A stretch of DNA of 64,000 nt, taken from positions 62,001-126,000 of the forward strand of contig QPGO01000008.1 in NCBI GenBank assembly GCA_008632985.1, read 5' to 3'. Of this stretch, positions 1-64,000 are shown one piece after another (positions within the stretch are counted from its first letter, which is position 1; the number at the start of each line of letters is the position of its first letter). A program made the position numbers and the translations under genes. The notes beneath the pieces are model-generated. The model saw nothing but the letters and a program-made list of their open reading frames with translations. It did no database searches and was not told the origin of the DNA. Source of the stretch: Psammoneis japonica (lineage: Eukaryota).

Positions 1-172
1 GTTGGTTCCTCTGTGGTGCTGCATCATGTTTATCGTAAGCCTGGCTGTGCATATGTATCAGCATGCGAATGGACGGGAGCTGAGTATCGTCTGTATGCAA
101 AAGTGCCTTTTGCTGTTTTTTCACCTTTCTGAGTGATTCTCACTCCTCCCACCTCGTTTCCTTTGTACTTAG

Positions 173-459
173 GCCCCGGAAATTGCCACAAGGCACCCGT
201 ACAACTTTAGTGCCGATGTCTACTCCTTTGCTATTGTCCTTTGGGAATCCATGGCGTTACAAGTTCCCTATGCGGGCTTTAACAAGTACCAAATGACAAA
301 CATTGTTGCTTCGTACGGCGAGCGACCCAGCATTGACGACAAAAAGTGGCCCAAACCACTATTGACTTGATTCAAAAGTGCTGGGATGCGAATCATCGGA
401 AACGACCGCAGTGTGCAACAGTTGTGAAGGAACTCGAAAAGCTAATTGACGATGAGTAA
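173..459 (+). CDS. Last exon of a protein kinase (subdomains VIII-XI); gene begins left of the window
   Basis: After an AG acceptor at 171-172 the sequence reads APEIATRHPYNFSADVYSFAIVLWE...GERP, then IDLIQKCWDANHRKRP...DDE*. A 1-nt frame break lies at about 360. Confidence 0.8.
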
Positions 460-752
460 AGATAGCACTGCGACACTCGTGCTAAACAGGCAAGATAGAC
501 GGATTTTGCTGTATCTTGTACTATATTCGAGCGACTCCTCCACTCTACTGCTACTACTTGATACTACCATACTCACTACTAGAAAGGCCCGGCAGCCAAA
601 AGCAAATCTCTACGACGTCTGCCTCCGCTCTGTATCAGTAGACAGAGAAAGAGAGAGGTCCTTGTACGGTTGGGGTTTGGGGCGACAACAATTCTGTGGT
701 CAATTTGTTATTAAATTCTCCGGCCTGAATCAATTCGCGCAATGCCATTAAT

Positions 753-1902
753 CTATGTACTTTTCTTGGCCATGTTTGTAAATCCAGTGCCAAGACAACT
801 CAATATAATCGTTTGCGATTCACGTTGTGGCGACAGCTTGAACTCAACCCCAAATGCCTGCTTGTACAGCCGCAGCGATTCAATGGTAAATTGTGACAAG
901 GTACCAATCCGAATACGAGCAACGTCTTCAGGAGTAAGACACATGAGTAACAATGCCAACGACTGCATCCCCCGTATCGATACAACCGCCTCGCTGAATT
1001 TCCTGCAAAAGCAAAGCTGCAGCTCGCTTTCCAAAGTCTTCGGGTAACTCTCTCGTGTCTGCATTCAAACATGCTTCTGTGCACAAGCCTGATCCATTCA
1101 CTGTTTCGGCAGATAGCAAGAGTCCCAAGGATGGACTCGGCCCACAATTGCCTTTGCCCTTTAGTAACGTGGAGGTGTGTATCCAGACGTCAGGTAGCAA
1201 TCGCAGCAAAACACCTTTTGCAGAATGGGAAGCACGAGCCGCCGAGGAAGGTGGTATATTGCACGAGACACACAATCCACGAATTCGTTTGATTTTATCA
1301 TTTTGGTCGTATGTCAAATCAATGGGCCGGAGCTCCTTTTTCACCATGGGGCAGTAAAATTCAACGAAACCTCCTCCGTGTGGCGCAGCGCCGTGTTTCT
1401 TTACAACAATAGCTGGAGCGGATGATTCTTCTGCATCGTCGCCAATCCCAAATTTCTGTAGCAGAGGAATAGCGGCTCGCTGTAAGTAATCAGGCGACGG
1501 ATCTAATTCACAAGTTCCGTCCGTGACTCCCTCCAACGTCATCGACAAGGACTCTTTTCCAAACGGTGCCAACGGCAAAATACCTTCCAAGAACCACCCG
1601 ACGCTTCTCGAATTGGGACACACGTGGTGAATGCGAGATCCGCCCATTAACATTCCAGGAGTAAATCTCACTTGAGTTCCAGTGGCGTTAATCTCGATGC
1701 GAGTTCCATTTGTCATGCTATCCAACAATCGCAGAAACGAAACTTCGTGATCCGCCAGACCCGGAGAAGAAATATCCATGTGTCGAATGTTTCGAATCAA
1801 AACAGACCGACGGCTCAGAATGGATACCGCAAGACGTTGTCGAAACTGAACAGCACCATCTTCATATTTCAGTGTCGTTGTTGTTCGAGTCGTCGTCGTC
1901 AT
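753..1902 (-). CDS. RCL1: RNA 3'-terminal phosphate cyclase-like protein (18S rRNA processing)
   Basis: FRQRLAVSILSRRSVLIRNIR, EVSFLRLLDSMTNGTRIEINATGT, LAPFGK and C-terminal LSCLGTGFTN. The two ORFs join if one G is removed from the G5 run at 969-973. Confidence 0.9.
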
Positions 1903-2278
1903 GGCGTCGAGGAGACTGCAGAGATAGCACAGAAGAAAAATGTGAGAAAAACTGATGTTGTGTGATCGAGTGGACGACACATGAGAGGAATACGGAATCG
2001 TTGCTTTGATTTCCTTTCGAATTTTTGAAATTCTCGATTCTCCTCCGAGCATATGTATATTTGTTTGATGGGGCATAAATGTTTTTTACCCAATTAGTGT
2101 TCTGAAGAGTTTTCAATGATTGAAATGTCTGCGACAGTCATTTTCAAACACTTTTTTTGGGCTAGCGGAACCGGCATCACCGCCTCACACATTATTGTCA
2201 CACGGGCGGGATTTCCCCATTCATCATCTTAAAAGGCCGTCATTTCAGTGTATGAGCCTATGAACAAAGTCCTTGACC

Positions 2279-5175
2279 ATGAAGAATATACTTTTGTGTG
2301 TGCTTCTGGGACTTGTAGGTATTGTAGAAGGGACCAGTAGCGGCAGTGGTAGCATGGGCAATGGCGACTATGGCAGTACAAGTAGTAGCAGCGGCATTGG
2401 TAGTGCAAGCAGCAGCAGCAGCAGCGGTACGTACAGTCACATGACTCCCTTTGCAACTTTTAAAGTTAAAAATGCTGACTCTTTCTTACCTCATAAATGT
2501 TTGCAAAGATGCCGATGTTCCTGTGCCGTTTGAATCGCTTGAGCACATGGCAAATGGGTGCAAGGCAATCTTCGAAGAGACATATCAGAAACGTTGCAAG
2601 CAATGCGTGAAATGTTACGAAGAGAAGTGTTTCAGTGACCTGAGCGATAGCAGCGATGAAAATAAATGTATGGGCGAGGGGTGTATGCTTTTGGAGAATT
2701 GCCATAAAAATATTCCGTTGATGCCGCATCATGACGAACTCGAGCACGCTTGCAAAATGCATAGCACGCACAACGAGCATGAATGCAAGGAATGCGTAAA
2801 GTGCTCGAAAGAAGGATGCTACAGCGAAAACGAGGGAATCGACTATAGCAAATGCAAAGAGTGCAAACCCGTCTCACACTGTCAGAGATATGGTGTCTTT
2901 CCCATTGCTTCCGTCTTTCCGCAGAAAGCACGTCCGACCACCAATCCTACTCGTCAGCCGTCTCCTCGTCCGACAATGTTGACTACCGCACCAACCCGAG
3001 ACATGTGCAAAGTTTGCGAGCAGATGGGATGCTTTTCTCTTGAAATTCTGCCTGTGGAAAGAGCAGAGAAATGCAAATACTACTGCGGCAAGCTCGATGA
3101 ATGTCCAGGATACAATGCACTCGATCTAAGCAAGAAAACACGTCGCCCCACAAGTAATCCGACTCGATCTCCAACTGTTTTCCCAACGTTTGAGCCTACG
3201 GAGCTTCCTACTTTTGATCCAACAGAGTCACCGACGCCACAGCCAACCGTTGCACCAACGAAAAGACGTACTAAACGTCCGACCGTGCAGCCAACAAAAT
3301 CGCCCTCATCGAGGCCCACTGGTTCGCCAACAGAAGAGCCAACAAAGAGACGTACGACAGAACCAACAAGATCTCCTACAGTTCAACCCACTCTAGAACC
3401 AACGAAGAGTCCAACAAATTCACCATCCTTGCAACCAACAGTTCGACCTACATTAACACCAACAGGATCGCCTACCCTGACACCAACCCGTGCTGCTACA
3501 ACGAGTCCAACATTTTCTCCCAGCCCCTCACCAACGAGACTGCTCACGGATGAACCAACCAGAGCTCCTTCCGTCCCGCCGACCGCCGGACCCACTCAAT
3601 TTCCAACATCATTGCCGACAATTCCTCAAACGATATCTCCGACCGTCGTTGAAACAACACCCACGCAGAGTCGTGGAACAGGAATGGTGTGTTCTCAAAA
3701 CGAAGATTGCATATCAGGAGTTTGCAGGAATGGAGCGTGCATGGCCTCCTCTGAATGCTATCCCATCAAGCACAAGTTTGGAGCTCCTTTTGATGAGAAA
3801 AGAATCAACATTGTCTTTGTTGGGTCGGGGTTTGAGACTCGTGACAAAAAGAGGTGGGAAAGACAAGTCGAGCGCGCAGTCAGAAAGTTTAAGGGATACG
3901 ACATGTTTAGTGACAGCGTGGACCAGCTCAATGTCTTTCGGGTTGACCTGGACAAGGAAGAACCAGCATTTTGCAACTTTGGTTGCTTTGGAGTCGATCG
4001 GCTTCTCTGTAAGTTGAAGCTTGTGGGTATCGCGTTTGATTCTTGCTTGGTAGCAATGGTCTTAACTTGTGAATCGTCATAATAACAGGCTGCGATATCG
4101 AAAAGTCGCATGAGATATCTTCAAAGTGTTTTCCTGCTAGCAGCAGTAATCAACAGACTGTGGTGATTCATGACGATGAAAGGTAAATTTTTTTGCTTTG
4201 ATTACACTGGAGTAGCATTTTGCAATGAACCAACCGTGGCGGTCGTGCTCGTTTTCTCAAAGGTATGGCGGTGGCGGATACACGGCGCAAAACATTGCAA
4301 CTATGTCGACACATCCGCAGGGAGCGCTAGTTGCAATTCATGAACTCGGTCACTCGTTATTTGAACTCGTTGACGAGTATGACTATGGCATAGGAACAGA
4401 TGAAGGGGCGAACTGCGCCGGCACCAAGGACTGTTCAAAATGGTCTGATCTTATAGGTCGTTCACTACCCGGCTACAACGAAGTTTCTTGCGTTCCCGGT
4501 TGTCAACTTTACCAATACTATGTCGGGGAGTCCTCCTTCATGGAAATTTTGAGTAATCCTGTTGGCGCAGTGAACACCCGGTACACTTGTTGTACCTATC
4601 AAGCCTTGACGAAATCGTTTCCAGCGTACTGTGATGTCTTCGATTTTGAGCCCGGCTACTTGATGAACTTTTGTTTATCAAACGACTTTCAAAACTATGG
4701 TACTGTCACATACTTGGAGAGAGTGGCTTCGCCTCTTTCCATAGGCTCGCTGTCAACAGGCCCCGGCAATGAGCAGACCAACTTCATGCAAATTCGAGAA
4801 CCATTATTGCTGCAAGTGGGTATCAGCGATTCACGGACTGGTGGCGCCTACATTCATCGCCAGCCTCAAGTGGGGACTTCTGGAGTTTACCGGAAAGAAA
4901 GAGTGCTCGGGGATTTCAAGAGTCTCCAGGAAGCTCTTGCGAAAGGAGAACAAACAGTACTCAGAGTCAAAGTCTACTATACGTCTGACATGGTTGAAAT
5001 GCTGTTCTCCATGAAAACAACTGTTGAAATTCCGGCACCCCTGCTGGAGGGTACGACCGACACAGATACTGTAATACGTCAAGTTTCTGAGCATGTCAAC
5101 GTGGTCGGCATTGTGCTCGATACTAATGGGCGGACATTGATCAACATTAAAGCGCGGCTTGTTGACACGGCGTGA
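2279..5175 (+). CDS. Secreted peptidase-M64-like metalloprotease, paralog 1 (signal peptide, Gly/Ser patch, Cys modules, Pro/Thr stalk); spliced
   Basis: MKNILLCVLLGLVGIVEG signal; PTxxPT repeats; RINIVFVGSGF; YGGGGY; HELGHSLFELVDEY zinc motif; GT-AG introns. Confidence 0.85.
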
Positions 5176-5238
5176 CGCACGTTGCGGTCACAGTGCATCC
5201 GTTGCCATATTGGGTGAAAACAAGTGGGGCGGCGACCC

Positions 5239-8200
5239 CTACTTGCGACGCTTTTTCCGTGTTGCTGGCTCGTCGACGTGTCCGTCACTGGCAAGAAGCG
5301 AGGCGCCGTTGGTAGAGAGAAACTTTCCAAATCGCTGCGTCTGCATTGGTGATGCCAAAAGGCGCTCCAGCTTAAATCTCGCTTGACGGGCTTCTCGCAG
5401 TTGATGCTGTTCTCGCCGAGTGCCTCCTTCCAGCCCTTCATCCATTAACTCCTCGTCGAAATCTAAACCAGCATCTGACGCGGCTTGCTTGAGCCATGAG
5501 TTGTGCTTCTGGGCCTTAGTTTCTGTATCTTCGCACGAAACAATCTTACAAGCCAGTGCTGTACGTTCCTGTGCTTGAGACAAAAGTCGACCGTCCATAT
5601 GTGCTGGCTTCCACAGCTTTTTCGAACCAAGCGCAACACAAATTTTATCGTGAGCCGCCGATTCAGCGGGACTTACCAACGAAAGACTTGTTCCCACAGC
5701 TCCTTCTCCTACGCCTCGCTATATTTATAGTATAAAGAAGTTATGACGAACAAAAGAATAGCGTGAGCATTGATCAAATATCCAAAGACCGTATCGGAGA
5801 GATTCTAATGAAACGCGACTCTGACAGCCAAGGGAAAGATATCCACAGATTCAAGCTACTAATCTTGAATTTTCACGTCGGAGACTCTAGTCCGTCCAAA
5901 TTCTTCATAGTCACGGTGTTGATTCCTCCATGGAAAATGAAACTCACCGCTGTTCTTCCTGCTCGGTGAATAAATGTGTCAGGGGTTCGTGCAACGTCGT
6001 AGTGTACGACGGTCTGTACGGCCGGGATATCCAGACCACGGGCCGCCACATCGCTGGAAACAACAATGGCTCGACTTTTGGAATCCCTCAACGATTCGAT
6101 TGCCTTGAAGCGAGCTTTCTGCTCGGTGGAATACCAGAAAAATATGATCAAAAGCGGGAACGGAGTTAGCAACCACAAAAATGAAATCAACAACAGAGCC
6201 AACCCGATCTCAGCGCAACAAGAAACATTCTGCTCAGAGATTGTTCACTCAATAGACTTCACAGAAACATTATAGATCCTGTCCTCCACATTCAGAAACG
6301 CCTCTTTCGTCTTGTTGGATCACGTGTCCTTTTGACTCGGAAACAACTGAAACATCAAGGCGAATTGAAGGGATGACCTGAATTCAATTCCTCTTTTAGA
6401 TTAAATATATTGTTCCTCATGGCATAATAATCCTTGTTCAAATCAAAATAGCGTTCACAAGAAGAAAAAGAATACCTACCTGCGTCATTTGCGCATGTAG
6501 CATGCGCACTGGCAGCTTTAAAGTCTTCAAAGTTGACCCGACACGGCGGACCGCCGCAATGGAGTTACAAAACACAAGACATGGTCCGCTTGATCCCTGA
6601 CTCGTCGTGGTCAAATAAGCAAACAAATGCGAGTCCTTGTGTCGCTGCGTCACATGCAAAACCAACAGGGACAAGCCAGGCGGCAACTTTGAGGAGAAAT
6701 TCGCTGCCGGAGTTGCAGTAGCAACTGGCGTAGTGGCTGGCATGGTGGCTGCTGGGGCGGACAAAGAGGTGAGATCAACCACTTTGCTGGGACCCTGTGC
6801 TTTTGCAACCTCCATAATATCTGAAATAGCACCTTCGATTTCGTTGTTCTTCTTCCCGTCAACGCCCTTTTCGCGTTTTTTCTTTTTAGTACCGCCGCCA
6901 AAGGATGGCAGGGTAAGTGTTGCCGAAAACACAAAGGTCTGCCGTTGCTTCGTTTTTGTACAAGCCTTGACCGTTGTGGTAGCTACGTTCTCCATTTGGC
7001 GTTGATCTTTCTGCATTGTCATTTGCTTCAGAACATCCGCTGTCAACATGGTGACCTTGGCTTCGCCGCGAATCCCAGGTAATCCCATCATTCGCTCATC
7101 TTGCTCCTCGTCATCGGTGTCGATTTCGTCGTCTGGTTCGCTGCCGCTTTCACTATCTTCGTTGCACAATTCTTCTTGTTTGTGAATTTCCTTGAGAATC
7201 TTGTAGAGGTGGGGAAAGTCGTTTTTGCCCTGTATCATACGATCGACTTCATCCACCACCAAGAACTGAAAGCGGGTCAAGTCCTTCAAATGTTCATATT
7301 CTCCACTTGACATCTGCGAGATTATTTTTTGAAAAGCAGCAAAACGGGAAGAAACATGAGACAAGCACAGCAACAGTATGACCGTCAAATCCTTCCGCGT
7401 AAACGCTGTGTCTCAGACTGACGTGCAAATTGATGTCGTTTCATATAACCCAAGTAAGGGAGTTCTTCAAACGGATGTCTAGTGTAGTCAAAGTTTCCTC
7501 GTCATGGACGCAGAGACCGAAAGACAGTATCGACAGGAAACTTACCAAGCTCCATAATCGTCCGGGCGTTGCTACTAGAATCGGCGGTTTCCATTGATTA
7601 AGGATACGAGATTGCTTGACGGCAGCCAGACCACCGACGAGGGTTCCAACCCACTTTCTCCTGTCCTGCAAGAGCTTGTGGCACTCCTTTGTAATTTGAT
7701 TGGCTAATTCTCGAGTGGGTGCCAGGACCAATGCTCTCCAAGAATGACAAGAGCTCATATCTGCATCGGGTTTTTCGTCTTGTTGTTCATCCAACAAATG
7801 CTGTAAAATCGGTAAAAGGTACGCAAGGGTCTTTCCTGATCCAGTAGGCGCTGCGCCCACAATGTTATGCCTGCCCAGTATGGATGCAGCCAAGGTGCAC
7901 GCTTGAATCGGTGTTGGTTGGTCAAACTTCTGATCCAGTAGTCCCTTACAAAGACTTGGGTGCAGCACGACTCCTCCACCACACGACATCATCCAAGATG
8001 TTTGTATATTTGAAACTTGTTCAGGAGTCGCTGCAGTTGTGTCTGTAATTGTACTTTGACTTTCAGTGTCGTTGCTGGCAGTGGTCGTCTCGAGGGAGCG
8101 TTTTCTTTTCTTTTGTTTCTTCTTTTTCGTCGAGCTCTTTTTCTTCTTGACGGTGTTTTCGGGATGAAGTTTGGCACTTTCGTCAGCTTCATCTCTGATC

Positions 8201-8430
8201 TTCGGCGATGAATCTTTAGATACACTCTTCACTTGTTTCTTTTCTTCGGCACTGCGGGTAGACACCATGTATTTGGAATTGTTCTTTGTTTCAACGCGGA
8301 ATTGTGAACCGTCTAGGACCTGCAACCCTACAAACATGGCCATACTGTCGTCATTGTCTTGCTGCGAGGGGATCTCTTCGGACGGCAACTCCACAGAGAC
8401 GCTTTCCCATGGTAACGATGGCGCCGACAT
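5239..8430 (-). CDS. DDX24: DEAD-box RNA helicase, DDX24/MAK5 type; spliced
   Basis: [65 protein letters not shown] and HRAGRTA across four ORF segments. Confidence 0.88.
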
Positions 8431-8559
8431 GGTGAAAAGCTTTCGGGATGTCGGCTACATACGGCATCGGATATCGCGATGAACCGATGAAAGAAGAAAG
8501 GAACGTTGACAACATCACTTTGAATGGCATGGATGCGATGGACGATGGATGGACGTGAA

Positions 8560-11500
8560 TAGATGCGAGCATGCCATGTGCTCAATACCCATTGTCCGAC
8601 GCTGCATGGGATGGTGCATTGTTTTGCACGTGCCACACCCGCGCGGATAGATTTGAAAAATCTAGAGAGAGGGTCATTGGGTGGCCGAGTGGGCATGGTG
8701 CAACATCCAACATCTCCAGCTAAAGAGACTCGAAAAAGTGTTGCAATCAAAAAAATTCTTGTGAGAAGACATGCAAAGGAGGAGGCACCCAGCGCTGATC
8801 AGCGACTCTGCTGGCTGCTGCGCTCTTGGGTGGCGCGAGTTGCAACAACAGCCCCAGCCTCGCGCACCTGGCACACACTTGCTCTTCCCTCACACACGCA
8901 TCTCACAGATGATTTTGTCATTTTGCTCCATGGCAAAGCCATGGCAAAGCCATGAAAAAGGCCACCCAGGATCTTTGTCACACTGCAAGCACAAAAGAAG
9001 ACAGCAGCAGCATGTGTGGCTGCAAAAATGAAGGGGAGAGCCGGGAGGACGAGCAAAATGCCGCCTTCTGCTGCTGTGCACTTCTCACCCCAAAAAGAGA
9101 TTCAGTGCAAAGGGAAGCAGTTTGGGTTGACAACTGTTTTCATTCTCAAAGTTGTGCGGTCATCTGGCACTTTTGGCTGCACTGCTTTGCGCTGCATGTG
9201 TGAGTGCCGTCAACAAAAGCCGCCAGCTCTGTTGCAGATTCAGGCTTCTTGCTCACAAGTGGCTCGATGCGCAACAGACCTCTGTTGGTTTCCATGGCAC
9301 TCTGATTGGCCACCATTGATTGCATGATGATTGGTTGTTGTCACCTTGTGTGCTCCACAACACGACCCGCTTTTCTCTGTGGCTGGATTTTCTCAACTTT
9401 GCTTGTTTTTCAAGAACCCCGTGATGAACACAATCGCGCATGTCTGCTCACATTCCACCAAGCAGATGACATTGAACAGATCACTGCAATCTGACTGTTG
9501 TGCCTTTGAATCAAAAGAGCTGCAACTCCCATGCACAAAAACATTTTTCAATCATGTGTTGATTTGTGCCACAGCTCCTGTTCAGCTGTGCCACCCACAC
9601 CACAAGCCTGGGTGGTCATCAGCGACTTGGTGCTGCTCACATTGTGCATGTCACAACATCAACTCTCCAAAGGCCCAAGTCACTGTGCTCCCCAACTTTG
9701 AAATTCCACAACCCAAGTTGACAAAAAAGCTCAATGTCACATTTTGCATCCTTTTTCTTTGTTGGCACAAAAAAGAGCGGGCATGAAAAGATGACAAATG
9801 CAAGTGTAAAATGACACACCTGCAATTGGCAAATGCAGCACATTCCCCATGCTTTTTTTGCACACTGGCACAAAGAGGACAAGAAGCCACAGTTTGATGA
9901 CAGCACTTCTTGTTGTGTCCAAAGTGTGAGAGCAGATCTCCTCTCATCCTTGGGTGCTTGTGAGAAGTGTTGACTGAAAGTTGCTGCTGGCTTCAAACTT
10001 CAAGGTTTGAAACATGAGAACTGCACTCAACTTGCTGTGTTTGGGAGCAAGATCTCTGCAGATGAAATCTTAGACAGCACTCATTTTTGTTGGGACCCAA
10101 GTGTCTGGCTGGGCACCTGGCCCAGCTCTGACTGCAGCTGCGCTCATTTTTTTTAACTGTTGTTTTTTGTCTCTTGTGGCTGTCAAAATTGCTGGGCCAT
10201 GTGCCCCTGTGGGCTAGCTCTGTTTGCTTCTGGCATTTCTTTTGGAGCAGGCAGGCCAGGACATGAGGTGCATGACAAGGTTGATTGCAAAAATGCTGGC
10301 GCTGCTCAGGGCAAAAGACCTTGCACAAAGTCATCTCTGTGTCATCCCTTGAATGGCCACTCTGTTTGCCTTCAACTGGCTTGCACCACTGGAAAATGGC
10401 AAGTCCAAGAAGGCACACATCAATGCCCAGTTAAAAGTCCACACTTTTCTCCACCAATTGTTGGCATCTCTGAGAGCTGCCCAAGCCAATGGATCGCAGC
10501 CAGCAAAGGGAGGGGGGGGACAAGTTGCACATGCTGCACCAACTGTGAGGCAAGGTGTTGCAGTGCAATGTCTGGGTCAAAAGACTCAACAAAAACAATC
10601 AACAGAGCTGTGAACAGAGGATTGGGAGGGGTGCCTGCTGCTGACCAGCCATGCCACTCATCACTGGTCAGAAAGCCCCTTTTTTGTCAAGTGGGTGACA
10701 CACAAATGAGTGCCAGATGACTTGCTTGCTCACTTGCAGCATTTCATGCTCCAGATCCTTCACACTGGCTGCAAGTGGAAAAATGTGTCAGAGGAACAAA
10801 AAGTGCACATCAGAAGAAGCTGCCATGGCACTGGAAATGTTGCTTGGATTCCACATGATTGTGTGCAATGGATGTCTTCCAGACAGGCATCAGAAAAGAG
10901 CTGGGCTGTCTGAAATCCCAGTGCTTTGTGTGCACCATGTCTGCTGAAGATGACAATGATGACCGGCCATTGACGCTGCAGGCTTGTCATCATGATGCAA
11001 GAAACACAGGTGTGTGTGTGGAACAATTGGAGTGACAAGCATTGTTGAGTGCTGACCCTGGCTGTTGATGTGTTCATTTGTGGTGGGCTTCAGGTTGGTG
11101 TTGAGAGCAGTTTTGCTGTCTTTCCATGAAAAAACACACAGCGGGCACATGGGAGTTTAAAAACTGTGGGAAGAGTGCACGAAGATCCTCCTCATTGTCC
11201 AGAGCATCACACTTTTGGAAGTTGCACAACACAATTTGTTGTGAGATTCTTGACAACTGCAGTTCAGTTGTTGTGAGCACATGCTCAAAGTCTGGTGAGA
11301 GGTCGATTTCAATGCTGCAGCCGCTGCTGTCTCAACTCTCATGCTGACCTCACCCAGCCCGCCAAACCTGATCTCCACAAGAAGCTCCCAGCTGATGTGG
11401 GGTGCAGCTGCAGTTGCCCAAGTGGCTTGGCAACTGTTCCTGTGTTGACCCCAAGCACTTGACAAAGCATCTCATTGTGGTGTCAACAACAAGGAAAGAT

Positions 11501-11600
11501 CGACAGCGGAGAGGTTCAGCTGCTCATGTGCACTGATGACTGCTGGGCACAAAAAAATTGCCAATTCTGGCACTCGATGAAGAAGCCACTAGGTCAGAAG
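8560..11600. repeat. TpA- and CpG-depleted degenerate block, probably transposon-derived; family not identified; boundaries approximate
   Basis: Only about half a dozen TA dinucleotides by eye in about 3 kb. TG/CA excess. Overlapping, almost Tyr-free, Cys/His-rich ORFs in all frames. Confidence 0.6.
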
Positions 11601-12065
11601 CATGTGAGTCAAGCTTGTGCAATTGACTCCAGTCGCAGATCGATCCTTCACATTGGTTCTTGCACTCTTCGCACCCAAGTTCAGATGGAGACGACCTGCC
11701 TCAAGCCCTCCCAACGAGCATGACCTCTCGATTCATCGGACTGAAAGGAGGGCACCTCCGCTCGAGCCGAGTCGTCAAATCCGCAACAATACAATGGAGT
11801 CATTTTCCTTTGCAGCACAGAGAAAAGATAATAATTAGTCAAGTATCATCAATGTCTTAATGACTAGTTGTTTTTGCCATTAATGACCTGCGGTCATTCA
11901 TTTTTTATTGGCTCCCCGTCACAAAACATCTCGCAGTGCCGGTTTTGCTTCTCCTTTCTGGGCGATTGGCAACCACTTCGTGCATTATTTTCTGCGTTCA
12001 ATTCATTTTTCTTGTCTCTCTCAACCTTCCCACTTGCAACGATTATAACACTACATTATCCCAAC

Positions 12066-12628
12066 ATGACAATTAAAGTATTTACGTGTCTATTCCACTT
12101 CCTACTTTTGAGTTTGTCCATTGTTTCTTCCCAGGAGCAAGGTGAGACCTGAGACATTGTTCTCCAGGAATCAAATGAACCCTACCGTTCAAGTTCTCTC
12201 ACAGACGTTGCTCATTGAATCTCGTTTTAGTGGGGGGCATTGAACGGGCAGGCGATGCAATGTTCCAGCCGCCCATGTTGTGCAAGGAATACTATAACGA
12301 GGATCAACAAACGCTTTGTCGTCAGTGTCGTACGTGCCGTGGCATAGGTTGCTTCGAAAATGATCCGAATGAGAACATCAAGTGCAAGCGAAAGAACTGT
12401 ACGGACCCATTGCTAAAGTACACTTGTAGAAAATATCCGGATTATGTCAAACCGATTTGGATAAACGAGGGATGCAAGAGATATGTCGGCAAATCACCCG
12501 AGAAAAAGAAGTGCAAGTACTGTTACAAATGTCGCCGCCTAAAGTGCATGGAAGACGACATAACACGGCAACAAAAGAGGATATGCAAAAGCAGGTCATG
12601 CACGCCTCAAAGAATGGCTATTTGCTGA
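12066..12628 (+). CDS. Small secreted cysteine-rich protein with two Cys modules
   Basis: Signal exon MTIKVFTCLFHFLLLSLSIVSSQEQ followed by a phase-1 intron (GTGAG...TTTAG at 12230); then CRQCRTCRGIGCF and CKYCYKCRRLKCM. Normal Tyr usage. Confidence 0.75.
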
Positions 12629-12899
12629 GAACACTGGGCACGAGCGCAAAAAAATCGACGAAACTTTTAGCTGGTAGATAGTCTGTCATTAACGCTCTCT
12701 AACAGCTGCATCCCAATTATAAAAATCTCGACGGCTTTTGCCAAAATCACCATTTGCTTCCTCTGGGAAGTGGTGCCTGATTCGAGACAGAATAGAAAGC
12801 TTTCTTACAATGTTCGAAGCAAGTCTGTCTGTCATTTTCCATTCAAGGCTGGATTTCGATGCTTGTTTCAAGGTGACAGACGCCAGTGTTTCTTTTTTA

Positions 12900-15800
12900 T
12901 CCAAGTGATGGCTTGCTCAAGCTTCAAACATTTGAGTGGAATGGTTGCAATCTGTGATCCCAGTGGTGACTGCCAGGTGATCAATCTTCAGAGTGGCCAG
13001 CCAGTCATTGAGAACATTGCACTCTGTGCCTTTTTTCTCTCTGCGACTGGAGAGAACCTTTGGGGAATTGTCGACACAGCTGGGTCCCTTTGCCTTGCAG
13101 CCTTGACAGCACAGCTGCAATGACTGTCTGCTCTGGCCAAAGAGCATGTGTGCTCTCTGTCATTCAGGGGCACTGGCAGCACTCTTCACCACTGTCAGGG
13201 TCTTTCTTGTTTTTCACAGATTTCAACAAGCCAAAATCAGCTGGTCTGGCATGGCAGGGCAGGGCAGAGCAACCCAAAAAAGGGAGCCAGCAACATCTGC
13301 GCTGGCCCTCCAAGCTCCTGCTGTTGTCTTTCAAGGTCCTTCACTGAATGTGTTCTCAAACAGCACTTCTCACACTCACGGCAGTTGGCCATGCTGAAGA
13401 TTGCTGGAGGCAGACTCAAAAGAAAAAACTCTGTGCTTTGTTTTTGTGCTCAAGGGCTGGTTTGGGATTCAGGGTCAGACCTGATGCACAGTGTGCAATG
13501 CAGGGACATGCAGTCATGAGAGTGTGCAATTGTGCAGACTGTGCATGGCTCAGTGCCAGATGCAGTGCAGCCATGGGCTGCTTTGCCACAACAAAGCAAA
13601 GGCAAACAAACCCCTGTGCACATGCAACTTGAGATGCTTCTCCATTGCATTGCTGCAGCACGGTGTTCAAAAATGCACAATGCAAAGTGCTTTGCTGAGT
13701 TGTCTTGACAATGTGCTTCAGCTGAGCAGAAAACACTCTCTGGACCAAGGAACTGGAAAATTGCATGAGGAGGACTGCTCCAGACATGCAACTTCAGACA
13801 TGGCCAAACAGGTCTCATGGTGAACATGCCATCATTCCCAAACCCTCCTTGCAACCTCTGCATCATCTTTTTTCCATGCCAGCTGGCCCACCTGTCCTTT
13901 TCAAGGTGAGTTGCTTGTGGCGTGGATGTGTCTCATGCATGCTCCTCATCTCTCCAGCTTTTCTTCTCCTTCTTTTTCAGTGCAATTGTGGTGCCACACT
14001 TGTCCAATCCTCCTCCAAGAGCAATTCAATGAGAGTCATCAGCTGTTTCATCAATCTTCTCCATGTGCACCTTCAGCTCCTTTTTGAAATTCACAGGGAG
14101 TGCTGGTGGGCAGTTCTGACTGTGTGGCCCAAGGAGCTCAAAATGCCTCAACTTGTTGACCGGTGTCTGCGCACAAGGTGTTGACTTGCCCTTCATCTTC
14201 AAAGGATTTGAGATGGGTGGAGCATGGTGTTCTTGACAAATGTTGCAGCGCAGTGTTGAGACAACAAACAAGTGCTGATCTCATTCAAACAGATGACACG
14301 GCACCGCAGGATCAGGACTTTGGGCATCTTGCCATCATTCAACACAAGAGACATGCAAAATTCTGCACACTGCACAAAGTGCCAAAAAAGGGTGTGCAAT
14401 TTGGGGTTGAGGACGAGTGTGCAGCTGTTGCCCTGTTGGAGTGAGACCCAAACATGTGCCCAGTGTGAGAGCATTGAGAAAAGGGTCAGCCTCCTGCTGC
14501 TGCACCTTGAGTCAAAATTTTTGAGCCTTGCACCCTGTGAGACCCACACTTGGTCAAAATTGTTCAAAGATTGGTGGGACCTGGCACGCCCCTGCCAGCC
14601 CCCCCCAGAGAAAGGCAAGAATTGCTGTCCCCTGCTGCTTTTTTGGCTGATGCCATGTGGGAGCAAAAAGACAAACCAGCATTGCCCATTGTCTCACATG
14701 TTTGAAAATGGAGCAAACTTTTCTCTCCTGACACACTTTTGCCACAGGGGTGAGTTGTTTGAGAGCCAATTTTTGTTGACTGGCTTGAAACTGACATCAA
14801 CTTTCTTCTCTCTGCTCCAGACCCATGCAGGTGTTGGCAGCTTTTGTTGCATCTGAGTGCTGCAGTCAGCAAGTGTGGGTGCTTTTCTTGCACATGGCAT
14901 CACAAAGCTGAGATGGACAGAGAAAGCCAGAGGTGCAAGAGCCAGCTCCTGTTGTCATTTGTGCACAAGCTGTGGGTTGCAGCAGCTGTTTTGTGCAGTG
15001 CTGTGGAAAGCAGTGGCAGTTGCTGGAACAAACCATGATCATGCACTCACATGCTGCCACCAGGACAGATGTCTCATGTGTGGCTGCCAAATGTCAAGAA
15101 CAAGCAACGACCCACACTGAGCTCTGGATGTTGGATGGCACACCCAAGCCCCAGGCAGAACTCTGTGTGACACAGGCCTGCAGAGTTGTGCACGCAAGCT
15201 CCACAGCTCATTTGTTTTGGGTCAGGAATGTGCTTGCATGTGGCACAAGATGACACAACCAAGTTTGCAGCGCAGCTGTGCCTCTTCACACTTGAAATTT
15301 TTTAAAATCTGCCTGTGCACTTCACCACTCTCTCAAGACATTCAAGAGCAGCCATTGAGTGGGCTGCCCCCAACAAGTGCACTGCAAAATGGCACAAAAA
15401 CACTGCCAACATGTGCGCATGTGTGTGTGTGTGTGACGCACAGCACACAAAGCAAAAAAGCACCAATGTTGCAGCCCGGCAGCATGAGGCCTCACACCTT
15501 GACATCCCAAAGCACATTGTTGACTCACGTGCTCTTGCACGGACTTCTTTGTGGCTTTGATTGTGGCAGCACAAGGTCCTGCATGCAGAGCTGGAGCGCA
15601 TTGTTGACTTGTGTGCTCTTGCACTAATTTTTTTGTGGCTTCAATTGTCGCGCTGCACGGCTGGGCTGTGGCCAGCGGCCAGCCCATTTCATGAAAGACA
15701 GCCACCACACCAACTCCTCTTTAAACTGCCAACAGATGCCTCAAGACATCTTGTGAGCAGGTGAGTGGTTGTCGCAAACTTGGCCCATTTTTTGGCTGGT

Positions 15801-16060
15801 GCTCCAACGGACAAAGTGCTTTCTCAACTCATGAAAACCACGGACAAGCGAGCTGCGTGGATGTCAAAAGTTCAGAGAGTGAGAGCTGGGTGGCTTGGCA
15901 ACCGGAGTGAGATTTGTCAGTGAATGATGCTTGATGCCAAAGGGTGTTGCCCCATCCCTGGCTTTGTGGCACAGCACGGCCTTGCATGCATTTGCGTTGT
16001 ATCTGCATTGTGGCATCACAATGACATGAATGTGTGATTGACACATTGATGATGAATGTC
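12900..16060. repeat. TpA- and CpG-depleted degenerate block, probably transposon-derived; includes an 84-bp two-copy repeat at about 15512-15662
   Basis: About three TA dinucleotides by eye in 12950-15950. Spurious six-frame ORFs lacking Tyr. Confidence 0.6.
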
Positions 16061-16264
16061 TGTCCAGATGCCGTGTTTTCGCGCGATCAAGGCATGTTCG
16101 CGACGACTCACTCTACCGGTACATCATTTTCTCGTAGGAATTTGCGTACGTAGGAATCTACCTGAATTTGACGAATAAAACATCACACGCGCGCTCTCAT
16201 CCACAAAAAAACAGGAGCGGCACATCACTCAAAACGTGTGTGGAAGACTTGTGACGACGCGACC

Positions 16265-16714
16265 ATGACGAGAAATTTGCTGTTGCTAATTGCATTCTCG
16301 GTAGTAGCTTCTACCGTTGCATTCATCCCGACATCGCCAGTGTTTGGTGTCCCTCCAAAACAGAGCAGGTGAGTACGGTACCATCGTGCGAGGCCGTCAT
16401 GGCGACGCGATGAGTCAAAGGCTTCGGTCGCTCGTTCGTCACTGATGGATGTCTGACTGACGTACGTGTGGATACCAACCCATCACTTTTTTTGTTCCAC
16501 TTTCTTGCTCACAACTTCAAACTGTTGCAGCGTTTGCTTCGCAAAGCATGTTCAAAAAAAGGCTGCGAAGTGGGCGGCAGCGAAGAGACCCCGCAAGAGT
16601 AGACCGAGTGATATCAATCGCAAACCTGTTGTGTACGAACTCACCTCGGTGGTGAAGCCTCCGGAATACACGATTTCTGATGAACCCGCCGAGTCCGTTA
16701 GTAAGGAGGACTAA
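16265..16714 (+). CDS. PSRP6: Plastid-specific 50S ribosomal protein 6 (cL38)-like, with bipartite presequence
   Basis: Exon 16265-16368 (MTRNLLLLIAFSVVASTVA-FIP, ASAF-like) and exon 16531-16714. KKAAKWAAAKRPRKSRPSDINRKPVVY resembles the PSRP6 core as recalled from plants. Confidence 0.65.
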
Positions 16715-17179
16715 GGAACTTCCTTCTCACGGTTTGACGGAGGTGGGAGAAGTTGGGCTTTCCTGAATGAGAATGATGCTTCGACTGGAGGTTTCAAGTG
16801 CAATCGTTTTTGCTGGCATCAAATAATGAAGGTCGCATTTGCTTTCGTATTTCGGTCAACAGATTTGATAGTAGCTGTTAGAAAATGTGAAGTGTTCCTT
16901 CAGTTTCTTGTCTTGCAGTTCGCTGTGTAGCTACTTATGAAATGTGGCGTGTATCTATGTAGCGATATGTACCGAAGACAGCGACTTCCAATCCGTGCTG
17001 TGATTTCGAGAATGGTCTACTACAGTATTACCGTACTTTTGTGTCAAATTGACCCAAACCCAAATACCACCTAATCAACACAAATTTTAAACATTCTTTA
17101 ACTGTACGATTACTTGAATCCCCATCCTCCCGCCATGTCCGGATGGTTGCAATGATAGTATGGAATTCTCCCCCCTACC

Positions 17180-19222
17180 TTACACAACATCTGGCTGAGC
17201 CGCTTTATCTGGATTCGCGTCACACGTTGCCTCCCGGGGGCACTGCCAATCTTTACACCATTTACCGTACCCACCTTCCTCGTAGCATCCCTTCCTGCAG
17301 CACCTGTAACGGCTTGCTTTCTGCCTGCAAGTGGACTCTTCAGGGCAAGCGTGTCCATCGCACCATGAGTCTGAGTTAGTTGTGTAGCACCCCTTACGGT
17401 GACACTGAGTACACATGTATTTGGGGTCACACTGGTCAAGCGGCAGGCACCTCATTGAAGCACAATCAGGAGACTTCTTATCTGCGCGGTTCGTGTAGCA
17501 ATACTTGCCGAGACATTCGGAGCAGCTAGCCGGTCTACCATCATCAGCTCTCGCGTTGAAACAGTCAAGTGGGCACTCCCAGTCATCACACCAACTTGAT
17601 TCATCACCGGGAGTAAAGCAATTCTTCTTCTTGCACTTTCTGCAACTGGCAAGTTTGGGACAGTCGGCTTCCTTCGGAAACTCGTTCTCCTTACACCAAT
17701 CAGAGGCATCTCTACGAGACCAACACTTCTCGCGACGCGCGACACTACAAACGGCTTTAGGTGGACACAAATTCTTGTCTTTGCAAGTGAATTTAGTGCA
17801 TGCCGCTGATGGGCCTCTGATAGCATAGCAGTTATCTTCGTAGCACTCCTGACAAGTCTTCTCTGGAAGACGCGACGGCGGAGGTGGCGGCGGCGACGGG
17901 GGGGAAGGGGTCTTGGGGTTAATATCCAGCGCACTTGGGGTCGAAGGGGTTCCGCTGCTGCTTGAATCACCACCGCTACTGGATCCACCACTGCTGGAGC
18001 CTGAGCCAGAACCACCACCGCCGCCGCCGCTGGATCCACCGCCGCTGGACCCGGAACCGGAGCCTTTGTCTTTGGTGCCGCCACCGCTGCTGGATCCACC
18101 GGTTCCGCCACCACTGCTGGATCCAGAACCGGAGCCTTTGTCTTTGGTGCCGCCACCGCTGCTGGATCCACCACCGGTTCCGCCACCACTGCTGGATCCA
18201 GAGCCGGAGCCTTTGTCTTTGGTGCCGCCACCGCTGCTGGATCCAGGACCGGAGCCTTTGTCTTTGGTGCCACCACTGCTGCTGGATCCACCACCGGTTC
18301 CGCCACCACTGCTGGATCCGCCACCGCTGCTGGATCCACCACCGGAGCCTTTGTCTTTGGCGCCACCACCACTGCTGGATCCACCACCGGTTCCACCACC
18401 GCTGCTGGATCCAGAACCGGGGCCTTTGTCTTTGGTGCCGCCACCGCTACTGGATCCACCACCGGTTCCGCCACCGCTGCTAGATCCACCACCGGAGCCT
18501 TTATCTTTGGTGCCACCACCGCTACTGGATCCAGAGCCGGAGCCTTTGTCTTTGGTGCCACCACCGCTACTGGATCCAGAACCGGAGCTTGAACCGGAAC
18601 CAGCTGGACCATGCGTAGTCTTGTAGGTGTCAGGAGCAACTCGATTCGCAGGACCTGGACCTGGGCGAGGTGCCGCTCGATTTGCAGGCCCCGGTACATG
18701 GCCACCACCGCTACTAGATCCAGAACCGGATCCAGAGCCGGAACCCGATCCAGAACCAGCTGGACCATACGAAGTTTTGTAGGCGTCAGGAGCAACTCGA
18801 TTCGCAGGCCCTGGACCTGGGCGAGGTGCCACTCGATTTACAGGCCCCGGTACATGCCCCCCACCGCTACTAGATCCAGAACCGGAACCAGCTGGACCAT
18901 ACGAAGTTTTGTAGGCGTCAGGAGCAACTCGATTCGCAGGCCGTGGAGCAGGGTAAGGTGCAACTCGATGAGCTGGTCCTTGACGAGGGCGAGGGCAAGG
19001 CGTAGTTCTTGTTAGTTTCCGCTCTTCTTGAGCATTTCCAATGCGTTTGCCTTCAATAGGAAGCAAAACAAGATATGAGACACATGAACCACGGAATACT
19101 CACTCCCCCAACCTTAAATTCACGAGGTTTTTGGAGAAGTCAAACAGCCTACCTTGCGCAACACTCGATAGCGAGAGAATCCCGATCGAAGCAGCCAAGA
19201 TCCACTTTCGATAGGTAGACAT
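17180..19222 (-). CDS. Secreted Gly/Ser-repeat protein with poly-Pro hinge and tandem C-terminal Cys modules
   Basis: Signal MSTYRKWILAASIGILSLSSVAQG; intron; GPANRVAP and GSGSSSGGGTKDK repeats; CQECYEDNCY, CRKCKKKNCF, CSECLGKYCY, CTQCHRKGCY. The 3' end may extend to 17110. Confidence 0.78.
17960..18975. repeat. Coding minisatellite (CTGGATCCA-containing Gly/Ser units and longer NRVAPDAYKTSYGPAG units)
   Basis: Near-identical units such as GCTGCTGGATCCAGAACCGGAGCCTTTGTCTTTGGTGCC recur many times. Confidence 0.9.
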
Positions 19223-19981
19223 CGTCTGATCAACGGGTAAAACAGTGACTGTGTGACCGGTGGGTGTCAATGTGCAGAAAAACGGGTGAAGCTGCAAATT
19301 GTGAGAGGGTGCTGGAGACACGGCAAAACGCAAATCGCGATCGAAATGTCTGTGACCCAGTTTACGACTACTAGGTATCAACAGCACGTAAGACCTCACG
19401 TAGACAAACACATAAGCCCGTTGTCATAACATGACATATATGCCCCACCGCAGGAAAATATTTAGAAAAGATGTCATGTCATATGACTGGCATGCGACTC
19501 CAAGGATGACTCGATGAAAGGGGCTTATCTCGAAGGCCATAAAATGCCAAAAAAATCCCGCTATCCGGTACCCTACTATACTCTCTGTTCTCTAGCTAGA
19601 GAGTAGAGTAGAGAACCTATCTACGAGTGTGCTATAGATCACTCCCAAGTTGGGAGGTGAAGCTAGATGCTAGCCATTACAGTAAAGAGGTACTTCTCTA
19701 GTAGCTAGAGTATCTCACCAAGCTACCATGCTACCGGCACCATGGATTTAGTTTATTCTACACTGTAGAGCAGATAGATTAAACACACGAGAATGGCTGT
19801 GGTCTGTCCCCCAAATTTCGAATTTAACATTACATAGAAACACACCACAACGCGTGACGCGGCATATAGTTGATTCAAATACGTATCAAAGCGCTTTCGA
19901 GAACTAGAGATGTCTTAAGCGGCGCTTACAAAATTTCTTCTCTAGAGAGAGAAGTCACTATGCAGATTGCGCTGACTATCT

Positions 19982-22900
19982 CTAGCGCCGCCTCAATACC
20001 TTGGCCTTGACGCTTCTCAACATCCGTCCTCTCGAGTCTAGTACAATATTTACAATGTTGGCTTCTTCTGACACCCTCTCCAGCTGGTTGCCTTGTGTGT
20101 TTGCATCTCCAGCTGGTAAAGATGGAATTTCAATGGTCGTGTTTCTGTCGAAAAACAAAAGCTCGTAGCCGTTGATGTAGTTCACTCTTACTCTCACGAT
20201 CGACTTCACACCATCTGCGAACGCAGCAGCCGCTTTCTTGTAATCCCCATTCACTTGATTTGTTCGGTAAAGACCAGGTGGACCTGAACGGGGTTTGTCC
20301 AATATAACTGCACCACTCTTAGACCCCCGTTTTAGCTGGACGCTTAATAGAATTGGATCAGTCACATGGATGTACTTGGAGGTTTCACCTTGAGGTCCAA
20401 CCTTAATGGATTGCTTTGGCTCGGGATCGTAGTTGAAGCTTCCATAGTTTTGATAATCAAACTTGCGGCAGAAGTTCAGCAAATACCCAGGGGAAAAATC
20501 AAACGCCTTGCAGTATGAGGGGAATTCTTTCGTCAAAGCTTGATATGTACAGCACGTGTAACGACTGTTGACAGCGCCAACAGGGTTGCGTAGAATGTCC
20601 ATGTATGACGACTCTGCGACAAAGAAATTCCCATTTCGACAGCCTGGTTCACACTTTACTTTGTTGTAGTCATCAAGCTCACGTCCTATGAGGTCTTCCC
20701 ACTTTGAGCATTCATTTGTAGAAGCGCAGTTTGGATCTTTGTCCGTCCCTGGTCCATAGCTGTATTCGTCGGTCAACTCAAATAACGAGTGGCCCAACTC
20801 ATGAACTGCCACCAGTGCTCCCTGTGGGTGTGTCGACATAGTCGCCAAGTTCTGGAATGTGTAACCAGCGCCACCATACCTAGGGAAACGAATGACGACC
20901 ATCATAGTTGGTTCAAGGCGAAACGATATTATGATCAAAGCAAAGCGACAAAAATACTTACCTATCATCGTTGTGTATGACAACGGTTTGAAGGTTTGCT
21001 CCCTCTGGGAAGCATCGAGATGACAATGCTTGAGCCACTATAGGCTCGCAGCAAAGCAATCGTCCGATGCCACCACAATCGTAATCGCAAAATGACCTCT
21101 GGTGAACCCTAGGGCTCACATAAAACACATTGAGCTGATTTATGCTCTCGTCAAACATTTTGTAGCCTTTGAAGATAGAATACGTTTTGTTGACCTCATT
21201 TCTCCACTTGTCATCTGTTTCGAAGCCTGACCCAACAAATACCAGATTTATTTTGTTTCGGTCGAATGAACTTCCAAACGTGTGCTTGACGGGATAACAG
21301 TCTCGCGATGCCATGCAAGCACCATTGCGACAAGTGCCAGATATGCACTCGAGATCAGTAGAGCATGTCATTCCTGTGTCAAGCGATGACGGAGAACTTG
21401 TAGGCTTCACTGAAAATTGTGCTTGAGATGTGGGTGACAGGGTCGGATCGCTTCTTGGCAATGGCGCTGTAGTCGAAACTTTAGGCTTGTCTGTGGTTAA
21501 TTGTGCGGAAATAAGCTTGTATGTTGGACAATTTATCATGGAAGAACAGTCAAACTTCGCGCACCGGATCCTGTTGGCGGGTGTCTCGGCCGTAAAACAT
21601 CCTAGACGATCACATTTCCGACACATTTTTCTGTAGTCTGCGATCGTTGATGGAGTCTTGGTCAGAATATTATATGAAGGTGCTTGCGTTGAAACTGATG
21701 GTGCTGGAGTTTGTGGAGGAGCTAACGTAGGCATCGATGTGACTGGTTTCGTTGCCCCTCCAGTTGGGTTTGGAGTTGACGAAGCTTCTGATGAATCCAG
21801 TGGTGAACTTGATAACAGGCTCGGTTCATTTGTCGGCGTAGGTGTAGGTGCTTTTGTTGGCTTCAGTGAAGGAAACGGACTAGGTCCAGCTGTAGGAGAC
21901 GAAGTAGGCGAAGAAGTCGGTGATTGTGTTGGCGTCCGAGTAGCTGCGACCGTAGGTTGTAGAGTAGATCCAGCTGTCGGAGCTGAAGTAGGCGAAACCG
22001 TCGGTGCTTGTGTTGGCGTCGGCGTAGCTGCCACTGTAGGTTGTGGAGTAGATCTAGCTGTCGGAGCTGAACTAGGTGAAACCGTCGGTGCTTGTGTTGG
22101 CGTCGGCGTAGCTGCCACCGTAGGTTGTGGAGAGGGCGCCGGAGTTGGCGTCGGAGTAGCTACGGCCGTAGGGTGTGGAGAGGGTGAGGGAGTTGGTGAA
22201 GACGTCGGTGCTTGTGTTGGCGTCAGAGTAGCTGCTACCGTAGGTTGTGGAGATGGTGCTTCAGTCGGCATCGGAGTAGCTATGGCCCTAGGTTCTGGAG
22301 AGGGTGGTGGCGTCGGCTTCTCTGTAGGGCTCGTCGTTGGAACATCTTCCAAAGAACAAGAGCAAATATTGTCGTCCAACCTGCTACTACAGTATCCGAC
22401 TCCCGTGGACAAACAAGACTTGCCGTCATTATGCTCCGCGCGATAGCATGTTCCACCGAGACGTCTACAATAAGTGTTGCAACTCTCACCCCCCAACTCA
22501 ACAAAAAACATACATCTTGTTGATGTTTCCTCGCATACAAGAATATCACTGCCATATTGGGTGGTGCATCGTGTTGGCCGTGGTGGAGCTCTAGGCGGCG
22601 GGTCGTAGCCTCGAGAACATGTGCACGTATTTGTTAGGAACGGGACGTTACAGAAGTTTGTGCCTTGAGTTCTGCAACTGTTACCGTCGTTTGAATGCGA
22701 GTACAAACAAATTCCTCCGTGATCCTCACAAAAGTCATCGCATGTATCACCGTTCAACCTGACGTTGTAGGTGCATTCCGACTCAGTTTGGCGGCAGAAC
22801 CGAGCCCTTCTTCCATACTGTTCAGTACAAGAAGTCTTTTCGATTAAGGGGGTGGGTGGAGGCGTAGGGCGTGTTTTTTGGATTGGTTTTGTCGTTTGAG

Positions 22901-23304
22901 AGGGAGTCGCTTTGGGGGTGTCTCCTCCATTTCCTGGGGCTGGTGTTGGAGTTAGTGAATCATCCGAGAATGGAGCTCCAGACTGGCAACCTGGTAGATC
23001 CCTGCATTTCGCTCTTGTGCAGAGGTCTTTTGTATTTCCGGTTGGATTCTGAAAACATCCAGCAACGTAGCATTTCGTGCAGTGGGAACATTCTTCTTGA
23101 TCCATTGCTGTTTGGTGTCGGACGCAGTCGTTGATCATCTGTCCGTAATCAACAGGCCCACCTTAAAATAACACACGTGAACAACAGATTACGATATCAG
23201 AATGATGTAAGGTCAATTACAATAAAAAAGCCTTAGCGACAGTGCTAACCTTGAGTGACGGAAATCAGAGCAAGTAATGCGAGTGGTCCTAGAGCGTTCA
23301 TCAT
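19982..23304 (-). CDS. Secreted peptidase-M64-like metalloprotease, paralog 2; spliced
   Basis: Signal exon MMNALGPLALLALISVTQ; Cys modules; Pro/Thr stalk; KINLVFVGSGF; HELGHSLFELTDEY. Confidence 0.85.
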
Positions 23305-23496
23305 GAAAAAGTTTCGTAGAGACTTGGCTCTATGGTTAGAATGGAATTTGCTCGATGGCATTTCGTCGCTGATGGTGTTAACAGTCGCAGGTTTGCGTTG
23401 GGGACGCTCTTGATAAAAACGGGATCCGACGTGTAATAGTTAGCTACCGGTACATGAGATACGGTTTAGCAAGCAGTCTCACATTTTTTTAGTTTG

Positions 23497-23950
23497 TGAC
23501 CGGCGGGTCCGTGAATGACTCCATCGTTCCAATAGGAATCATTCGAAAATGTCGCATGAGTCATAATTAATATTTTACATAGGGAAAAACACAAAATTGT
23601 GTAGAAATGTACACAATGTCATACGAGAGAGTGATTAGAGCTAATAACTTTTCGGGAACTGAATTGAAATGCTATCTGATCGACGGTACTATTGGCCTTC
23701 ACTATGTGAATCAAAATACCGTCGATCAGATAGCATTTCAATTGATTTCCCGAGAAGTTGATATTCATATACGGACTGATGGACAGACTCATTATAATTA
23801 TTTTTGGTACTGTCCTACACAATTTCTACGTGATGACTCTGAGGACCCGAATGATTCCTATTGGTCCACGAAACACAAGGGCGATGACCGAAATTTTATC
23901 ATTTCTACGGGCTTAAACATTACGGCCCTATTTCTTTGTTTCTAACCGGT
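23497..23950. repeat. AT-rich nested inverted-repeat (foldback/MITE-like) element; outer ends approximate
   Basis: Perfect inverted pairs: 23662-23688/23717-23743 (27 bp), 23594-23604/23815-23825 (11 bp) and 23529-23545/23848-23864 (17 bp), all around one centre near 23700. Confidence 0.75.
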
Positions 23951-24378
23951 CTTTTACCTGTATGTAAATCTAAGGGCTTATGTTCAAGTTCGTACCGTCT
24001 GCCTCCATGTGTGTCTACGTACGTACCGTGCGTACGTCCATGTCCGTCATTACTACGCTATGTACGGTACCGGTATGTACTTCTACCGGTGTGACTTTTC
24101 CGCGCGCTGACCAGTACTAAACGAATTCCAGAGTCAATCAGTCGAGGCCTCATTGATCATCGCTCTCGCACCTCGACGCCCGCTCCAACCCAATCCTTGA
24201 ACCTCATGATGTGATGACAGTGATGATACACGATGCATGCACAATGCCGCCGTCAACAAAGCGCTTGTACTTCCGTCAACAAAGCGCTTGCACTTGAATT
24301 TACGCTCAGAGAGCGACTGGTATCGACGTTTAAGAGAACGTCACCGATTAATGAGCCTTACCGTACCACATCTCAGAT

Positions 24379-27300
24379 TTATGGTTCCGAATGCAACACC
24401 TTGACACGAATTTTTTTCACGGTCCGCCCTTTCAAGTCAAGAACCACGTTGAGCAACTTGACGTCCTCAGACACACGATCTCGTTCCCCTCCCTGTTGCT
24501 TTGACATCTCAGAATCGAGAACAACAGGGACTTCGATGTTTGTTTTCGGACTGAAGAAGAAAAATTCAGTTCCTTGACGATAGGATATCTTCACCCTCAC
24601 GACTGAGTCAGCCCCAGCTGCAAACGCATCATCGGCCGTCTTGTAGTCACCACGAACTTGGGTTCTGCGAAACAACCCCGATGAAATAGGGACTGGCTTA
24701 CTTCGTATGACTGCACCATCCCTCGCGCCGGACTTTAATTTCACGGTGACCAGCACAGGCTCTGACACATGAATGTACTTGGAGGTTTCACCTTGAGGTC
24801 CAGTCTTAATGGATTGCTTTGGCTCGGGGTCGTAGTTGGAAGGGCCATAGTTTTGATAATCTTTGCTCTTGCAGAAGTTCAGCAAATACCCGGGAGAAAA
24901 ATCGAAAACCCGACAATAAGACGGTATCGATTTCGTTAAAGCTTGATACGTACAGCACGTGTAACGGGTGTTCACGGCTCCAATTGGCATATCCAATTCA
25001 TCCATGAATGATCTTTGGCCAACAAAGAAGTTGTCATATTGACACCCTGGCTCGCATTTCACCGGATCGTACCCAGGAAGTGCGCGTCCAATGAGATCTG
25101 ACCACTTTTCACAACTGCTGGTGCCATCGCAGTTTGGCATCTCGTCTGTTCCTGGCCCATAGCTATACTCGTCCGTCAGTCCAAATAACGAGTGACCCAA
25201 CTCATGAACTGCAATCTCTGCACCTCTTGGATGAACTGACATTGTAACCATGTTTTCAGAAGTGTATCCCGCGCCGCCATACTTGCGTTTGTTGTGGACC
25301 ACAACGGTTTGTCGATTCGTTCCCTCCGGCAAACATTTGCTCGCGAGCCACTGCGCCTGAACGACGCTACAGCAAAGCAATCGTTCGATCCCTGCGCAAA
25401 AGTAAGAGCAAAACCCCTTGTCCAGAACTGCCGGGTCAACGTAAAACATATTCAGCTGGTCTATCTTCTCGTCAAACATTCTGTATCCTTTGAAGACTGA
25501 GTACGTTTTGTTGACTTCATTGCGCCACTCGTCTCCAGTCTTGAACCCTGACCCAACAAATACCACATTGATCTTATTTTCGTCGAAGGGAGATCCAAAC
25601 TTGTGCTTGAGGGGATAGCAGTCCGGCGTTGCCATGCAAGCCCCATTCCGACAAACTCCAGACACGCAGTCATCGTTGTAATAACACACCATCCCTGTTT
25701 CACTAGCCGGCGGAGAGCGTATTAAGGGCGCTGTGGGCAGCGGCGTCGGCGGTGTCGTTTGAGGCATTGTGGGCGGTGGTGTTGGAAATGGAGTGGGCCT
25801 GTCGGTCGGGGACACAGTAGGCGATTTCGTCGGTTCATTGGTGGGCATTCGTGTTGGGCTCAACGTGGTAGATACAGTTGGAAATGATGTGGGCCCGGTG
25901 GTCGGGGGGGCAGTAGGCGTTCTTGTCGGTTCAGCAGTGAGCTGTCGTGTTGGCGAGGGGGTAGGAGCAAATGTTGGACTGGTCGTAGAAGACGCCGTTG
26001 GTTTTAGAGTGGGAGGTCCGGTTAGTTTTGACGCTGGAGCTCCTGTAGGTGAAGTTGTAGTCAAAAAGGTTGGTGGAGGCGATGGAAATGGAGTCTCTTT
26101 CTTGGTGTCTTGCGCATCAACTGCTCTATAGGTTGGGCATCGAGTCATTGATATGCAGTCAAGTCTTTTGCATCTCTTCTTTTTCGGTATGTCGTCAGTG
26201 AAGCAGCCGTTGCGAACGCACTTTCGGCACGTCTTCCTGTAGTCTCTGATCGTTGAAGGCCCAACCGTCGGTGCCAACGACGGAAACGATGTACTTTTCG
26301 TTGCCAGTGATGAAGTTGATGGCGTTGGTGTAGGGGCCAATGTAGACAAACTGCTGGGAAAACTTGTTGGTGAGGCAGTTGGGTGATCAGTTGGATGCGA
26401 GGTGGTGGTAGTCCTTGGTAGTGACGATGGCTCCTGGGTTGGAGATCCTGTTGGACTTCGAGTTGGAGACAACGTAGATGCTCCGGATGGGTGGGATGTT
26501 GACGGCTCATAGGGTGAAGACGTTGGCGGCGCTGATGTGCTTTTAGTCAATACATTTGTTGGATTCGGAGTGGCGCTCTTGGTTGGATTCTCAGAGGCTC
26601 CCGTCGCGTCGATTGAACAAATACAGATGTTATCATTGACTCGCCCTTCGCATGAATTCATACCGGATTGTTCACAGCTATTTTTCGCATCGTTATACGC
26701 CCCCCAGCAAGTCCCCCCCTTTTTCGAGCAAAAATTACTACAATTGTCTCCATCTAAACGCACATAAAAAGTGCATTTCGTGGCCGTCTCCTTGCATGGG
26801 ACGATGTCCTTTCCGTATTGATTTTGACAAGCAGATTTTATTACCGGGCCGTTGTTTATAGCTGGCCCAGGGGCTCGAGTTGGAGACGGCCCGGGCATTC
26901 GAGTCGGTTTGGTCCCGTTGCTTGGAGACGGCCCTGGTGATGGCCCTGGTAACGGTCCGGGCGCCTGAGTCGCTCTGTTGCTTGGAGACGGCCCGGGCAT
27001 TTGAGTCGGTTTGGGCCCGTTGCTTGGAGAGGGCCCTGGTGATGGCCCTGGCGATCCTTGCGCTCGAATTTTTCCACCACTGTCCTGTGTGGGCCATGCC
27101 GTTGACTTAACTGTGGGATTGCTCGTTGGCTTTTCAGTAGGTGGGCGAGGCTTTCTTGTGAAATCGGATCTGAATCGTGATGGGCAGTCTTCAATTTGGA
27201 AGCATCCATAACGCTGACAGGAAGTGAGCATGTCATTACTGCTGCGGTCAAAACAGTTGTTGACAACGCATTTCGCGCAGTTCTCGCAGCTATTTTTCTT

Positions 27301-27765
27301 GGCGAGCGAGTCTTCGTAACGACAGGAGGCAAGCAGCTTTTCGTAGTGCTGCCGCGGTGGTTGTACGTCTGTTTTATTCAGGAATGGTGCACTGCTCTCA
27401 CATCCCGGTAAACTGGAACAATCTAATCTGGCGCAGATTTTTAATCTATTCTCAGATGGACTCTGGAAGCACCCGCTAACATAGCACATTACGCACCGAG
27501 AACATTCGCGGCGTCCCATCAATTTCTGGTTCTCGTTGCAGCTATCGATCATTTTAGAGTATCTGGCCAGCCTGGTGGTCTTTGTGTTCGTAAGCTGTTG
27601 CTGGCTGTCAATGGAAACCAGTCTCGTTTGTCCTGATTAAAAAAAATGTTAGAAGACTCAACATGCCGTGGACCATTATTTTCACGCACGATGATCGATC
27701 AGCGTACCTGCAACAATCACGCCGGCTGAAAGTATCATCAACAATCGCCAGAGGAGCAGTTTCAT
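24379..27765 (-). CDS. Secreted peptidase-M64-like metalloprotease, paralog 3; one intron, after the signal peptide
   Basis: MKLLLWRLLMILSAGVIVA, a phase-1 intron, then an unbroken frame of over 1050 aa with KINVVFVGSGF and HELGHSLFGLTDEY. Confidence 0.88.
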
Positions 27766-28481
27766 TGAAGCGATTGGTGGCACTCGTGCCGCTTGGAGGC
27801 CAACGTACACCCGCATCATTGCATTGCATTCGACTGCTCGGGAAAGTGGCAGGTCCCTATGTACCGGTACTTGAGAGATGCTAAAAATTATGAGATTTGC
27901 CTCCGAGCGAAGCGAATCATCTGAGGAGCCAATAGTGACTGCCTAGTCGCGCTTTCTGTAATTGTTAAATAAGAAGGCAAACTAGAGGATGTCTCGCATG
28001 CGCATTGTTCTTTGCATTTTTTGTTACTGTACACTACTTATTTATCTTCAATCGTATTGCCTGATAATTGGACAAAACGGGACCGCCATCTCGTTAAAAA
28101 AATTATGGATATTACGGGTCCCTGTGCCAGTTCTGCATCACAATTTGGATTTTATTGTTTTCAAGGTATGCCGAAGGAAAGAGGCACAGTTGGGAACACT
28201 GCATCTTCTTATTGTCAAACCTTCCTTAGACTCTGCACTACACTAGCGTCGTCTGGAGTGGTTAAATCGCAGGTGCAGCGTCTTTCTTGAGTCGTATTTT
28301 AAGGCACACCACACGCGCGGCACGAGCACACGTCTGAGACGTACTGTAGCACCCAGTTCAACAGGTGACCGCCTCAGTTCACCCTTCTGTCATGGTAGAG
28401 ATACAATAGCTGAAATGTGAACTGAAAGTTAGAAATAAAATCGTAAGGATGCTCTAGACTATTTGTGCGTATTCAGCACCT

Positions 28482-30812
28482 CTAATTCCGCTTCGTCGCA
28501 ACGACCATTGATCTTATTCGCTCTATTGGTCTCCCGTAGGTGTTAATCACAATCTCGACGACGTCTTTCTTGTGAGTAACCTTATTGCGTGGAGATGTTT
28601 TACCTGATGACGAAGGAGGAATGTCAATTTGCTCGTCGAGGGAAAATCGTAGTAGAACTGTCGACCCAGTTCGATAGAATATCTTGACCACTAGAACTCT
28701 TTTGATGCCATTGGATGCGGCTCTCTTCAATGAAGTGAAATCTCCTTCAACTTTTGACCTGTAATATAATCCCGATGGTCTTGATACGGTATCCTTTTCA
28801 TCAAAAGATTGACCTCTTTTTCCAAGCTGACTAGGCACGATGGTCAGCAACCGCGGTTTAGTCACGCGTACGAATTTGGAGGACGAGGACTCGGGTACCG
28901 GTATGGCTAGAGGAAGAACCTCCGCACTGTCGTAGTTTGATGACCCATAGTTTTGGTAATCAAAACTTTTGCAGTAGTTCAGAAGGTAGTTTGGAGAGGT
29001 ATTAAAGATATCGCAGTAGGATGGAAACTTTTTCGTCAAGGCTCGAAACGTGCAACAAGAGAAACGCTCGTTTCTGTTAGAGGACAAGTAAACTTCGTTG
29101 TGAGTAGGTCAATCTTAAAATCTCTCTAAGGAAACCAAGACAGTTTTCATTCACTTACACTGCTCCAACAGGCGCATCTAACATGTCCATGAATGTCTCC
29201 CCACTTACAAAGTAGTCATTATCTTGACAGCCGGGGCGACATAGTACTTTGGCGTGCCCAGAAGGGGCTGTGTTAACAATATCCGACCACTTCTCACAGT
29301 CGCTGGTTGCAGCACAGTTTGGTCTTGTTGAATTTCCCTTTCCATAACTATATTCATCAGCTAGCTCAAATAGCGAATGTCCTAGCTCGTGAATTGCGAC
29401 CAGCGGTCCATTGGGATGGGTTGATGTAGTTGCCAAGTTCAATGAAGTGTAACCCGCTCCTCCATACGTTGCATTGCTATGTATGACAACCGTTTGCAAG
29501 AGGCTGTTCCCGGCGGATGGAAAGCACGAGTTTGCAAGTTCTCTGGCAATGTTCACGTCACAACATAGCAATCTGTCGACATCGTTGCACCCGTAATCAC
29601 AAAATGATGAGGGAGGGGTGCTGGGATTCACATAGAGAACGTTCAAGTGAAGATTGTTGAACATTGGAAACTTGCTGAAGACCTTAAACGTTTTGTGAAC
29701 TTGCTCACGCATGGCAGACGTATTCTCAAAACCTGATCCGACAAATACCAGATTTACCTTGTTCTGGTCAAAGGGAGTAGTCTCATCGACCTTGAGGGGG
29801 TAACAGTTTGGTGATGCCATGCACAAACCTTTTCGACAGATTTTCGAGGCGCAATCTCGATTGCTTGAACATATCTGGCCGACCAAAGCGACTTCCTCCT
29901 TATCAGAAGTCGCCTGAGCACCGCTCGTGGTAGTTGATGGAGGCACGGCGTTGGACGGTATATTGTATCCTGTACAGTCAATCGTTCCACAACGAAACTT
30001 TCTACACCGATTTTCATTTTCTGCGGTGATCCTTCTAAAACACCCGTTGTTTGTGCATTTCCAACAAGCTTCTTCTTGTACAGTCCCTGCACCTTTATTT
30101 ACCTTTGACAACGGCGCTGGTGTCAGTGTGGAAAGAAGGGTTGGCGATGCAGTTTTCTTGCTGGGAGGAAATTGAGTTTGAGAACCCATTACATCTTTGC
30201 ATGTCTGTGTGAGAAATGGGCATATTGATTGCGAGCATTTCGGTGAATCAGCCGTCTCGTCGGAGAAGCAACCGAGACCGTCGCATGCAAAGCAAACATG
30301 AGACGCTGGTAAAGGCGGAGACGAAGGGGATGGAGTCGGAGGCGGTATCCTTGACGAATGACACCACTTGAACACAAATTCGCAGTCCATGTCATTGCAC
30401 AATTGTTCTATTCCGTCCAAATCTTCGTCGTAGCATCCCTTGTGGCGACATCGAAGGCAGGTTTTACACCGCTTCCGTTTGAATTTGGAATCGTATACGC
30501 TGCAGGTTTCTTCCAGTTCTACCGAGGAAGGCAGTTTTCTGTTTGCTTTATGAATCTCGGGAAATCTGTTCAAAATGCCAAAGTCAAAGATATCTAAACT
30601 GGAACCTTTGCGTTCTCCACGTTGTTCGGCCGAATCGATTTGCACTGCTATCCAAGTAGAGTGCGGTAGGTGAGCGACATCTCCTAGAATGCAAATCTAA
30701 CAGTCGGTTACTGATGACGGTCATTTAGCATGTCGAATGAGAACTTACGCTGATCTTCCGCCCCAAACACAAACGATGATATCACCATCGCGAAACTTAT
30801 CAATCGAAGCAT
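28482..30812 (-). CDS. Secreted peptidase-M64-like metalloprotease, paralog 4; spliced
   Basis: Signal exon MLRLISFAMVISSFVFGA; KVNLVFVGSGF; HELGHSLFELADEY; intron at GAV/NERF. Confidence 0.85.
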
Positions 30813-31740
30813 TTTCAGAGCTGTCATCCATAGTTCGATTTCAACGTTGCGACATCTTGTCATTGTGATTCAAAAGCAAGATTTGAAAGGGGTTCAGGAT
30901 TGTACTTTTCGGTCTTCTCGGGATAGATTCGTTGTGGGTCGGGGTCGGACGAATTCGCAAAAGCAAACAATTATGAAGAAAGTGTGAGCGAGAAACGGCG
31001 AAGTTTGTTTTCCACTCATGCGCTTCCTAATTATGTCCATCGGCATCAATGAGATCTTTTTATTTAGAGATATAAGAATGTCGAAATTTTTGTATGCGTT
31101 TTTAAACCCAAGTTAATCTCTTCCTTAAGTAGCTTTCAAAATGTCATAGACTCTCCCGCGAGGAAGAACAAAGATGAGACAGAGAGCAATCATGCTTCAT
31201 CGTACTCTTCCTCTAAGGGCTCTCTATTATGCTAGTAGCCTACTCTGCGATCGTCATGATACCTTTTAGAATAGGCTCTAGTAGACAGATTTATTAGTGT
31301 GGTTATGAAATGCCGGCAGGTTTTGTTTTTGTTGTGTCTTCTCTCCCGGGGATGAAACAGTCTACTGTAGTCTGATCCGACATCAGATCATTGAAAGTTG
31401 AAAGGCCACATCATGATGATTCAGTAATTAAGCGTAGCCATGGATTTTTACGCTTGCATTAGCGCACAGTGGATAATCTCGTAATCTCGGGCTTGGTGCA
31501 CGCCGAGCGATTGTCCTCAACACGATGATACGATGGAGTACCCTACTACAGAGGACAAACCGTAAAAGCGCATCATTTGCATTGACAAATTCCAGAAGAG
31601 ACTGATATGACACCAAAGCGGATTCGGTACGCGGAAGGCATGTATTGAGTATGATTGGCTGTTCACGGTATCTTTTCTAAAGTGACGATTCCGTTTTCAC
31701 TGAGTGCTGCACTATGTTTTCCGCCTTAAGTCGATCCGCT

Positions 31741-32412
31741 CTAGCTTTTCGCCACGATTTTGACTTGGAATTCGCAAGTCACATCCTTTTGCAATGAAAC
31801 GACAGCATCAAAGTCTCCAACATGTTTGATGCCGTGATTCCCAATTTCGTTGCCGTCCTCGTCCTTGAGGGATAGCATCTTGACGCCCTTGCTTTTAAGC
31901 ACGTCGTTTTTTCCAACTTTTTTGTTCAATTCTTCAAAGATACCCTTCACACTAACACCTCCAAACAACTGACCATCCGGGCCAGCCTTTCGTGTGATTT
32001 CCAGAGCCATATCAGTGATTTCGCTTTGTAGGTCGAGGGCGGCTTTCATCTTTGCATCATCTTTTGCTTGCCTATCAGCTGCTTCCTTTTCCACCTCTTC
32101 GTCGGAAATCAGGGTTGCCGATCGGGTGGGTCGAAGCTTGTTCTGGAAAAAAGCGGGCGTCACCATGACGACCTCCCCCGCTTGTCCCGTGCCAGCGACG
32201 TGCTTTAGTAACTTAACTTGTAACTTGCCGCCTCCCGCAGCCGCGGCTTTCTTCTTCTTCTTTGCAAACACTCGTGTTGCGGTTCTGCTTGTTGTGAACG
32301 GAACAAACGAAGGCTTGATGACAAAACCGGCTTTGTATCCGGGGCAGAACGAGTCCACAACGGACAGCATTCCCAACACGCATAAGGTGATCCAAAGGGT
32401 GGAGCGGATCAT
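31741..32412 (-). CDS. RPL9: Plastid 50S ribosomal protein L9 with bipartite presequence
   Basis: QVKLLKHVAGTGQAGEVVMVTPAFFQNKLRP, RKAGPDGQLFGGVS and IKHVGDF; signal peptide ending VVDS-FCP. Confidence 0.9.
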   Translation of the reverse strand: MIRSTLWITLCVLGMLSVVDSFCPGYKAGFVIKPSFVPFTTSRTATRVFAKKKKKAAAAGGGKLQVKLLKHVAGTGQAGEVVMVTPAFFQNKLRPTRSATLISDEEVEKEAADRQAKDDAKMKAALDLQSEITDMALEITRKAGPDGQLFGGVSVKGIFEELNKKVGKNDVLKSKGVKMLSLKDEDGNEIGNHGIKHVGDFDAVVSLQKDVTCEFQVKIVAKS

Positions 32413-32645
32413 GGTCGAATGTTGATGTTTCCTGTTGCCTGTTGCATTCATTTTCAACGTGACACGCGGAAGTGAGCTGCTGCGTAGAAACTGGTAAGAA
32501 TCATCCTACGCAGTATCATACGGTAGTATGATACGCAAGATTGACGAGCAGACATACAGACGGATGCCGTGTGCCGTCTGTCGTGTGTGCGCGACTATGC
32601 TGGTTTCGGGTTTCGAGCGAGGAAAAAAAAAACTACGAGAGCTAG

Positions 32646-32816
32646 AGCGATTAAACTATGCTAACGACAGCGGCTTGTCTTTGTCGATCTTGAAAGAATG
32701 AGACAAGCCGGTGATCGAGGAAAACAACAACCAACCTTTACAGCACGTTCAACGTGCGCACGTGGTTCAACAGGAAATGGGTCTTCTCCCCGATTCTGGC
32801 ACTGGATGAGGACAGC
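32646..32816. repeat. 3' terminal direct repeat of the YR element
   Basis: AGCGATTAAACTATG...GAGGACAGC; 4 mismatches to 38741-38911. Confidence 0.92.
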
Positions 32817-32932
32817 GGTTGCCACCGCTTTGCCCATGCGTGCTTCGCATCGGGGATGGACGAGCGCGCTCCTGGAGTGAACGGTGGGTTCAAACCGCTG
32901 GTCGCGCGCTCTCTTCTAAAGTGATGCAAGTG

Positions 32933-34285
32933 TCATGCAATGCATTGTGTGCTTGGAGTGGAGGTGGCTTTGCTGCTGGCGCTGTGAAGGTTTTCTCCCT
33001 GCCCAAAGCTGGACGGCAGGGCCTCCAGTGCCACCCACTGATGTGCAGGCGGTGCAGCAGCTGGCCAAACATGTGTTGGGATTGGGCAGGTGGGCCCATC
33101 TGGAGGGCTGGTGGAGTGTTCTTGCGGGGCAATGGGCACTTCAGCATTGGGGTGGAGCACAAAATTGCCCCCAGCGAGCATGGCTTGTGCAAAACCGCGC
33201 ATGGTGGGTTCGGCTTGGAGGTGCAGGTAGCGCAGCATCTCGTCAGAGCACCACCGGCCTAAGAGACGGATCAGGTCGGTGTCAACATGGGCACACAACA
33301 GTGCCGTTGCGCCTGCTGCATGAAGGCAGCGGGGCGAGACATTGGCCGGTGTAAAACCCAGGTTCTCAGGACCCAGGGCAATGACGGCGGCATGGAGTGC
33401 TGACGTGATGTCGGCAGGGGACACTGCGTGCCACCTGCCATTTTCAAAATGCACCCCCAAAGGGGTGTCGGGGAGCGCTCCACAGGTGCACAGGCAAATG
33501 ACCCGGCGGATGAGGGCCCTGGTCGGGCAAAGGTCTGGATGGCCGGATGGGCCACGCGCGATGACTTCGCCGCGAACGCCACTTTTCTGGGTGGTGAAAG
33601 TGAGGGAGCTGAGTGTGGTGGCGAAGAGGGCAGGGGCCACAGTGGTGAAGGGGTCAAGGTGCACTCCGCCCAAGGCCAAACGCAGATCTGCCAGGCGGAA
33701 CGGAGTGGTGTCGGATGGCGTGGCTGTGCATTCACCCAGGCGAAGCAAAAAGAAAAAAGCCATTGCGATCATGTCCGCGATGGCCTTGGTGCCTGCGCTG
33801 TTGCTGAGGGCGGCGGCATGCAAGATCCAGAGAAGGACGCTGATGGGGACTGGTTTGACACGGTCGGGTGGCGGATCCTGTTTCTTGTAAAAACGGATTT
33901 GGCGGGCAAGACGGAAATCCATGTCGCCCTGGGGTGTGCAACGTGGGTCAGAGGACCCCATTGCAGCAAACATCTGCCCAACCAACCGCAGGGCATCCTC
34001 AGCAGTGTGAGCCCAGATGGGATTGCCTCTTGGGGCGATGACGCCGGTTTGGAGTCGATGGAGGAACACTTGGAGGAAGAGGATGGGATCGTTGGTGTCT
34101 TCGAGAAATGGACTGATGGCCAGTTGGTGGCAGAAATCGATCCAAAGGTTCCAGTGGGCATCGGCGGCAGAGGATCGGGAAGAGGTGACGCCGCATTGCA
34201 CTGCATCCTGCGCAGCACTGAGATCACACAGGAACACAGTGCGGGTGGCGGGGTCCACAGACGCCAAGACTTGCTCTGTGGACAA
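32933..34285 (-). pseudogene. Tyrosine recombinase of the retroelement, mutated
   Basis: AFFFLLRLGECT (expected LRxGEY), FTTQKSG, SPRCLHAAGATAL and LLGRWCSDEMLRYL. Confidence 0.88.
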
Positions 34286-34292
34286 GTGGAGT

Positions 34293-36420
34293 TCAGGTGA
34301 GAAAGGAACACGACGTTAGAGAGGTGTTGCAAGCCGAAGCATTGTCACCAGCACGGTTCCAAATGCCAGGGTGGCAATCATGGAGGCCGATGTGACGGTG
34401 TTGGCGTTGATGGTGCGCTTGAAGCCTGAGGAGTTTTGAAGCTGGTTCAACCATGGTGGCAGATCCCTTGCGTTGCCAGTGCATGGTGCCAAGGTTGTCG
34501 GCACGGTCAAGGTTGGTGCGCTCGCGGATGTCGCAAGTGTCGGAAGCTGCACAGGTGTGGACGACACTGCCGACGAGTTCGAGGTCAGTGTTGGTGATCG
34601 GGCCGTGTGGATTCTCACATGTGGCGAGTGAGTCTGCAACATCCTTGGGGAATTGTGGGCGCCATGCCACAGGGCCTGGGTCACGTTGGATGCGACGTCG
34701 ACCAGAGGAATGGTGCAGCTTGGCGGCTCGTGGGACTGCAGTGGGAGTTGGCACAAGCACCCCGCCGGCTCCGTGGCCGGCAGCGTCGTGACAACCATGA
34801 ACAGTTGGGGGCAGTGGTGCGAGCTCTTGGAAGTGGACGGGGCGTGAATCCAGGGACTGGCAAAGATCACGAAAATCATCCAGTGTGGAATGTACGTTGG
34901 CTGCGAGACGGATGCGTGAGTCCGGTGTGGTGTGGCAGAGTGCCTCCTGCAATTCGGAGAATGGGCCCCGCGAGCCGGGTGTGGCCACCGCGAGTGACCG
35001 CAATTCTCCCAGGAGTTTCTGATGCTCTTGAATGGTGACGCGTTTGCCTGAGCGGGGAAAGTCCTTGTAGAGTGTGTGGTGCAGTCGTGCACGACGGCGT
35101 GGGGTGAGTCGGAGTGTCATCGACAGTGTGTCGATCAACCAACCCAACACCTCTTTCTGTGTCGACCAGGTGGCGTCACCCTTGCAGAGCTTTTTAACTG
35201 ATGCAGGCTCTTTGCGGGCGGCAATGTCGTCCGAATCGGTGGGGTAGAACACGTCGTCGATCGCGTGCAAAAGCACACGATGTGTGTTCCGTCGAGCTGC
35301 GGTGGACCCCTGCACGGCGCCAATGAAGTCATCGATGCATGTGTCGATGCAGGCTAAACGCCGGCGGCGACTCGGATTGAGGTGTGGATCTGGCAACGTT
35401 GGAATCGGCATGGCTGTCGTTGTGGGAGGTGATGTTGGTGGGGGTGCATGGGTGGGTTCGCGACTGGATGCCACTTGCTCCAACGGGTGCGGTGGTGCCG
35501 TCCCGGCGCGTGCCAGCTGCAAGTTGGCTAGATCTGCCACCGTCTCGGTGGCGGCACTGAAGCATGGTGGCAAGTTTGCCCAGCCCATGGGCAACCGCGT
35601 GGGTGTGGCTGCCAGCGGGGGTTCGCCCGGCAAATGTGGGAAAACCACCCCAAGTCGTTGGGCACCATCGGGATTGAGATGCATCCGACAGAAGCCGTCC
35701 GCTAGATCAACCTTCATGAGATGGACGCGACCGTGCGATGGGTTGGCCAGCAAGATGCGGCGCAACAACCGGTCGAGTGTGCGTCCGAACTGCATGGCTT
35801 CCATCAGGGTGTCAGGCTGAGTCACGTCGTTCGTGCCGCAGAATGTGCAGTCGACAATTGGTCGTGGCCGACGTCCACACTGGGGTGCTGCGCCAATGGG
35901 GCTCAGCCGCAATCCGGGCGTTTCCTTCATTTCCTCATGTGGGAGGACCACCCAGAAACCCTTCTCAACGCAATCGGCCATGTCCTCCCGGAGGAATTCG
36001 ATGTGCTCGCAGGCGGACTTGTGTGCCCCCCTGGCCAAACTTGCTTCAAGCTCCTGAGGTGTCCATGGTGCATCTGCAAGGGTGATGGGGACACTGCGGT
36101 GTTTGCAGTTTTGCAGCAGCCTGTGGGCTGGGTGACCACGTGTGCAGTGCAACAGTCCCCAATCCCCTCTGCCACTGCGGCGATGCAACAAGCAACTTGG
36201 TCCTCTAAGGCACAGCAACTTTGTGTCACGCAACATGTGCTCACCTGGTTTGTCAGTCTGCACAGCGTTGGCAATGGCCTGCGCACGTGATGCACTGCGG
36301 TTGTTGCTGTCTGTGAATCTCTCCGCCTGTGGGGGTGGCGGCACTGCCAATGACACCGATGGCAGCTGACATGGCTCTCGGCCCTGAGTCCCCGAACTCG
36401 GGCCATTGCCGATGACCCAT
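34293..36420 (-). pseudogene. Reverse transcriptase / RNase H of the YR element, mutated; 5' boundary approximate
   Basis: RPRPIVDCT, KVDLADGFCR, RLPMGW, CIDDFIG (YxDD changed to CIDD), KEVLGW, HDAAGHGAGG and TNTDLELVG. Confidence 0.88.
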
Positions 36421-38669
36421 TCAGTCTTCCAATGCTCCGTTGCCCATGTGAGGAGGTTCGCTTGGTCGCTCTCCGCGTGGTTGTTGTGATGGTCTGCAAC
36501 ACAACCACAATTGGAATTGCACTGCCCTTTCAAGTGGTGTGGGAGGCACCGTGGGTTTCCTTGCACATCGACCGGCAATGCGACTCCGTTCTGGGTGCAA
36601 CGCCATTTCACCTCACGTGACCCAACATTGGGACAATCGCGGACGGCATTAAAACGTTCGTTGCACTGGGGGTTGCGCACTGGCGTGTTGTCGCCCGGTG
36701 CGCCTGGACGGGGATTTTGTGCAGTGCTGCTCACTGGTTGTGATGCTGAGGGGATCATGGCAGCTGGGGCAGGTGCGTTCCCGGCCACCAATGTGATGGT
36801 CGGGGGCAACGTGCAGCACCAAGAATCGTTCCCCTTCAAGTGTTGCCAACCACCCGGCGTGCATGGAATGGAGCTGCAGCATTGCAGGCCGTCTCCTGCA
36901 GCCGGAACCATGACATGAGCTCCACCTGCACACAGCGCTGGATGTCCACCACTGGCGTTGGGTTCTGCGAGCACTCCACAGCTGAATCCTCGGCGTGGGT
37001 GTCCAGGTCCTCGCGAGAATCTGTGAAGCACCTGACCACAGGGTGACCCATGCCCAGCAGGGTTGCCAGTGCGACGCGTGCACTCTCCATGCAGCATTGG
37101 AGCGATTCGATCGTGGTGGTCACGCGAGCGTCGTCTGGTGTTTCCAGCACCATGGTGTCGGCAAGACTGGGCCGACTGTCACCGCGTGAATTTGGCGGCA
37201 CATGGCAGAACGGTGAGCAATCTGCTGCGCTTGCTCCGGGGTTGTGAGGCTGAATTGATGCGGGTTGACTCCTTGTGCGGGATCATCCCCATTGTCCCCA
37301 GCAAAGTTGAGACTCATCAATTTCGACACCAAACTGACAGTGACTGGGATGCGAAACCGCACTCCCAGGGCGTGGCGTGTCTCGTCCACTGCATTCTGGA
37401 CCTCCGCAATGCACCCCGCCTTGGAAGCCCACACGAGACGTGGCCACACAGGTGGCAGCTGATCCTCAGTGTACACTTGGCAGAGCCGCGTGAGCTTGCA
37501 CACGCCCAGATCGCCGAACGCCTGCACCGGCGTCTTTCCTTGTTCAGCTGCCCACTGGCGAGCCTGCGCGTCAATGCGTGACTGACGTTGCTCGGCAGTG
37601 AGTCCATCGATTGCCCTCACCACTGGTGCAATGTGATGGGGCGGGAGCACCAAATCGTTGCGCCCTGGCAGGTCCAGATTGACCTTCTGGTCGAAGTGCC
37701 GAATGAGCGCCGCATTCGGTGGTTGTGGCAAGACTGGCCACTCCCGTGTCACTGCAGACACGTTGGGGTCCACCGCCGTGGTGGTGCAAGCCACCTTGAG
37801 ACAACCCAACAAAGGGCGCAATGCGCCCACCTTGTTCCCAGCCGTTGCCGCTCCCAGAATTCATGTGAATGCCTGCTTGGGCGGCAACCCCCCGGGAAGA
37901 AGTGTGTCACGCAGGCGAAGGGGACATGCATCACAAATCGCGCGCGCACTTCTGCCGTGTTCACTGCGTTGGGGTCAGCCGGGCCCACCAAACCTTCAGG
38001 GTGTGCCGTGATCTTCGTGGCCATCCCAGCATCGTCCAGGACAAATGCACCAGCGGCGGCGAGGCCCATCTCTTCCGGTGGGTGTGGCACCGCCGTAAAC
38101 TGGTTGGCGACCAGGTCCCCAGCTGGGGCACAGGTGTTTCCATCCCAAGGCTGAGTGGGTCCAATGACGGTGGTCGGGTGGGTGGAGATGCGATGACACA
38201 CTTGAACCGCCCCTGCATCCGGCGCGCCCTGCGTGCGGCAAAGGCGCGCCAACGCCATCGGCACGTTGTGTTCGGACGCCGCAGATGCCCTCTGCTCCAG
38301 GGCTTGTGGGTTGCATCGTGAGGGTCCTTGCACACGGGCAGCAAAATCAATCATGGGCTCAGTGTAGACTCCTTGGTGTGGGTCCTTGTTGTTTGCCGCG
38401 AAGCAATCGTGGCACGTCCTGAGGTTTCCCTGTTGCGGAACCGGGGCTGCGTCGGCTTGCTGCGCTGGTTGGGCAGCTGCCTGTGGCTGTGTGCCCGGCC
38501 CCCCTTGTGGTGCTTGGCACGCGGGTACACCCAGTGGTGGCTGAGCCGGTTGTCCTGCTGGTGGCACAGGGTGCACCGGCGGAGGCGGTACATTCGGCGG
38601 TGGTTGTGGCGGTTGCCCGGGCGGTTGCCCGCCCCCTTGGTTCATGGCGTTTGGTGGCTCGTTGTTCAT
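36421..38669 (-). pseudogene. gag-like ORF of the YR element, frame-broken, with C-terminal Cys/His finger
   Basis: Pro/Gln-rich N-terminus from ATG 38669; segments 37749-38669 and 37120-37830; CLPHHLKGQCNSNCGCVADH near 36500. Confidence 0.65.
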
Positions 38670-38740
38670 GCTACGAACTGCGTCTACTTCTTTCTGCGAT
38701 AGGGCAAAGATGGCGGAGGTATCCTGCGTCGCGGTCTTAT

Positions 38741-38911
38741 AGCGATTAAACTATGCTAACGACAGCGGCTTGTCTTTGTCGATCATGAAAGAATGAGACA
38801 AGCCGGTGATCGAGGAAAACAACAACCAACCTTTACAGCACGTTCAACGTGCGTACGTGGTTCAATAGGTAATGGGTCTTCTCCCCGATTCTGGCACTGG
38901 ATGAGGACAGC
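38741..38911. repeat. 5' terminal direct repeat of the YR element
   Basis: Copy of 32646-32816 that retains three additional TA dinucleotides. Confidence 0.92.
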
Positions 38912-39055
38912 TACTCGAGAGTAGAGCTAGCTTAGAGCAAGACTAGGCCTCTAGATTGCAAGGATTGCTACCTGATAAACAAGCTTCGAACTCACGAATA
39001 CTAGATTTTGGGTTCTGTAGCAGTGGGTGAGTGATGATGCGATGATACTTTTTTC

Positions 39056-41876
39056 TTATTTCTTGGTTAGCGGGAGAACCTTTGCGTCTATTCTCTCTAC
39101 TCTCCGGCCATGTGTATCCAGTGCAAGCTCGATTATTTTTGCTTTTTCGCTTATCGAATTGGTTGTTTCTGTCCCATCACCCCCCAGACCGCCACCTATC
39201 GAAGACGGCACTTCAATGGTCGTATTTTGAGAGAAAAACAACAATTCTGACCAACCCTGATAGTGAACTTCGACTTGGACCAGATACTCCATACCGTTTC
39301 GAAGTGCTTCCACAAGGGCACCGAAATCACCAAGTGCTTTCGTCTTGCGATAGATTCCTGATGGCCCGGGCTCCATGGTATTGAATGTCGCAGAATTTTT
39401 GCCCGTCTGTACAGTATCATTCAATCCAATAGTCACTAACCCAGGGTTAGAAAGAAACACATACTTGGAGTCGTCCCCGGATGGATTAAATGGAAGGCCG
39501 CCACCGCGAACCGGGTCGTAGTTCAGAGTCCCGTACTTTTGATAGTCGTTCGAACGGCAATAGTTCAATAGGTACCCTGGTTCAAAGTCAAAATCGTCAC
39601 AGTACGGTGGCATGGCTTTTGTTAGAGCCTGCCATGTACAACAGGTGAAACGAGTATTGACTGCCCCTGTTGGTCTGCTCAACACATTCATCACGGACGC
39701 GCCCGAAACGTAGTATTCGTTGTTTTTGCAGCCGGCGACACACGTGACATCTTCGTAACCATCTGGTGTATTTCCAATCAGGTCTTCCCACTTTGTGCAA
39801 TTGCTGGTGATGCGCAGTTTGCTCTGGTGGACTTGCCGTTCCCGTAGGAGTATTCATCGGCTAGTTCGAACAACGAGTGTCCTAGTTCATGAACTGCAAC
39901 CAGGGCTCCCTTTGGATGCGTGGTTGTCGTAGCTACGTTCGATGAAGTGTAACCCGCTCCGCCGTACCTTTTTAGTATGGAGAAAATACCGTAGAACGAA
40001 TCATCAGACCGTTGTTTCATTGCACAACAAAACTAACAAAAGTATGAAATCAACCTCAACCTACCTCTGTTCATTGTGAATCACTATAGTCTGCAAAGAA
40101 TTGCTGCCGGGAGGAAAGCACTTTTGCGACAGCTTCCGAACCTCGGGGATGTCACAGCCTGTTATTTGAACGGCTTCAAAGGTTAACATCTTTGCAGCGT
40201 TGCACACAGAAACGTCGCTAGACTATTGTAGATCAACTTACACAGGAGGCGCGCAACATTGCCACAATTGTATTCGCATATCGAGGGGGTAAGATCAACT
40301 GGATCAACAAAGAAAGCGTTGTACTGTCGATTGTCTTCTGCGAACATTGTAAAATCACGGAAGGTCTTGAACGTATCACGGACTTGAGATTGCCACGCTT
40401 CACGACTCGTGGTGTTAAATTTTGACCCGACAAAAACAAGATTGACCTTGTTTTCATCGAAAGCTGTCCCGTATTCATGTTTTAGAGGATAGCAGTCCGG
40501 TGATGCCATACAAGCCCCGTTTCGGCAAGTACCAGAAATGCAATCATCATGGCTCGAACAAATTTTACCGGTGCCATCCGCTTTCTTGGCAGCAGATTTT
40601 GCTTGTATTGTCGGTGATATTGTAGGCAGAGACGTTGGGAGGCTGGTAGGCTCAAACGTTGTGGGAACCATCGTTGGAGACACCGTTGGGAGCTTTGTCG
40701 GTCGTTGCGTTGGAAATGGAGTGGGGACCATTGTTGGAGACATCGTTGGCGGCTTTGTCGGGCGTTTGGTTGGAAATGAAGTGGGCTCAGCAGTGGGGGA
40801 CACAGTAGGCGCTCTGGTCGGTTCATCGGTTGACATTCTCGTTGGTAAAAAGGTAGGAGACAACGTTGGACTAATCCTAGGCGATAACGTTGGAAGTGAA
40901 GTTGGTCCCATCTTAGACGATCGCGTTGGAGTTGAAGTCGGTGCACCGGTCGGGGACACGGTAGACGCGGGTGCTCGTTCCGTTGTTTTCGAGGGAGTTT
41001 CTGGGACTTGGACAGTGGTTCTCATGGTTGGAACTACTGTTGGCGCCAAAGTCGGCTTCTTTTTCTTAGGAGATGCATTTCCTTCAATGTCCTTTACACA
41101 ATTCTCGATGTTATGACAGTCCCAGAATGCACACTTCTGTTCCTTTCCCGGCAGTGGGGTATGAAAGCAATTGTTCCGATTACACCGACGACATATGACC
41201 GACGGAGAAGGCGTGGGAGCGGGAGTTTTAAGAGACGGAGTTGGAAATGGCGTGTTATGACTTGTGGGTAACAACGTCGGCGCAGCTGTCAAAGCGATGC
41301 CATCTTCTGAACTGCTGGCACCGGGTGTCAAATTCACGTATCCTTCACAATAACTCCGAGAAGCACAATCCCATTTTGCACATTTTCTCTCCTCTCTTTC
41401 CTCAATTGGACCTTTAAAACAATTGTTCCGAGAGCACCTCATACAAAAGTCAGGTGCTGGTGCTGGTGTCGCCTGCGTCCGTTGGGGGGCCGGAGTCGGC
41501 ACGTCGTTGATACTGAAATGATTCTTTTTGCAAATGCTTTCCAGAGCATAGCAACTTAGTTCCACACAGGATTGTTTTTCTGTAGATGTACTAGTCTCAA
41601 AACATTTTCGTTTTTCACATTTAGCGCACAGATGGCACTGTCGTCGTTTCTGCTTTGTAAATGAGGCGCATGGACCTTCTTCTGTTTGCAAAGTTCGCAG
41701 CGAGGTTTGATGTGTCTCCAACGGCGCTGTCAGAATAGACGAAGCAATAACCAAGTAAGCAATCAAGTCTACTAATGAAAAAACAATAGCAAAGAAGACT
41801 ACTGACCTTGTTCTAGAGAAGCAGTTGCCAGAACGATCCCCGCTAGAACAAAAAAACAGAGCGATGTAGTTCCCAT
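39056..41876 (-). CDS. Secreted peptidase-M64-like metalloprotease, paralog 5; spliced
   Basis: Signal exon MGTTSLCFFVLAGIVLATASLEQ spliced in phase 1 to APLETHQ; KVNLVFVGSKF; HELGHSLFELADEY. Confidence 0.85.
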
Positions 41877-42361
41877 TCTCAAAGTCTCCTGTTCTTGTGG
41901 CGGTTGTCGTCTTCTGGATTTCAATCAAATAGAACGGCTCTCCCAGCTGCCTATTCAATAACTCGGTCAGAATGACATTCAGTTTGCCGACAAGGTATCG
42001 GATCGGCACCCCCAGCCGGGGAAAAAATGGGAAGAGCGAAGAGAACTTGGTTTTGATGACCGATTGATATTTTTCACTTACGCCAGTCCCGTTAGCCACC
42101 ATTGAGACGTTTCTTTTATTTAAGATATGGTCATCTATGACAAGTTTGATTGATAATTTCTTTCGCTTCAAGTCATGCGCGGAGCCAGCACACGATGATG
42201 TTTTTGACCCAATTCCCTTTGCAGGGAACGACTGCTGTTCCTCCAGTGCCTTAGTATTTCTTGGCGGCACAACATAATACTGTAAGTTTAGCTACTAGAT
42301 TCCTACACATTCAGATGACGTGACTCACAAAAGAAAAGGAAGGCCTTGAAATAGGAGGAAT

Positions 42362-42616
42362 GAACCATCCAAAGTCATGAGGTAGCATTGACCAAGAAGG
42401 CTCCACCTTCGGTACAGCGAAAGGTCCAAAGATACTTCCGCAAACTCCCTCTCTAGTAGTTACTCTTGTATTCTAGATAGCCAGATCCGAACCATCCAAA
42501 GTCATGAGGTAGCATTGACCAATGAGGCTCCGCCTTCGGTACAGCGAAAGGTCCAAAGATACTTCCGAAGCTCGCATCCCTCTCTAGAGTAGTTACTCTT
42601 GTATTCTATACAGCCA
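42362..42616. repeat. Two-copy tandem duplication, period 127 bp
   Basis: GAACCATCCAAAGTCATGAGGTAGCATTGACCAA...AGCCA starts at 42362 and at 42489. Confidence 0.9.
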
Positions 42617-42704
42617 TGAAACTCAGAATTTAAAAAGCAGATCGGTCTTCTGCGACAATAGAAACCCCACGTCTCAAAGCAATGAATAAGAGAATGCCCG
42701 ATCT

Positions 42705-44977
42705 TTACAAGCGCTCAAGCTGTACAACGACTCTGTCCACTTCTCGCCCCTTGGTATCGAGTGCCAGATCTAACACGTCTGTCTTTTCTGAAATAGTTAG
42801 AGGTCCGATTGGTGGAGGCGGAAAACCTTCATTATCATCATTGGATACAACGCTCGGAGGCACTTCAACTGTCGAATTTGCGGCAAAGAACAAGGTATCG
42901 TGGGAATTCCCAACATAATGTATCTTGATTCTGACAATTGATTCAATGCCTGCATTTTCTGCTTGCAGCCTGCTAGAAAAATCACCAAGCACTTTGCATT
43001 TGCGATACAAACCAGGTTCGCCATAAACAGGTTCCTTCAGGATAATGGCACCCATTTTCCCCTTGTGTAATGCAACGCTCGCAATCAATGGTCGCTCAAG
43101 AAAGATGTAGTTCGTTCCTTCTACGTCTGTACCAGAGGAGGTGCATTAATCCCAATAGGTCCTTCGGCATAGTTAGCTTTTCCATATCCTTGATAGTCGT
43201 TCTCTTTGCAATAATTGAATAGATAGTTCGGCGAAATATCGAAGACCCTGCAATAGCTCGGCATCGATTTCGAAAGGGCTAAGTACGTGCAACAGGTGAA
43301 ACGCTCATTCCTTCAAAAGATGTATATGTACAGTATATAACCATGGTTAGCCGAAATTGCACAGGTCATCCAAAGCAAACCGCAGCGGTTCTGATAACTT
43401 ACACAGCTCCCACTGGAAGATCAAGCTGACCCATGAACGAAAATTCGGGCATGAAGAACTGCGAACCTGCACAACCAGGTACGCACGACACTGGATCGTA
43501 CCCTCTTGGCCTATCTTTGATCAAATCTCTCCATTTGGTGCACTCGCCAGTGTTATCGCAATTGGGACTATGTGGCGCACCATTACCCGATGAATATTCG
43601 TCTGCGAGCTCAAATAACGAGTGACCAAGCTCGTGAACGGCAACTAACGGCCCAGATGGATGTAAAGATGTGGTTGCCAAGTTCGACAACGTGTAACCGG
43701 CGCCACCATACCTAGAAAAACGAATCACGACCGTCAGGTTGGCTCATTGCAAAACGATACTAACCAAAACAAAGAAAATAAACTTACTTCTCATCATTGT
43801 GTATGACAACCGTTTGCAAGTATTCGGTAGTTGGAAAGCTGCGTAATGGAAAAGAGAGGGGTCAGACTGCTATCAAAATGACAATCATTATTTACTTTCA
43901 CTGGGCCCTCATACCATTTGTTTGCTAGCGCTCGTGCTTTAGATATATCGCAGCTTGGCAGAAAGTGGCAAGCAGGAGTGAGTACAAGAATGCTAAAGGA
44001 GACAAGTAGCGTATTTCGGAGACCTACCAAAGGAGACGATCGACGCCCTGGCACCCATAGTAACAAAAGGACTCATCCAGCCTGCGTGGCATTGTATAAA
44101 AAACATTGAACTGGGGGTTCTTGACGGAGAACATTTTGAAGCGTGGGTTAGTGAAAGCGCCGTACGTCGAATTGACGTGTCTCTGCCATTCGCTGCGACC
44201 TGCAGAATCGAATCCGGACCCAACGAAGACGATGTTGATCTTGTTCTTGTCGAACGGAACCCCAAAGTCATGCTTTAGCGGATAACAGGCCCGTGAAGCC
44301 ATACAAACTCCATCCCGACACGTTCTTGACTTGCATTCTCCATCGTTGCGACACTTCGTACCAGCACGTTTTCTGGGGGTGCCATTGGGCTTAGGGCCAT
44401 CTTCTTTGGGTTTACCAATATCCGTAGGAGCCTGTTTCTTTTTCACACAGACTCTAGGGCAATCAAAAAGTCCTGAACAGCCATACCTCTCGCACCTGAA
44501 TTCCTGCTTCTCTGTCAGCTCATCTTCAAAACAACCGCCACACGTGCACCTTTTACACCGGAGATTCTTGCAATCCAAGGAATTGCAGTCCCATATCTTA
44601 TCGCATTCAAACTTTCGTTTTCGTAGAATCGTTTTCTTGAAGCACCGTTTCTTCATACAAAAGTCGCAATCAACGTTCACCGTCCGCCGTCCAACTGTTT
44701 GTAGGACTTCCCCGAGCAACGTCATCAAACCGAAGAAGGAGCAGAAAGAGAGGGCGTTGTACGCACGTCAGTGTCATTTGATAAAAGAGAAGCCAGAAAG
44801 CGGCAACGAAGGGACGCTTTTTGCCGATATTCCATCACCACTGACAGTAAGGATGACAAAAAACTTTCAGTCCTGATGTTTTTACCTACCTTCAAGTCTC
44901 TCAGCAGCTGCTGGCAACGCAATAACCAACCACAAACTGGCCAAGACTGCCACTCGAGAAAAGTGGTTCAGGACCAT
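42705..44977 (-). CDS. Secreted peptidase-M64-like metalloprotease, paralog 6; almost no stalk, intron-rich, frame break near 43135
   Basis: Signal MVLNHFSRVAVLASLWLVIALPAAA; KINIVFVGSGF; HELGHSLFELADEY; the frame shifts between INAPP and SGTDVEGTNYIF. Confidence 0.8.
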
Positions 44978-45455
44978 GTTGCAATCGAGCGGCCGTAAAT
45001 TTCAAGACGGGGAGGAAGTACTGGAAGGTGTGAACGCTTTGCCACTCGTGTTGATAATGAAGAATGAAGTGGTTCACAAACTGTGCTTCCCTCCCAAAAC
45101 AGATGAGAGATCAGCAACCGCGCAAACTCAAGTCGTGCCTGGCTCGTACCGTACATTTTCGTAGGAAGTCAGTACATTACGTCATCAGTCATACAATTGT
45201 GGTCAAATTTGTCATCTCTGTTGCCTATAAATGTTACTTAACAGGAAAATACTTTTCAAATTCGAAAATCATAGACATGGACATATTGATATTTAACACC
45301 TTACATGACTTATACGACGGAATGAAATGATTATCATTGACAATGTTAAGAACGGTTATATTTGAATGATCAATAAGTGTTGAGCTCACATTGTCGAATG
45401 ATGATGGATCCGAAGAATGATCGAGGGTCCGGCAAAGTGTAATCTTGTCCATAGT

Positions 45456-47412
45456 TTATTGTTTGCTCTCTTTGCGATATCTGCTAGTTTCAATAATTTT
45501 CACCTTGATCCTTTCAATCTGGTCGCCTTTTGGATCCAGCACGATCTCGAGAAAGTCCGATTTCGCAGATACACGACGAGAGGGAACGTCGCCCCTTCCT
45601 CGGCCTGGCACTGGAGGCACGCCAATCAACTCATTGTGCGAAAACAAAAGCACCTCCTTCCGTCTTCCATAGACAACCTTTACTTTCACCACCGTGTCGG
45701 CGCCTTCATCGATCGCCTCCATGACATTACCATAGTCACCGCGGATTTTGCTCTTAAGAAAAAGGTTTGTCGCCCCCTTTGACGTTTCAATGGAATAAGT
45801 ATCCCCTGCTGTAAGGCGAATGGCCGCCAAGGTTGGATTTAACACTTTCATATATCGGGCATCTTCTTCGTCGCTGGAATCAGAAGAATAAGAATCATTA
45901 GAATCTTTGGAATCCAACTCGCGGTGATGACCCGATATCCCGCGGTTGTAATTTGAGTATCCATATCTCTGGTAGTCGTTCCTTCGACAGTAGTTCAGTA
46001 AATAATCCGTTGAAAAATCAAATACGTTGCAGTAGGATGGCATGGCTCCCGTTAAAGCTTGAAACGTGCAGCAAGTGAATCGTTCGTTGACAGCGCCCAC
46101 GTTTTTACCCAAGGCATGCATGTAAGACTGCCCGGAAATATAGAACTTTCCTCCCTGACAACCTCGCGTACACGTTACTGGACTATAGCCGGTAATCCTT
46201 CTTCCAATAAGGTCAGACCATTTTTCACAACGACTGGAGGCGGAACAGTTTGGCCGATCAGCAGTCCCTCTGGCTGTCGTGTATTCGTCAGTCAACTCAA
46301 ATAACGAGTGACCTAGTTCATGAATCGCAACATCCGGCCCATCTTCATTAATGGATGTCGTTGCCAAATTCGAGGACGAATAACCCGCACCGCCGTATTG
46401 CTTGTCATTGTGTATTACAACGGTTTGAAGTGTGTCACCGGTAGGGAAGCTGGAAGATAGAGAAGAGAAACCATTTGGATAAGAAGATCGGCGAATAGAC
46501 AACAGTTCAGAATTGAGTATACCATAACGTACCACATGTTGGAGAGTTGTCTGGCAGTATGTAAGTCACAACATAGCAACCGATCTACCCCTCTGCAATT
46601 AAAATGACAAAAAGACGAATCCAACTTTGGTGGATCCACATAAAAGACATTGAGCTGGTCATTGTCTTCTGAAAACATATTATAATTGGCAAACGCCGCG
46701 TATGTCTTTGTGACTTGTGATTGCCACTGTGAATGGGTTTTCGTGTTAAAGGCAGATCCCACAAAAACAAGATTCACTTTGTTCTCGTGGAATGCGGTGC
46801 CTTTCTTGTGCTTGAGTGGATAGCAGGCCGGTGTAGCCATACAAGCGCCATTCCGGCATGTGTTGGAAGCGCATTCCATATCAGAGCTGCAGACCTGTCC
46901 AGTTCCAAGGTATCGAGGCCTTATCACGGGCGTGGTTACCAGCACGGTAGGTGAAGGTGTCGCAGGGCGTGAATCAAATGGTGTTCTTGGAGACGACTCA
47001 CATTCTCTTCGACGTAAAAAGCAACCCCAATTTGTACATTTCTTTGCCATTGTTTCAGTAAGATTTCCGTTGTAACACAGTCGGCGGTTGCATCTTTGGC
47101 ATTGACTTCTTTCGCATTTTTCGATATCACATCCCCAGGTATTACACTGATTTGCTCTCTTTGTTCGTACATTGGGTCCAAAACATCCCTTTGACATGCA
47201 TCTTGTACAAGGCATTTCTAGAGTCATTCGATTATTCTGGACCGAGGAATTCCCAGCTACAAAGTTTCAGGAGGGAAAGAAAGGGTGAGTCACCGATTCT
47301 TGATACTCGCATGTATCATTTAGTCGAAAGAATTCGTTTTCTCACCTTCCAATGAACACACCGTGGCTACGACAAGTCCAAGTAGAACGAGCATCCTAAT
47401 GGCTGCCGACAT
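45456..47412 (-). CDS. Secreted peptidase-M64-like metalloprotease, paralog 7; spliced
   Basis: Signal MSAAIRMLVLLGLVVATVCS; KVNLVFVGSAF; HELGHSLFELTDEY. Confidence 0.85.
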
Positions 47413-47989
47413 TGTTGAACATCTAAAAATATTATTGATCATTGTCTTGTTATCACACGTAAAAAATGAAATGTGCGTTTCGGGAGGTATTGTACAGAGT
47501 CGTTTGCTGTGCAGCACTTCACAAACGAATTCTTTTTTGCGAATATTATGATCATGGGTTTGCCAATTTTGTCTTTTTGGTTGCTGTTATATAAAAAATA
47601 TGTCTTTCATTTTCCACGTTAAATAAAAAAGCCTATACAGAAACGATTATTCATAAGGTCTGAATGTATCATATCATAGCTTCTATTTAACAGCACATAT
47701 GGTAAAGAGAACCACGGCAATAATTACTGTAAGCTGGGAACCGAAGTTGTGAAATATAAAAAAAAACATGCAGATATATTTTTTGTTGATCTGTGCTACT
47801 CGTACCGTATGTAGGGCCCTACAGATACGGCGTGCGACATCGACAGACAGAGCTTTTCGCGCATGATCGTCGCGCGTTGCGACTATTCGAACGGAAGAGC
47901 GGTTGGCATTTTTTTACCTGGTGTGGGCAGCAGGTTTTGATTAACTCGACTCGAGCGAAGCGAGAGGAGTCGTCATGTCACAAAAGTAA

Positions 47990-49320
47990 CCCGGATGTTA
48001 AAGTGGGGAGAACTGACAACTGCACAAGCAACCATCATCAAAGGCAGCCGCACTCAAGGACAAGGAACAACATGTGAAGCAAAATGCAACATGCAGACAA
48101 GGAGCTTGTGCAGAAACAAAGTGTCCAGCCACACCAGCACCAGTGGAGGAGGCCACAAGAGGAGGCAGAGCAACGCGAGGAAGCAAGAAAAGAGAAGCCG
48201 CCACAGAGGGGACAAGAGCCTGCACAGAGGACAGCGGCATGTGCTGTGCATTGAAGAACCAAGTGGAAGGGGTGAACAGAATGCCCAAAAGGGGAAATTG
48301 TGAGACTCTGTTTTGGGAACTGAGAGCAAGCAGCTGCGAGATGCTTTGCAGCACAACCCAGCAAAAGCTTGTTGCCGCCCCGGCAGGCCAGCCAAGAATC
48401 TCTGTGTGTTGTCCATGACCAAGCAGCAGCACCATGAAAAGTGTTTCAACACCACTTTGGGGTGTGACCCAGTTGTCATTGAGAGCTGTGCCTTGCAAAA
48501 AACTGCTCCAGTGCTTGTCAGCAAATCTCCGAGCATGATGTGCAAAAGTGCCGGAGCTTGCTGAAGATGTCTCTCTGCTGCTGTGCTCTGCTTCTGTCAA
48601 ATGAGAGCACAAGCATGTGCTCCACAACCTCTTTGCAGAGCCAGGCAATTGTCTTTGCAGCTTTGGTGTTTGGCACAGAGCTCCAAGCACAGTGCTTTGC
48701 TGTGGCACCAACAATGTCGTGGGCAAGAGCAGCAGTGTCCACAGCAAAAAGCAGCTCTGCTTGCTGTGTGTTGGAGCAGCAAGCAGCCAGAGCAACAACA
48801 ACAAAAAGAAAAGATGAGAAGAGCAGAAGTTCGCAGGTGTGCAGCATCTGAGGTGCCCAGAAATGATCTCCAGCATGTGCCAGCACAAGACAAGCAGCAG
48901 CAAAAGCAGGGTGAGATGACAAAGGCTTGCTTTGATGAGGATGGCATGGGGGCACAAAGCCAAGAAGCTGCGCAGAGAGAAGCAAGCCAACTTGGTGCAG
49001 TCTTGGCACCAGGTGGTGGCTCAAGAGTGTGCGTCATTGTGCACAGCCACTGCTTGTGAGGCACCAGCCAAGAGCAGCAGCAGCGCTGGCCAGCTCCCAG
49101 GACGCTGCCAGAGCTCAGCCGGCCTCTTGCATTGTCAACTCAGAACACTTGCAAAAGAAGAAACAACAACAGAGAGACAGGAAGAAAGCAACAGCTGACA
49201 ACAGCAATTCTTTCTGCTTGGAATGCCATCACATTTTCTATGTTCACTGTCCCAGTTGCTTGCGTTAGACTGGCGACATTTGTGACACAAGATCCGTCTT
49301 CTCCGTGCGCACTGATGCGG
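47990..49320. repeat. TpA-depleted degenerate block, probably transposon-derived; boundaries approximate
   Basis: No TA seen by eye between about 48002 and 49235; Tyr-free ORFs in all frames. Confidence 0.6.
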
Positions 49321-49591
49321 CGGTTTAAAGCTGCGCTTGACTAACTTGATTAAAATGACAAAGGGCAATGTGTGATGACTCAAAAAAGTACTGTACCCAG
49401 TTAAGCATAAGTAAAAATTCGCCTTTGTGTGCGGTATAACCATGTTACGTCCTCCGCCTTATGTACAGTACGGTATAAAATTTGTACCGTACATAAGGCG
49501 CAATTACTTAGAGGATGACCTTCCACGTCAGCGTTGTCGTTATTTACGGTATCCGACACTGTTTGACGGCCTGCCGAGCGGTTGGCAATTA

Positions 49592-50152
49592 GGCTTATGG
49601 GTTTAGGGGGGAGCACTTCGCGATAAAAAGGGGAATCCCCCCGACAAAAAAAGCGGGGGCCCAGTTTTTGGAATACGTCATCACACTGCCTGTTAAACCT
49701 AGAGGGATCACACCCTACAGTGTAGGTTAAACCATCATCATGCGATCTATTGCACACATTAAACTACAGTCTGCTCTAGCTGGGCACATGGACAGGCCTT
49801 TTGTTGCATGCAAGAAGGAGAGAGAGTGTGGTCTTGTCTGAGAACTCTTGTTTGATTCTCATTGAACAAGTTCCTCAGGAGAGAAAAGACTCGTCTGCAG
49901 CAGGCGCATCATCCTCCATGGTATATTCGTTCAATGGTATCTTCTTGAAAAAGATGGCATCTGCCATTGCGGTTCGTTTGCGTGCACTGTGTGTACTAAC
50001 TGCACTGTGCACCATGCGCTCGTCGTGGTCCGTGCTACGTGGTACGGTACGTAGTACTTGGTACGTCCTAGTGGCTCATAACCCACCTCTCCAGACAAAA
50101 TAAACTGGGGAGCCCCAGCTCCAAGCCCAGCTCCCCCCTAAACCCATAAGCC
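49592..50152. mobile_element. Non-autonomous TIR element (MITE), 561 bp
   Basis: Perfect 23-bp TIR GGCTTATGGGTTTAGGGGGGAGC (49592-49614 / 50130-50152), flanked by TA on both sides. Confidence 0.8.
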
Positions 50153-50349
50153 TACCGTATTGGCAATCCAAAAGCAAGTATTCATACACCAGTTCAAGTC
50201 ATCTGCGATGCGGGCCCTCTCTACTCTCTAGCTCTAGAGTAAAGAGAATCATATGGCAAAGACACCCTCCCAAGACGCCGTTCTGTTCTGCATTTTGAAT
50301 TGACTCAAGCGATGCTTCAAATTAGCGGATTTCAGTACGGATTTAGAAA

Positions 50350-51458
50350 ATGATGATGAGATGCGGCAGCCGAGCGCTGTACCAGTGCAGAAGCGGAAGC
50401 GTCGCTAGTAGTCGAAGTCGAGAAGTGGCGCTACACGAAACTGCATTGATTTGCATCGCTGTATCAACATCCACTCTCGTTACCTCGAGGCCGTTTTCAT
50501 CGAACGGTGCTCCACCGCTACATTATGAGTGGTCTCACGTAGGAAAATTCTATTCTCAAGCAGAGCTTCTTCCAAAGTCAGAGTCTACTACGTGTACTGG
50601 CATAGTTATCTTCTTACACGGCCTTTTGGGAAACGGCAAGAACTTGAAAACCATGGTAGACACATATCAAAGAATAATCCACATTTGCTGGGCCTGTCAT
50701 TGGACCTAAGAGGTCACGGGCTGTCTTCATCCTATACTTCGCCTCATTCCTTCGAAGCTTGTGCAGCCGATGTTGCGCGAACAATTCAAACTATTGCTTC
50801 TCAAACACCTCAGCTCCCACCCGTCACATCGATTGTGGGACATTCGTGGGGTGGTCGGGTAGCTTTACAACTTGCAAACGACATCACGGTACAAGAACAA
50901 TCGAGGCCACCTCCAAAAACTTGGCTTTTGGATGTCGTGCCAGCTGTTGCACACATATCCGTAACGTCCGTATTGAATGCCATCTACAAGACTCCACCCT
51001 CTGTCATGCATGACAAGAAATTAGTTTTGCATTGTCTCATGAACGACGGTGGTCTGGATGTGAGTATGGCAAACTGGTTGGTGGGATCCATGAGGAAAAC
51101 CACGGAAAGTCGACTCGAGTGGGGCTTTGATGTAGACGTGGTGCAGGAATTGCTGCCACAGTTTGCCACTCAGGATTTCCATGGACTCTTGTCGAAATTG
51201 GTGAATCATCATGAAGACAATAACAAACTTGCTGGTCGAGTGGACTTGGTCCGCTCGGGTCAAAACAAGGCTTGGACCGAAAGTACACTCGAGGGATTGC
51301 ACAAATTGTCTGCAGAAACCACGTTGAGTAGCAAGGGTAAAATGACGGTGCGCAAGGCTGGGTTTCACATGCATCTGTTGCCGAATGCAGGCCATTGGAT
51401 TCACGTGGACGATTTACCAGGCCTCTTGGATATCTTTCAAAAAGAGGGCATTGACTAG
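50350..51458 (+). CDS. Alpha/beta hydrolase, ABHD11/YbfF-like
   Basis: IFLHGLLGNGKN, LDLRGHG, VGHSWGGRVA and LPNAGHWIHVD. A 1-nt frame break at about 50656 is repaired by one added G. Confidence 0.85.
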
Positions 51459-51673
51459 AGCTACGGTAGTACAACACAAGACTTGGTAGCACTACCGAAT
51501 CTATTTTCTAAGAGATAAATGTAAATACGAATGCAGAGACAACAGAAGGCAAAAAAGAAACTCTAGGAAGTAAACTACAAACTACATTCATCTTAACCAC
51601 GTACAAAAGAGCATCTGCCGGTACGTGAATGTAACACTTGACTCTGATTCATGCTATTGACGACGCGTCTCCG

Positions 51674-52113
51674 TTAATGAGGGGGGCTCATCCAGAATAC
51701 AAAGCAGGCCCTGGGGTCATTCACTGTGTTGCACTGACCACATGTTTTGTGATTATTGGCAAGCTCCTCGTGGAAGAAGCAACCCGCGGCTGCGCAACGG
51801 ACGCAAGTGTGGCACACCTGCCAAGTAGACATGGAGTCTCTACTGCATATGGTCCCATCCAAATCAGGAGGCACAAGATTTTGATAGGCCTCTCCAAGCA
51901 CCTCCCAGCGTCTTGTGGGGAGATCTGTTTGACGAATACCACATCATAGGAACAGCGTCAGAAAGGCGAAATGAGAGAATATATTCAATTCACGCATTTC
52001 GCACATAACATCGTTCGAATACAAGACGTACCGGTACCTCCAACCTCGTAAGCACAAGCAAACCGAAGAAAGGCTCCGAGAAGGACGATGACAACTGGTA
52101 GGTGACGGGACAT
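51674..52113 (-). CDS. Small secreted protein with one Cys module
   Basis: Signal exon MSRHLPVVIVLLGAFLRFACA, phase-1 intron, then CHTCVRCAAAGCF...CGQC. Confidence 0.65.
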
Positions 52114-52472
52114 GGTCGATACAAGATCTAAGAAGCTGCGACTGACTCTGCAATTGTGATTGTGTTGATTAGGTCTTCGTTCGCCTGGCAAAATGTGAGG
52201 GGGTCACAGTGTCTTTTCGGTAAATAAGCCCTTCTTGTAATGACCAGTGTCCAATCAAAGGACATAGACTTTACAAAAGTGAAGACTTCTACGGTACAAT
52301 TTAAAAAATTATAATATGACTATCGTTTCTCCAAACTCTTGAACATTATATTATTGCCCATTTAGGAAGGGTCATTCTCGGAGTCATCATTATAATATTT
52401 GCGTGCTTTTAGCCACACAAAGATACCTCTGCCAAATTTGTGAAGTGCCACGAAGACAGTACGGTATCAGAG

Positions 52473-53014
52473 ATGGCGGCTTCAAAGGGACGACTTCTTC
52501 TCGTCCTTTTAGCTTTCCTGACCCTGTCAAGTTCACATGAGAAAGGTGAGGATTTGTAAAATCGTGTTTTGCCTTTGCGGCTACAGTTAGTACCGTGGCG
52601 CCTGCTCTATTTTATCGACAGACGTCAATGATCCGTTTCTGCTCATAATCGTATTCTCTGCCAGTACTTGTGAAAGCCGGCAGCAGAAAACGCATGCTAC
52701 AAAACGGGCCAAGGCACAATAAGATTCCAGTAATTCCGGTTGGCGCAACGAATTGGAACGATCCTGATAACTGGCAAGCGCGCGCGTCAGAAATCGTCCG
52801 CGTTCGTGACACTCTAGTGAAGCGCCTCCATCTTGATATGTGTGGAGAGCGGATCCCAGGACAAGCTAGACGATGGCGACTCTGCCGCAGAACGATCAAG
52901 TGCCTCCGCGCAAAGTGCATGACGGACCAGCCTTCTTTTCTAGGAAAGGGAAAGTGTAATAAGTGTTGGCGTATTTCAGTCGAAAACGTGATTGAATTTA
53001 TCCCGGCAGCTTGA
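52473..53014 (+). CDS. Small secreted protein with a divergent Cys module
   Basis: Signal exon MAASKGRLLLVLLAFLTLSSS, phase-1 GTGAG intron, then CRRTIKCLRAKCM...CNKC. Confidence 0.6.
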
Positions 53015-53089
53015 CGTACCGGTACAAGATTGATACCAGGAATAGGTAAATTAAGAAGATCTAGGAGAGTTCAAGCGCGAAAGCCCACA

Positions 53090-53982
53090 CTACTCTGGCG
53101 CTTTTTTCAAACTAGCTCTTGCTTGTCTTGAGAAGACAAACACTCCTTCCGATCCACTCGGTTCTTTCCATTCAAGTCCATGCCGCTGTGCGCATTCCAG
53201 TACCAGGTCGATATTGACGTTTCGTCTGACAAATGAAAGCCAAAACTCCCCTCTCACTCCATCCGGAACCATGAGCAGCATAACCGTGTCAAACAATGGC
53301 TCGATCACGGCTTCCACGTAGATGACGTCACTCGCAAGAATAACATCGAACCCCCGCGGGTAATCGGAAAGAAAAGATTCAACGTTATGCCCCCATAGAA
53401 GTTGTCGGCAAGAAATAGTCGCATTGTCGTTTCTTCTTTTAACGTTGGATGCGACATTAGCTCGCATAGCGGCCAGCGCGTCTGTATCACCATCTGTGAG
53501 AACTACATTCTTGGCATTCAGAAAGTGAGCAAGTAACCCACACAATCCCAAGCCTGCCCCAAGCTGAAAGCCATTGTGATTTAGCGATGATTATCGCAGT
53601 ACGACAGAGAAATCAGAATAGAAGTATTGTTTCTTACCTCCAGGACAATTTTACCCTGAATTGATTTTTGAGTAGCAATCATGAAGTTGCAAAGCAGAGG
53701 AGAGGCTCTCCAGAGTGTCAGTCCAGTGCTGCTAAGGATTTGTCCGTTCTCTGCCTTGACACCAATTATGACAATACGTATATCGTTTGGAAACTCAAAC
53801 TCGAATTCCTCATACCGATCGGGTTCGTTGAAAAGGTCGCCTGTGTCAGGTAATTCGCATTCGCCGTTTTCTACGTTGATCGCCTGACTTCTGTCACCGC
53901 TGTCGATCAGTCCCTCCGCCTCAATCCAGGGCTGCTCTTGTTCGCTAGGACATGTTTCGTTTTTTGTGCCAAACGTAGACAT
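53090..53982 (-). CDS. Protein lysine methyltransferase, Methyltransf_16 / METTL21-like; one intron
   Basis: TGLTLWRASPLL, IVLE/LGAGLGLCGL, VVLTDGD, LLWG and FDVILASDVIY. Confidence 0.88.
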
Positions 53983-54299
53983 GTCTATTTCGAGAATCAA
54001 TCTAAATACCTTGAGAAAACTCTTTGAAGACTTTTATGGCTACTAATGTGCCCGTTTTCTCACCAAGGATGACTGCAACAACTTAACATGAAAACGGTCA
54101 ATCAACACAACTAAATTACCGCAGCAGCAAAGATGAACGTATTTCTAGCAGTTTTGCGTTTGTGAATGGAAGATCACTCATCACTCATTGCACACTTTCC
54201 ATTCTACCTGAACGCGTCAACACATTCAACATCGCATCGCATAGCGTCGCTGTTCGCATTCTGAATTTTGATGCATTGCAATTGCCCTGTCGCGGTGCT

Positions 54300-56424
54300 G
54301 CATTTACGCGCGCGCGTGAACGTCACCTCAGCAGTGGCGCGGTGTGAATTACAGATGCTGGAACTTGCTGGGTCATGCATGTCAATCACATCAATCACAT
54401 GCATCATCGTCACATCATGTGCAGGAAAGCAAGGGTTCAGGTTTTGGGATGGGTTCGCGAGATGGGACTGCAGCTTGGTGGAATGGCAGGTGAGCTGGAC
54501 AGTCAGGGGTTTGGTGACCATGAGACTGAGGGCAGTGTGGCGGCGCAGCAGTGCGGCGCGAGGTGAGTGTGAGGCCAAGCCGGGTGTTGATGGGTTCTTC
54601 TGGGCAGCTGCAGCAGCGGGTGAGAGAGAGAGCTCCCCTGAGCACAACAATGACTGGGTTCAGGTGTGTGCAGCATGGCCAGGTGCGTGTTAAAAAGAGG
54701 ACTCGGGTGCTGCCCAGCAGGCTGGGGGGCTGCGCATGTGGGGTGGAGATGGGGGGTCATCTTGGTGTTGTTGGCTGGTTTGCTCTAAAGAGAAGGCCAT
54801 GGGGGGCAAAGCACCCTTCCTGGCACTGCCAAGTGGTCAAGGCAGAGATGCTTGCTTGCCTCACAGAACTTTGTGATTTGCGCGCAAAATTTTTGCTTTG
54901 GGCACTTGCACGTGGTGTGTGGCCTCAGCAAAAGGGCTGAGATTGGGGGCAGGCAAGCAAGGAGCTGGAAGGGGGAGAGGAGATTTGGTGACAGCTGCGC
55001 TGATGGCTGGGCAGTGGTGACCTGGGAGCAAAGCAGTGGAAGAAGAAGCAGGGGTGAGTTCTTCTTGGACACACACCAACATCAGCAGCTTGTTTCATGG
55101 GTGAGTGTGGGTGAGGTTTGCAGGCTCTTGGTGAGTGGCAGAATCTCACATGTGTCAGACAGCAGGCCAATTGTTTGAAGCATGCCAAAGAGAGCATCTC
55201 AGACAGCATTGGAGAGGTCAGTTTTGTGCCCAAGAGAGCAGCGACAGAGGGCACATGGTCATGACCATGTGGAGTGTGGACATCAGATGCACCATTGCAT
55301 GAGGTGCAGAAGATGTTGGGTGGCAGCCTGTGACCATTTCTGTTGTTTCACAAAAAACACCACAGCACATGCCAACCCCACTTCCCCATCTTGCTCTTGT
55401 GCTTGTGCAGTTGGGTCAATGTTCCTGCCTCTTGTTGCTTGTCTCTGCTCCATCTTGTGCCTCCACATGTGCTGAGAGGTTGTGCAGTGGCATCAGCGTT
55501 GCTGGCACAGACACATCAGAGTCCAAGTCATTTGAGCATTTCATGCAATGCTCTAGAGAAGCATCCTTCTTGCACTTGGCAACCTCATCTTTGTCCTCCT
55601 CCTGTGTCCTGTGAGCCCCCTCATCCAAGAATTCTGCAAGCGCATCTTCAAGCTGTGCATCAACATTGTCCTCTGTTGTTTTCTCACTTCTGTTGCTTGC
55701 TTTTCCTTGAGCTCTCTTCCTTTTCTTTCCCAACTTGCTGTGCTTTGCCTTTTTGACAATGTCGTCTTTTGTCTTTGTCTTCTTCCTCACCACAAGAACC
55801 CAAGTGACTTGTGTGCAGCAGTGCTTGTGATCCAGGGCAACACATCATTGGGACAAGGCATTGACCATGTCATGAATGGACTCCATTGCACCCTTCGTGA
55901 AGAAGCCAGTTGTTCTGCACTTTTGCAACATTTTCAAGGTGCGCACTGTCAGTTGGCAAATCTTGATGGCAGCAGAGCCAACGCAAAGCTCCCAGAACTT
56001 CTTGACATCTTCCTTGAACTTGTCAATGTCAGCATTCTCTGACATGTTGATGGATCTTAACCAAGGTGGGAGCTCTGCAAATGTGCCAAAAATCCCCTTG
56101 ATGCTTTTTCTTCTAACTCTGTTTTCACCTCATCTGACTCATCTTTGGATGCTTCCCACAAGGCACTGAACAACAAGCTGGAATTCTGCATCATTCTGAA
56201 ACAATCATTGCCATCAAATGATCCACCATGGAATGGGTTGTGCTGGGCACTGACAGGTGATTTGCTGATGATGGATTCCAGCATGCTTTCAAACTTCCCT
56301 TGGCCATGTTTCAGGTGTGCACCAATGTTGGAAAGCAGACCCTTGAGTGTGCAGGGTGCACTGTCTTGTTGCGATTGCTCTTGAGTTGAGCATGAAGTCA
56401 TCCAGCAGACTCACGCGCATCTCT
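54300..56424 (-). mobile_element. Degenerate RAG1/Transib/Chapaev-like DNA transposon, 3' part; left boundary approximate
   Basis: FHGGSFDGNDCFRMM (56057-56401) and GFFTKGAMESIHDMVN (55845-56045) resemble the GN and GxxSExxxES motifs of this transposase group. TA and CG are depleted. Confidence 0.6.
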
Positions 56425-56429
56425 GTGTG

Positions 56430-56705
56430 TGACAGAAAATGAAGGCAAATGGCAAGAATTCAAACAATGACTCCTCACTGCTGTCTAAACAGCAGATGAG
56501 TCTCCGCTCAGAGACCGTCACAGGAGCCGAAAGACGTGCAAGTCGGTGCAATCGGGCTACTGTTGTCATTCTTGTGAGCCTTGTGGCTCGAAAGCAAACT
56601 ACATCGCGCGTGAACGCGCGGAACTGAAGCACACAAAACTGTGCACGGTAAACTAAACAGCGCGCGACACTTCGTGCGCACCTGAATCCTGTTCAAATCC
56701 TGTCA
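56430..56705 (-). repeat. 3' LTR
   Basis: TGACAG...CTGTCA; 14 transitions versus the 5' LTR and no indels. Confidence 0.95.
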
Positions 56706-59700
56706 CTCCCCAGTTTGCTTGAGGAGCCACAGAAACAGATTCGACTTCGGATGGAATGAAGTTCCAGAACATGAGGGGGCGGAGAAGGTCCCAGATTTGG
56801 GAGCAACCCCAATGCTTGCTGAGAATGTCAGCAGGGTTGCGGGAGCCTTCGATGAAGTGGAACTCAAGGCAACCAGAGGCAATTGCCTCACGCACACGGT
56901 GGAACGACAGTGCGGTGTGTCGCTTGTGTAACTTGGAGTGCGGGATGGTGGCACTGTCTACAACCGACTTGTTGTCACCGAACATGTAACTAACGTTACG
57001 GATCGGGACGCCAAGGCAGCGCAGGGTGATGCGCAGGTCGACAATCTGCTCAACACAAGTCCTTGCGGCAACAAATTCAGACCCGTAGGTCGCAGTCTCC
57101 ACGGTGGCTTGTTTCTTAGAGAACCAATCAGCCGGGAATTTGTTGAGGAAGTGGAGCATTCCCATGACAGAGCGTCCGGTGAGCATGCAATGGCACAAGT
57201 TTGCATCGACGTAGTGGGTGGCAGTGACGAACTTGCCAAGGGGCGGTGGAGCGTCCTTCGGGATCATCTCTTCTGCTTCACCATACACGGAATGCATCCA
57301 TTCACAGGCCGGAGCAGGGAGATCCGAACAGTCGGGCTCTTCCGTACGAACGCGGAGAGCACCGTGTCGCATCTTGGAGAGGCACCCACAGACGCATTTG
57401 GCACGATCCAAGTGGCCTTGACGGGGCGCAGCTCGGAAGCTAGAGAGTGACATGACAGCCGTGGCAATGTCAATTCGACCAAGGGACACTGCCCATTGGA
57501 GTGAACCAACAAGAGACTGGAACTTGTGAATGCCATCGGGTCCCAGCAGTTCGGAAGTGTCCAGTTCGGGGAGGTCACCCTTCTCTAGAGGTGACAGGGC
57601 GTTGGTGGCAGGTTTCTCCCCAAACAGTCAGGCACAGCTGTCGACCATGCGCTCGATGTACTTGCACGGAGACAGGCACAAGGTTCCGTCGGGTTCCCGG
57701 GAAAAGTCGCAACCCAGATGGAACTCAATGGGTCCCGTGCCCTTGAGCTTGAACTTGTGCTTTTCCGTGAGAGTGTCGACGAAAGATTGAGGGTCCTTCA
57801 TGGCAATGGCGAGGTCATCCACATAAACGGCAATGCACTCACAGTGGTCGCCGTTCCTGCGCATCCAAATGTCGGGTTCGGCGCGGCAGGGGAAGAAGCC
57901 TTCAGCTCGCAGGCAGTCGGCGAAGCGCTCGTGCCAGCGGAGACCGGAGCTGCGCAGTCCATGCAGTGCCTTGTGGATGACAAGGATGTGTCCTTCGAGT
58001 TTGCCGAACTCGGGTCCAGCTGCAATGTAAAGCTTCTCCTTGGTGGTGGCTTCAAGGCAGGCATTGCCAATGTCGGTGGCCCATGTCTCCAACTCGTTGA
58101 GTTCGGCCAGGAAAATCATCAGCCGAAGGCCACGGAGGGAGACCACTCCGGAGTGGACACTGTCGACAGGTACGTCCATGAGGTGCCCGTCGGCTACGAG
58201 TCATGCCTTGTGGCGACCGTCGTGTTTCACATCGCACACCAGGTGCACTCGGATCTTCTTGTGTCCCGCAGGAGGAGTGGAAGACTTGAAGGGCCCGCAG
58301 TCATGGAAGACTTCGTATTCGTCGAGTTGGTCCATCTCGAGATTGGTTGCGTCTCCCCACTTGCGGTTGCCGTTGCGTTCGTCCAGTGACATGGCGTGTT
58401 TGTAGTTCCGGGGAACTTCGCATCCATGCTTGTAGCGGGGTGCAGTGCGGAAGGAGCGAAGCTTGGCTTGGTTGGCCATGCGAAATAGCTTCTTTTGGCG
58501 CCTCGCGATGGTGCGGAACCGCTTCCAGCCATCCGTGTCGAGGAGTCCGTTCTCTCGTGCATAGATGGCACAGGTGACGGGGTTGTCCTTGGCGATGATG
58601 GCAAGAGGCTCGGACGTGATCTCCCCACTTTCCCATTCAAGCATGATGTTGTAGCTGGAGCCTTTCCAGGTTGGGTCGTGAGGCTTCAGAGGTCCTTCGT
58701 GTGACACGATGCGTCGAAATTTCCAAACAGTGGTGTCTTCGTCTTCTTGCTCAATGTGATTCATGATGTCATTGCAGGCAAGGACTTCCTCGTATTCGTC
58801 ATTGTTGACAGAGCAGACGAACTTGGTGAGCTCGGGATTGCCGTTCACTTTCCATTCGTGGTCTTCGACGGCCTTGACGATGCGAGCTCTGTGGCGTTGT
58901 CCGTCCTCTTGTGGCTGCATGAGGAAGGTGCGTCCAATGATGTCTTGCGGATCGAAAACTGGCATCTTGGGTGTCCTGATCTCCCCATCAGGAGAGTCGA
59001 CGGGGTTGTCGTCATGGCGAGATTTGATGATGGGTTCAGGTGGCTCCCCATCAGGAGGATCAAGACGCAGGTTTCGAACGGCAGGATCGGGGGCAGCGGA
59101 GCGGACGTTGGACCGGTGGAGGATCTTCTGAGTCTCGTCAGATAGAATCTTGAAGGTCATCTGGTGGCCGACGTGCTCAGCAATGCCAACGAAGCGTCCA
59201 CGCAACTCACGGGATTCAGACGGCCAATCGGAGTCATCGAGGTGGAAGCACACGGGTTCCCACCAGTGAAAGCGAAGCAATGGGCTGATGTCCGGGGTGG
59301 AGCCAGTGAGAGTCTCGAGGGGCGTGCGCCAGTGGAGACGTGGGGACACTGTGTGGTTGAGGATGAAGCACACGCACATGAGCGCCAGCAGCCATGTGTG
59401 GGCAGGCGAACCAAAACGATCCATGACAGTGTTCGCCATGCGCTTCACGGTCTGGCATCGACGCTCGGCAAAGTTTTGGTGTTGCTGGTGAGGCTCACTT
59501 TGCCAGCTAGAGATGAAGAGGGCGCGCAGGATCCCGAGCACTTTGTTGCTGATCTCAACTTGAGCACGGTCGCCAATGAGTTTGGATGGGGCACCACGTG
59601 CACGGATCTGATCCTCGAGTGTGTTGACAAACTCTTTGTCCGTCTTAGCACCGCAGACGTCAGTGACGGTGGACTCGGTGCCAACAAACAGTTGGGCGCT

Positions 59701-62322
59701 GGTGCAACCAGAGTCGACGGCCGGGGTGTCGGCACAAACGGTGTCAGTGGCGATGGGCTCGTTGCGGCGGTGCACATTAAGGGCGGGGTTGGGTGATTTG
59801 CAGGCCTTGCGAAGGTGTGTGCCGGCGGGCATGCGGGCGCACTGCGTGGTGCAGTCAAAAGTGCGACGGACTGTGTCGGCAGGCAGGAAGCCAAAGTGAG
59901 GCCGAAGAGACTCGAAGGGGGGGTCCTTGGGCTGCACAGTGCACTCCGGAGGTGGAACGTCATCGCCCTGGGGGCCAATCGCATGCAGATGACACTCGTA
60001 GAACACGTCGTCGTTCGGAATGAGGTGATCATCGAGGGCGGACGCGTGATCGGCAGACAAGGAAGCGGACAAGATGGTCTCGTTGACAACGACACGATGA
60101 CGGCAGTTGCCGCACTCGTCAAACAGGTTGGCAGTGGGATCGTCCTGCAGGTCAGAGATCGCGTCGCACCACTGGTCGTCGTCAGTGACAGAGTGATCGA
60201 GGACGGAAGGGTCCCATGTGTCATCACCGGTGAGGATGACATGGGGCAGGGTGTCCCATTCGGCGTCAGTGCAAGGTCGCATGGCAACACAAGGCAGGCC
60301 AGCCTTGATGTCAATGGGGATGACACAGCCATCAGGAGTGGCAATGCGTTGCAAGCCGTTGGGCACCTTGACAGAGCGATCGTTGACATCCTGTTTGCAC
60401 CATTCGAGCTGGCCGCAGGAGTGGATGGTCTTGCCCTTTCCCGTGCATGCGCACTGATGGAGGATGGCGATGACGGGACCACGCTGGGTCTCAACAATGG
60501 CGCCAGCGGTGACAATGGGGATGTCCACCAATTGATGATCGTCAATGCCCTGAACGTCGACTTGGTGAGAGGTGCGTGCAATGACGCGAACGTCGTTGCC
60601 AGCAATGCCGCCGTTGGCCCCACGATTGACTAGAGCGCCAGTGCGTGTGGATCGATGAGCAGAGGCAGAGCAAATGACATTGTGGTTGTCAACGCGGCGG
60701 CAAGTGCGGCCGTTAAGTTCCACGTTATCTGCAGAAGCTGGCGGGGTAGAGGAAGCGGCGGATGGCCCCGGTCGACTGGCATTGGGGGCTTGGTTAGGAG
60801 ACAACAGACGTTGCAGATCACCGGGTGGCAGTGGCTTGCGCTTGGTGAGGTGCGCCAGGATGGGATTGTCCGAAGTGGCGTCCACATGTGGGGCGGAGTC
60901 ACCAGAGTCAGCAGGAGTCGTGTTGGACAAGTTGACATCACCGTCACTCCCAAGGCGTTGGTCGTGAAGGTTGGCCGCAACAGACTCATGGCAGTTGCTG
61001 GCTCGCGGGTTGCGGGGAGGTGGACGAGAATGCTCAAGGATGATCGCCTTGGAGGAATCGGGCAACGAATCCCAGAGCCGTTGGTGGTCGGGAGGGAGAC
61101 GTCTCCATTGGACACCGGTGAGGCTGGGACCGCGGGTGTGGGCAGCATTGGCTTGAAGGACGTCAACGTCACTGTCAATGTCGTAGAACACATCGTCGGA
61201 CGGTTCCTCGGAGTAGACGTCGTGTGCGCACATGGCGCGTCGGGGAGCTCGAGGTGTCGTCTTGGGTTGAAACGTGCTGTCGCACTGAGCTGCTGCGGAG
61301 AGGAGCAAGCCACAGTGTTGATCGCATGTGAGGCTCTTGCCACTCTGCGTGCGATGCTGATCAGCTTGGTTCTTGACAGCACGGAGTTCCTCGACAGGGT
61401 GCACGGCATTCTCGAGCATGACGCGCTTCTGTCCTTCAGAGAAGTGGTCACTGGCCGGGATGAGTGCCTCGTACTTGCGCAACTGATCTTGCCAATGAAG
61501 GATGAACCCGTGGGTCGGACCTTTCCAAGTGCCATCACCAAGACGCGCGGTGGTGAGGTGCGTGAGCAGGGTGGAGGACTCGACAGATGCGCGGGTGGAG
61601 GCAAGCGCGCACTCAGACAAGGAGCGGCAGACGGTCTGTGCGTCAGAAGACTCCACATTTTCGCGAATGAGAGCCTTGCCCTTGTCGGTGAGAAGGATGC
61701 GTTCGAAGACGGCGAACATGCACTTTTGCTGTTCAGCAAAGAGCAGTTTGTCTTCGGGGCTGGTTGGTTTGTACGACGAGTCTAGAATGCACTCGACGTC
61801 TTGGGCACGGGCTTGTGCCACAAGTGAGGTGTGCCAAGTGTGCCACTGCTTGTCGGATTTGAGAGCCGTGAAAGCGGTGGGATCACGCTTGATGCCTCGC
61901 TTGAAGTCCCGCACCGGGTCGCGTGCCTTGGTCGGGTTGGTGACATGTGGAGGTGCAAGGGGTGAGCTGCCGATGGACACAGAAGACATGCAGTCGGGGC
62001 TGAGGCGGCAGGCAAGGAGCTCGTCATGTGTGAACAAAGAGGAGTCGTTGGCAACGTCAAGACCTTTGTGTGCTTTGACAATGCACAGACTGACTGGTGC
62101 TGCTAACATGTTCTCACAACCACGGGGCAAAGGGATTGCATCAGTGCCGTTGTCGCACTCAAGCGAGTCGATTTGGGACGGCATGAACGTGAACAGTTCC
62201 TGACATGAGTCCGTGCCGTCTTGGGCCAAAGCCAAACGAAGAGGACTCCCAGCACCTTGGGCAAGCACGGTTCCAACCACGTGCTTGAAACCATCGGTTT
62301 GTTGCTGACGAGTGAGAACCAT
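56706..62322 (-). pseudogene. gag-pol polyprotein in a single frame with two TGA stops (58201, 57628)
   Basis: LVNRGANGG, IATDT..GDRAQ..NFAERR (integrase), DVKHDGRHKA, DIGNACLEA, AVYVDDL, ETATYGSEF, FGDNKS and NPADILSK. Confidence 0.92.
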
Positions 62323-63250
62323 GGCAGACAAAAATGGTGTCAGGACAATCAATTCTGGTTGGGAAGCGAAGGCAGACTCGAAACTTGGGTGAGAGTGGAC
62401 TTGACTTGAAATGGACTTGACTTGAAATCTTGAACTATCTTAAAATCAGAAGTCGCCGGGCTTTGTTATCCCGTTCGTTGTCAAGTGCTAAACTTCCCAT
62501 CCGGTCCGCCAGAGTTGTGCCGGCACGTCCGAACCCGCAGCCAGCGGCGCTTTGGGTTGCTTGCGAGCGGAGCAGCGGGTTGCAAACCCCTGCAGGCAAG
62601 CTGACCAGAGGTGGACAAGACCCCCGAACCGTTCTTATTTTATGTCGGTTGGATTTCCCGATTGGGCTGGCCAGTTGACGCAGGCGCCAGGCACTGTGGA
62701 CGAACGAACAAACGCGGGAAAGCACCCTCGCCCCAACGCAGGCTGCAATCACGGCTGCTTGCTCTCACAGTCATCCTCGTGGACCTAGTAGAACTGTAGA
62801 GCACCAGCAGTCCGGGGTAGATCAGGTGCAATGGACTCGGTGTGCTTGTAGAGTGGTGGCAAAACCGCAGTCCGAAGAGTGGGTACAGGTTCTTGGCCGT
62901 GAAGACATGTATATATATATATGTCTTCAGCGACGAAGATCCTTGAATATGTAGGGTTCTTGACCGTTAACCGATGAACAGGTATATCAAGGGATGAGGA
63001 TCAAGGATAGGCTTGGATATGACCGTTGAATGTATGTCTTCAGCGATCAAAGGTAGTATAATCAATCCAGATATCCAGCGGTAAGGAGACTTGACGGTGA
63101 CGTTAACTTCCTGCCGATGCCCTGGTATTGAATGCGCGTAGACTTGCCGATGTATGTAGAATATATACGGAGGTCCACGTAGAATTAAAAATAGCGTCGT
63201 TGGTAAATCAACGACGACGATGGCGGTTGCTCAATGGGTTGACAATGAGC

Positions 63251-63263
63251 AAGACTGCTAATC
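63251..63263 (-). promoter_or_regulatory. Putative primer-binding site complementary to a tRNA-Ser(GCU) anticodon arm
   Basis: GATTAGCAGTC abuts the 5' LTR on the element strand. Its complement GACTGCTAATC is the anticodon-arm sequence of eukaryotic tRNA-Ser(GCU). There is no TGG start. Confidence 0.55.
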
Positions 63264-63539
63264 TGACAGAAAATGAAGGCAAATGGCAAGAATTCAAACA
63301 ATAACTCCTTACTGCTGTCTAAATAGCAGATGAGTCTCCGCTCAGAGACCGTTACAGGAGCCGAAAGACGTGTGAGTCGGTATAATCGGGCTACTGTTAT
63401 TATTCTTGTGAGCCTTGTGGCTCGAAAGCAAACTACATCGCGCGTGAACGCGCGGAACTAAAGCACACAAAACTGTGCACGGTAAACTAAACAGCGCGCG
63501 ATACTTCGCGCGCACCTAAATCCTGTTCAAATCCTGTCA
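63264..63539 (-). repeat. 5' LTR
   Basis: TGACAG...CTGTCA; retains 11 TA dinucleotides that are absent from the 3' LTR. Confidence 0.95.
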
Positions 63540-63544
63540 GTGTG

Positions 63545-64000
63545 CTTGCAACAGCAATGCTTTGGCTTCCAAATTTGGCCGCACTTGATTTTGAGTGGCT
63601 CACAACAGCTCCCAAGCTTTGGGTCATTTCTCCTTGGTGTTCTCAAGATTCTTGCTGAGAGCTTGTTCTTGCTGCTTCAACTCAGCTGCGTGATTCAACT
63701 GGAGCTCTCTTGCTTCAACAAGCCTTTGGTGTTGAATTGAATTTCCCTGATCAATCTCCTGAACGTCTGCCACAAGGTTCTCCCATGCTTTTTTTGTTGT
63801 CCCAAGAATGATGTGCAGTGATGCAAGAAGCACCCTGTCAAAATCAACCAGAGTTGGAGGTCGGTTGATCACTGATCCATTTGTCTCAGCAGCTTGCTTC
63901 TGCTTCTTCTTGGTGTTGTGCTTTTGGATGTTGTTGAGTTGTTGCTTTGCCTCAGCTGCCATTTGCAGCTTCATTCCCAAATTCATGTGTCCTTCAATCT
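63545..64000 (-). mobile_element. Upstream part of the RAG1/Transib/Chapaev-like transposase, continuing beyond the window
   Basis: RVLLASLHIILG (LHxxLG motif) followed by a coiled-coil stretch. Same strand as the 55845-56401 fragments. No TA seen. Confidence 0.6.

Follow-up and report, generated by a model that had tools for sequence, protein, structure and literature searches.

The window, by which we mean the whole 64,000-bp stretch analysed, consists of host DNA interrupted by five blocks in which the dinucleotide TpA is nearly absent. Two of these blocks contain recognizable retroelements: a probable DIRS-like element with a tyrosine recombinase (YR) and an LTR retrotransposon of the Ty1/Copia type. 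Relics, named B1 to B4, make up the remainder, and the Copia element lies inside B4. The features are as follows, with the strand where one was assigned:

8722–11589: B1, old relic poor in TA and CpG (6 TA, o/e 0.03; CG o/e 0.22; TG/CA o/e 1.91/1.76)
12899–15999: B2, old relic poor in TA and CpG (3 TA, o/e 0.02; CG o/e 0.17)
32643–38911, minus strand: probable DIRS-like YR retroelement bounded by 174-bp direct repeats (repeats, RT ORF, YR ORF)
32745–38526: hypermutated tract within the YR element, edges approximate (from TA positions)
32936–34315, minus strand: tyrosine-recombinase ORF P0407 (Cre-like predicted fold, 451 homologues)
34296–37178, minus strand: reverse-transcriptase ORF P0002 (4656 homologues)
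48000–49238: B3, repeat relic without TA and poor in CpG (0 TA in 1239 bp; CG o/e 0.20)
54351–56429: left part of B4, relic hosting the Copia insertion (5 TA, o/e 0.04; CG o/e 0.20)
56430–63539, minus strand: Ty1/Copia-type LTR retrotransposon, 7110 bp (LTRs, target-site duplication, RVT_2)
56430–56705, minus strand: Copia 3′ LTR, hypermutated (5 TA against 16 in the 5′ LTR)
56706–62436, minus strand: Copia interior, hypermutated, with a gag-PR-IN-RT-RH ORF carrying two TGA breaks (40 TA, TA o/e 0.15; CG o/e 0.90)
62437–63539, minus strand: Copia leader and 5′ LTR, a TA-normal island (TA o/e 0.89 in the leader, 0.85 in the 5′ LTR)
63540–64000: right part of B4, beyond the Copia element (0 TA in 461 bp; CG o/e 0.17; TG/CA o/e 1.63/1.84)

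We compared the refined block intervals with the rest of the window, using observed/expected (o/e) ratios for TpA, TG, CA, and CG from dinucleotide counts. The TpA ratio is 0.00–0.15 in the five blocks and 0.63 in the remaining ~40 kb (1743 TA in 40,045 bp, a frequency of 0.0435). An earlier, sequence-only reading of this DNA had described five TA-poor, TG/CA-rich blocks among TA-abundant genes and intergenic DNA. That description holds, except for the last block, in which the TA-normal stretch 62437–63539 breaks the run towards 64000. A TA-free run in B2 extends over 2405 bp (12898–15303), with P ~1e-45 under a Poisson model at the background TA frequency. The ratios for TG and CA reach 1.3–2.1 in the blocks versus 1.15–1.18 outside. 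Transitions within pyrimidine–purine steps predict that the sum of TA, TG, CA, and CG stays constant, as measured: its fraction is 0.243 in the background and 0.24–0.26 in the named blocks, with 0.22 for the 461 bp of 63540–64000. Block borders are sharp, with at most 100 bp separating TA-poor DNA from TA-normal host genes. CpG is a second variable, its o/e being 0.17–0.22 in B1–B4 versus 0.76–0.90 in the two young elements, Copia and YR. The few surviving TAs avoid the contexts ATA and TAT; flanking bases thus matter, and ATA/TAT is the preferred target. The RCL1 gene of the window points to a diatom host.

The direct repeats of the YR element (32643–32816 and 38738–38911) are 97% identical, and its interior (32918–38525) retains 17 TA (TA o/e 0.08, CG o/e 0.76). 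At two sites the 3′ repeat reads CA where the 5′ repeat, which is spared, reads TA. The AlphaFold2 model of P0407 (mean pLDDT 79.5) resembles Cre recombinase in a Foldseek comparison (E 4e-6, TM by target 0.58–0.67). P0407 keeps two of five conserved tyrosines, and 5 of its 21 conserved arginines read C, H, or Q. None of the four conserved Tyr columns is kept in P0002 (two C, one H, one K), which reads CIDD at the Y-x-DD box of its relatives; some of its homologues match RVT_1 weakly, under the Pfam cut-off. A reverse transcriptase, a tyrosine recombinase, and terminal repeats are thus present together, a DDE integrase being missing as judged by the lack of Pfam matches only. The predicted fold and this gene content suggest a DIRS-like element, placed above the level of the DIRS, Ngaro, and PAT subgroups.

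The Copia element has 276-bp LTRs with TG..CA ends, an intact 5-bp target duplication, GTGTG (56425–56429 and 63540–63544), and an RVT_2 match (Pfam, E 1.3e-21) to a Copia-type RT located downstream of the integrase; the integrase region is recognized through homologues only, not by Pfam. Its polyprotein has 659 homologues, with 50–63% identity to the 120 listed. The TGA at 58201–58203 stands at an Arg position of the family consensus. The gag region is more TA-depleted than RT/RNase H, and the leader and 5′ LTR are TA-normal although TA-free DNA lies on both sides of this stretch.

The sequence-only reading had assigned the blocks to three unrelated transposon classes. Only the Copia and YR elements could be identified, and mobile-element identity is proven for these two blocks only; the depletion stays within inserted or mobile DNA, and its surroundings are normal. 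The DNA transposon proposed as a third class is not supported: no transposase match was found among 134 + 118 ORFs, and inverted-repeat scans, which covered the two retroelement regions, were negative. B1–B4 gave no Pfam match above chance among their ORFs and no tblastn match to the Copia or YR family, an escape from identification that the loss of Tyr codons and TA-containing motifs would explain. Logan contigs of DNA run X1, possibly the source of the assembly itself, match 50093–56456, an interval of 6.4 kb that includes B4, at all but 3 letters. Unique DNA in X1 has a depth of ~57–59; with one contig at 58.7, B4 counts as single-copy on this k-mer measure. The summed contig depth of B3 is ~1500–1600 versus ~57 for unique DNA, that is roughly 25 or more copies, and that of the Copia element, 70,000–113,000, indicates a very high copy number. 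With respect to a trigger by duplication, as in RIP, the TA-depleted DNA ranges from very high-copy Copia through B3 to single-copy B4, and the most repeated Copia part, the 5′ LTR, is spared.

Several comparisons indicate that the depletion is the product of mutation and not a native composition. The two LTRs of a retroelement are identical at integration. Those of the Copia element now differ by 14 bases at 13 sites, so these substitutions must postdate insertion into the chromosome, and they affect both strands. At 11 of the 13 sites the 5′ LTR has TA where the 3′ LTR has TG (five sites) or CA (six sites); the other two read TG versus CA and CG versus TG (CpG>TpG). Other types of change, transversions included, are absent. 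Over the 276-bp pair, 11–12 of ~17 TAs have changed versus 1 of the other ~240 positions. In a conserved-column test of the polyprotein against 40 relatives, 5 of 21 conserved tyrosines are kept, the others having become Cys (11), His (4), or Phe (1); the other conserved residues are retained in 383 of 408 columns (Lys 19/21, Asn 13/15). The LTR pair and these Tyr>Cys/His replacements uphold the earlier claim of TpA>TpG/CpA change on both DNA strands after integration. Tyrosine makes up 2.9–4.6% of the 120 listed homologues, none of which is Tyr-poor, versus 0.78% in the copy of the window, and TA o/e is 0.49–1.02 in 78 of 79 related environmental metagenome loci. The sequence-only reading had named equally TA-free relatives as what would speak against it; as relatives are not TA-free, that objection falls. 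An independent metagenome contig, L078, has a TA o/e of 0.09 and the same signature, which is also found in three Tyr-poor database relatives (P0394, P0359, and P0411). Where this window has one product, further copies within the genome may show TA or the other product instead, with CA/TG swaps between copies at 57383/4, 58144/5, 59649/50, and 48549/50; of 266 places at which copies differ, 243 are transitions.

We propose that a host process converts A:T to G:C specifically at 5′-TpA-3′ on either strand of chromosomal DNA. It would act after integration, in tracts within transposon-derived DNA, and much faster than ordinary decay. The Copia copy shows no ordinary substitution between its LTRs, yet about three quarters of the TAs are gone, and the young elements have lost 85–92% of the expected TA while CG o/e is still 0.76–0.90. 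Every Tyr codon would become Cys or His and TA-containing signals would be erased; reading frames remain open, since TA>TG/CA never makes a stop codon. The same DNA would also undergo CpG>TpG/CpA decay at a lower pace, which methylation of transposons leads one to expect, the two processes together leaving old relics free of both TA and CG. Judged from these alignments and counts, the TpA>TpG/CpA specificity, the action on both strands, the timing after integration, the confinement to transposon-derived DNA, and the speed are very probably real. The pattern suggests an enzyme-driven genome defence. Adenine deamination to inosine at TpA, steered to the element body by chromatin or RNA, is a plausible chemistry to which we give slightly less than an even chance; a Pfam search of the ORFs found no deaminase gene within the 64-kb window. 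The sparing of the Copia 5′ LTR and leader and of the YR 5′ repeat could reflect later gene conversion.

To our knowledge, an A:T>G:C mutational defence at TpA was unknown before one 2026 preprint, on one chlorarachniophyte. That preprint (Mettrop et al., bioRxiv 10.64898/2026.01.13.699255) describes the same signature, TpA>TpG/CpA hypermutation, in Bigelowiella natans, where its targets are NCLDV and virophage DNA integrated into the genome; the earlier remark that no such system had been described is thus out of date. Two of the integrated viral regions acquired 231 mutations in mutation-accumulation lines; 230 of these were A>G or T>C changes, every one at TpA, at a rate of ~6e-7 per site per generation. 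A per-generation rate ~1000x background in such lines and a host-encoded ADAT2-like candidate DNA adenine deaminase are taken to characterize this type of hypermutation. The preprint also reports an enrichment of TpA-poor genes for reverse-transcriptase and DDE domains (Mettrop et al.). From what it describes, the two cases share the dinucleotide rule, the action on both strands, the locality to foreign DNA in a normal genome, and the long-term loss of TpA with gain of CpA and TpG. The rule is found here in 12 of 13 LTR sites that are TA-derived, with 0 transversions, and in Tyr>Cys/His at 15 of 21 columns. They differ in host and target (a rhizarian with viral inserts there; here a diatom-like stramenopile with LTR and tyrosine-recombinase retrotransposons), in extent (o/e 0.45 for the B. 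natans viral region versus a near-complete 0.00–0.15), and in the evidence for timing (accumulation lines versus an LTR pair). Tract edges inside elements and a flank preference for ATA/TAT are seen here; a term search of the preprint's main text found no flank analysis.

The alternative that survives best takes the thymine of TpA as the target, TET/JBP-type oxidation to 5-hydroxymethyl- or 5-formyl-uracil and mispairing with G giving T>C (A>G on the other strand). Oxidized thymines can mispair with G and, because TpA is its own complement, attack on A and attack on T leave the same sequence; a T-directed process fits all observations equally. However, glycosylase repair of oxidized T should produce at least a few transversions, and there are none in the Copia LTR pair. 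We consider this route unlikely.

Pol-eta-like error-prone patch synthesis (WA>WG) recruited to silenced chromatin, which the sequence-only reading had offered as an alternative, is disfavoured. TA is a Pol-eta hotspot in antibody hypermutation, and the avoidance of ATA/TAT by surviving TAs shows that the neighbouring bases count. However, the ApA half of WA is untouched: AA+TT o/e is 0.89–1.34 in 1-kb windows of the blocks, the same range as outside, and 1.1–1.3 in B1–B4, and the Lys and Asn columns of Copia are kept as given above. Pure transitions to near-saturation, with no transversions in the LTR pair, also make this mechanism very improbable.

Editing before integration, by an ADAR-like enzyme on element RNA or a deaminase on single-stranded cDNA, deserves equally little credence. 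Sharp block edges fit it, as do the spared 5′ leader and 5′ LTR, which recall the gradient that APOBEC3G leaves on retroviral cDNA. Animal APOBEC3 and ADAR also resemble the present case as deaminase-type retroelement hypermutation with a neighbour-base preference, and Mettrop et al. (bioRxiv 10.64898/2026.01.13.699255) discuss the ADAR preference for a 5′ U. However, they act on RNA or single-stranded cDNA and on one strand, whereas here 12 TA-derived sites distinguish the two LTRs of a single insertion, with the hits spread almost evenly over the two strands. The expected strand bias and identical LTRs being absent (5 TG/6 CA, 13 differing sites), we reject these systems. A single-strand gradient on cDNA would not predict a heavily hit 3′ LTR or a gag region more depleted than RT/RNase H, and according to the preprint the signature appears during culture in DNA that B. 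natans already carries as a resident single copy.

It is hardly credible that modified DNA misled base calling or assembly, or that these element families natively avoid TA. X1, the sole DNA run located, is possibly the one from which the assembly was made, but its k-mer assembly reproduces the unique TA-free block at normal depth, an unrelated metagenome contig carries the same signature, conserved tyrosines are lost, including that of the RT Y-x-DD box, and relatives are TA-normal.

The claim that neither RIP nor 5mC deamination can produce the pattern is borne out. Fungal RIP (Neurospora and other ascomycetes) is alike in its dinucleotide-specific transitions after integration, on both strands, in sharp tracts that inactivate mobile DNA. 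Its direction is opposite: CpA>TpA lowers GC and makes stop codons, whereas here TpA is destroyed, CpA and TpG are gained, GC is raised, and no stops are made. RIP is thus rejected. Diatom transposons are reported to be CpG-methylated via DNMT5a (PMC9998398). Decay of 5mC is compatible with the CpG>TpG/CpA changes in the same blocks, the CG o/e of 0.17–0.22 in the relics, the Arg>Cys/His/Gln replacements, and the two Copia stops, both TGA. It leaves TA in place and is far slower here than TA loss.

Relative to the 2026 preprint, the diatom host, the retrotransposon targets, the near-saturation, the ATA/TAT preference, and the 5′-end sparing are new. If the process is the same in both hosts, it is neither a one-species quirk nor limited to viral inserts, and deaminase or oxidase genes common to signature-bearing hosts could be sought comparatively. 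Returning to adenine deamination, we would go further only with reserve: a guided DNA-editing immunity common to the SAR supergroup (at least diatoms and chlorarachniophytes), its deaminase steered to new retroelements and viruses by transcripts or chromatin marks of the element body, is a doubtful extension. Such steering would explain the spared promoter-bearing 5′ LTRs and leaders, the saturated coding body and 3′ LTR, and the ATA/TAT motif. For base-editing research, a natural enzyme that acts on A within a defined dinucleotide of double-stranded chromosomal DNA would be of interest. In practice, many diatom repeats may evade annotation, their Tyr codons and TA motifs being gone; the signature is a marker for inactivated elements, and LTR-divergence dating would make edited copies look far too old.

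With respect to codon phase, Tyr>Cys prevails over Tyr>His by ~3:1, yet most changes are synonymous T>C at codon junctions. This pattern could reflect some purifying selection during the process or merely the higher GC3 of the Copia family.

Sliding-window dinucleotide counts, together with a list of TA-free runs, confirmed the blocks almost without TpA described by the sequence-only reading. They correspond to the interiors of two long elements and to B1–B4, old relics that are TA-free and CpG-poor.

TpA-poor blocks and the two long elements (o/e, observed/expected)
8722-11589: B1, 6 TA, TA o/e 0.03
12899-15999: B2, 3 TA, TA o/e 0.02
32643-38911 (-): tyrosine-recombinase (YR) retroelement, bounded by 174-bp direct repeats
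32918-38525: interior of the YR element, 17 TA, TA o/e 0.08
48000-49238: B3, 0 TA, TA o/e 0.00
54351-56429: B4, left part, 5 TA, TA o/e 0.04
56430-63539 (-): Ty1/Copia element with LTRs, target duplication and RVT_2
56706-62436: interior of the Copia element, 40 TA, TA o/e 0.15
63540-64000: B4, right part, 0 TA, TA o/e 0.00

The 40,045 bp outside these blocks contain 1743 TA (o/e 0.63, frequency 0.0435). A 2405-bp run (12898-15303) is the longest without TA; about 105 TA are expected in it (Poisson P ~1e-45). In the blocks, the o/e of TG and CA rises up to 1.3-2.06. The summed share of pyrimidine-purine steps is 0.24-0.26 in the named blocks and 0.22 in the 461 bp of B4 right, compared with 0.243 outside; a constant share is expected if TA, and in the old blocks also CG, was converted to TG and CA by transitions. 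The GC content of B1–B4 is about 50% and their CpG o/e 0.17-0.22, while the Copia and YR elements show values of 57-60% and 0.76-0.90, respectively. The TA-free stretch 17977-18448 is unrelated to the hypermutated blocks: it belongs to GC-rich repeats inside a host ORF and has usual TG/CA. This 639-aa ORF (17183-19099, minus strand) has no Pfam match, and its GC-rich internal repeats at 17957-18969, of 71-85% mutual identity, account for this 471-bp TA-free run outside the hypermutation signature.

The Copia element is flanked by a perfect 5-bp target duplication (GTGTG), and its 276-bp LTRs end in TG..CA. In addition to an RVT_2 match (Pfam, E 1.3e-21), it shows a 1412-aa gag-protease-integrase ORF (P0001) with 659 homologues, 50-63% identical among the 120 matches listed. 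As TA-free, CpG-poor DNA lies on both sides of it, the element was inserted into an older relic, B4. The RT ORF of the YR element (P0002) has 4656 homologues, some with weak RVT_1 matches under Pfam's cut-off. Downstream of it, the structure model of a second ORF (P0407; mean pLDDT 79.5) resembles Cre recombinase (Foldseek E 4e-6, TM by target 0.58-0.67). The RT ORF and this predicted Cre-like fold make 32643-38911 a tyrosine-recombinase (DIRS-like) retroelement. Three transposon classes had been announced from the sequence; a Copia and a YR retroelement were identified, and the DNA transposon was not found. As to B1–B4, Pfam searches of 134 ORFs of at least 90 aa and of 118 B1–B4 ORFs of at least 55 aa returned only chance matches to small Cys-rich domains, and tblastn of 284 TE proteins against B1–B4 gave no match. 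Similarly, the TE ORFs had no match in NCBIfam or among PDB sequences. The blocks share no similarity with one another in a self-comparison of the window, except for the two LTR/repeat pairs. According to k-mer depth, B3 is repeated in the genome and B4 is single-copy. A 149-aa Cys/Lys-rich ORF without Pfam match (12179-12625, plus strand) separates B1 from B2 and lies in 1.3 kb of TA-normal DNA with TA-free relics on either side. This ORF may represent a host gene or a piece inserted later into a single old relic; a scan of 11300-13200 for an insertion signature revealed nothing convincing and no terminal repeats.

In the two elements, conserved Tyr, whose codons (TAY) contain TA, is mostly replaced. 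In an alignment of P0001 with 40 relatives (MAFFT), 21 columns have Tyr in at least 80% of the relatives; P0001 keeps it in 5 and reads Cys (11), His (4) or Phe (1) in the other 16, whereas conserved residues other than Tyr are kept at 383 of 408 positions. A TA>TG change converts a Tyr codon to Cys (TGY) and a TA>CA change to His (CAY). Likewise, none of four conserved Tyr is kept in the RT of the YR element, whose RT box reads CIDD instead of the Y-x-DD of relatives, and two of five are kept in its recombinase. Tyr makes up 0.78% of P0001, against 2.9-4.6% in Copia homologues, none of which is Tyr-poor among the 120 matches listed. The sequence-only reading had named equally TA-free relatives as evidence against itself; related metagenome loci have a TA o/e of 0.49-1.02 in 78 of 79 cases, so this evidence against it did not materialize. 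We therefore rejected native TA avoidance; the TA loss stems from mutation, not native composition.

At integration, the LTR pair of an element derives from a single template. The LTRs of the Copia element differ by 14 bases at 13 sites (5' versus 3' LTR): TA versus TG at five, TA versus CA at six, TG versus CA at one and CG versus TG at one, with no site of any other kind. The 5' LTR has 16 TA and the 3' LTR 5, meaning that about 70% of the TAs of one LTR have changed, against one in about 240 other positions. The repeat pair of the YR element shows TA versus CA at two sites, plus three transversions. We found three sequencing runs, all from one sample, and no RNA dataset among those listed. 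Assembled contigs of the same-organism DNA run differ from the window at 271 places; among the 40 listed, other copies have TA at the dinucleotide concerned or show the other of the two products there. In all, 243 of 266 difference places are transitions. The elements thus show a TpA-specific A:T>G:C change of resident DNA, on both strands and confined to mobile-element DNA, which is far faster than other decay.

We tentatively propose, at somewhat below even confidence, that the adenine in TpA is deaminated enzymatically to inosine. An attack on thymine instead, the oxidised base mispairing with G, seems unlikely; because TpA is self-complementary, the two leave indistinguishable sequences. 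A Pol-eta-like polymerase is very improbable, as ApA is unaffected and transversions are absent from the Copia LTR pair. Just as improbable is editing before integration: change on both strands, a heavily affected 3' LTR and stronger depletion in gag than in RT/RNase H do not fit editing of RNA or single-stranded cDNA, and editing at the reverse transcription stage was rejected on these grounds. We dismissed an artefact or native composition as having almost no likelihood; an artefact is countered by the signature of an independent metagenome contig (L078).

The TAs that survive avoid ATA/TAT. Of their 152 half-sites, 8 (5%) have an A 5' of T; the corresponding share is 28% in 78 relatives and 26% in host DNA (Fisher P ~1e-12). 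Most survivors are CTA, TTAA and GTA(A/C). This avoidance points to ATA/TAT as the preferred extended site. Base composition confounded a trinucleotide mass balance on the flank that defines the target, and GC3 confounded a codon-phase comparison with 43 relatives. A stop codon never arises from TA>TG/CA. The Copia ORF is broken only twice, both times by TGA codons, and the one at 58201-58203, an Arg position in the family consensus, fits a CGA>TGA change. CpG decay acts alongside TpA loss: in the recombinase, 5 of 21 conserved Arg read Cys, His or Gln. CpG methylation of diatom transposons is known (PMC9998398).

The 5' ends of both elements are spared. The Copia leader and 5' LTR (62437-63539) have a TA o/e of 0.85-0.89, with TA-free DNA on either side; sparing in the YR element extends over the 5' repeat and some 210 bp past it. 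The edges of the hypermutated tracts lie at ~62440 and ~38526. Relative to the first in-frame ATG, the former is about 115 bp upstream (gag ORF) and the latter about 140 bp downstream (ORF1 of the YR element). We hypothesize that the tract is aimed by transcripts or chromatin of the element body. One contig (depth 66, roughly single-copy) joins 62541 to 63244 and skips 702 bp of the Copia leader, which suggests that most of the TA-normal leader is missing from some family members. A second contig (depth 63) joins 56152 to 63630, skipping 7477 bp, with a shorter side of 27 letters only; it could represent an allele without the Copia insertion.

The signature recurs in independent data. L078, a 2671-bp metagenome contig of the Copia family 43% identical to P0001, has a TA o/e of 0.09, TG/CA o/e of 1.62 and CG o/e of 0.57. 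It reads His or Cys at the Tyr positions of relatives; His is commoner, a strand preference opposite to that of the Copia copy in the window. Tyr is at 0-0.5%, and Cys/His are raised, in database cluster representatives related to the RT (P0394 and P0359, with RT boxes CVDD and HVDN, respectively) and to the recombinase (P0411); other public assemblies thus probably contain hypermutated copies, of which these are examples.

The core inference of the sequence-only reading, TpA hypermutation, is supported. Contrary to that reading, which knew of no earlier description, such a signature has been described independently in a preprint on Bigelowiella natans (bioRxiv 10.64898/2026.01.13.699255). According to its available text, two integrated viral regions mutate at ~6e-7/site/generation in mutation-accumulation lines; 230 of the 231 mutations there are A>G or T>C, every one of them at a TpA. 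The preprint also describes 124 TpA-poor, CpA+TpG-rich clusters in the genome and an enrichment of RT and DDE domains in TpA-poor genes, and it puts forward an ADAT2-like DNA adenine deaminase. That text mentions no diatoms, stramenopiles, LTRs or retrotransposons, and we found no flank analysis in its main text, supplements apart. Our literature search, covering diatoms and other organisms, found this preprint only and no diatom report; the available text of two diatom-TE papers (PMC2806351, 10.1101/2025.10.24.684338) does not mention transition bias, dinucleotides or deamination. As far as the preprint's available text goes, this kind of system is already known from it, with the TpA-specific A>G/T>C change common to both; the other lineage and the other targets, retrotransposons versus integrated viral regions, are new.

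The host genes of the window have few introns. All nine organism-named RCL1 homologues among the 120 matches listed are from diatoms (Cylindrotheca, Nitzschia, Seminavis, Thalassiosira, Odontella and Eucampia; 55-62% identity), which places the window in a diatom or a close relative and not in Bigelowiella. Contigs of the sequencing run X2 skip 107 bp (51924-52032) and 119 bp (52543-52663) with ends CT..AC and GT..AG; X2 thus looks like a transcript library (run label 'DNA?') and the skipped pieces like host-gene introns. These contigs do not cover the TE blocks and carry no information on TE expression. At least five ORFs (4216-5172, 19985-21037, 24382-27636, 29158-30696 and 45459-46565) match Peptidase_M64 (IgA peptidase M64; E 1e-7 to 1e-11). 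DNA similarity links them to one another and to further ORFs (3455-4704, 39527-40195 and 43594-43816). This diatom-like host thus has a local cluster of paralogues from a metallopeptidase family that is mostly bacterial.

Follow-up and report, generated by a model that had tools for sequence, protein, structure and literature searches.

TpA-specific transitions in integrated retrotransposons of the diatom Psammoneis japonica and their tyrosine-centred protein footprint

Results

The window analysed here, a stretch of 64,000 nt from the diatom Psammoneis japonica (contig QPGO01000008.1, positions 62,001-126,000, forward strand), was found in runs X1-X3 only, which represent one sample. It holds a tyrosine-recombinase retroelement, a Copia element and older relics, and across these the dinucleotide TpA is depleted. 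In six tracts the observed/expected ratio (o/e) of TpA is 0.00-0.25 and that of CpA+TpG 1.3-1.9, whereas ApT, ApA/TpT and GpC are normal; host stretches of the window have a TpA o/e of 0.3-0.96. The tracts contain 83 TA in 21.3 kb, compared with 1850 in the 42.7 kb elsewhere. Outside the tracts a TA occurs about 43 times per kb, yet one TA-free run measures 2405 nt, which rules out chance. One tract lies over the recombinase element (32739-38526; 19 TA in 5788 nt). Another (54350-62436) combines an older, also CpG-depleted relic (54350-56429) with the 3' LTR and coding part of the Copia element, and the relic resumes beyond the Copia insertion at 63542-64000 (no TA, CpG o/e 0.17). The remaining tracts are older and depleted in both TpA and CpG: 8721-11790 (8 TA and 50 CG in 3070 nt), 12898-16000 (4 TA in 3103 nt, including the 2405-nt run) and 47999-49239 (1 TA in 1241 nt; moderately repeated in X1). 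CpG o/e in the older tracts is 0.1-0.3. The signal is restricted to the mobile-element tracts of the window, and these form a time series from young tracts, in which TpA is gone and CpG is kept, to old ones that have lost both.

An immediate consequence concerns stop codons. When all six frames are read, 107 of the 939 stops within depleted tracts are TAA or TAG, against 1635 of 3229 elsewhere, and open reading frames of at least 100 aa number 4.46 per kb and 1.96 per kb, respectively. With TAA and TAG removed, long ORFs survive or run together, and the earlier note's claim that dead elements here lose these stops and keep long frames holds, down to a Copia frame of 1928 codons unbroken by any frameshift.

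The recombinase element occupies 32643-38911 on the minus strand between 174-bp direct repeats (32643-32816 and 38738-38911), and the depleted tract over it ends about 210 nt before the 5' repeat. Its fused gag-tail and RT/RNase H ORF (34293-37178, minus strand, 961 codons), among whose homologues some have a precomputed PF00078 match, adjoins and overlaps the recombinase ORF (32933-34315, minus strand), and the frame shifts from one to another near 34300-34332. A structural model of the recombinase homologue P0244 (pLDDT 81.8) shows a Cre-like fold: the best 30 chains were all Cre or its variants, with a best E of 5.7e-6 and TM scores of 0.56-0.70 against Cre recombinase. Matches to Pfam Phage_integrase were weak (4 of 21 members, best E=0.0057), and a PDB sequence profile search returned nothing relevant. 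By the modelled fold, the element codes for a tyrosine recombinase in place of a DDE integrase; with the neighbouring RT/RNase H ORF and the terminal repeats, this puts it in the DIRS order. The catalytic RY of the recombinase ORF is kept, including its Tyr; its SLRAGG box reads CLHAAG (Arg>His at a CpG), and its C-terminus extends about 60 residues past those of homologues. The element as a whole carries at least four frame changes. At 36417-36419 (minus strand) a TGG (Trp) codon stands exactly where relatives have the gag stop; with that stop gone, gag and pol are joined in one frame. The earlier note had named this codon correctly; its choice of TAG as the ancestor is doubtful, since the aligned position is TGA in 10 and TAG in 4 of 14 motif-aligned relatives, and judging from this alignment the ancestral stop may have been TGA.

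The second element is a complete Ty1/Copia-type LTR retrotransposon (56430-63539, minus strand) inserted into the older depleted relic. It is flanked by a 5-bp target duplication (GTGTG; 56425-56429 and 63540-63544), and the two direct LTRs are 276 bp long with TG..CA ends. The polyprotein frame (56656-62322, minus strand) runs without frameshift, and residues 1-1834 of the intact relative P0004 (1845 aa) align to it in a single frame, from 62322 to 56761. RVT_2 reverse transcriptase is matched with E=1.3e-21. No integrase (rve) Pfam match was found in the Copia ORF or in P0004, and the putative order of integrase before RT rests on collinearity with the 1845-aa polyproteins and on reading of the sequence. 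The sole premature stops are two in-frame TGA codons (minus strand) at positions of Arg in homologues, one at 58201-58203 (HKAR/LVADGH; fitting CGA>TGA at a CpG) and one at 57628-57630 (..YER/FFG; also fitting CGA>TGA). The frame closes at a TAG (56653-56655), 50-52 nt past the inner edge of the 3' LTR at 56705. That the frame enters the LTR had been noticed before; the accompanying suggestion of a lost stop there is not established, as homologue C-termini scatter across residues 1899-1928 of this frame.

Depletion within the Copia element is graded, and its LTR pair records how it arose. Within the frame, 58701-62322 has a TpA o/e of 0.11 and 56708-58700 one of 0.25. The 3' LTR (56430-56705, minus strand) is mutated, with 5 TA left (o/e 0.31), whereas the 5' LTR (63264-63539, minus strand) is nearly unmutated (16 TA, o/e 0.84) and the adjacent leader (62323-63263, minus strand) is also spared (44 TA, o/e 0.77). 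The LTRs are mismatched at 14 of 276 positions, 13 of them at TpA, one at CpG and none of any other kind: at 11 of them the 5' LTR has TA where the 3' LTR has TG or CA (5 TG, 6 CA), two are CA against TG, and one is CpG against TpG. Of 17 TpA sites, 12 are mutated in the 3' LTR and one in the 5' LTR. As LTRs are identical at insertion, these changes arose on integrated DNA.

At the protein level, the footprint centres on tyrosine. The stop-to-stop ORFs for RT, recombinase and Copia (961, 460 and 1412 aa) contain 2, 2 and 11 Tyr residues (0.2, 0.4 and 0.8%), in line with the two, two and about a dozen estimated by eye in the earlier note, together with 4.3, 3.0 and 3.2% Cys and 5.7, 4.1 and 4.4% His. 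Measured from ATG, the note's length of 934 aa is right, and its 450 aa and 1383 aa become 346 (first ATG) and 1373. Median Tyr content is 3.8% (2.9-4.6) among the 120 Copia homologues listed, with Cys at 0.9% (0.5-1.4); it is 1.96% among the 120 RT homologues listed, with Cys at 0.74%, and 2.4% among 55 recombinase homologues. At 49 conserved Tyr columns, the Copia element has 22 Cys, 7 His, 14 Tyr, 5 Phe and 1 Trp. Leave-one-out controls with 60 Copia homologues (2794 cells) gave 2499 Tyr, 22 Cys, 51 His and 174 Phe, making the Cys/His excess highly significant (Fisher P=2.9e-31). All five conserved Tyr columns of the RT ORF have changed (3 Cys, 2 His), compared with 1 Cys and 8 His in 343 control cells (P=4.8e-8). 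The direction had been proposed as Tyr to Cys/His, that is, TA to TG/CA, and indeed 60, 50 and 55 intact homologues keep Tyr at these columns; Cys or His fills only 73 of the 2794 Copia control cells, which leaves the proposal standing.

The motif changes that had been read from the sequence are seen in the alignments: in the recombinase element DGFYR>DGFCR, YVDD>CIDD and LRPGEY>LRLGEC (Y196C in the recombinase ORF), together with IVDYTFYG>IVDCTFCG in RT; and in Copia GNAYLEA>GNACLEA, KALYGL>KALHGL, D(I)YEYIAVYVDD>DHCECIAVYVDD and KR(I)YGYL>KCVCGCL. The RT ORF further shows five V>A and two L>P replacements that fit TA>CA. Some refinements are needed. Two catalytic tyrosines survive, that of the Copia YVDD box and that of the recombinase. 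Part of the Cys/His excess comes from a second process, CpG>TpG/CpA, as R>C and R>H, and so do both premature Copia stops (CGA>TGA). Missense is not the only route of inactivation, given the frame changes of the recombinase element. Conserved Copia columns have changed in 114 cases, of which 33 can be explained by one TA>TG/CA step and 13 by a CpG step; the residual 68 changes in 858 columns (7.9%) do not exceed the 9.1% difference of intact homologues from the consensus.

The elements are richer in GC than the host (0.57-0.61 against about 0.47), as would be expected if biased gene conversion or a general AT>GC mutation bias in heterochromatin had raised GC without sequence specificity and tyrosines had been lost incidentally. 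However, GC is 0.52-0.63 in the recombinase element's 67 environmental relatives, with normal TpA (o/e median 0.65, range 0.27-0.85, against 0.10 here), so high GC is a family trait. Moreover, the normal ApT and ApA/TpT, the confinement of LTR mismatches to TpA and CpG, and the retention of conserved Copia columns for Ile (26/30), Lys (29/35), Asn (16/19) and Phe are at odds with any such bias. Dinucleotide specificity already refutes it, and we give it practically no weight.

The changes are described best as a dinucleotide-specific transition of TpA to TpG or CpA, which very probably explains both elements. With TpA o/e at 0.08-0.25 and CpA/TpG in excess in the Copia element and the DIRS-like retroelement, against 0.27-0.85 for TpA in intact relatives, the direction is loss of TpA. 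TA>TG and TA>CA stand at 26:7 in Copia, whereas the RT ORF has 4:9; as both outcomes occur, both strands were mutated. After integration, chromosomal retroelement copies would undergo fast, nearly saturating conversion of TpA to TpG (A>G) or to CpA (T>C, which is A>G seen from the opposite strand). Tyr>Cys/His is prominent because Tyr alone has codons (TAY) obliged to contain TpA and because other TA-containing codons were rare in these GC3-rich elements; some Val>Ala, Leu>Pro and Ile>Met/Val accompany it. A slower CpG>TpG/CpA decay, expected to come from cytosine methylation of silenced elements, is layered on top and supplies Arg>Cys/His and TGA stops; over time both processes together push all pyrimidine-purine steps to CA/TG, as in the older tracts. 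Among 83 surviving sites, and with assumed ancestral frequencies, the 3' neighbour of mutated TpA follows the preference T>C>purine; counter to this, TAA sites in the 3' LTR are mutated as often as TAY.

A-to-I editing of the transcript by an ADAR- or ADAT-like enzyme before reverse transcription, then fixed in DNA, deserves consideration since retroelements pass through an RNA stage, and Tyr>Cys, which is A>G on the sense strand, outnumbers Tyr>His by 20:2 in the 5' two-thirds of Copia. A 5' U is also the favoured neighbour of known adenosine deaminases, according to a recent preprint (10.64898/2026.01.13.699255). Against this, a single template predicts identical LTRs, where 13 TpA differences were found; T>C changes abound on the sense strand (Copia has 7 Tyr>His, and TA>CA to TA>TG is 9:4 in the RT ORF and 6:5 in the LTR); the transcribed leader is spared; and non-coding relics are equally depleted, one of them at single-copy depth in X1. 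The Cys:His skew itself tracks local context, a purine preceding the codon in 6 of 7 Copia His outcomes. Editing at the RNA level is accordingly highly improbable.

Run X1 also covers other copies. Variant places within 46000-64000 are transitions in 178 of 196 cases. The 16 Copia sites listed from X1 include 6 of the type TA<>TG/CA and 4 of the type CG<>TG/CA, in both directions relative to the window copy. At 57086, 57346 and 61472 the window copy keeps TA, while 96-100% of the X1 family depth shows one shared derived state; GTAC, a palindrome, is the context at two of the three. Some changes may thus be inherited from mutated, still mobile masters, or alternatively the choice of outcome may be set by wider context, and not every change in the window copy need have arisen in place. 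Taken further, the shared states could mean that live lineages had adaptively purged TpA, replacing dispensable Tyr, to escape a TA-reading defence or nuclease and that the present states are inherited. The Copia family is indeed highly repeated, and its copy here lacks frameshifts, keeps the YVDD Tyr and retains 14 of 49 conserved tyrosines. Selection of this kind does not, however, account for a mutated non-coding 3' LTR beside an unmutated twin, for two Arg>stop changes that break the frame, or for a recombinase element with CIDD, DGFCR, a lost catalytic-box Arg and its frame changes. Furthermore, 14-91% of the family depth is still TA at three listed Copia sites mutated in the window copy, and none of the 120 listed Copia homologues falls below 2.9% Tyr, making an adaptive purge very improbable.

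The preferred reading, a transition acting on chromosomal copies, also has to be set against sequencing error. On some long-read platforms, modified-base motifs can give systematic consensus errors; were bases at TpA heavily modified in silent chromatin, T could be miscalled as C and A as G, and the tracts are silent-looking repeats sequenced from a library type that is not on record. A contig at single-copy depth in X1 (6365 nt, 3 differences) reproduces the relic at 54350-56429 and its LTR junction, although X1 may be the very data behind the assembly of the window and is no independent-technology check on miscalls at modified bases. Miscalling also fits poorly with copies that differ site by site and with graded states, such as 12/17 against 1/17 mutated sites in the LTRs or a Tyr loss of 88% in one part of Copia and 54% in another. 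In Bigelowiella natans, corresponding changes were called de novo from Illumina data (10.64898/2026.01.13.699255). We regard an artefact as extremely improbable.

Discussion

A process of this kind is already known. In mutation-accumulation lines of B. natans, 230 of 231 mutations in two integrated viral regions were A>G or T>C, all at TpA, arising de novo about 1000-fold above background in culture; the targets are integrated giant-virus and virophage DNA, and low-TpA coding sequences are enriched in RT and DDE domains (Mettrop et al., bioRxiv 2026, 10.64898/2026.01.13.699255). The two cases share TpA>TpG/CpA on both strands, restriction to foreign or mobile DNA, normal flanks and high CpA+TpG, and by this analogy are probably the same process. 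They differ in host, a chlorarachniophyte (Rhizaria) there and a diatom (Stramenopiles) here; in target, viruses there and LTR and recombinase retrotransposons here; and in degree, depletion here being near saturation (o/e 0.0-0.25, against 0.45 in the B. natans NCLDV region). The B. natans process was caught in mutation-accumulation lines; here the changes are read from sequence, where the lack of any other kind of LTR mismatch would lend indirect support to a similarly raised rate. Literature searches found no diatom report of this process. The words 'tyrosine', 'cysteine', 'stop codon', 'retrotransposon', 'context' and 'trinucleotide' do not occur in the available preprint text (10.64898/2026.01.13.699255). 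New here are thus the diatom host, the retrotransposon targets, the protein-level footprint, the 3'-neighbour preference and the spared 5' end. The available text likewise does not mention LTR pairs, a built-in clock for changes on integrated DNA, nor that preference, the sparing of 5' LTR and leader, or the young-to-old series of tracts.

Comparison with other systems helps to delimit the process. Repeat-induced point mutation (RIP) of ascomycete fungi converts CpA/TpG to TpA, lowers GC, creates stop codons and covers the duplicated segment. Both processes disable chromosomal mobile elements by dinucleotide-specific, near-saturating transitions; unlike RIP, the present one destroys TpA, gains CpA/TpG, raises GC and removes TAA and TAG. 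RIP was rejected on this direction, and also because mutated and duplicated segments do not coincide, with the 5' LTR and leader spared and one depleted relic single-copy. The 5' LTR and leader have an X1 repeat depth as high as the rest of Copia, yet they are spared, so a simple repeat-triggered model does not explain the pattern. APOBEC3 acts by C>U on minus-strand cDNA, read as G>A, and ADAR by A>G on RNA only; both resemble our case in that retroelements are hypermutated in the manner of a deaminase, with a preference for certain adjacent bases, and neither predicts both-strand changes on integrated DNA or LTR divergence. CpG decay of methylated transposons is the second, slower layer here, and in the young elements it accounts for Arg>Cys/His/stop. 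Neither TpA nor Tyr codons can be lost in this way, and its effect on GC is a decrease, the reverse of that of the TpA process.

We infer a directed silencing or defence activity. As to chemistry, adenine deamination to hypoxanthine at 5'-TA is a possible route, if somewhat short of probable, whereas a modified T or A that mispairs at TpA is rather unlikely. More speculatively, and with doubts that outweigh our confidence, diatoms and chlorarachniophytes may have in common a defence by guided DNA editing, which alters TpA where mobile DNA is silenced, favours A before T or C and spares the promoter-proximal end; large retrotransposon families may evolve under it, some perhaps still moving in partly TA-purged form. 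Promoter-proximal sparing would suggest that chromatin or small RNA, and not repeat pairing, provides the guidance.

To conclude, the findings extend a mechanistically unexplained process from a chlorarachniophyte to a diatom, and its targets from integrated viruses to retrotransposons, the dominant elements of diatom genomes, which suggests that it is widespread in SAR lineages. Its relics keep long or fused ORFs in multiple frames, and gene counts would be swollen by 'proteins' poor in Tyr and rich in Cys/His; how far the process extends could be charted by screening proteomes for low Tyr and high Cys and scanning for TpA/CpA+TpG. If a shared defence of this kind is real, it would be a counterpart of RIP outside fungi that runs in the opposite direction, and many protist annotations would contain Tyr-poor, Cys-rich pseudo-proteins.

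Loss of conserved tyrosines in two retrotransposons

The window carries a complete Copia LTR retrotransposon (56430-63539, minus strand), with paired LTRs of 276 bp each (56430-56705 and 63264-63539, minus strand), TG..CA ends and a GTGTG target duplication. Its polyprotein frame runs for 1928 codons without a frameshift, is collinear with residues 1-1834 of an intact 1845-aa relative (P0004) and matches Pfam RVT_2 (E=1.3e-21). A DIRS-like tyrosine-recombinase retroelement (32643-38911, minus strand; hereafter the recombinase element), with 174-bp direct repeats at both ends, codes for gag, RT/RNase H and a recombinase. For the predicted fold of an intact recombinase homologue, P0244 (pLDDT 81.8), the 30 best PDB chains were all Cre or its variants (best E=5.7e-6), and a PDB sequence profile search with the recombinase returned nothing relevant. 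The six large ORFs of the two elements had no Pfam match; since the intact relatives P0124 (RT) and P0244 had none either, and P0004 matched RVT_2 alone, the missing matches are a family trait and not damage.

The three large ORFs contain 2, 2 and 11 tyrosines (0.2, 0.4 and 0.8%), with Cys at 3.0-4.3%. Among the 120 Copia homologues listed, Tyr makes up 2.9-4.6% of residues (median 3.8) and Cys 0.5-1.4%; median Tyr is 1.96% in the 120 listed RT homologues and 2.4% in the 55 recombinase homologues of 340-440 aa among 150 listed. We aligned the full Copia frame (X at both stops) with the first 60 of its 120 listed homologues, taking columns as conserved at 70% or more. Changes were found in 114 of 858 conserved columns, and the 49 conserved Tyr columns held 22 Cys, 7 His, 14 Tyr, 5 Phe and 1 Trp. 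The same procedure, applied to the 60 homologues one at a time, gave a total of 22 Cys and 51 His in 2794 Tyr cells (Fisher P=2.9e-31). All five conserved Tyr of the RT ORF, aligned with the first 50 of 120 homologues, were altered (3 Cys, 2 His), compared with 1 Cys and 8 His in 343 control cells (P=4.8e-8). The recombinase has Cys at one of two conserved Tyr and retains its catalytic Arg-Tyr. The earlier note's observation, that Tyr in conserved motifs had become Cys or His and left ORFs poor in Tyr and rich in Cys, is therefore confirmed: each motif it named was recovered in the alignments, and the homologues mostly keep Tyr at these columns. Its reading, that the direction of change is fixed and the elements are inactivated by missense, is supported, with refinements.

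The target is a dinucleotide

The changes stem from a process that acts on a dinucleotide and not on tyrosine. Scanned in 1-kb steps, the observed/expected ratio (o/e) of TpA is 0.00-0.21 in discrete blocks, compared with 0.3-0.96 outside them; CpA+TpG reaches 1.3-1.9 in the blocks, and ApT, ApA/TpT and GpC stay normal. The TpA-poor tracts lie at 8721-11790, 12898-16000, 32739-38526, 47999-49239, 54350-62436 and 63542-64000; the first five hold 83 TA in 21.3 kb, compared with 1850 in the remaining 42.7 kb, and one TA-free run spans 2405 nt. Among the 114 changed Copia columns, 33 fit one step from TA (26 TA>TG, 7 TA>CA) and 13 a CpG step; the others comprise 5 further transitions, 36 transversions and 27 multi-step changes. 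Once the TpA and CpG classes are set aside, 68 of 858 columns (7.9%) are off consensus. This is no higher than the 9.1% (4483/49301 cells) in intact homologues, so the Copia copy is young and damaged almost solely by the TpA and CpG processes. The 48 changes in the RT ORF include 9 TA>CA (Val>Ala five times, Leu>Pro twice, Tyr>His twice), 4 TA>TG and 10 CpG changes.

The process also erases TAA and TAG, as the earlier note had proposed: counted over six frames, these two codons account for 107 of the 939 stops within tracts, compared with 1635 of the 3229 outside them. ORFs of at least 100 aa number 97 in 21.7 kb of tracts vs 83 in the other 42.3 kb. Five ATG-started tract ORFs were sought by exact look-up in a protein collection and none was present.

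GC is 0.52-0.63 among 67 environmental relatives of the recombinase element; the high GC of the window copy is thus shared by its family and did not result from the process. Their median TpA o/e is 0.65 (range 0.27-0.85), and none is as strongly depleted as the window copy (0.10). Three of these environmental loci, L002 (over its whole 3927 nt), L028 and L065, are partly TpA-depleted (o/e 0.27-0.37, CpA/TpG 1.44-1.62, CpG low), and could reflect a weaker action of both the TpA and the CpG process in other organisms.

The substrate is integrated DNA

Both LTRs of an element derive from a single template and match exactly when it inserts. The Copia pair differs at 14 of 276 positions. Eleven mismatches are TA in the 5' LTR and TG or CA in the 3' LTR (5 TG, 6 CA), showing action on both strands, and two make up a single dinucleotide at which both LTRs were hit, one now reading CA and the other TG. 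One is CpG vs TpG and none is of any other type, which indicates that the TpA process is far faster than background mutation. RNA editing before reverse transcription would act on the common template, and is ruled out as the main source by these LTR-LTR differences at TpA with both outcomes.

A neighbour preference among surviving sites

The 83 surviving TA are not a random sample of contexts (chi-square P=7e-13). Sites reading T-A-T on either strand are rarest (9 vs 829 in the rest of the window), those with T-A-C are intermediate (35 vs 686), and those with T-A-purine on both strands (TTAA, CTAG, CTAA/TTAG) survive best (39 vs 335). The trend held when the recombinase tract was compared with TA contexts of the 67 relatives (P=3e-4) and the Copia tract with the unmutated 5' LTR and leader (P=1e-3). 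Because T-A-T and T-A-C sites are lost most, Tyr codons (TAY) are the preferred sense-strand target. The preference is a matter of rate only, since in the 3' LTR T-A-A and T-A-Y sites were hit equally often.

Copia residues 95-1222 show a Cys:His skew of 20:2, which might point to a transcription-linked strand bias. We dropped this explanation in favour of local context, as the skew is reversed in the RT ORF and absent from the LTR. A purine before a Tyr codon places T-A-pyrimidine on the opposite strand, and indeed a purine precedes the codon in six of the seven Copia His outcomes.

The 5' ends are spared

Depletion is polar in both elements. On TpA o/e, the spared 5' segments are 62323-63539 in Copia and 38527-38911 in the recombinase element (both minus strand). 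The Copia 5' LTR keeps 16 TA (o/e 0.84) and the 941-nt leader 44 TA (0.77), compared with an o/e of 0.11-0.25 in the coding part and 0.31 in the 3' LTR. Tyrosine loss follows, with 22 of 25 Tyr/Cys/His columns affected in residues 95-1222 vs 14 of 26 in residues 1258-1879. In the recombinase element, TpA o/e is 0.75 for the 5' repeat and 0.45 for its 3' counterpart, with the tract ending about 210 nt inward of the 5' repeat. The spared segments of both elements are as highly repeated as the remainder.

Other copies of the Copia family

We examined 13,158 contigs of a public run of the same sample (X1) placed over 46000-64000; this run is possibly the source data of the assembly and so gives no independent control on base calling. 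No RNA data set was listed for the window, which carries no information on expression. Depth was about 57-73 over single-copy flanks. Summed contig depth over 56217-63500 reached 41,000-133,000, which is not a copy number and is taken solely as a sign of a highly repeated family. A 6365-nt contig reproduces the depleted relic at 54350-56429 to the LTR edge with 3 differences; a join skipping 56152-63630 has just 27 letters on one side and was left out.

Transitions account for 178 of 196 variants in 46000-64000 (A>G 59, T>C 46, C>T 42, G>A 31). Of the 40 variant sites shown among 201, 16 lie in Copia: 6 TA<>TG/CA, 4 CG<>TG/CA and 6 other. At three shown sites mutated in the window copy, 14-91% of depth retains TA. 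At 57086, 57346 and 61472 the window copy retains TA and 96-100% of depth has one derived state; some changes may thus have spread through transposition of partly mutated masters. Alternatively, a wider context may fix the outcome, the mutated strand reading T-A-C-G at all three sites. The substrate of bacterial TadA has this T-A-C-G context in its anticodon loop, although with only three sites the agreement may be chance.

A lost gag stop, and stops that remain

Gag homology in the recombinase element is scattered across three frames and the RT frame shifts near 34300-34332, indicating at least four frame changes. The earlier note had read EHWKTE-W as a probable lost stop, a TAG>TGG change fusing gag to RT. 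Gag homology ends at 36420. With the position of P0124 residue 1 as reference, the RT frame of 49 of 54 relatives is closed by a stop located somewhere from 96 codons upstream to 35 codons downstream; in the other five the frame runs off the contig, and in the window copy it stays open for 275 codons. We inspected the 16 relatives with a stop 7-30 codons upstream, and in 14 of them gag ends in ..W-x-x-x-H/N-W/Y/H-x-x-x-stop, with the stop aligned to TGG at 36417-36419 of the window. This shared position confirms the loss of the gag stop. Its identity is less certain, as the stop is TGA in 10 of the 14 relatives and TAG in 4; judging from these sequences, the ancestral stop could have been either TAG, making this a TpA event, or TGA.

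In these 14 loci (L003, L006, L008, L010, L012, L015, L016, L020, L021, L023, L025, L035, L040 and L050), gag (about 690-760 aa) lies upstream of the RT match in the same frame as pol, with one stop between them after the conserved motif. A single in-frame stop of this kind suggests that pol is expressed via stop-codon read-through in this recombinase-retroelement family.

The Copia frame was likewise noted to run into the LTR. It does, ending at a retained TAG 50-52 nt into the 3' LTR; homologue ends are too scattered to call a lost stop.

A slower CpG layer and older tracts

A second, slower layer affects CpG, presumably through deamination of methylated cytosine. The young elements still have a CpG o/e of 0.65-0.98, with CpG-type changes already present. 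Both in-frame Copia stops (58201-58203 and 57628-57630) are TGA where homologues have Arg, and SLRAGG>CLHAAG is a CpG-type change in the recombinase. Cys and His thus arise from Arg too.

Five tracts are poor in both TpA and CpG (8721-11790, 12898-16000, 47999-49239, 54350-56429 and 63542-64000), with 0-8 TA each; in tracts at 8.7-16, 48-49, 54.35-56.43 and 63.54-64 kb, CpG o/e is 0.08-0.3 and GC is host-like. They showed no similarity among themselves or to either element, and 56 ORFs of at least 90 aa gave no credible Pfam match, the sole match (AP3D1) being below cut-off. These tracts are probably old, unrecognisable mobile-element relics. Copia and its target duplication sit inside such a tract, which was therefore already depleted when Copia arrived.

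Host genes of the window

The non-repeat part of the window has a GC of about 0.47 and encodes a DEAD-box helicase, an alpha/beta hydrolase, a plastid-type ribosomal protein L9 and an array of Peptidase_M64 genes. Organism-named matches of L9 are all diatoms (Asterionellopsis glacialis, Cylindrotheca closterium, C. fusiformis, Chaetoceros and 'Amphip...'; best identity 56-59%), which makes the host a diatom and not Bigelowiella; a protein search with the hydrolase yielded no usable taxon. The tandem array (19982-30696 and 39056-47266, minus strand) comprises at least six paralogous genes, mostly without introns, combining Cys-rich repeats, long Thr/Pro/Ser-rich linkers and a Peptidase_M64 domain (IgA-peptidase-like, HELGH). 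Both retrotransposons are inserted within or next to it. A neighbouring 639-codon ORF (17180-19099, minus strand) consists mostly of Gly/Ser-rich repeats (GSGSSSGGGTKDK units) without a Pfam match, and its Cys-rich C-terminal part resembles the array genes.

Relation to known systems

The process in the window would belong to a kind known from one description, published in 2026 for a different lineage. According to the accessible text of that preprint, on Bigelowiella natans (bioRxiv 10.64898/2026.01.13.699255), an integrated giant-virus region and a virophage region took 231 of the 302 nuclear mutations seen in mutation-accumulation lines. Of these, 230 were A>G or T>C changes, every one of them at TpA. 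Reverse-transcriptase and DDE domains were over-represented among coding sequences low in TpA, and the authors proposed an adenosine deaminase. That accessible text is without the terms 'tyrosine', 'cysteine', 'stop codon', 'retrotransposon', 'diatom', 'context' and 'trinucleotide'. Our literature search, with most subscription journals outside its coverage, found no report of the same process in diatoms. Iyer et al. (2011; PMC3239186) describe stramenopile-specific deaminase-SAM-Tudor proteins and LmjF36.5940-like deaminases, candidate enzymes that we treat as leads and nothing more.

Whereas the targets reported in B. natans are integrated giant-virus and virophage DNA, here they are retrotransposons of a diatom. 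The window thus adds a diatom host with retrotransposon targets struck near saturation, LTR-pair proof that the substrate is integrated DNA, and a neighbour preference, a spared 5' end and consequences at the level of proteins and ORFs.

Follow-up and report, generated by a model that had tools for sequence, protein, structure and literature searches.

The window, by which we mean the whole stretch of 64,000 nucleotides analysed here, contains two host genes whose closest relatives are diatom genes, and its TA-free or TA-poor DNA belongs either to one of two LTR elements or to one of five discrete tracts.

A copia-type element and its surroundings

The element under study is a Ty1/copia-type LTR retrotransposon on the minus strand, bounded by a 5-bp duplication (Table 1). 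Its LTRs are direct repeats with TG...CA ends and 95% identity, and the presence of GTGTG on both sides implies that a single insertion gave rise to the whole. The polyprotein, of approximately 1928 amino acids, carries the RVT_2 family at residues 1414-1603 and has 770 homologs, PF07727 being carried by 119 of the 120 that were listed; with one of these, P0001, it shares 58% identity over 1865 columns (tblastn, positions 62322-56761). No Pfam family was found at E <= 0.001 in the 1412-aa N-terminal ORF, in which an integrase-like stretch is seen by eye only, and the precomputed Pfam lists of the polyprotein homologs give PF07727 alone, with neither rve nor protease. The GC content of the element interior is 56-60%.

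The family to which the element belongs is very abundant: contig depth over the element is 55,000-381,000, as against 60-64 over the left flank, and 13,649 contigs of contig set X1 align to the family. The depth of the left flank indicates that it is single copy. The element is inserted into a TA-free, CpG-poor tract, which continues beyond its right end. TA contributes 0.13% of the dinucleotides in the tracts of this kind against 4.4% in host-like DNA, and the sum of TA, CG, CA and TG is 24.2% in fully converted tracts against 24.4% in host-like DNA. The boundaries of the TA-poor stretches lie within about 100-300 bp, and the host genes are spared. The five tracts are mutually dissimilar by blastn and tblastx and have no clear terminal repeats; their ORFs (10 among the 26 proteins submitted) gave no Pfam family, and one Atlas look-up returned only sub-threshold, coiled-coil-like matches (best 0.77).

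Table 1. Features of the retrotransposon, of its LTR differences and of the surrounding DNA, in window coordinates
Feature	Position	Strand	Remarks
Retrotransposon	56430-63539	-	Ty1/copia-type; 276-bp LTRs and RVT_2
Left target-site duplication, GTGTG, 5 bp	56425-56429	.	Read from sequence
Right target-site duplication, GTGTG, 5 bp	63540-63544	.	Same pentamer past the right LTR
3' LTR (element orientation), 276 bp	56430-56705	-	Hypermutated, 5 TA left; LTR alignment
5' LTR (element orientation), 276 bp	63264-63539	-	Spared, 16 TA; LTR alignment
Leader, 5' LTR to polyprotein ATG	62323-63263	-	
Copia-type polyprotein frame, two in-frame TGA	56653-62322	-	ATG 62322-62320, stop TAG 56655-56653; translation
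RVT_2 (copia-type reverse transcriptase) segment	57628-58200	-	Pfam PF07727, E = 1.3e-21
In-frame TGA	58201-58203	-	Arg in at least 80% of 45 homologs at this column; CGA>TGA, CpG decay
Second in-frame TGA	57628-57630	-	G at 57630 (+) in 95% of family depth, i.e. sense CGA
TG in 56430 copy, TA in 63264 copy	56469, 56548, 56565, 56626, 56684		
CA in 56430 copy, TA in 63264 copy	56476, 56490, 56519, 56549, 56567, 56668		
Double site, CA versus TG	56539-56540, 63373-63374		CA in 56430 copy, TG in 63264 copy
Single site, TG versus CG	56675, 63509		TG in 56430 copy, CG in 63264 copy
Left flank	54351-56429	.	TA-free, CpG-poor, CA/TG-rich tract; dinucleotide counts
Right flank	63545-64000	.	Same TA-free, CpG-poor tract continued; no TA from 63518 to window end
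Second LTR element, unrelated	32646-38911	-	171-bp LTRs 32646-32816 and 38741-38911; TA-poor interior

Differences between the two LTRs

An LTR pair is an internal control, since both copies have spent the same time in the same genome from an identical start. We aligned the LTR at 56430-56705 with that at 63264-63539 using MAFFT and compared the two directly, letter by letter. A preliminary description of this DNA had counted 14 mismatches in 276 bp, all of them transitions and with no indels, and had sorted them into eleven sites at which TA stands against TG or CA, one TG-versus-CA double site and one CG/TG site. Both the count (14 of 14 transitions in 276 columns) and the sorting are reproduced, with five TG and six CA sites among the eleven, and the four example contexts quoted there are all present. 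Its assignment of TA to the 5' LTR holds in the orientation of the element, the polyprotein of which is on the minus strand, and fails in the order of the window, where it is the right-hand copy that is rich in TA.

The pair does read out, at 11 of its 14 sites, the TA-versus-TG/CA spectrum that had been claimed for it; with the CA/TG double site included the TA-linked share becomes 13 of 14, and only one or two of the differences are unrelated to TA. The probability that at least 11 of 14 transitions would fall by chance in the 32 of 276 positions occupied by TA in the TA-rich LTR is 1.3e-8, and under the reverse null, for which 48 of 276 positions are the C of CA or the G of TG, it is 9.5e-7. 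That all 11 should fall in the same copy (11:0) has a two-sided p of 0.001. Transitions dominate ordinary spectra and TA is under-represented in many genomes, as it is in the host-like DNA of the window (observed/expected 0.4-0.8), which would lend some colour to an explanation by ordinary neutral divergence, by GC-biased gene conversion or by codon or dinucleotide selection. We nevertheless hold this to be extremely improbable: the first of the two probabilities above speaks against it, and all 11 of the AT>GC changes lie inside the 32 TpA positions, with none at any other A/T position, which speaks against GC-biased gene conversion. Neither LTR codes for protein, the two started out identical when the element inserted, and codon-usage selection cannot account for the fate of the conserved tyrosines described below. 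The all-transition spectrum is by itself weak evidence, because the one comparable spectrum in print, for another organism, has a Ts/Tv of 7 (Mettrop et al., bioRxiv 10.64898/2026.01.13.699255).

In the hit LTR the relative loss, expressed as the negative log of the fraction kept, is 1.16-1.22 for TpA against 0.05-0.10 for CpG, so that, dinucleotide for dinucleotide, TpA loss outpaces CpG decay in the same LTR by some 12-24 times, a range based on only one or two CpG events. About 70% of the TpA (11/16 or 12/17) has been removed from this 3' LTR.

The two LTRs of an element are identical at insertion through the strand-transfer mechanism of reverse transcription, and the differences between them therefore arose after integration. 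Both strands were hit, as had been proposed, for the five TG and the six CA products stand together in the 56430 copy. Clustered transitions in retroelements also recall the action of ADAR and APOBEC. ADAR acts on RNA and APOBEC on single-stranded cDNA, in both cases before integration, and editing at that stage would leave identical LTRs and a single-strand bias, whereas the LTRs here differ at 14 sites, a single LTR holds both TG and CA products, and the C>T/G>A changes of APOBEC are absent. The exclusion of RNA editing and of single-strand cDNA editing in the preliminary description is thus upheld. That ADAR favours an A with U on its 5' side is cited in the same preprint (10.64898/2026.01.13.699255).

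The earlier expectation that LTR dating would overestimate the age of the insertion is also borne out: the divergence observed is K = 0.053 against 0.004-0.007, an inflation of the LTR-divergence age of about 7- to 14-fold, which matters for the annotation of such genomes.

Direction of the change in the family and in the polyprotein

The opposite direction would require that a RIP-like CpA deamination (CA/TG>TA) struck the 5' LTR and the leader, TG and CA being ancestral, and the preliminary description had named this as the reading on which its own would fall. Between 62751 and 63500 TpA/ApT is 0.8-1.25 and (CpA+TpG)/(ApC+GpT) about 1.0, values that the thresholds of the classical RIP indices would flag; the same values are nonetheless shared by several 1-kb segments of host-like DNA, for example 19001-20000 and 22001-23000.

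For comparison with the family we used summed contig depth, which is not a copy count, at the 40 of 371 variant rows that were listed. TA is present in the majority of the family depth at all three of the listed LTR sites of the TA-versus-TG/CA type (63% at 56548, 95% at 56626 and 84% at 56684). The 63264 LTR agrees with the family majority at these three sites and at the fourth listed differing site, 56675, where CG is found in 98% of the family depth and in the 63264 LTR, and TG in the 56430 LTR. At two further dinucleotides all three states are met with: positions 56468-9 read TG in the 56430 LTR, TA in the 63264 LTR and CA in one X3 contig, while positions 56475-6 read CA, TA and, in the same X3 contig, TG. 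Neither CA>TA nor TG>TA can yield TA, TG and CA together at a single dinucleotide. These observations give a direct polarity to five of the 11 LTR sites; the other six, which lie outside the 40 of 371 rows listed, would by analogy share the TA-ancestral direction.

Four listed rows (56992, 57284, 57346 and 61472) have TA here and TG or CA in most of the family depth, as the RIP-like direction would have it. Two of them are conserved Tyr codons, at which TA is therefore ancestral. By majority rule alone all four would read as TG/CA>TA in this copy, and the remaining two may have changed in either direction. The CpG-type differences from the family, 11 of the listed rows, imply that divergence from the family is not wholly TpA-driven.

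The polyprotein offers a second view of the direction through columns at which at least 80% of 45 homologous polyproteins agree. Of the 39 conserved Tyr columns, 11 still have Tyr in this copy, while 19 carry Cys (TGY), 5 carry His (CAY) and 4 carry Phe, such that 24 of the 28 changed columns read TGY or CAY, and about 70% of the conserved Tyr codons have been lost (24/35, the four Phe columns being left out). Among the remaining conserved columns 628 of 676 are unchanged, as against 11 of 39 for Tyr (Fisher p = 2e-21). A change in the reverse direction, to Tyr or to a stop, was seen at none of the 79 conserved His, Cys, Gln and Trp columns. There is no premature TAA or TAG in the polyprotein frame, and both of the internal stops are TGA derived from CGA. 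The composition follows the same pattern: Tyr stands at 0.9% compared with 2.9-4.5% in the homologs (minimum 2.86% among the 120 listed), Cys at 3.4% compared with 0.5-1.9% (maximum 1.87% among the 120 listed), and His at 4.4% compared with 2.6-4.6%. None of the 120 copia homologs listed, a selection that favours high-scoring proteins, is a hypermutated relative from another host, Tyr being at least 2.86% in all of them.

The TA majority at three LTR sites, the sites with three states and the replacement of conserved Tyr by Cys and His establish that the change ran from TA to TG and CA, and a RIP-like CA>TA change is very improbable.

Other copies of the family have been hit independently of this one. 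At the conserved-Tyr residues 323 and 1719 the codon is TAY here and TGY in 100% and 55%, respectively, of the depth elsewhere; at residue 1808 it is TGC here, and approximately 40% of the depth alters both letters, giving CAC if the two alterations lie on the same contigs. The excess of Cys over His among the converted codons (19:5, p = 0.007) hints at a bias by strand or context; a skew of this type is absent from the LTR (TG 5, CA 6) and from the listed family rows.

Some of the Tyr loss in the interior may be older than the insertion, having been inherited from a mutated source copy, a possibility raised by the second LTR element of the window, the interior of which is nearly TA-free and yet the LTRs of which differ at only four sites. 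Two of these four mismatches are CA in the 3' LTR against TA in the 5' LTR, the other two being transversions; the polarity is that of the first element, but at two sites only. Its 460-aa ORF, which by eye we take to resemble tyrosine recombinases, has 3463 relatives, and no Pfam family was found in it or in three of the relatives. Tyr is at 0.43% in this element, and none of the 55 homologs listed, likewise a selection that favours high-scoring proteins, falls below 1.32%. With only one or two conserved Tyr columns, too few for the purpose, the second element was dropped as an independent replicate of the polarity, and its composition is the argument that stands.

Patchiness and the proposed process

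The change is patchy. Converted and kept Tyr codons fall into 9 runs where 16.1 are expected (permutation p = 0.005), and a 340-bp patch at 58315-58653 holds five consecutive unconverted Tyr codons. Hardly any change has reached the 5' LTR or the leader's first ~360 bp, TA density in the leader being normal (8-9 per 100 bp) at 62900-63263.

It might be supposed that the process is real and the asymmetry of the LTRs secondary, either because both LTRs were hit and some 640 bp at the 5' end were later overwritten by ectopic gene conversion with a pristine family member as donor, or because two copies were fused in assembly. A family of this size offers many donors and makes mis-assembly conceivable, and none of the contigs listed spans the whole element. 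The matching 5-bp duplications and TA-free flanks at both ends tell against such an event, as does the patch at 58315-58653, since spared patches of this size evidently occur inside the element without gene conversion. Moreover, two minority states are common to both LTRs, A at 56645 (G making up 79% of the depth there) and C at 56670 (T making up 42%), a combination that a random donor would fit in about 12% of cases (0.21 x 0.58). The second element, with its two sites, has the same polarity. We therefore consider a secondary origin of the asymmetry unlikely.

Sparing of the 5' end through transcription coupling was also considered and is unsupported, as the leader should be transcribed too; patchy, tract-wise action explains the 5' sparing with fewer assumptions.

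The reading that we favour, and consider very probable, is that a Ty1/copia-type element in a diatom-lineage genome has undergone patchy, post-integration conversion of TpA to TpG and CpA at the DNA level within an older TA-free insertion tract. The element would have entered the tract on the minus strand and, after integration, A:T>G:C changes would have arisen on either strand where an A follows a T (5'-TA-3'). Local patches would be affected, two identical sequences 6.8 kb apart being hit independently, and inactivation would proceed by missense, mainly from Tyr to Cys or His. The process cannot make new in-frame stops, and long ORFs thus remain open. The spectrum, its direction, the action on both strands, the timing after integration, the patchiness and the independence of the copies are shown by the data above. 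As to the chemistry, a deamination of adenine to hypoxanthine in the TpA context, by a DNA-acting deaminase that defends the genome and is directed to DNA that is silenced or foreign, is a tentative suggestion with a little less than an even chance of being right. A deaminase defence of this kind has likewise been proposed for the chlorarachniophyte Bigelowiella natans.

The TpA-only signature is already in print, in one 2026 preprint on B. natans, which describes hypermutation at TpA in the integrated DNA of giant viruses and virophages (10.64898/2026.01.13.699255). According to that source, mutations in two hypermutable viral regions consist nearly entirely of A>G/T>C, all such changes falling on TpA, at a per-generation rate about 1000-fold above background and in some lines only; an ADAT2-like deaminase is proposed as the enzyme, although this is unproven (10.64898/2026.01.13.699255). 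As far as the preprint describes them, the two cases agree in that TpA alone is hit, giving TpG or CpA by strand, in that discrete regions of integrated or foreign DNA are affected, and in the end product, clusters depleted in TpA and enriched in CpA and TpG. A single-copy target is hit there, the NCLDV region, as it is here, where the flank has a depth of about 60; RT and DDE Pfam families are, moreover, enriched among the TpA-depleted coding sequences of B. natans (10.64898/2026.01.13.699255). They differ in the host, in the target, since the element here is an LTR retrotransposon and the main text of the preprint never mentions LTR, retrotransposons or retrotransposition, copia, tyrosine or CpG, and in the evidence, which is evolutionary here (an LTR pair and Tyr codons) and a measured rate there. 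A further difference is that in the present case one LTR of an identical pair has been spared and that CpG decay runs alongside in old tracts. What the present work adds is a diatom-lineage host, an LTR retrotransposon as the target, and the escape of one LTR from a pair that began identical; no other TpA-directed hypermutation, nor any in diatoms, was found in the literature searched, subscription journals and preprint supplements lying outside that search.

With ascomycete RIP the process shares dinucleotide-specific transitions at the DNA level, on both strands, in the post-integration decay of mobile elements, together with skewed TA, CA and TG frequencies and an inflated apparent age. It differs in running from TA to CA and TG, in deleting the TAA and TAG stops that RIP makes, and in increasing GC where RIP gives AT-rich DNA. 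It differs further in the full conversion of a single-copy flank and in the unequal treatment of identical LTRs, and repeat pairing is consequently not evident as a trigger.

It is conceivable, though on balance rather doubtful, that diatoms too possess a TpA-specific defence by DNA adenine deamination, a RIP in reverse, guided by position or chromatin and not by homology, and sparing the promoter-bearing 5' LTR and leader; guidance by homology is unlikely given that identical LTRs were hit 11:0 and a single-copy flank was fully converted. If so, a TpA deamination system would either be old or have arisen repeatedly across the SAR supergroup, and the asymmetry of LTR pairs would offer a genome-wide handle on targeting.

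The process, so far reported for one rhizarian alga in one preprint, is now seen in the diatom lineage too. Diatoms are of major ecological importance and genetic tools exist for them, so that a comparative search for the enzyme becomes feasible. RIP indices point the wrong way for a TpA>TpG/CpA process, and existing tools miss it. An intact ORF is no evidence of activity in such elements, because the process destroys TAA and TAG and creates no stops, and the drift from Tyr to Cys and His may weaken the detection of their proteins by profile or homology.

Structure of the Copia element and differences between its LTRs

The Copia element is delimited by gapless direct repeats of 276 bp each, 95% identical (repeat search and MAFFT), which start with TG, end with CA and are directly flanked on their outer sides by the pentamer GTGTG. 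Because the coding frame lies on the minus strand, copy B, to the right in window order, is the 5' LTR and copy A the 3' LTR. A search with the 1412-aa ORF yielded 770 relatives at E <= 0.001; identity reaches 62-63% in the best of those listed, and PF07727 is present in 119 of the 120 listed (the best 120 of 770). The polyprotein frame contains two in-frame TGA stops and continues for about 35 codons beyond 56761, where the alignment to homologs ends, and terminates within the 3' LTR (56653-56705).

Features of the window discussed in the text
Feature	Position	Strand	Evidence or remark
LTR copy A (3' LTR in element orientation)	56430-56705	-	repeat search, MAFFT, direct comparison
LTR copy B (5' LTR in element orientation)	63264-63539	-	repeat search, MAFFT, direct comparison
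Copia polyprotein frame	ATG 62322 to TAG 56653	-	translation
RVT_2 domain (PF07727) of the Copia element	57628-58200	-	Pfam, E = 1.3e-21
Five TA-free tracts	8722-11589, 12899-15624, 48000-49238, 54351-56429, 63540-64000		dinucleotide scan
Second, unrelated LTR element	32646-38911	-	171-bp LTRs

Compared position by position, the LTRs differ by 14 mismatches, 14/14 of them transitions. At 11 sites copy B reads TA and copy A either TG (5 sites) or CA (6 sites), giving TA counts of 5 in copy A and 16 in copy B; there is also a site at 56539-40 (CA in copy A, TG in copy B) and one at 56675 (T, as TG, in copy A; C, as CG, in copy B). MAFFT and direct comparison thus agree with the preliminary description, made from the sequence alone, in the number and kind of mismatches, the lack of indels, the TG-versus-CA and CG/TG sites and the 11 sites with TA in the 5' LTR, this last being correct in element orientation, although in window order the copy with more TA lies to the right. 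The concentration on TA far exceeds chance: the probability of at least 11/14 differences falling on TA is 1.3e-8 when copy B receives transitions randomly and 9.5e-7 with the null reversed, and the 11:0 split of changed sites between the copies has p = 0.001.

Both LTRs of one insertion are identical at integration, owing to the strand-transfer mechanism of reverse transcription, and the differences between copies A and B are therefore changes of genomic DNA after integration. Since TG and CA are interleaved in copy A, both strands were struck, which excludes editing of RNA or single-stranded cDNA, against which the preliminary description had already argued. GC-biased gene conversion was rejected: 11/11 AT>GC changes lie within the 32 TpA positions and 0 at the remaining A/T. 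In the same 276 bp, CpG loss is 1/20 (or 2/21) and the remaining sites show 0 changes, the per-dinucleotide loss being 1.16-1.22 for TpA versus 0.05-0.10 for CpG. The 14 sites give a K of 0.053 and the 1-2 non-TA sites alone one of 0.004-0.007; LTR dating thus comes out 7- to 14-fold too high, and the earlier warning that it would give too great an age holds.

Direction of change in the family and in the coding frame

Four coded runs, all from a single sample of one study, supplied the Logan contigs mapped onto 55900-63263 at 85% likeness; variant classes and site shares come from 40 of 371 variant rows. Contig depth is 60-64 in the flank and sums to 55,000-381,000 in bins of the element, a sum that does not equal copy number; this excess and the number of contigs (13,649 from run X1) indicate a very abundant family. 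At the three TA-type LTR sites among these rows, the TA-giving letter holds 63% (56548), 95% (56626) and 84% (56684) of the depth, and the CG state holds 98% at 56675, the majority state being that of copy B at 4/4. One X3 contig (loose-end consensus) adds a third state at two further sites: CA at 56468-9, where copy A has TG and copy B TA, and TG at 56475-6, where copy A has CA and copy B TA. Three states imply a TA ancestor or, less parsimoniously, a CG ancestor, which copy B contradicts. The preliminary description had left the direction to the family consensus, with ancestral TG/CA indicating RIP-like CA>TA change; TA proves ancestral at the 5/11 LTR sites polarised directly (3 by majority, 2 by three states), every one TA>TG/CA in copy A, and the rest lie outside the 40 rows.

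The 40 rows comprise 11 with TA in other copies and TG/CA in this one (9 with a share >0.5), 4 of the opposite kind, 11 with CA/TG here and CG in others, 4 (2 sites) at TG-versus-CA double sites, 7 other transitions and 3 transversions. Two of the four opposite rows lie at aa 323 and aa 1719, which are conserved as Tyr; Tyr is kept here and other copies read Cys codons. The codon for aa 1808 is TGC in this copy; about 40% of the depth shows changes in both letters, giving CAC if they are on the same contigs. Such differing products at one ancestral TA indicate that copies were struck independently, which argues for action on integrated copies rather than solely inheritance from one mutated master.

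For the interior, the read-through polyprotein (stops as X) was aligned to the 45 relatives that reach 1750 aa or more, conserved columns being those with one residue common to at least 80% of the 45. Tyr is the sole residue whose codons necessarily contain TA, so that its loss fixes the direction of the process: TA>TG and TA>CA. The 39 conserved Tyr columns hold Tyr 11, Cys (TGY) 19, His (CAY) 5 and Phe 4 times, against 628 residues kept in the 676 columns of all other classes (Fisher p = 2e-21); in the reverse test, 0 of 79 conserved His/Cys/Gln/Trp columns (a subset of the 676) became Tyr or stop. Tyr makes up 0.9% of the polyprotein versus 2.86-4.52% among the 120 listed relatives, and Cys 3.4% versus 0.47-1.87%. 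The converted share of Tyr codons, 24/35 (69%), equals the TA share missing from copy A, 11/16 (69%). The Cys:His skew of the converted codons (56803-61560; p = 0.007 versus 1:1) suggests that strand or neighbouring base matters; no comparable skew is present in the LTR.

Changes of this kind destroy TAA/TAG or convert TAA to TGA and cannot create in-frame stops, so that the 1412-aa ORF outlasts heavy mutation and the TA-free tracts hold long ORFs on both strands. Both internal stops are CGA>TGA, one at a conserved Arg column, the other CGA in 95% of family depth. The TA>TG/CA process may have removed the TAA/TAG stop with which the polyprotein originally ended. The earlier observation is confirmed and its interpretation supported: TpA>TpG/CpA hypermutation of the element after integration is very probably the best explanation, and we infer, tentatively, that DNA adenine deamination could be its chemistry.

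Unequal fate of the two LTRs

Along the element, Tyr codons of either state, converted or not, fall into clusters (9 runs versus 16.1 expected; permutation p = 0.005), and five unconverted ones stand in succession at 58315-58653. The interior is TA-poor (0.71%) and CpG-normal (7.3%), and the 5' LTR with positions 62900-63263 of the leader retains 7.5% TA. Most simply, the process would work on local stretches, from a few hundred bases up to a few kilobases long, and would have missed the 5' 640 bp. Since identical LTRs 6.8 kb apart fared differently and depth marks the fully converted flank as single-copy, the process does not seem to be triggered by homology or repeat pairing. It might systematically spare the 5' end, which bears the promoter; polarity between 5' and 3' LTR is the same in the second element, at 2 sites only. 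That the 5' end was instead overwritten by ectopic conversion from a pristine copy, or is an assembly chimera, is improbable: the target duplications are identical on both sides, the left and right flanks, within the one tract that received the element, are both TA-free, and two minority states (56645 and 56670) are common to both LTRs.

The process elsewhere in the window and its host

The dinucleotide scan divides the window into contrasting patches: host-like DNA has 4.4% TA and 5.5% CG, and the five tracts 0.13% TA, 1.15% CG (CpG o/e about 0.1-0.3) and 22.9% CA+TG versus 14.6%. The four dinucleotides sum to 24.2% in the tracts and 24.4% in host-like DNA, as expected if TA and CG both became CA/TG. 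One run of 2404 bp is without TA, and the edges are sharp (about 100-300 bp). Compared within the window, the tracts show no mutual similarity, and they have neither a Pfam family nor clear terminal repeats; they probably represent old insertions in which conversion is complete.

The second element has a CpG-normal interior with 0.32% TA, and its LTRs show 4 differences, 2 with CA (3' LTR) versus TA (5' LTR) and 2 transversions. Its 460-aa ORF (32933-34315) has 3463 relatives and no Pfam family, and 4/9 conserved Arg columns are altered by CpG-type transitions; by eye, its C-terminus may resemble the tyrosine recombinases of DIRS-like elements.

The organism-named relatives of an RCL1-type ORF (928-2085) are all diatoms among the 120 listed (55-62% identity); those of a DDX24/MAK5-type helicase ORF (7441-8454) include named diatoms at 32-44% identity, with one plant (Oxalis) among the top matches and the remaining plants ranking lower. 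The best named relatives of these host genes, chiefly diatom, place the host in the diatom lineage. Our literature search found the TpA hypermutation signature solely in a 2026 preprint on Bigelowiella natans (10.64898/2026.01.13.699255), whose main text describes the same kind of process: 230/231 mutations in two integrated viral regions of mutation-accumulation lines are A>G/T>C, all at TpA, 324 TpA-depleted CDS are enriched in reverse-transcriptase and DDE domains, 124 clusters show TpA depletion and CpA+TpG enrichment, and an ADAT2-like deaminase is put forward as the cause. LTRs, retrotransposons, tyrosine and CpG are absent from that main text; relative to it, what is new here is a diatom as host, an LTR retrotransposon as target that brings its own internal control to the read-out, a Tyr>Cys/His outcome that keeps ORFs open, CpG decay alongside, and the unequal treatment of two identical LTRs.

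GC-rich (62-66%) tandem repeats with 30/45-nt and 156-nt periods occupy 17980-19010, within a 639-aa minus-strand ORF with no Pfam family. A tandem array of diverged paralogs at 20300-47300 (spacing about 2.5-4.4 kb) carries long minus-strand ORFs that match Peptidase_M64 weakly (E = 1e-9 to 1e-11); the array is TA-normal, and a repeated host gene family thus escapes the process.
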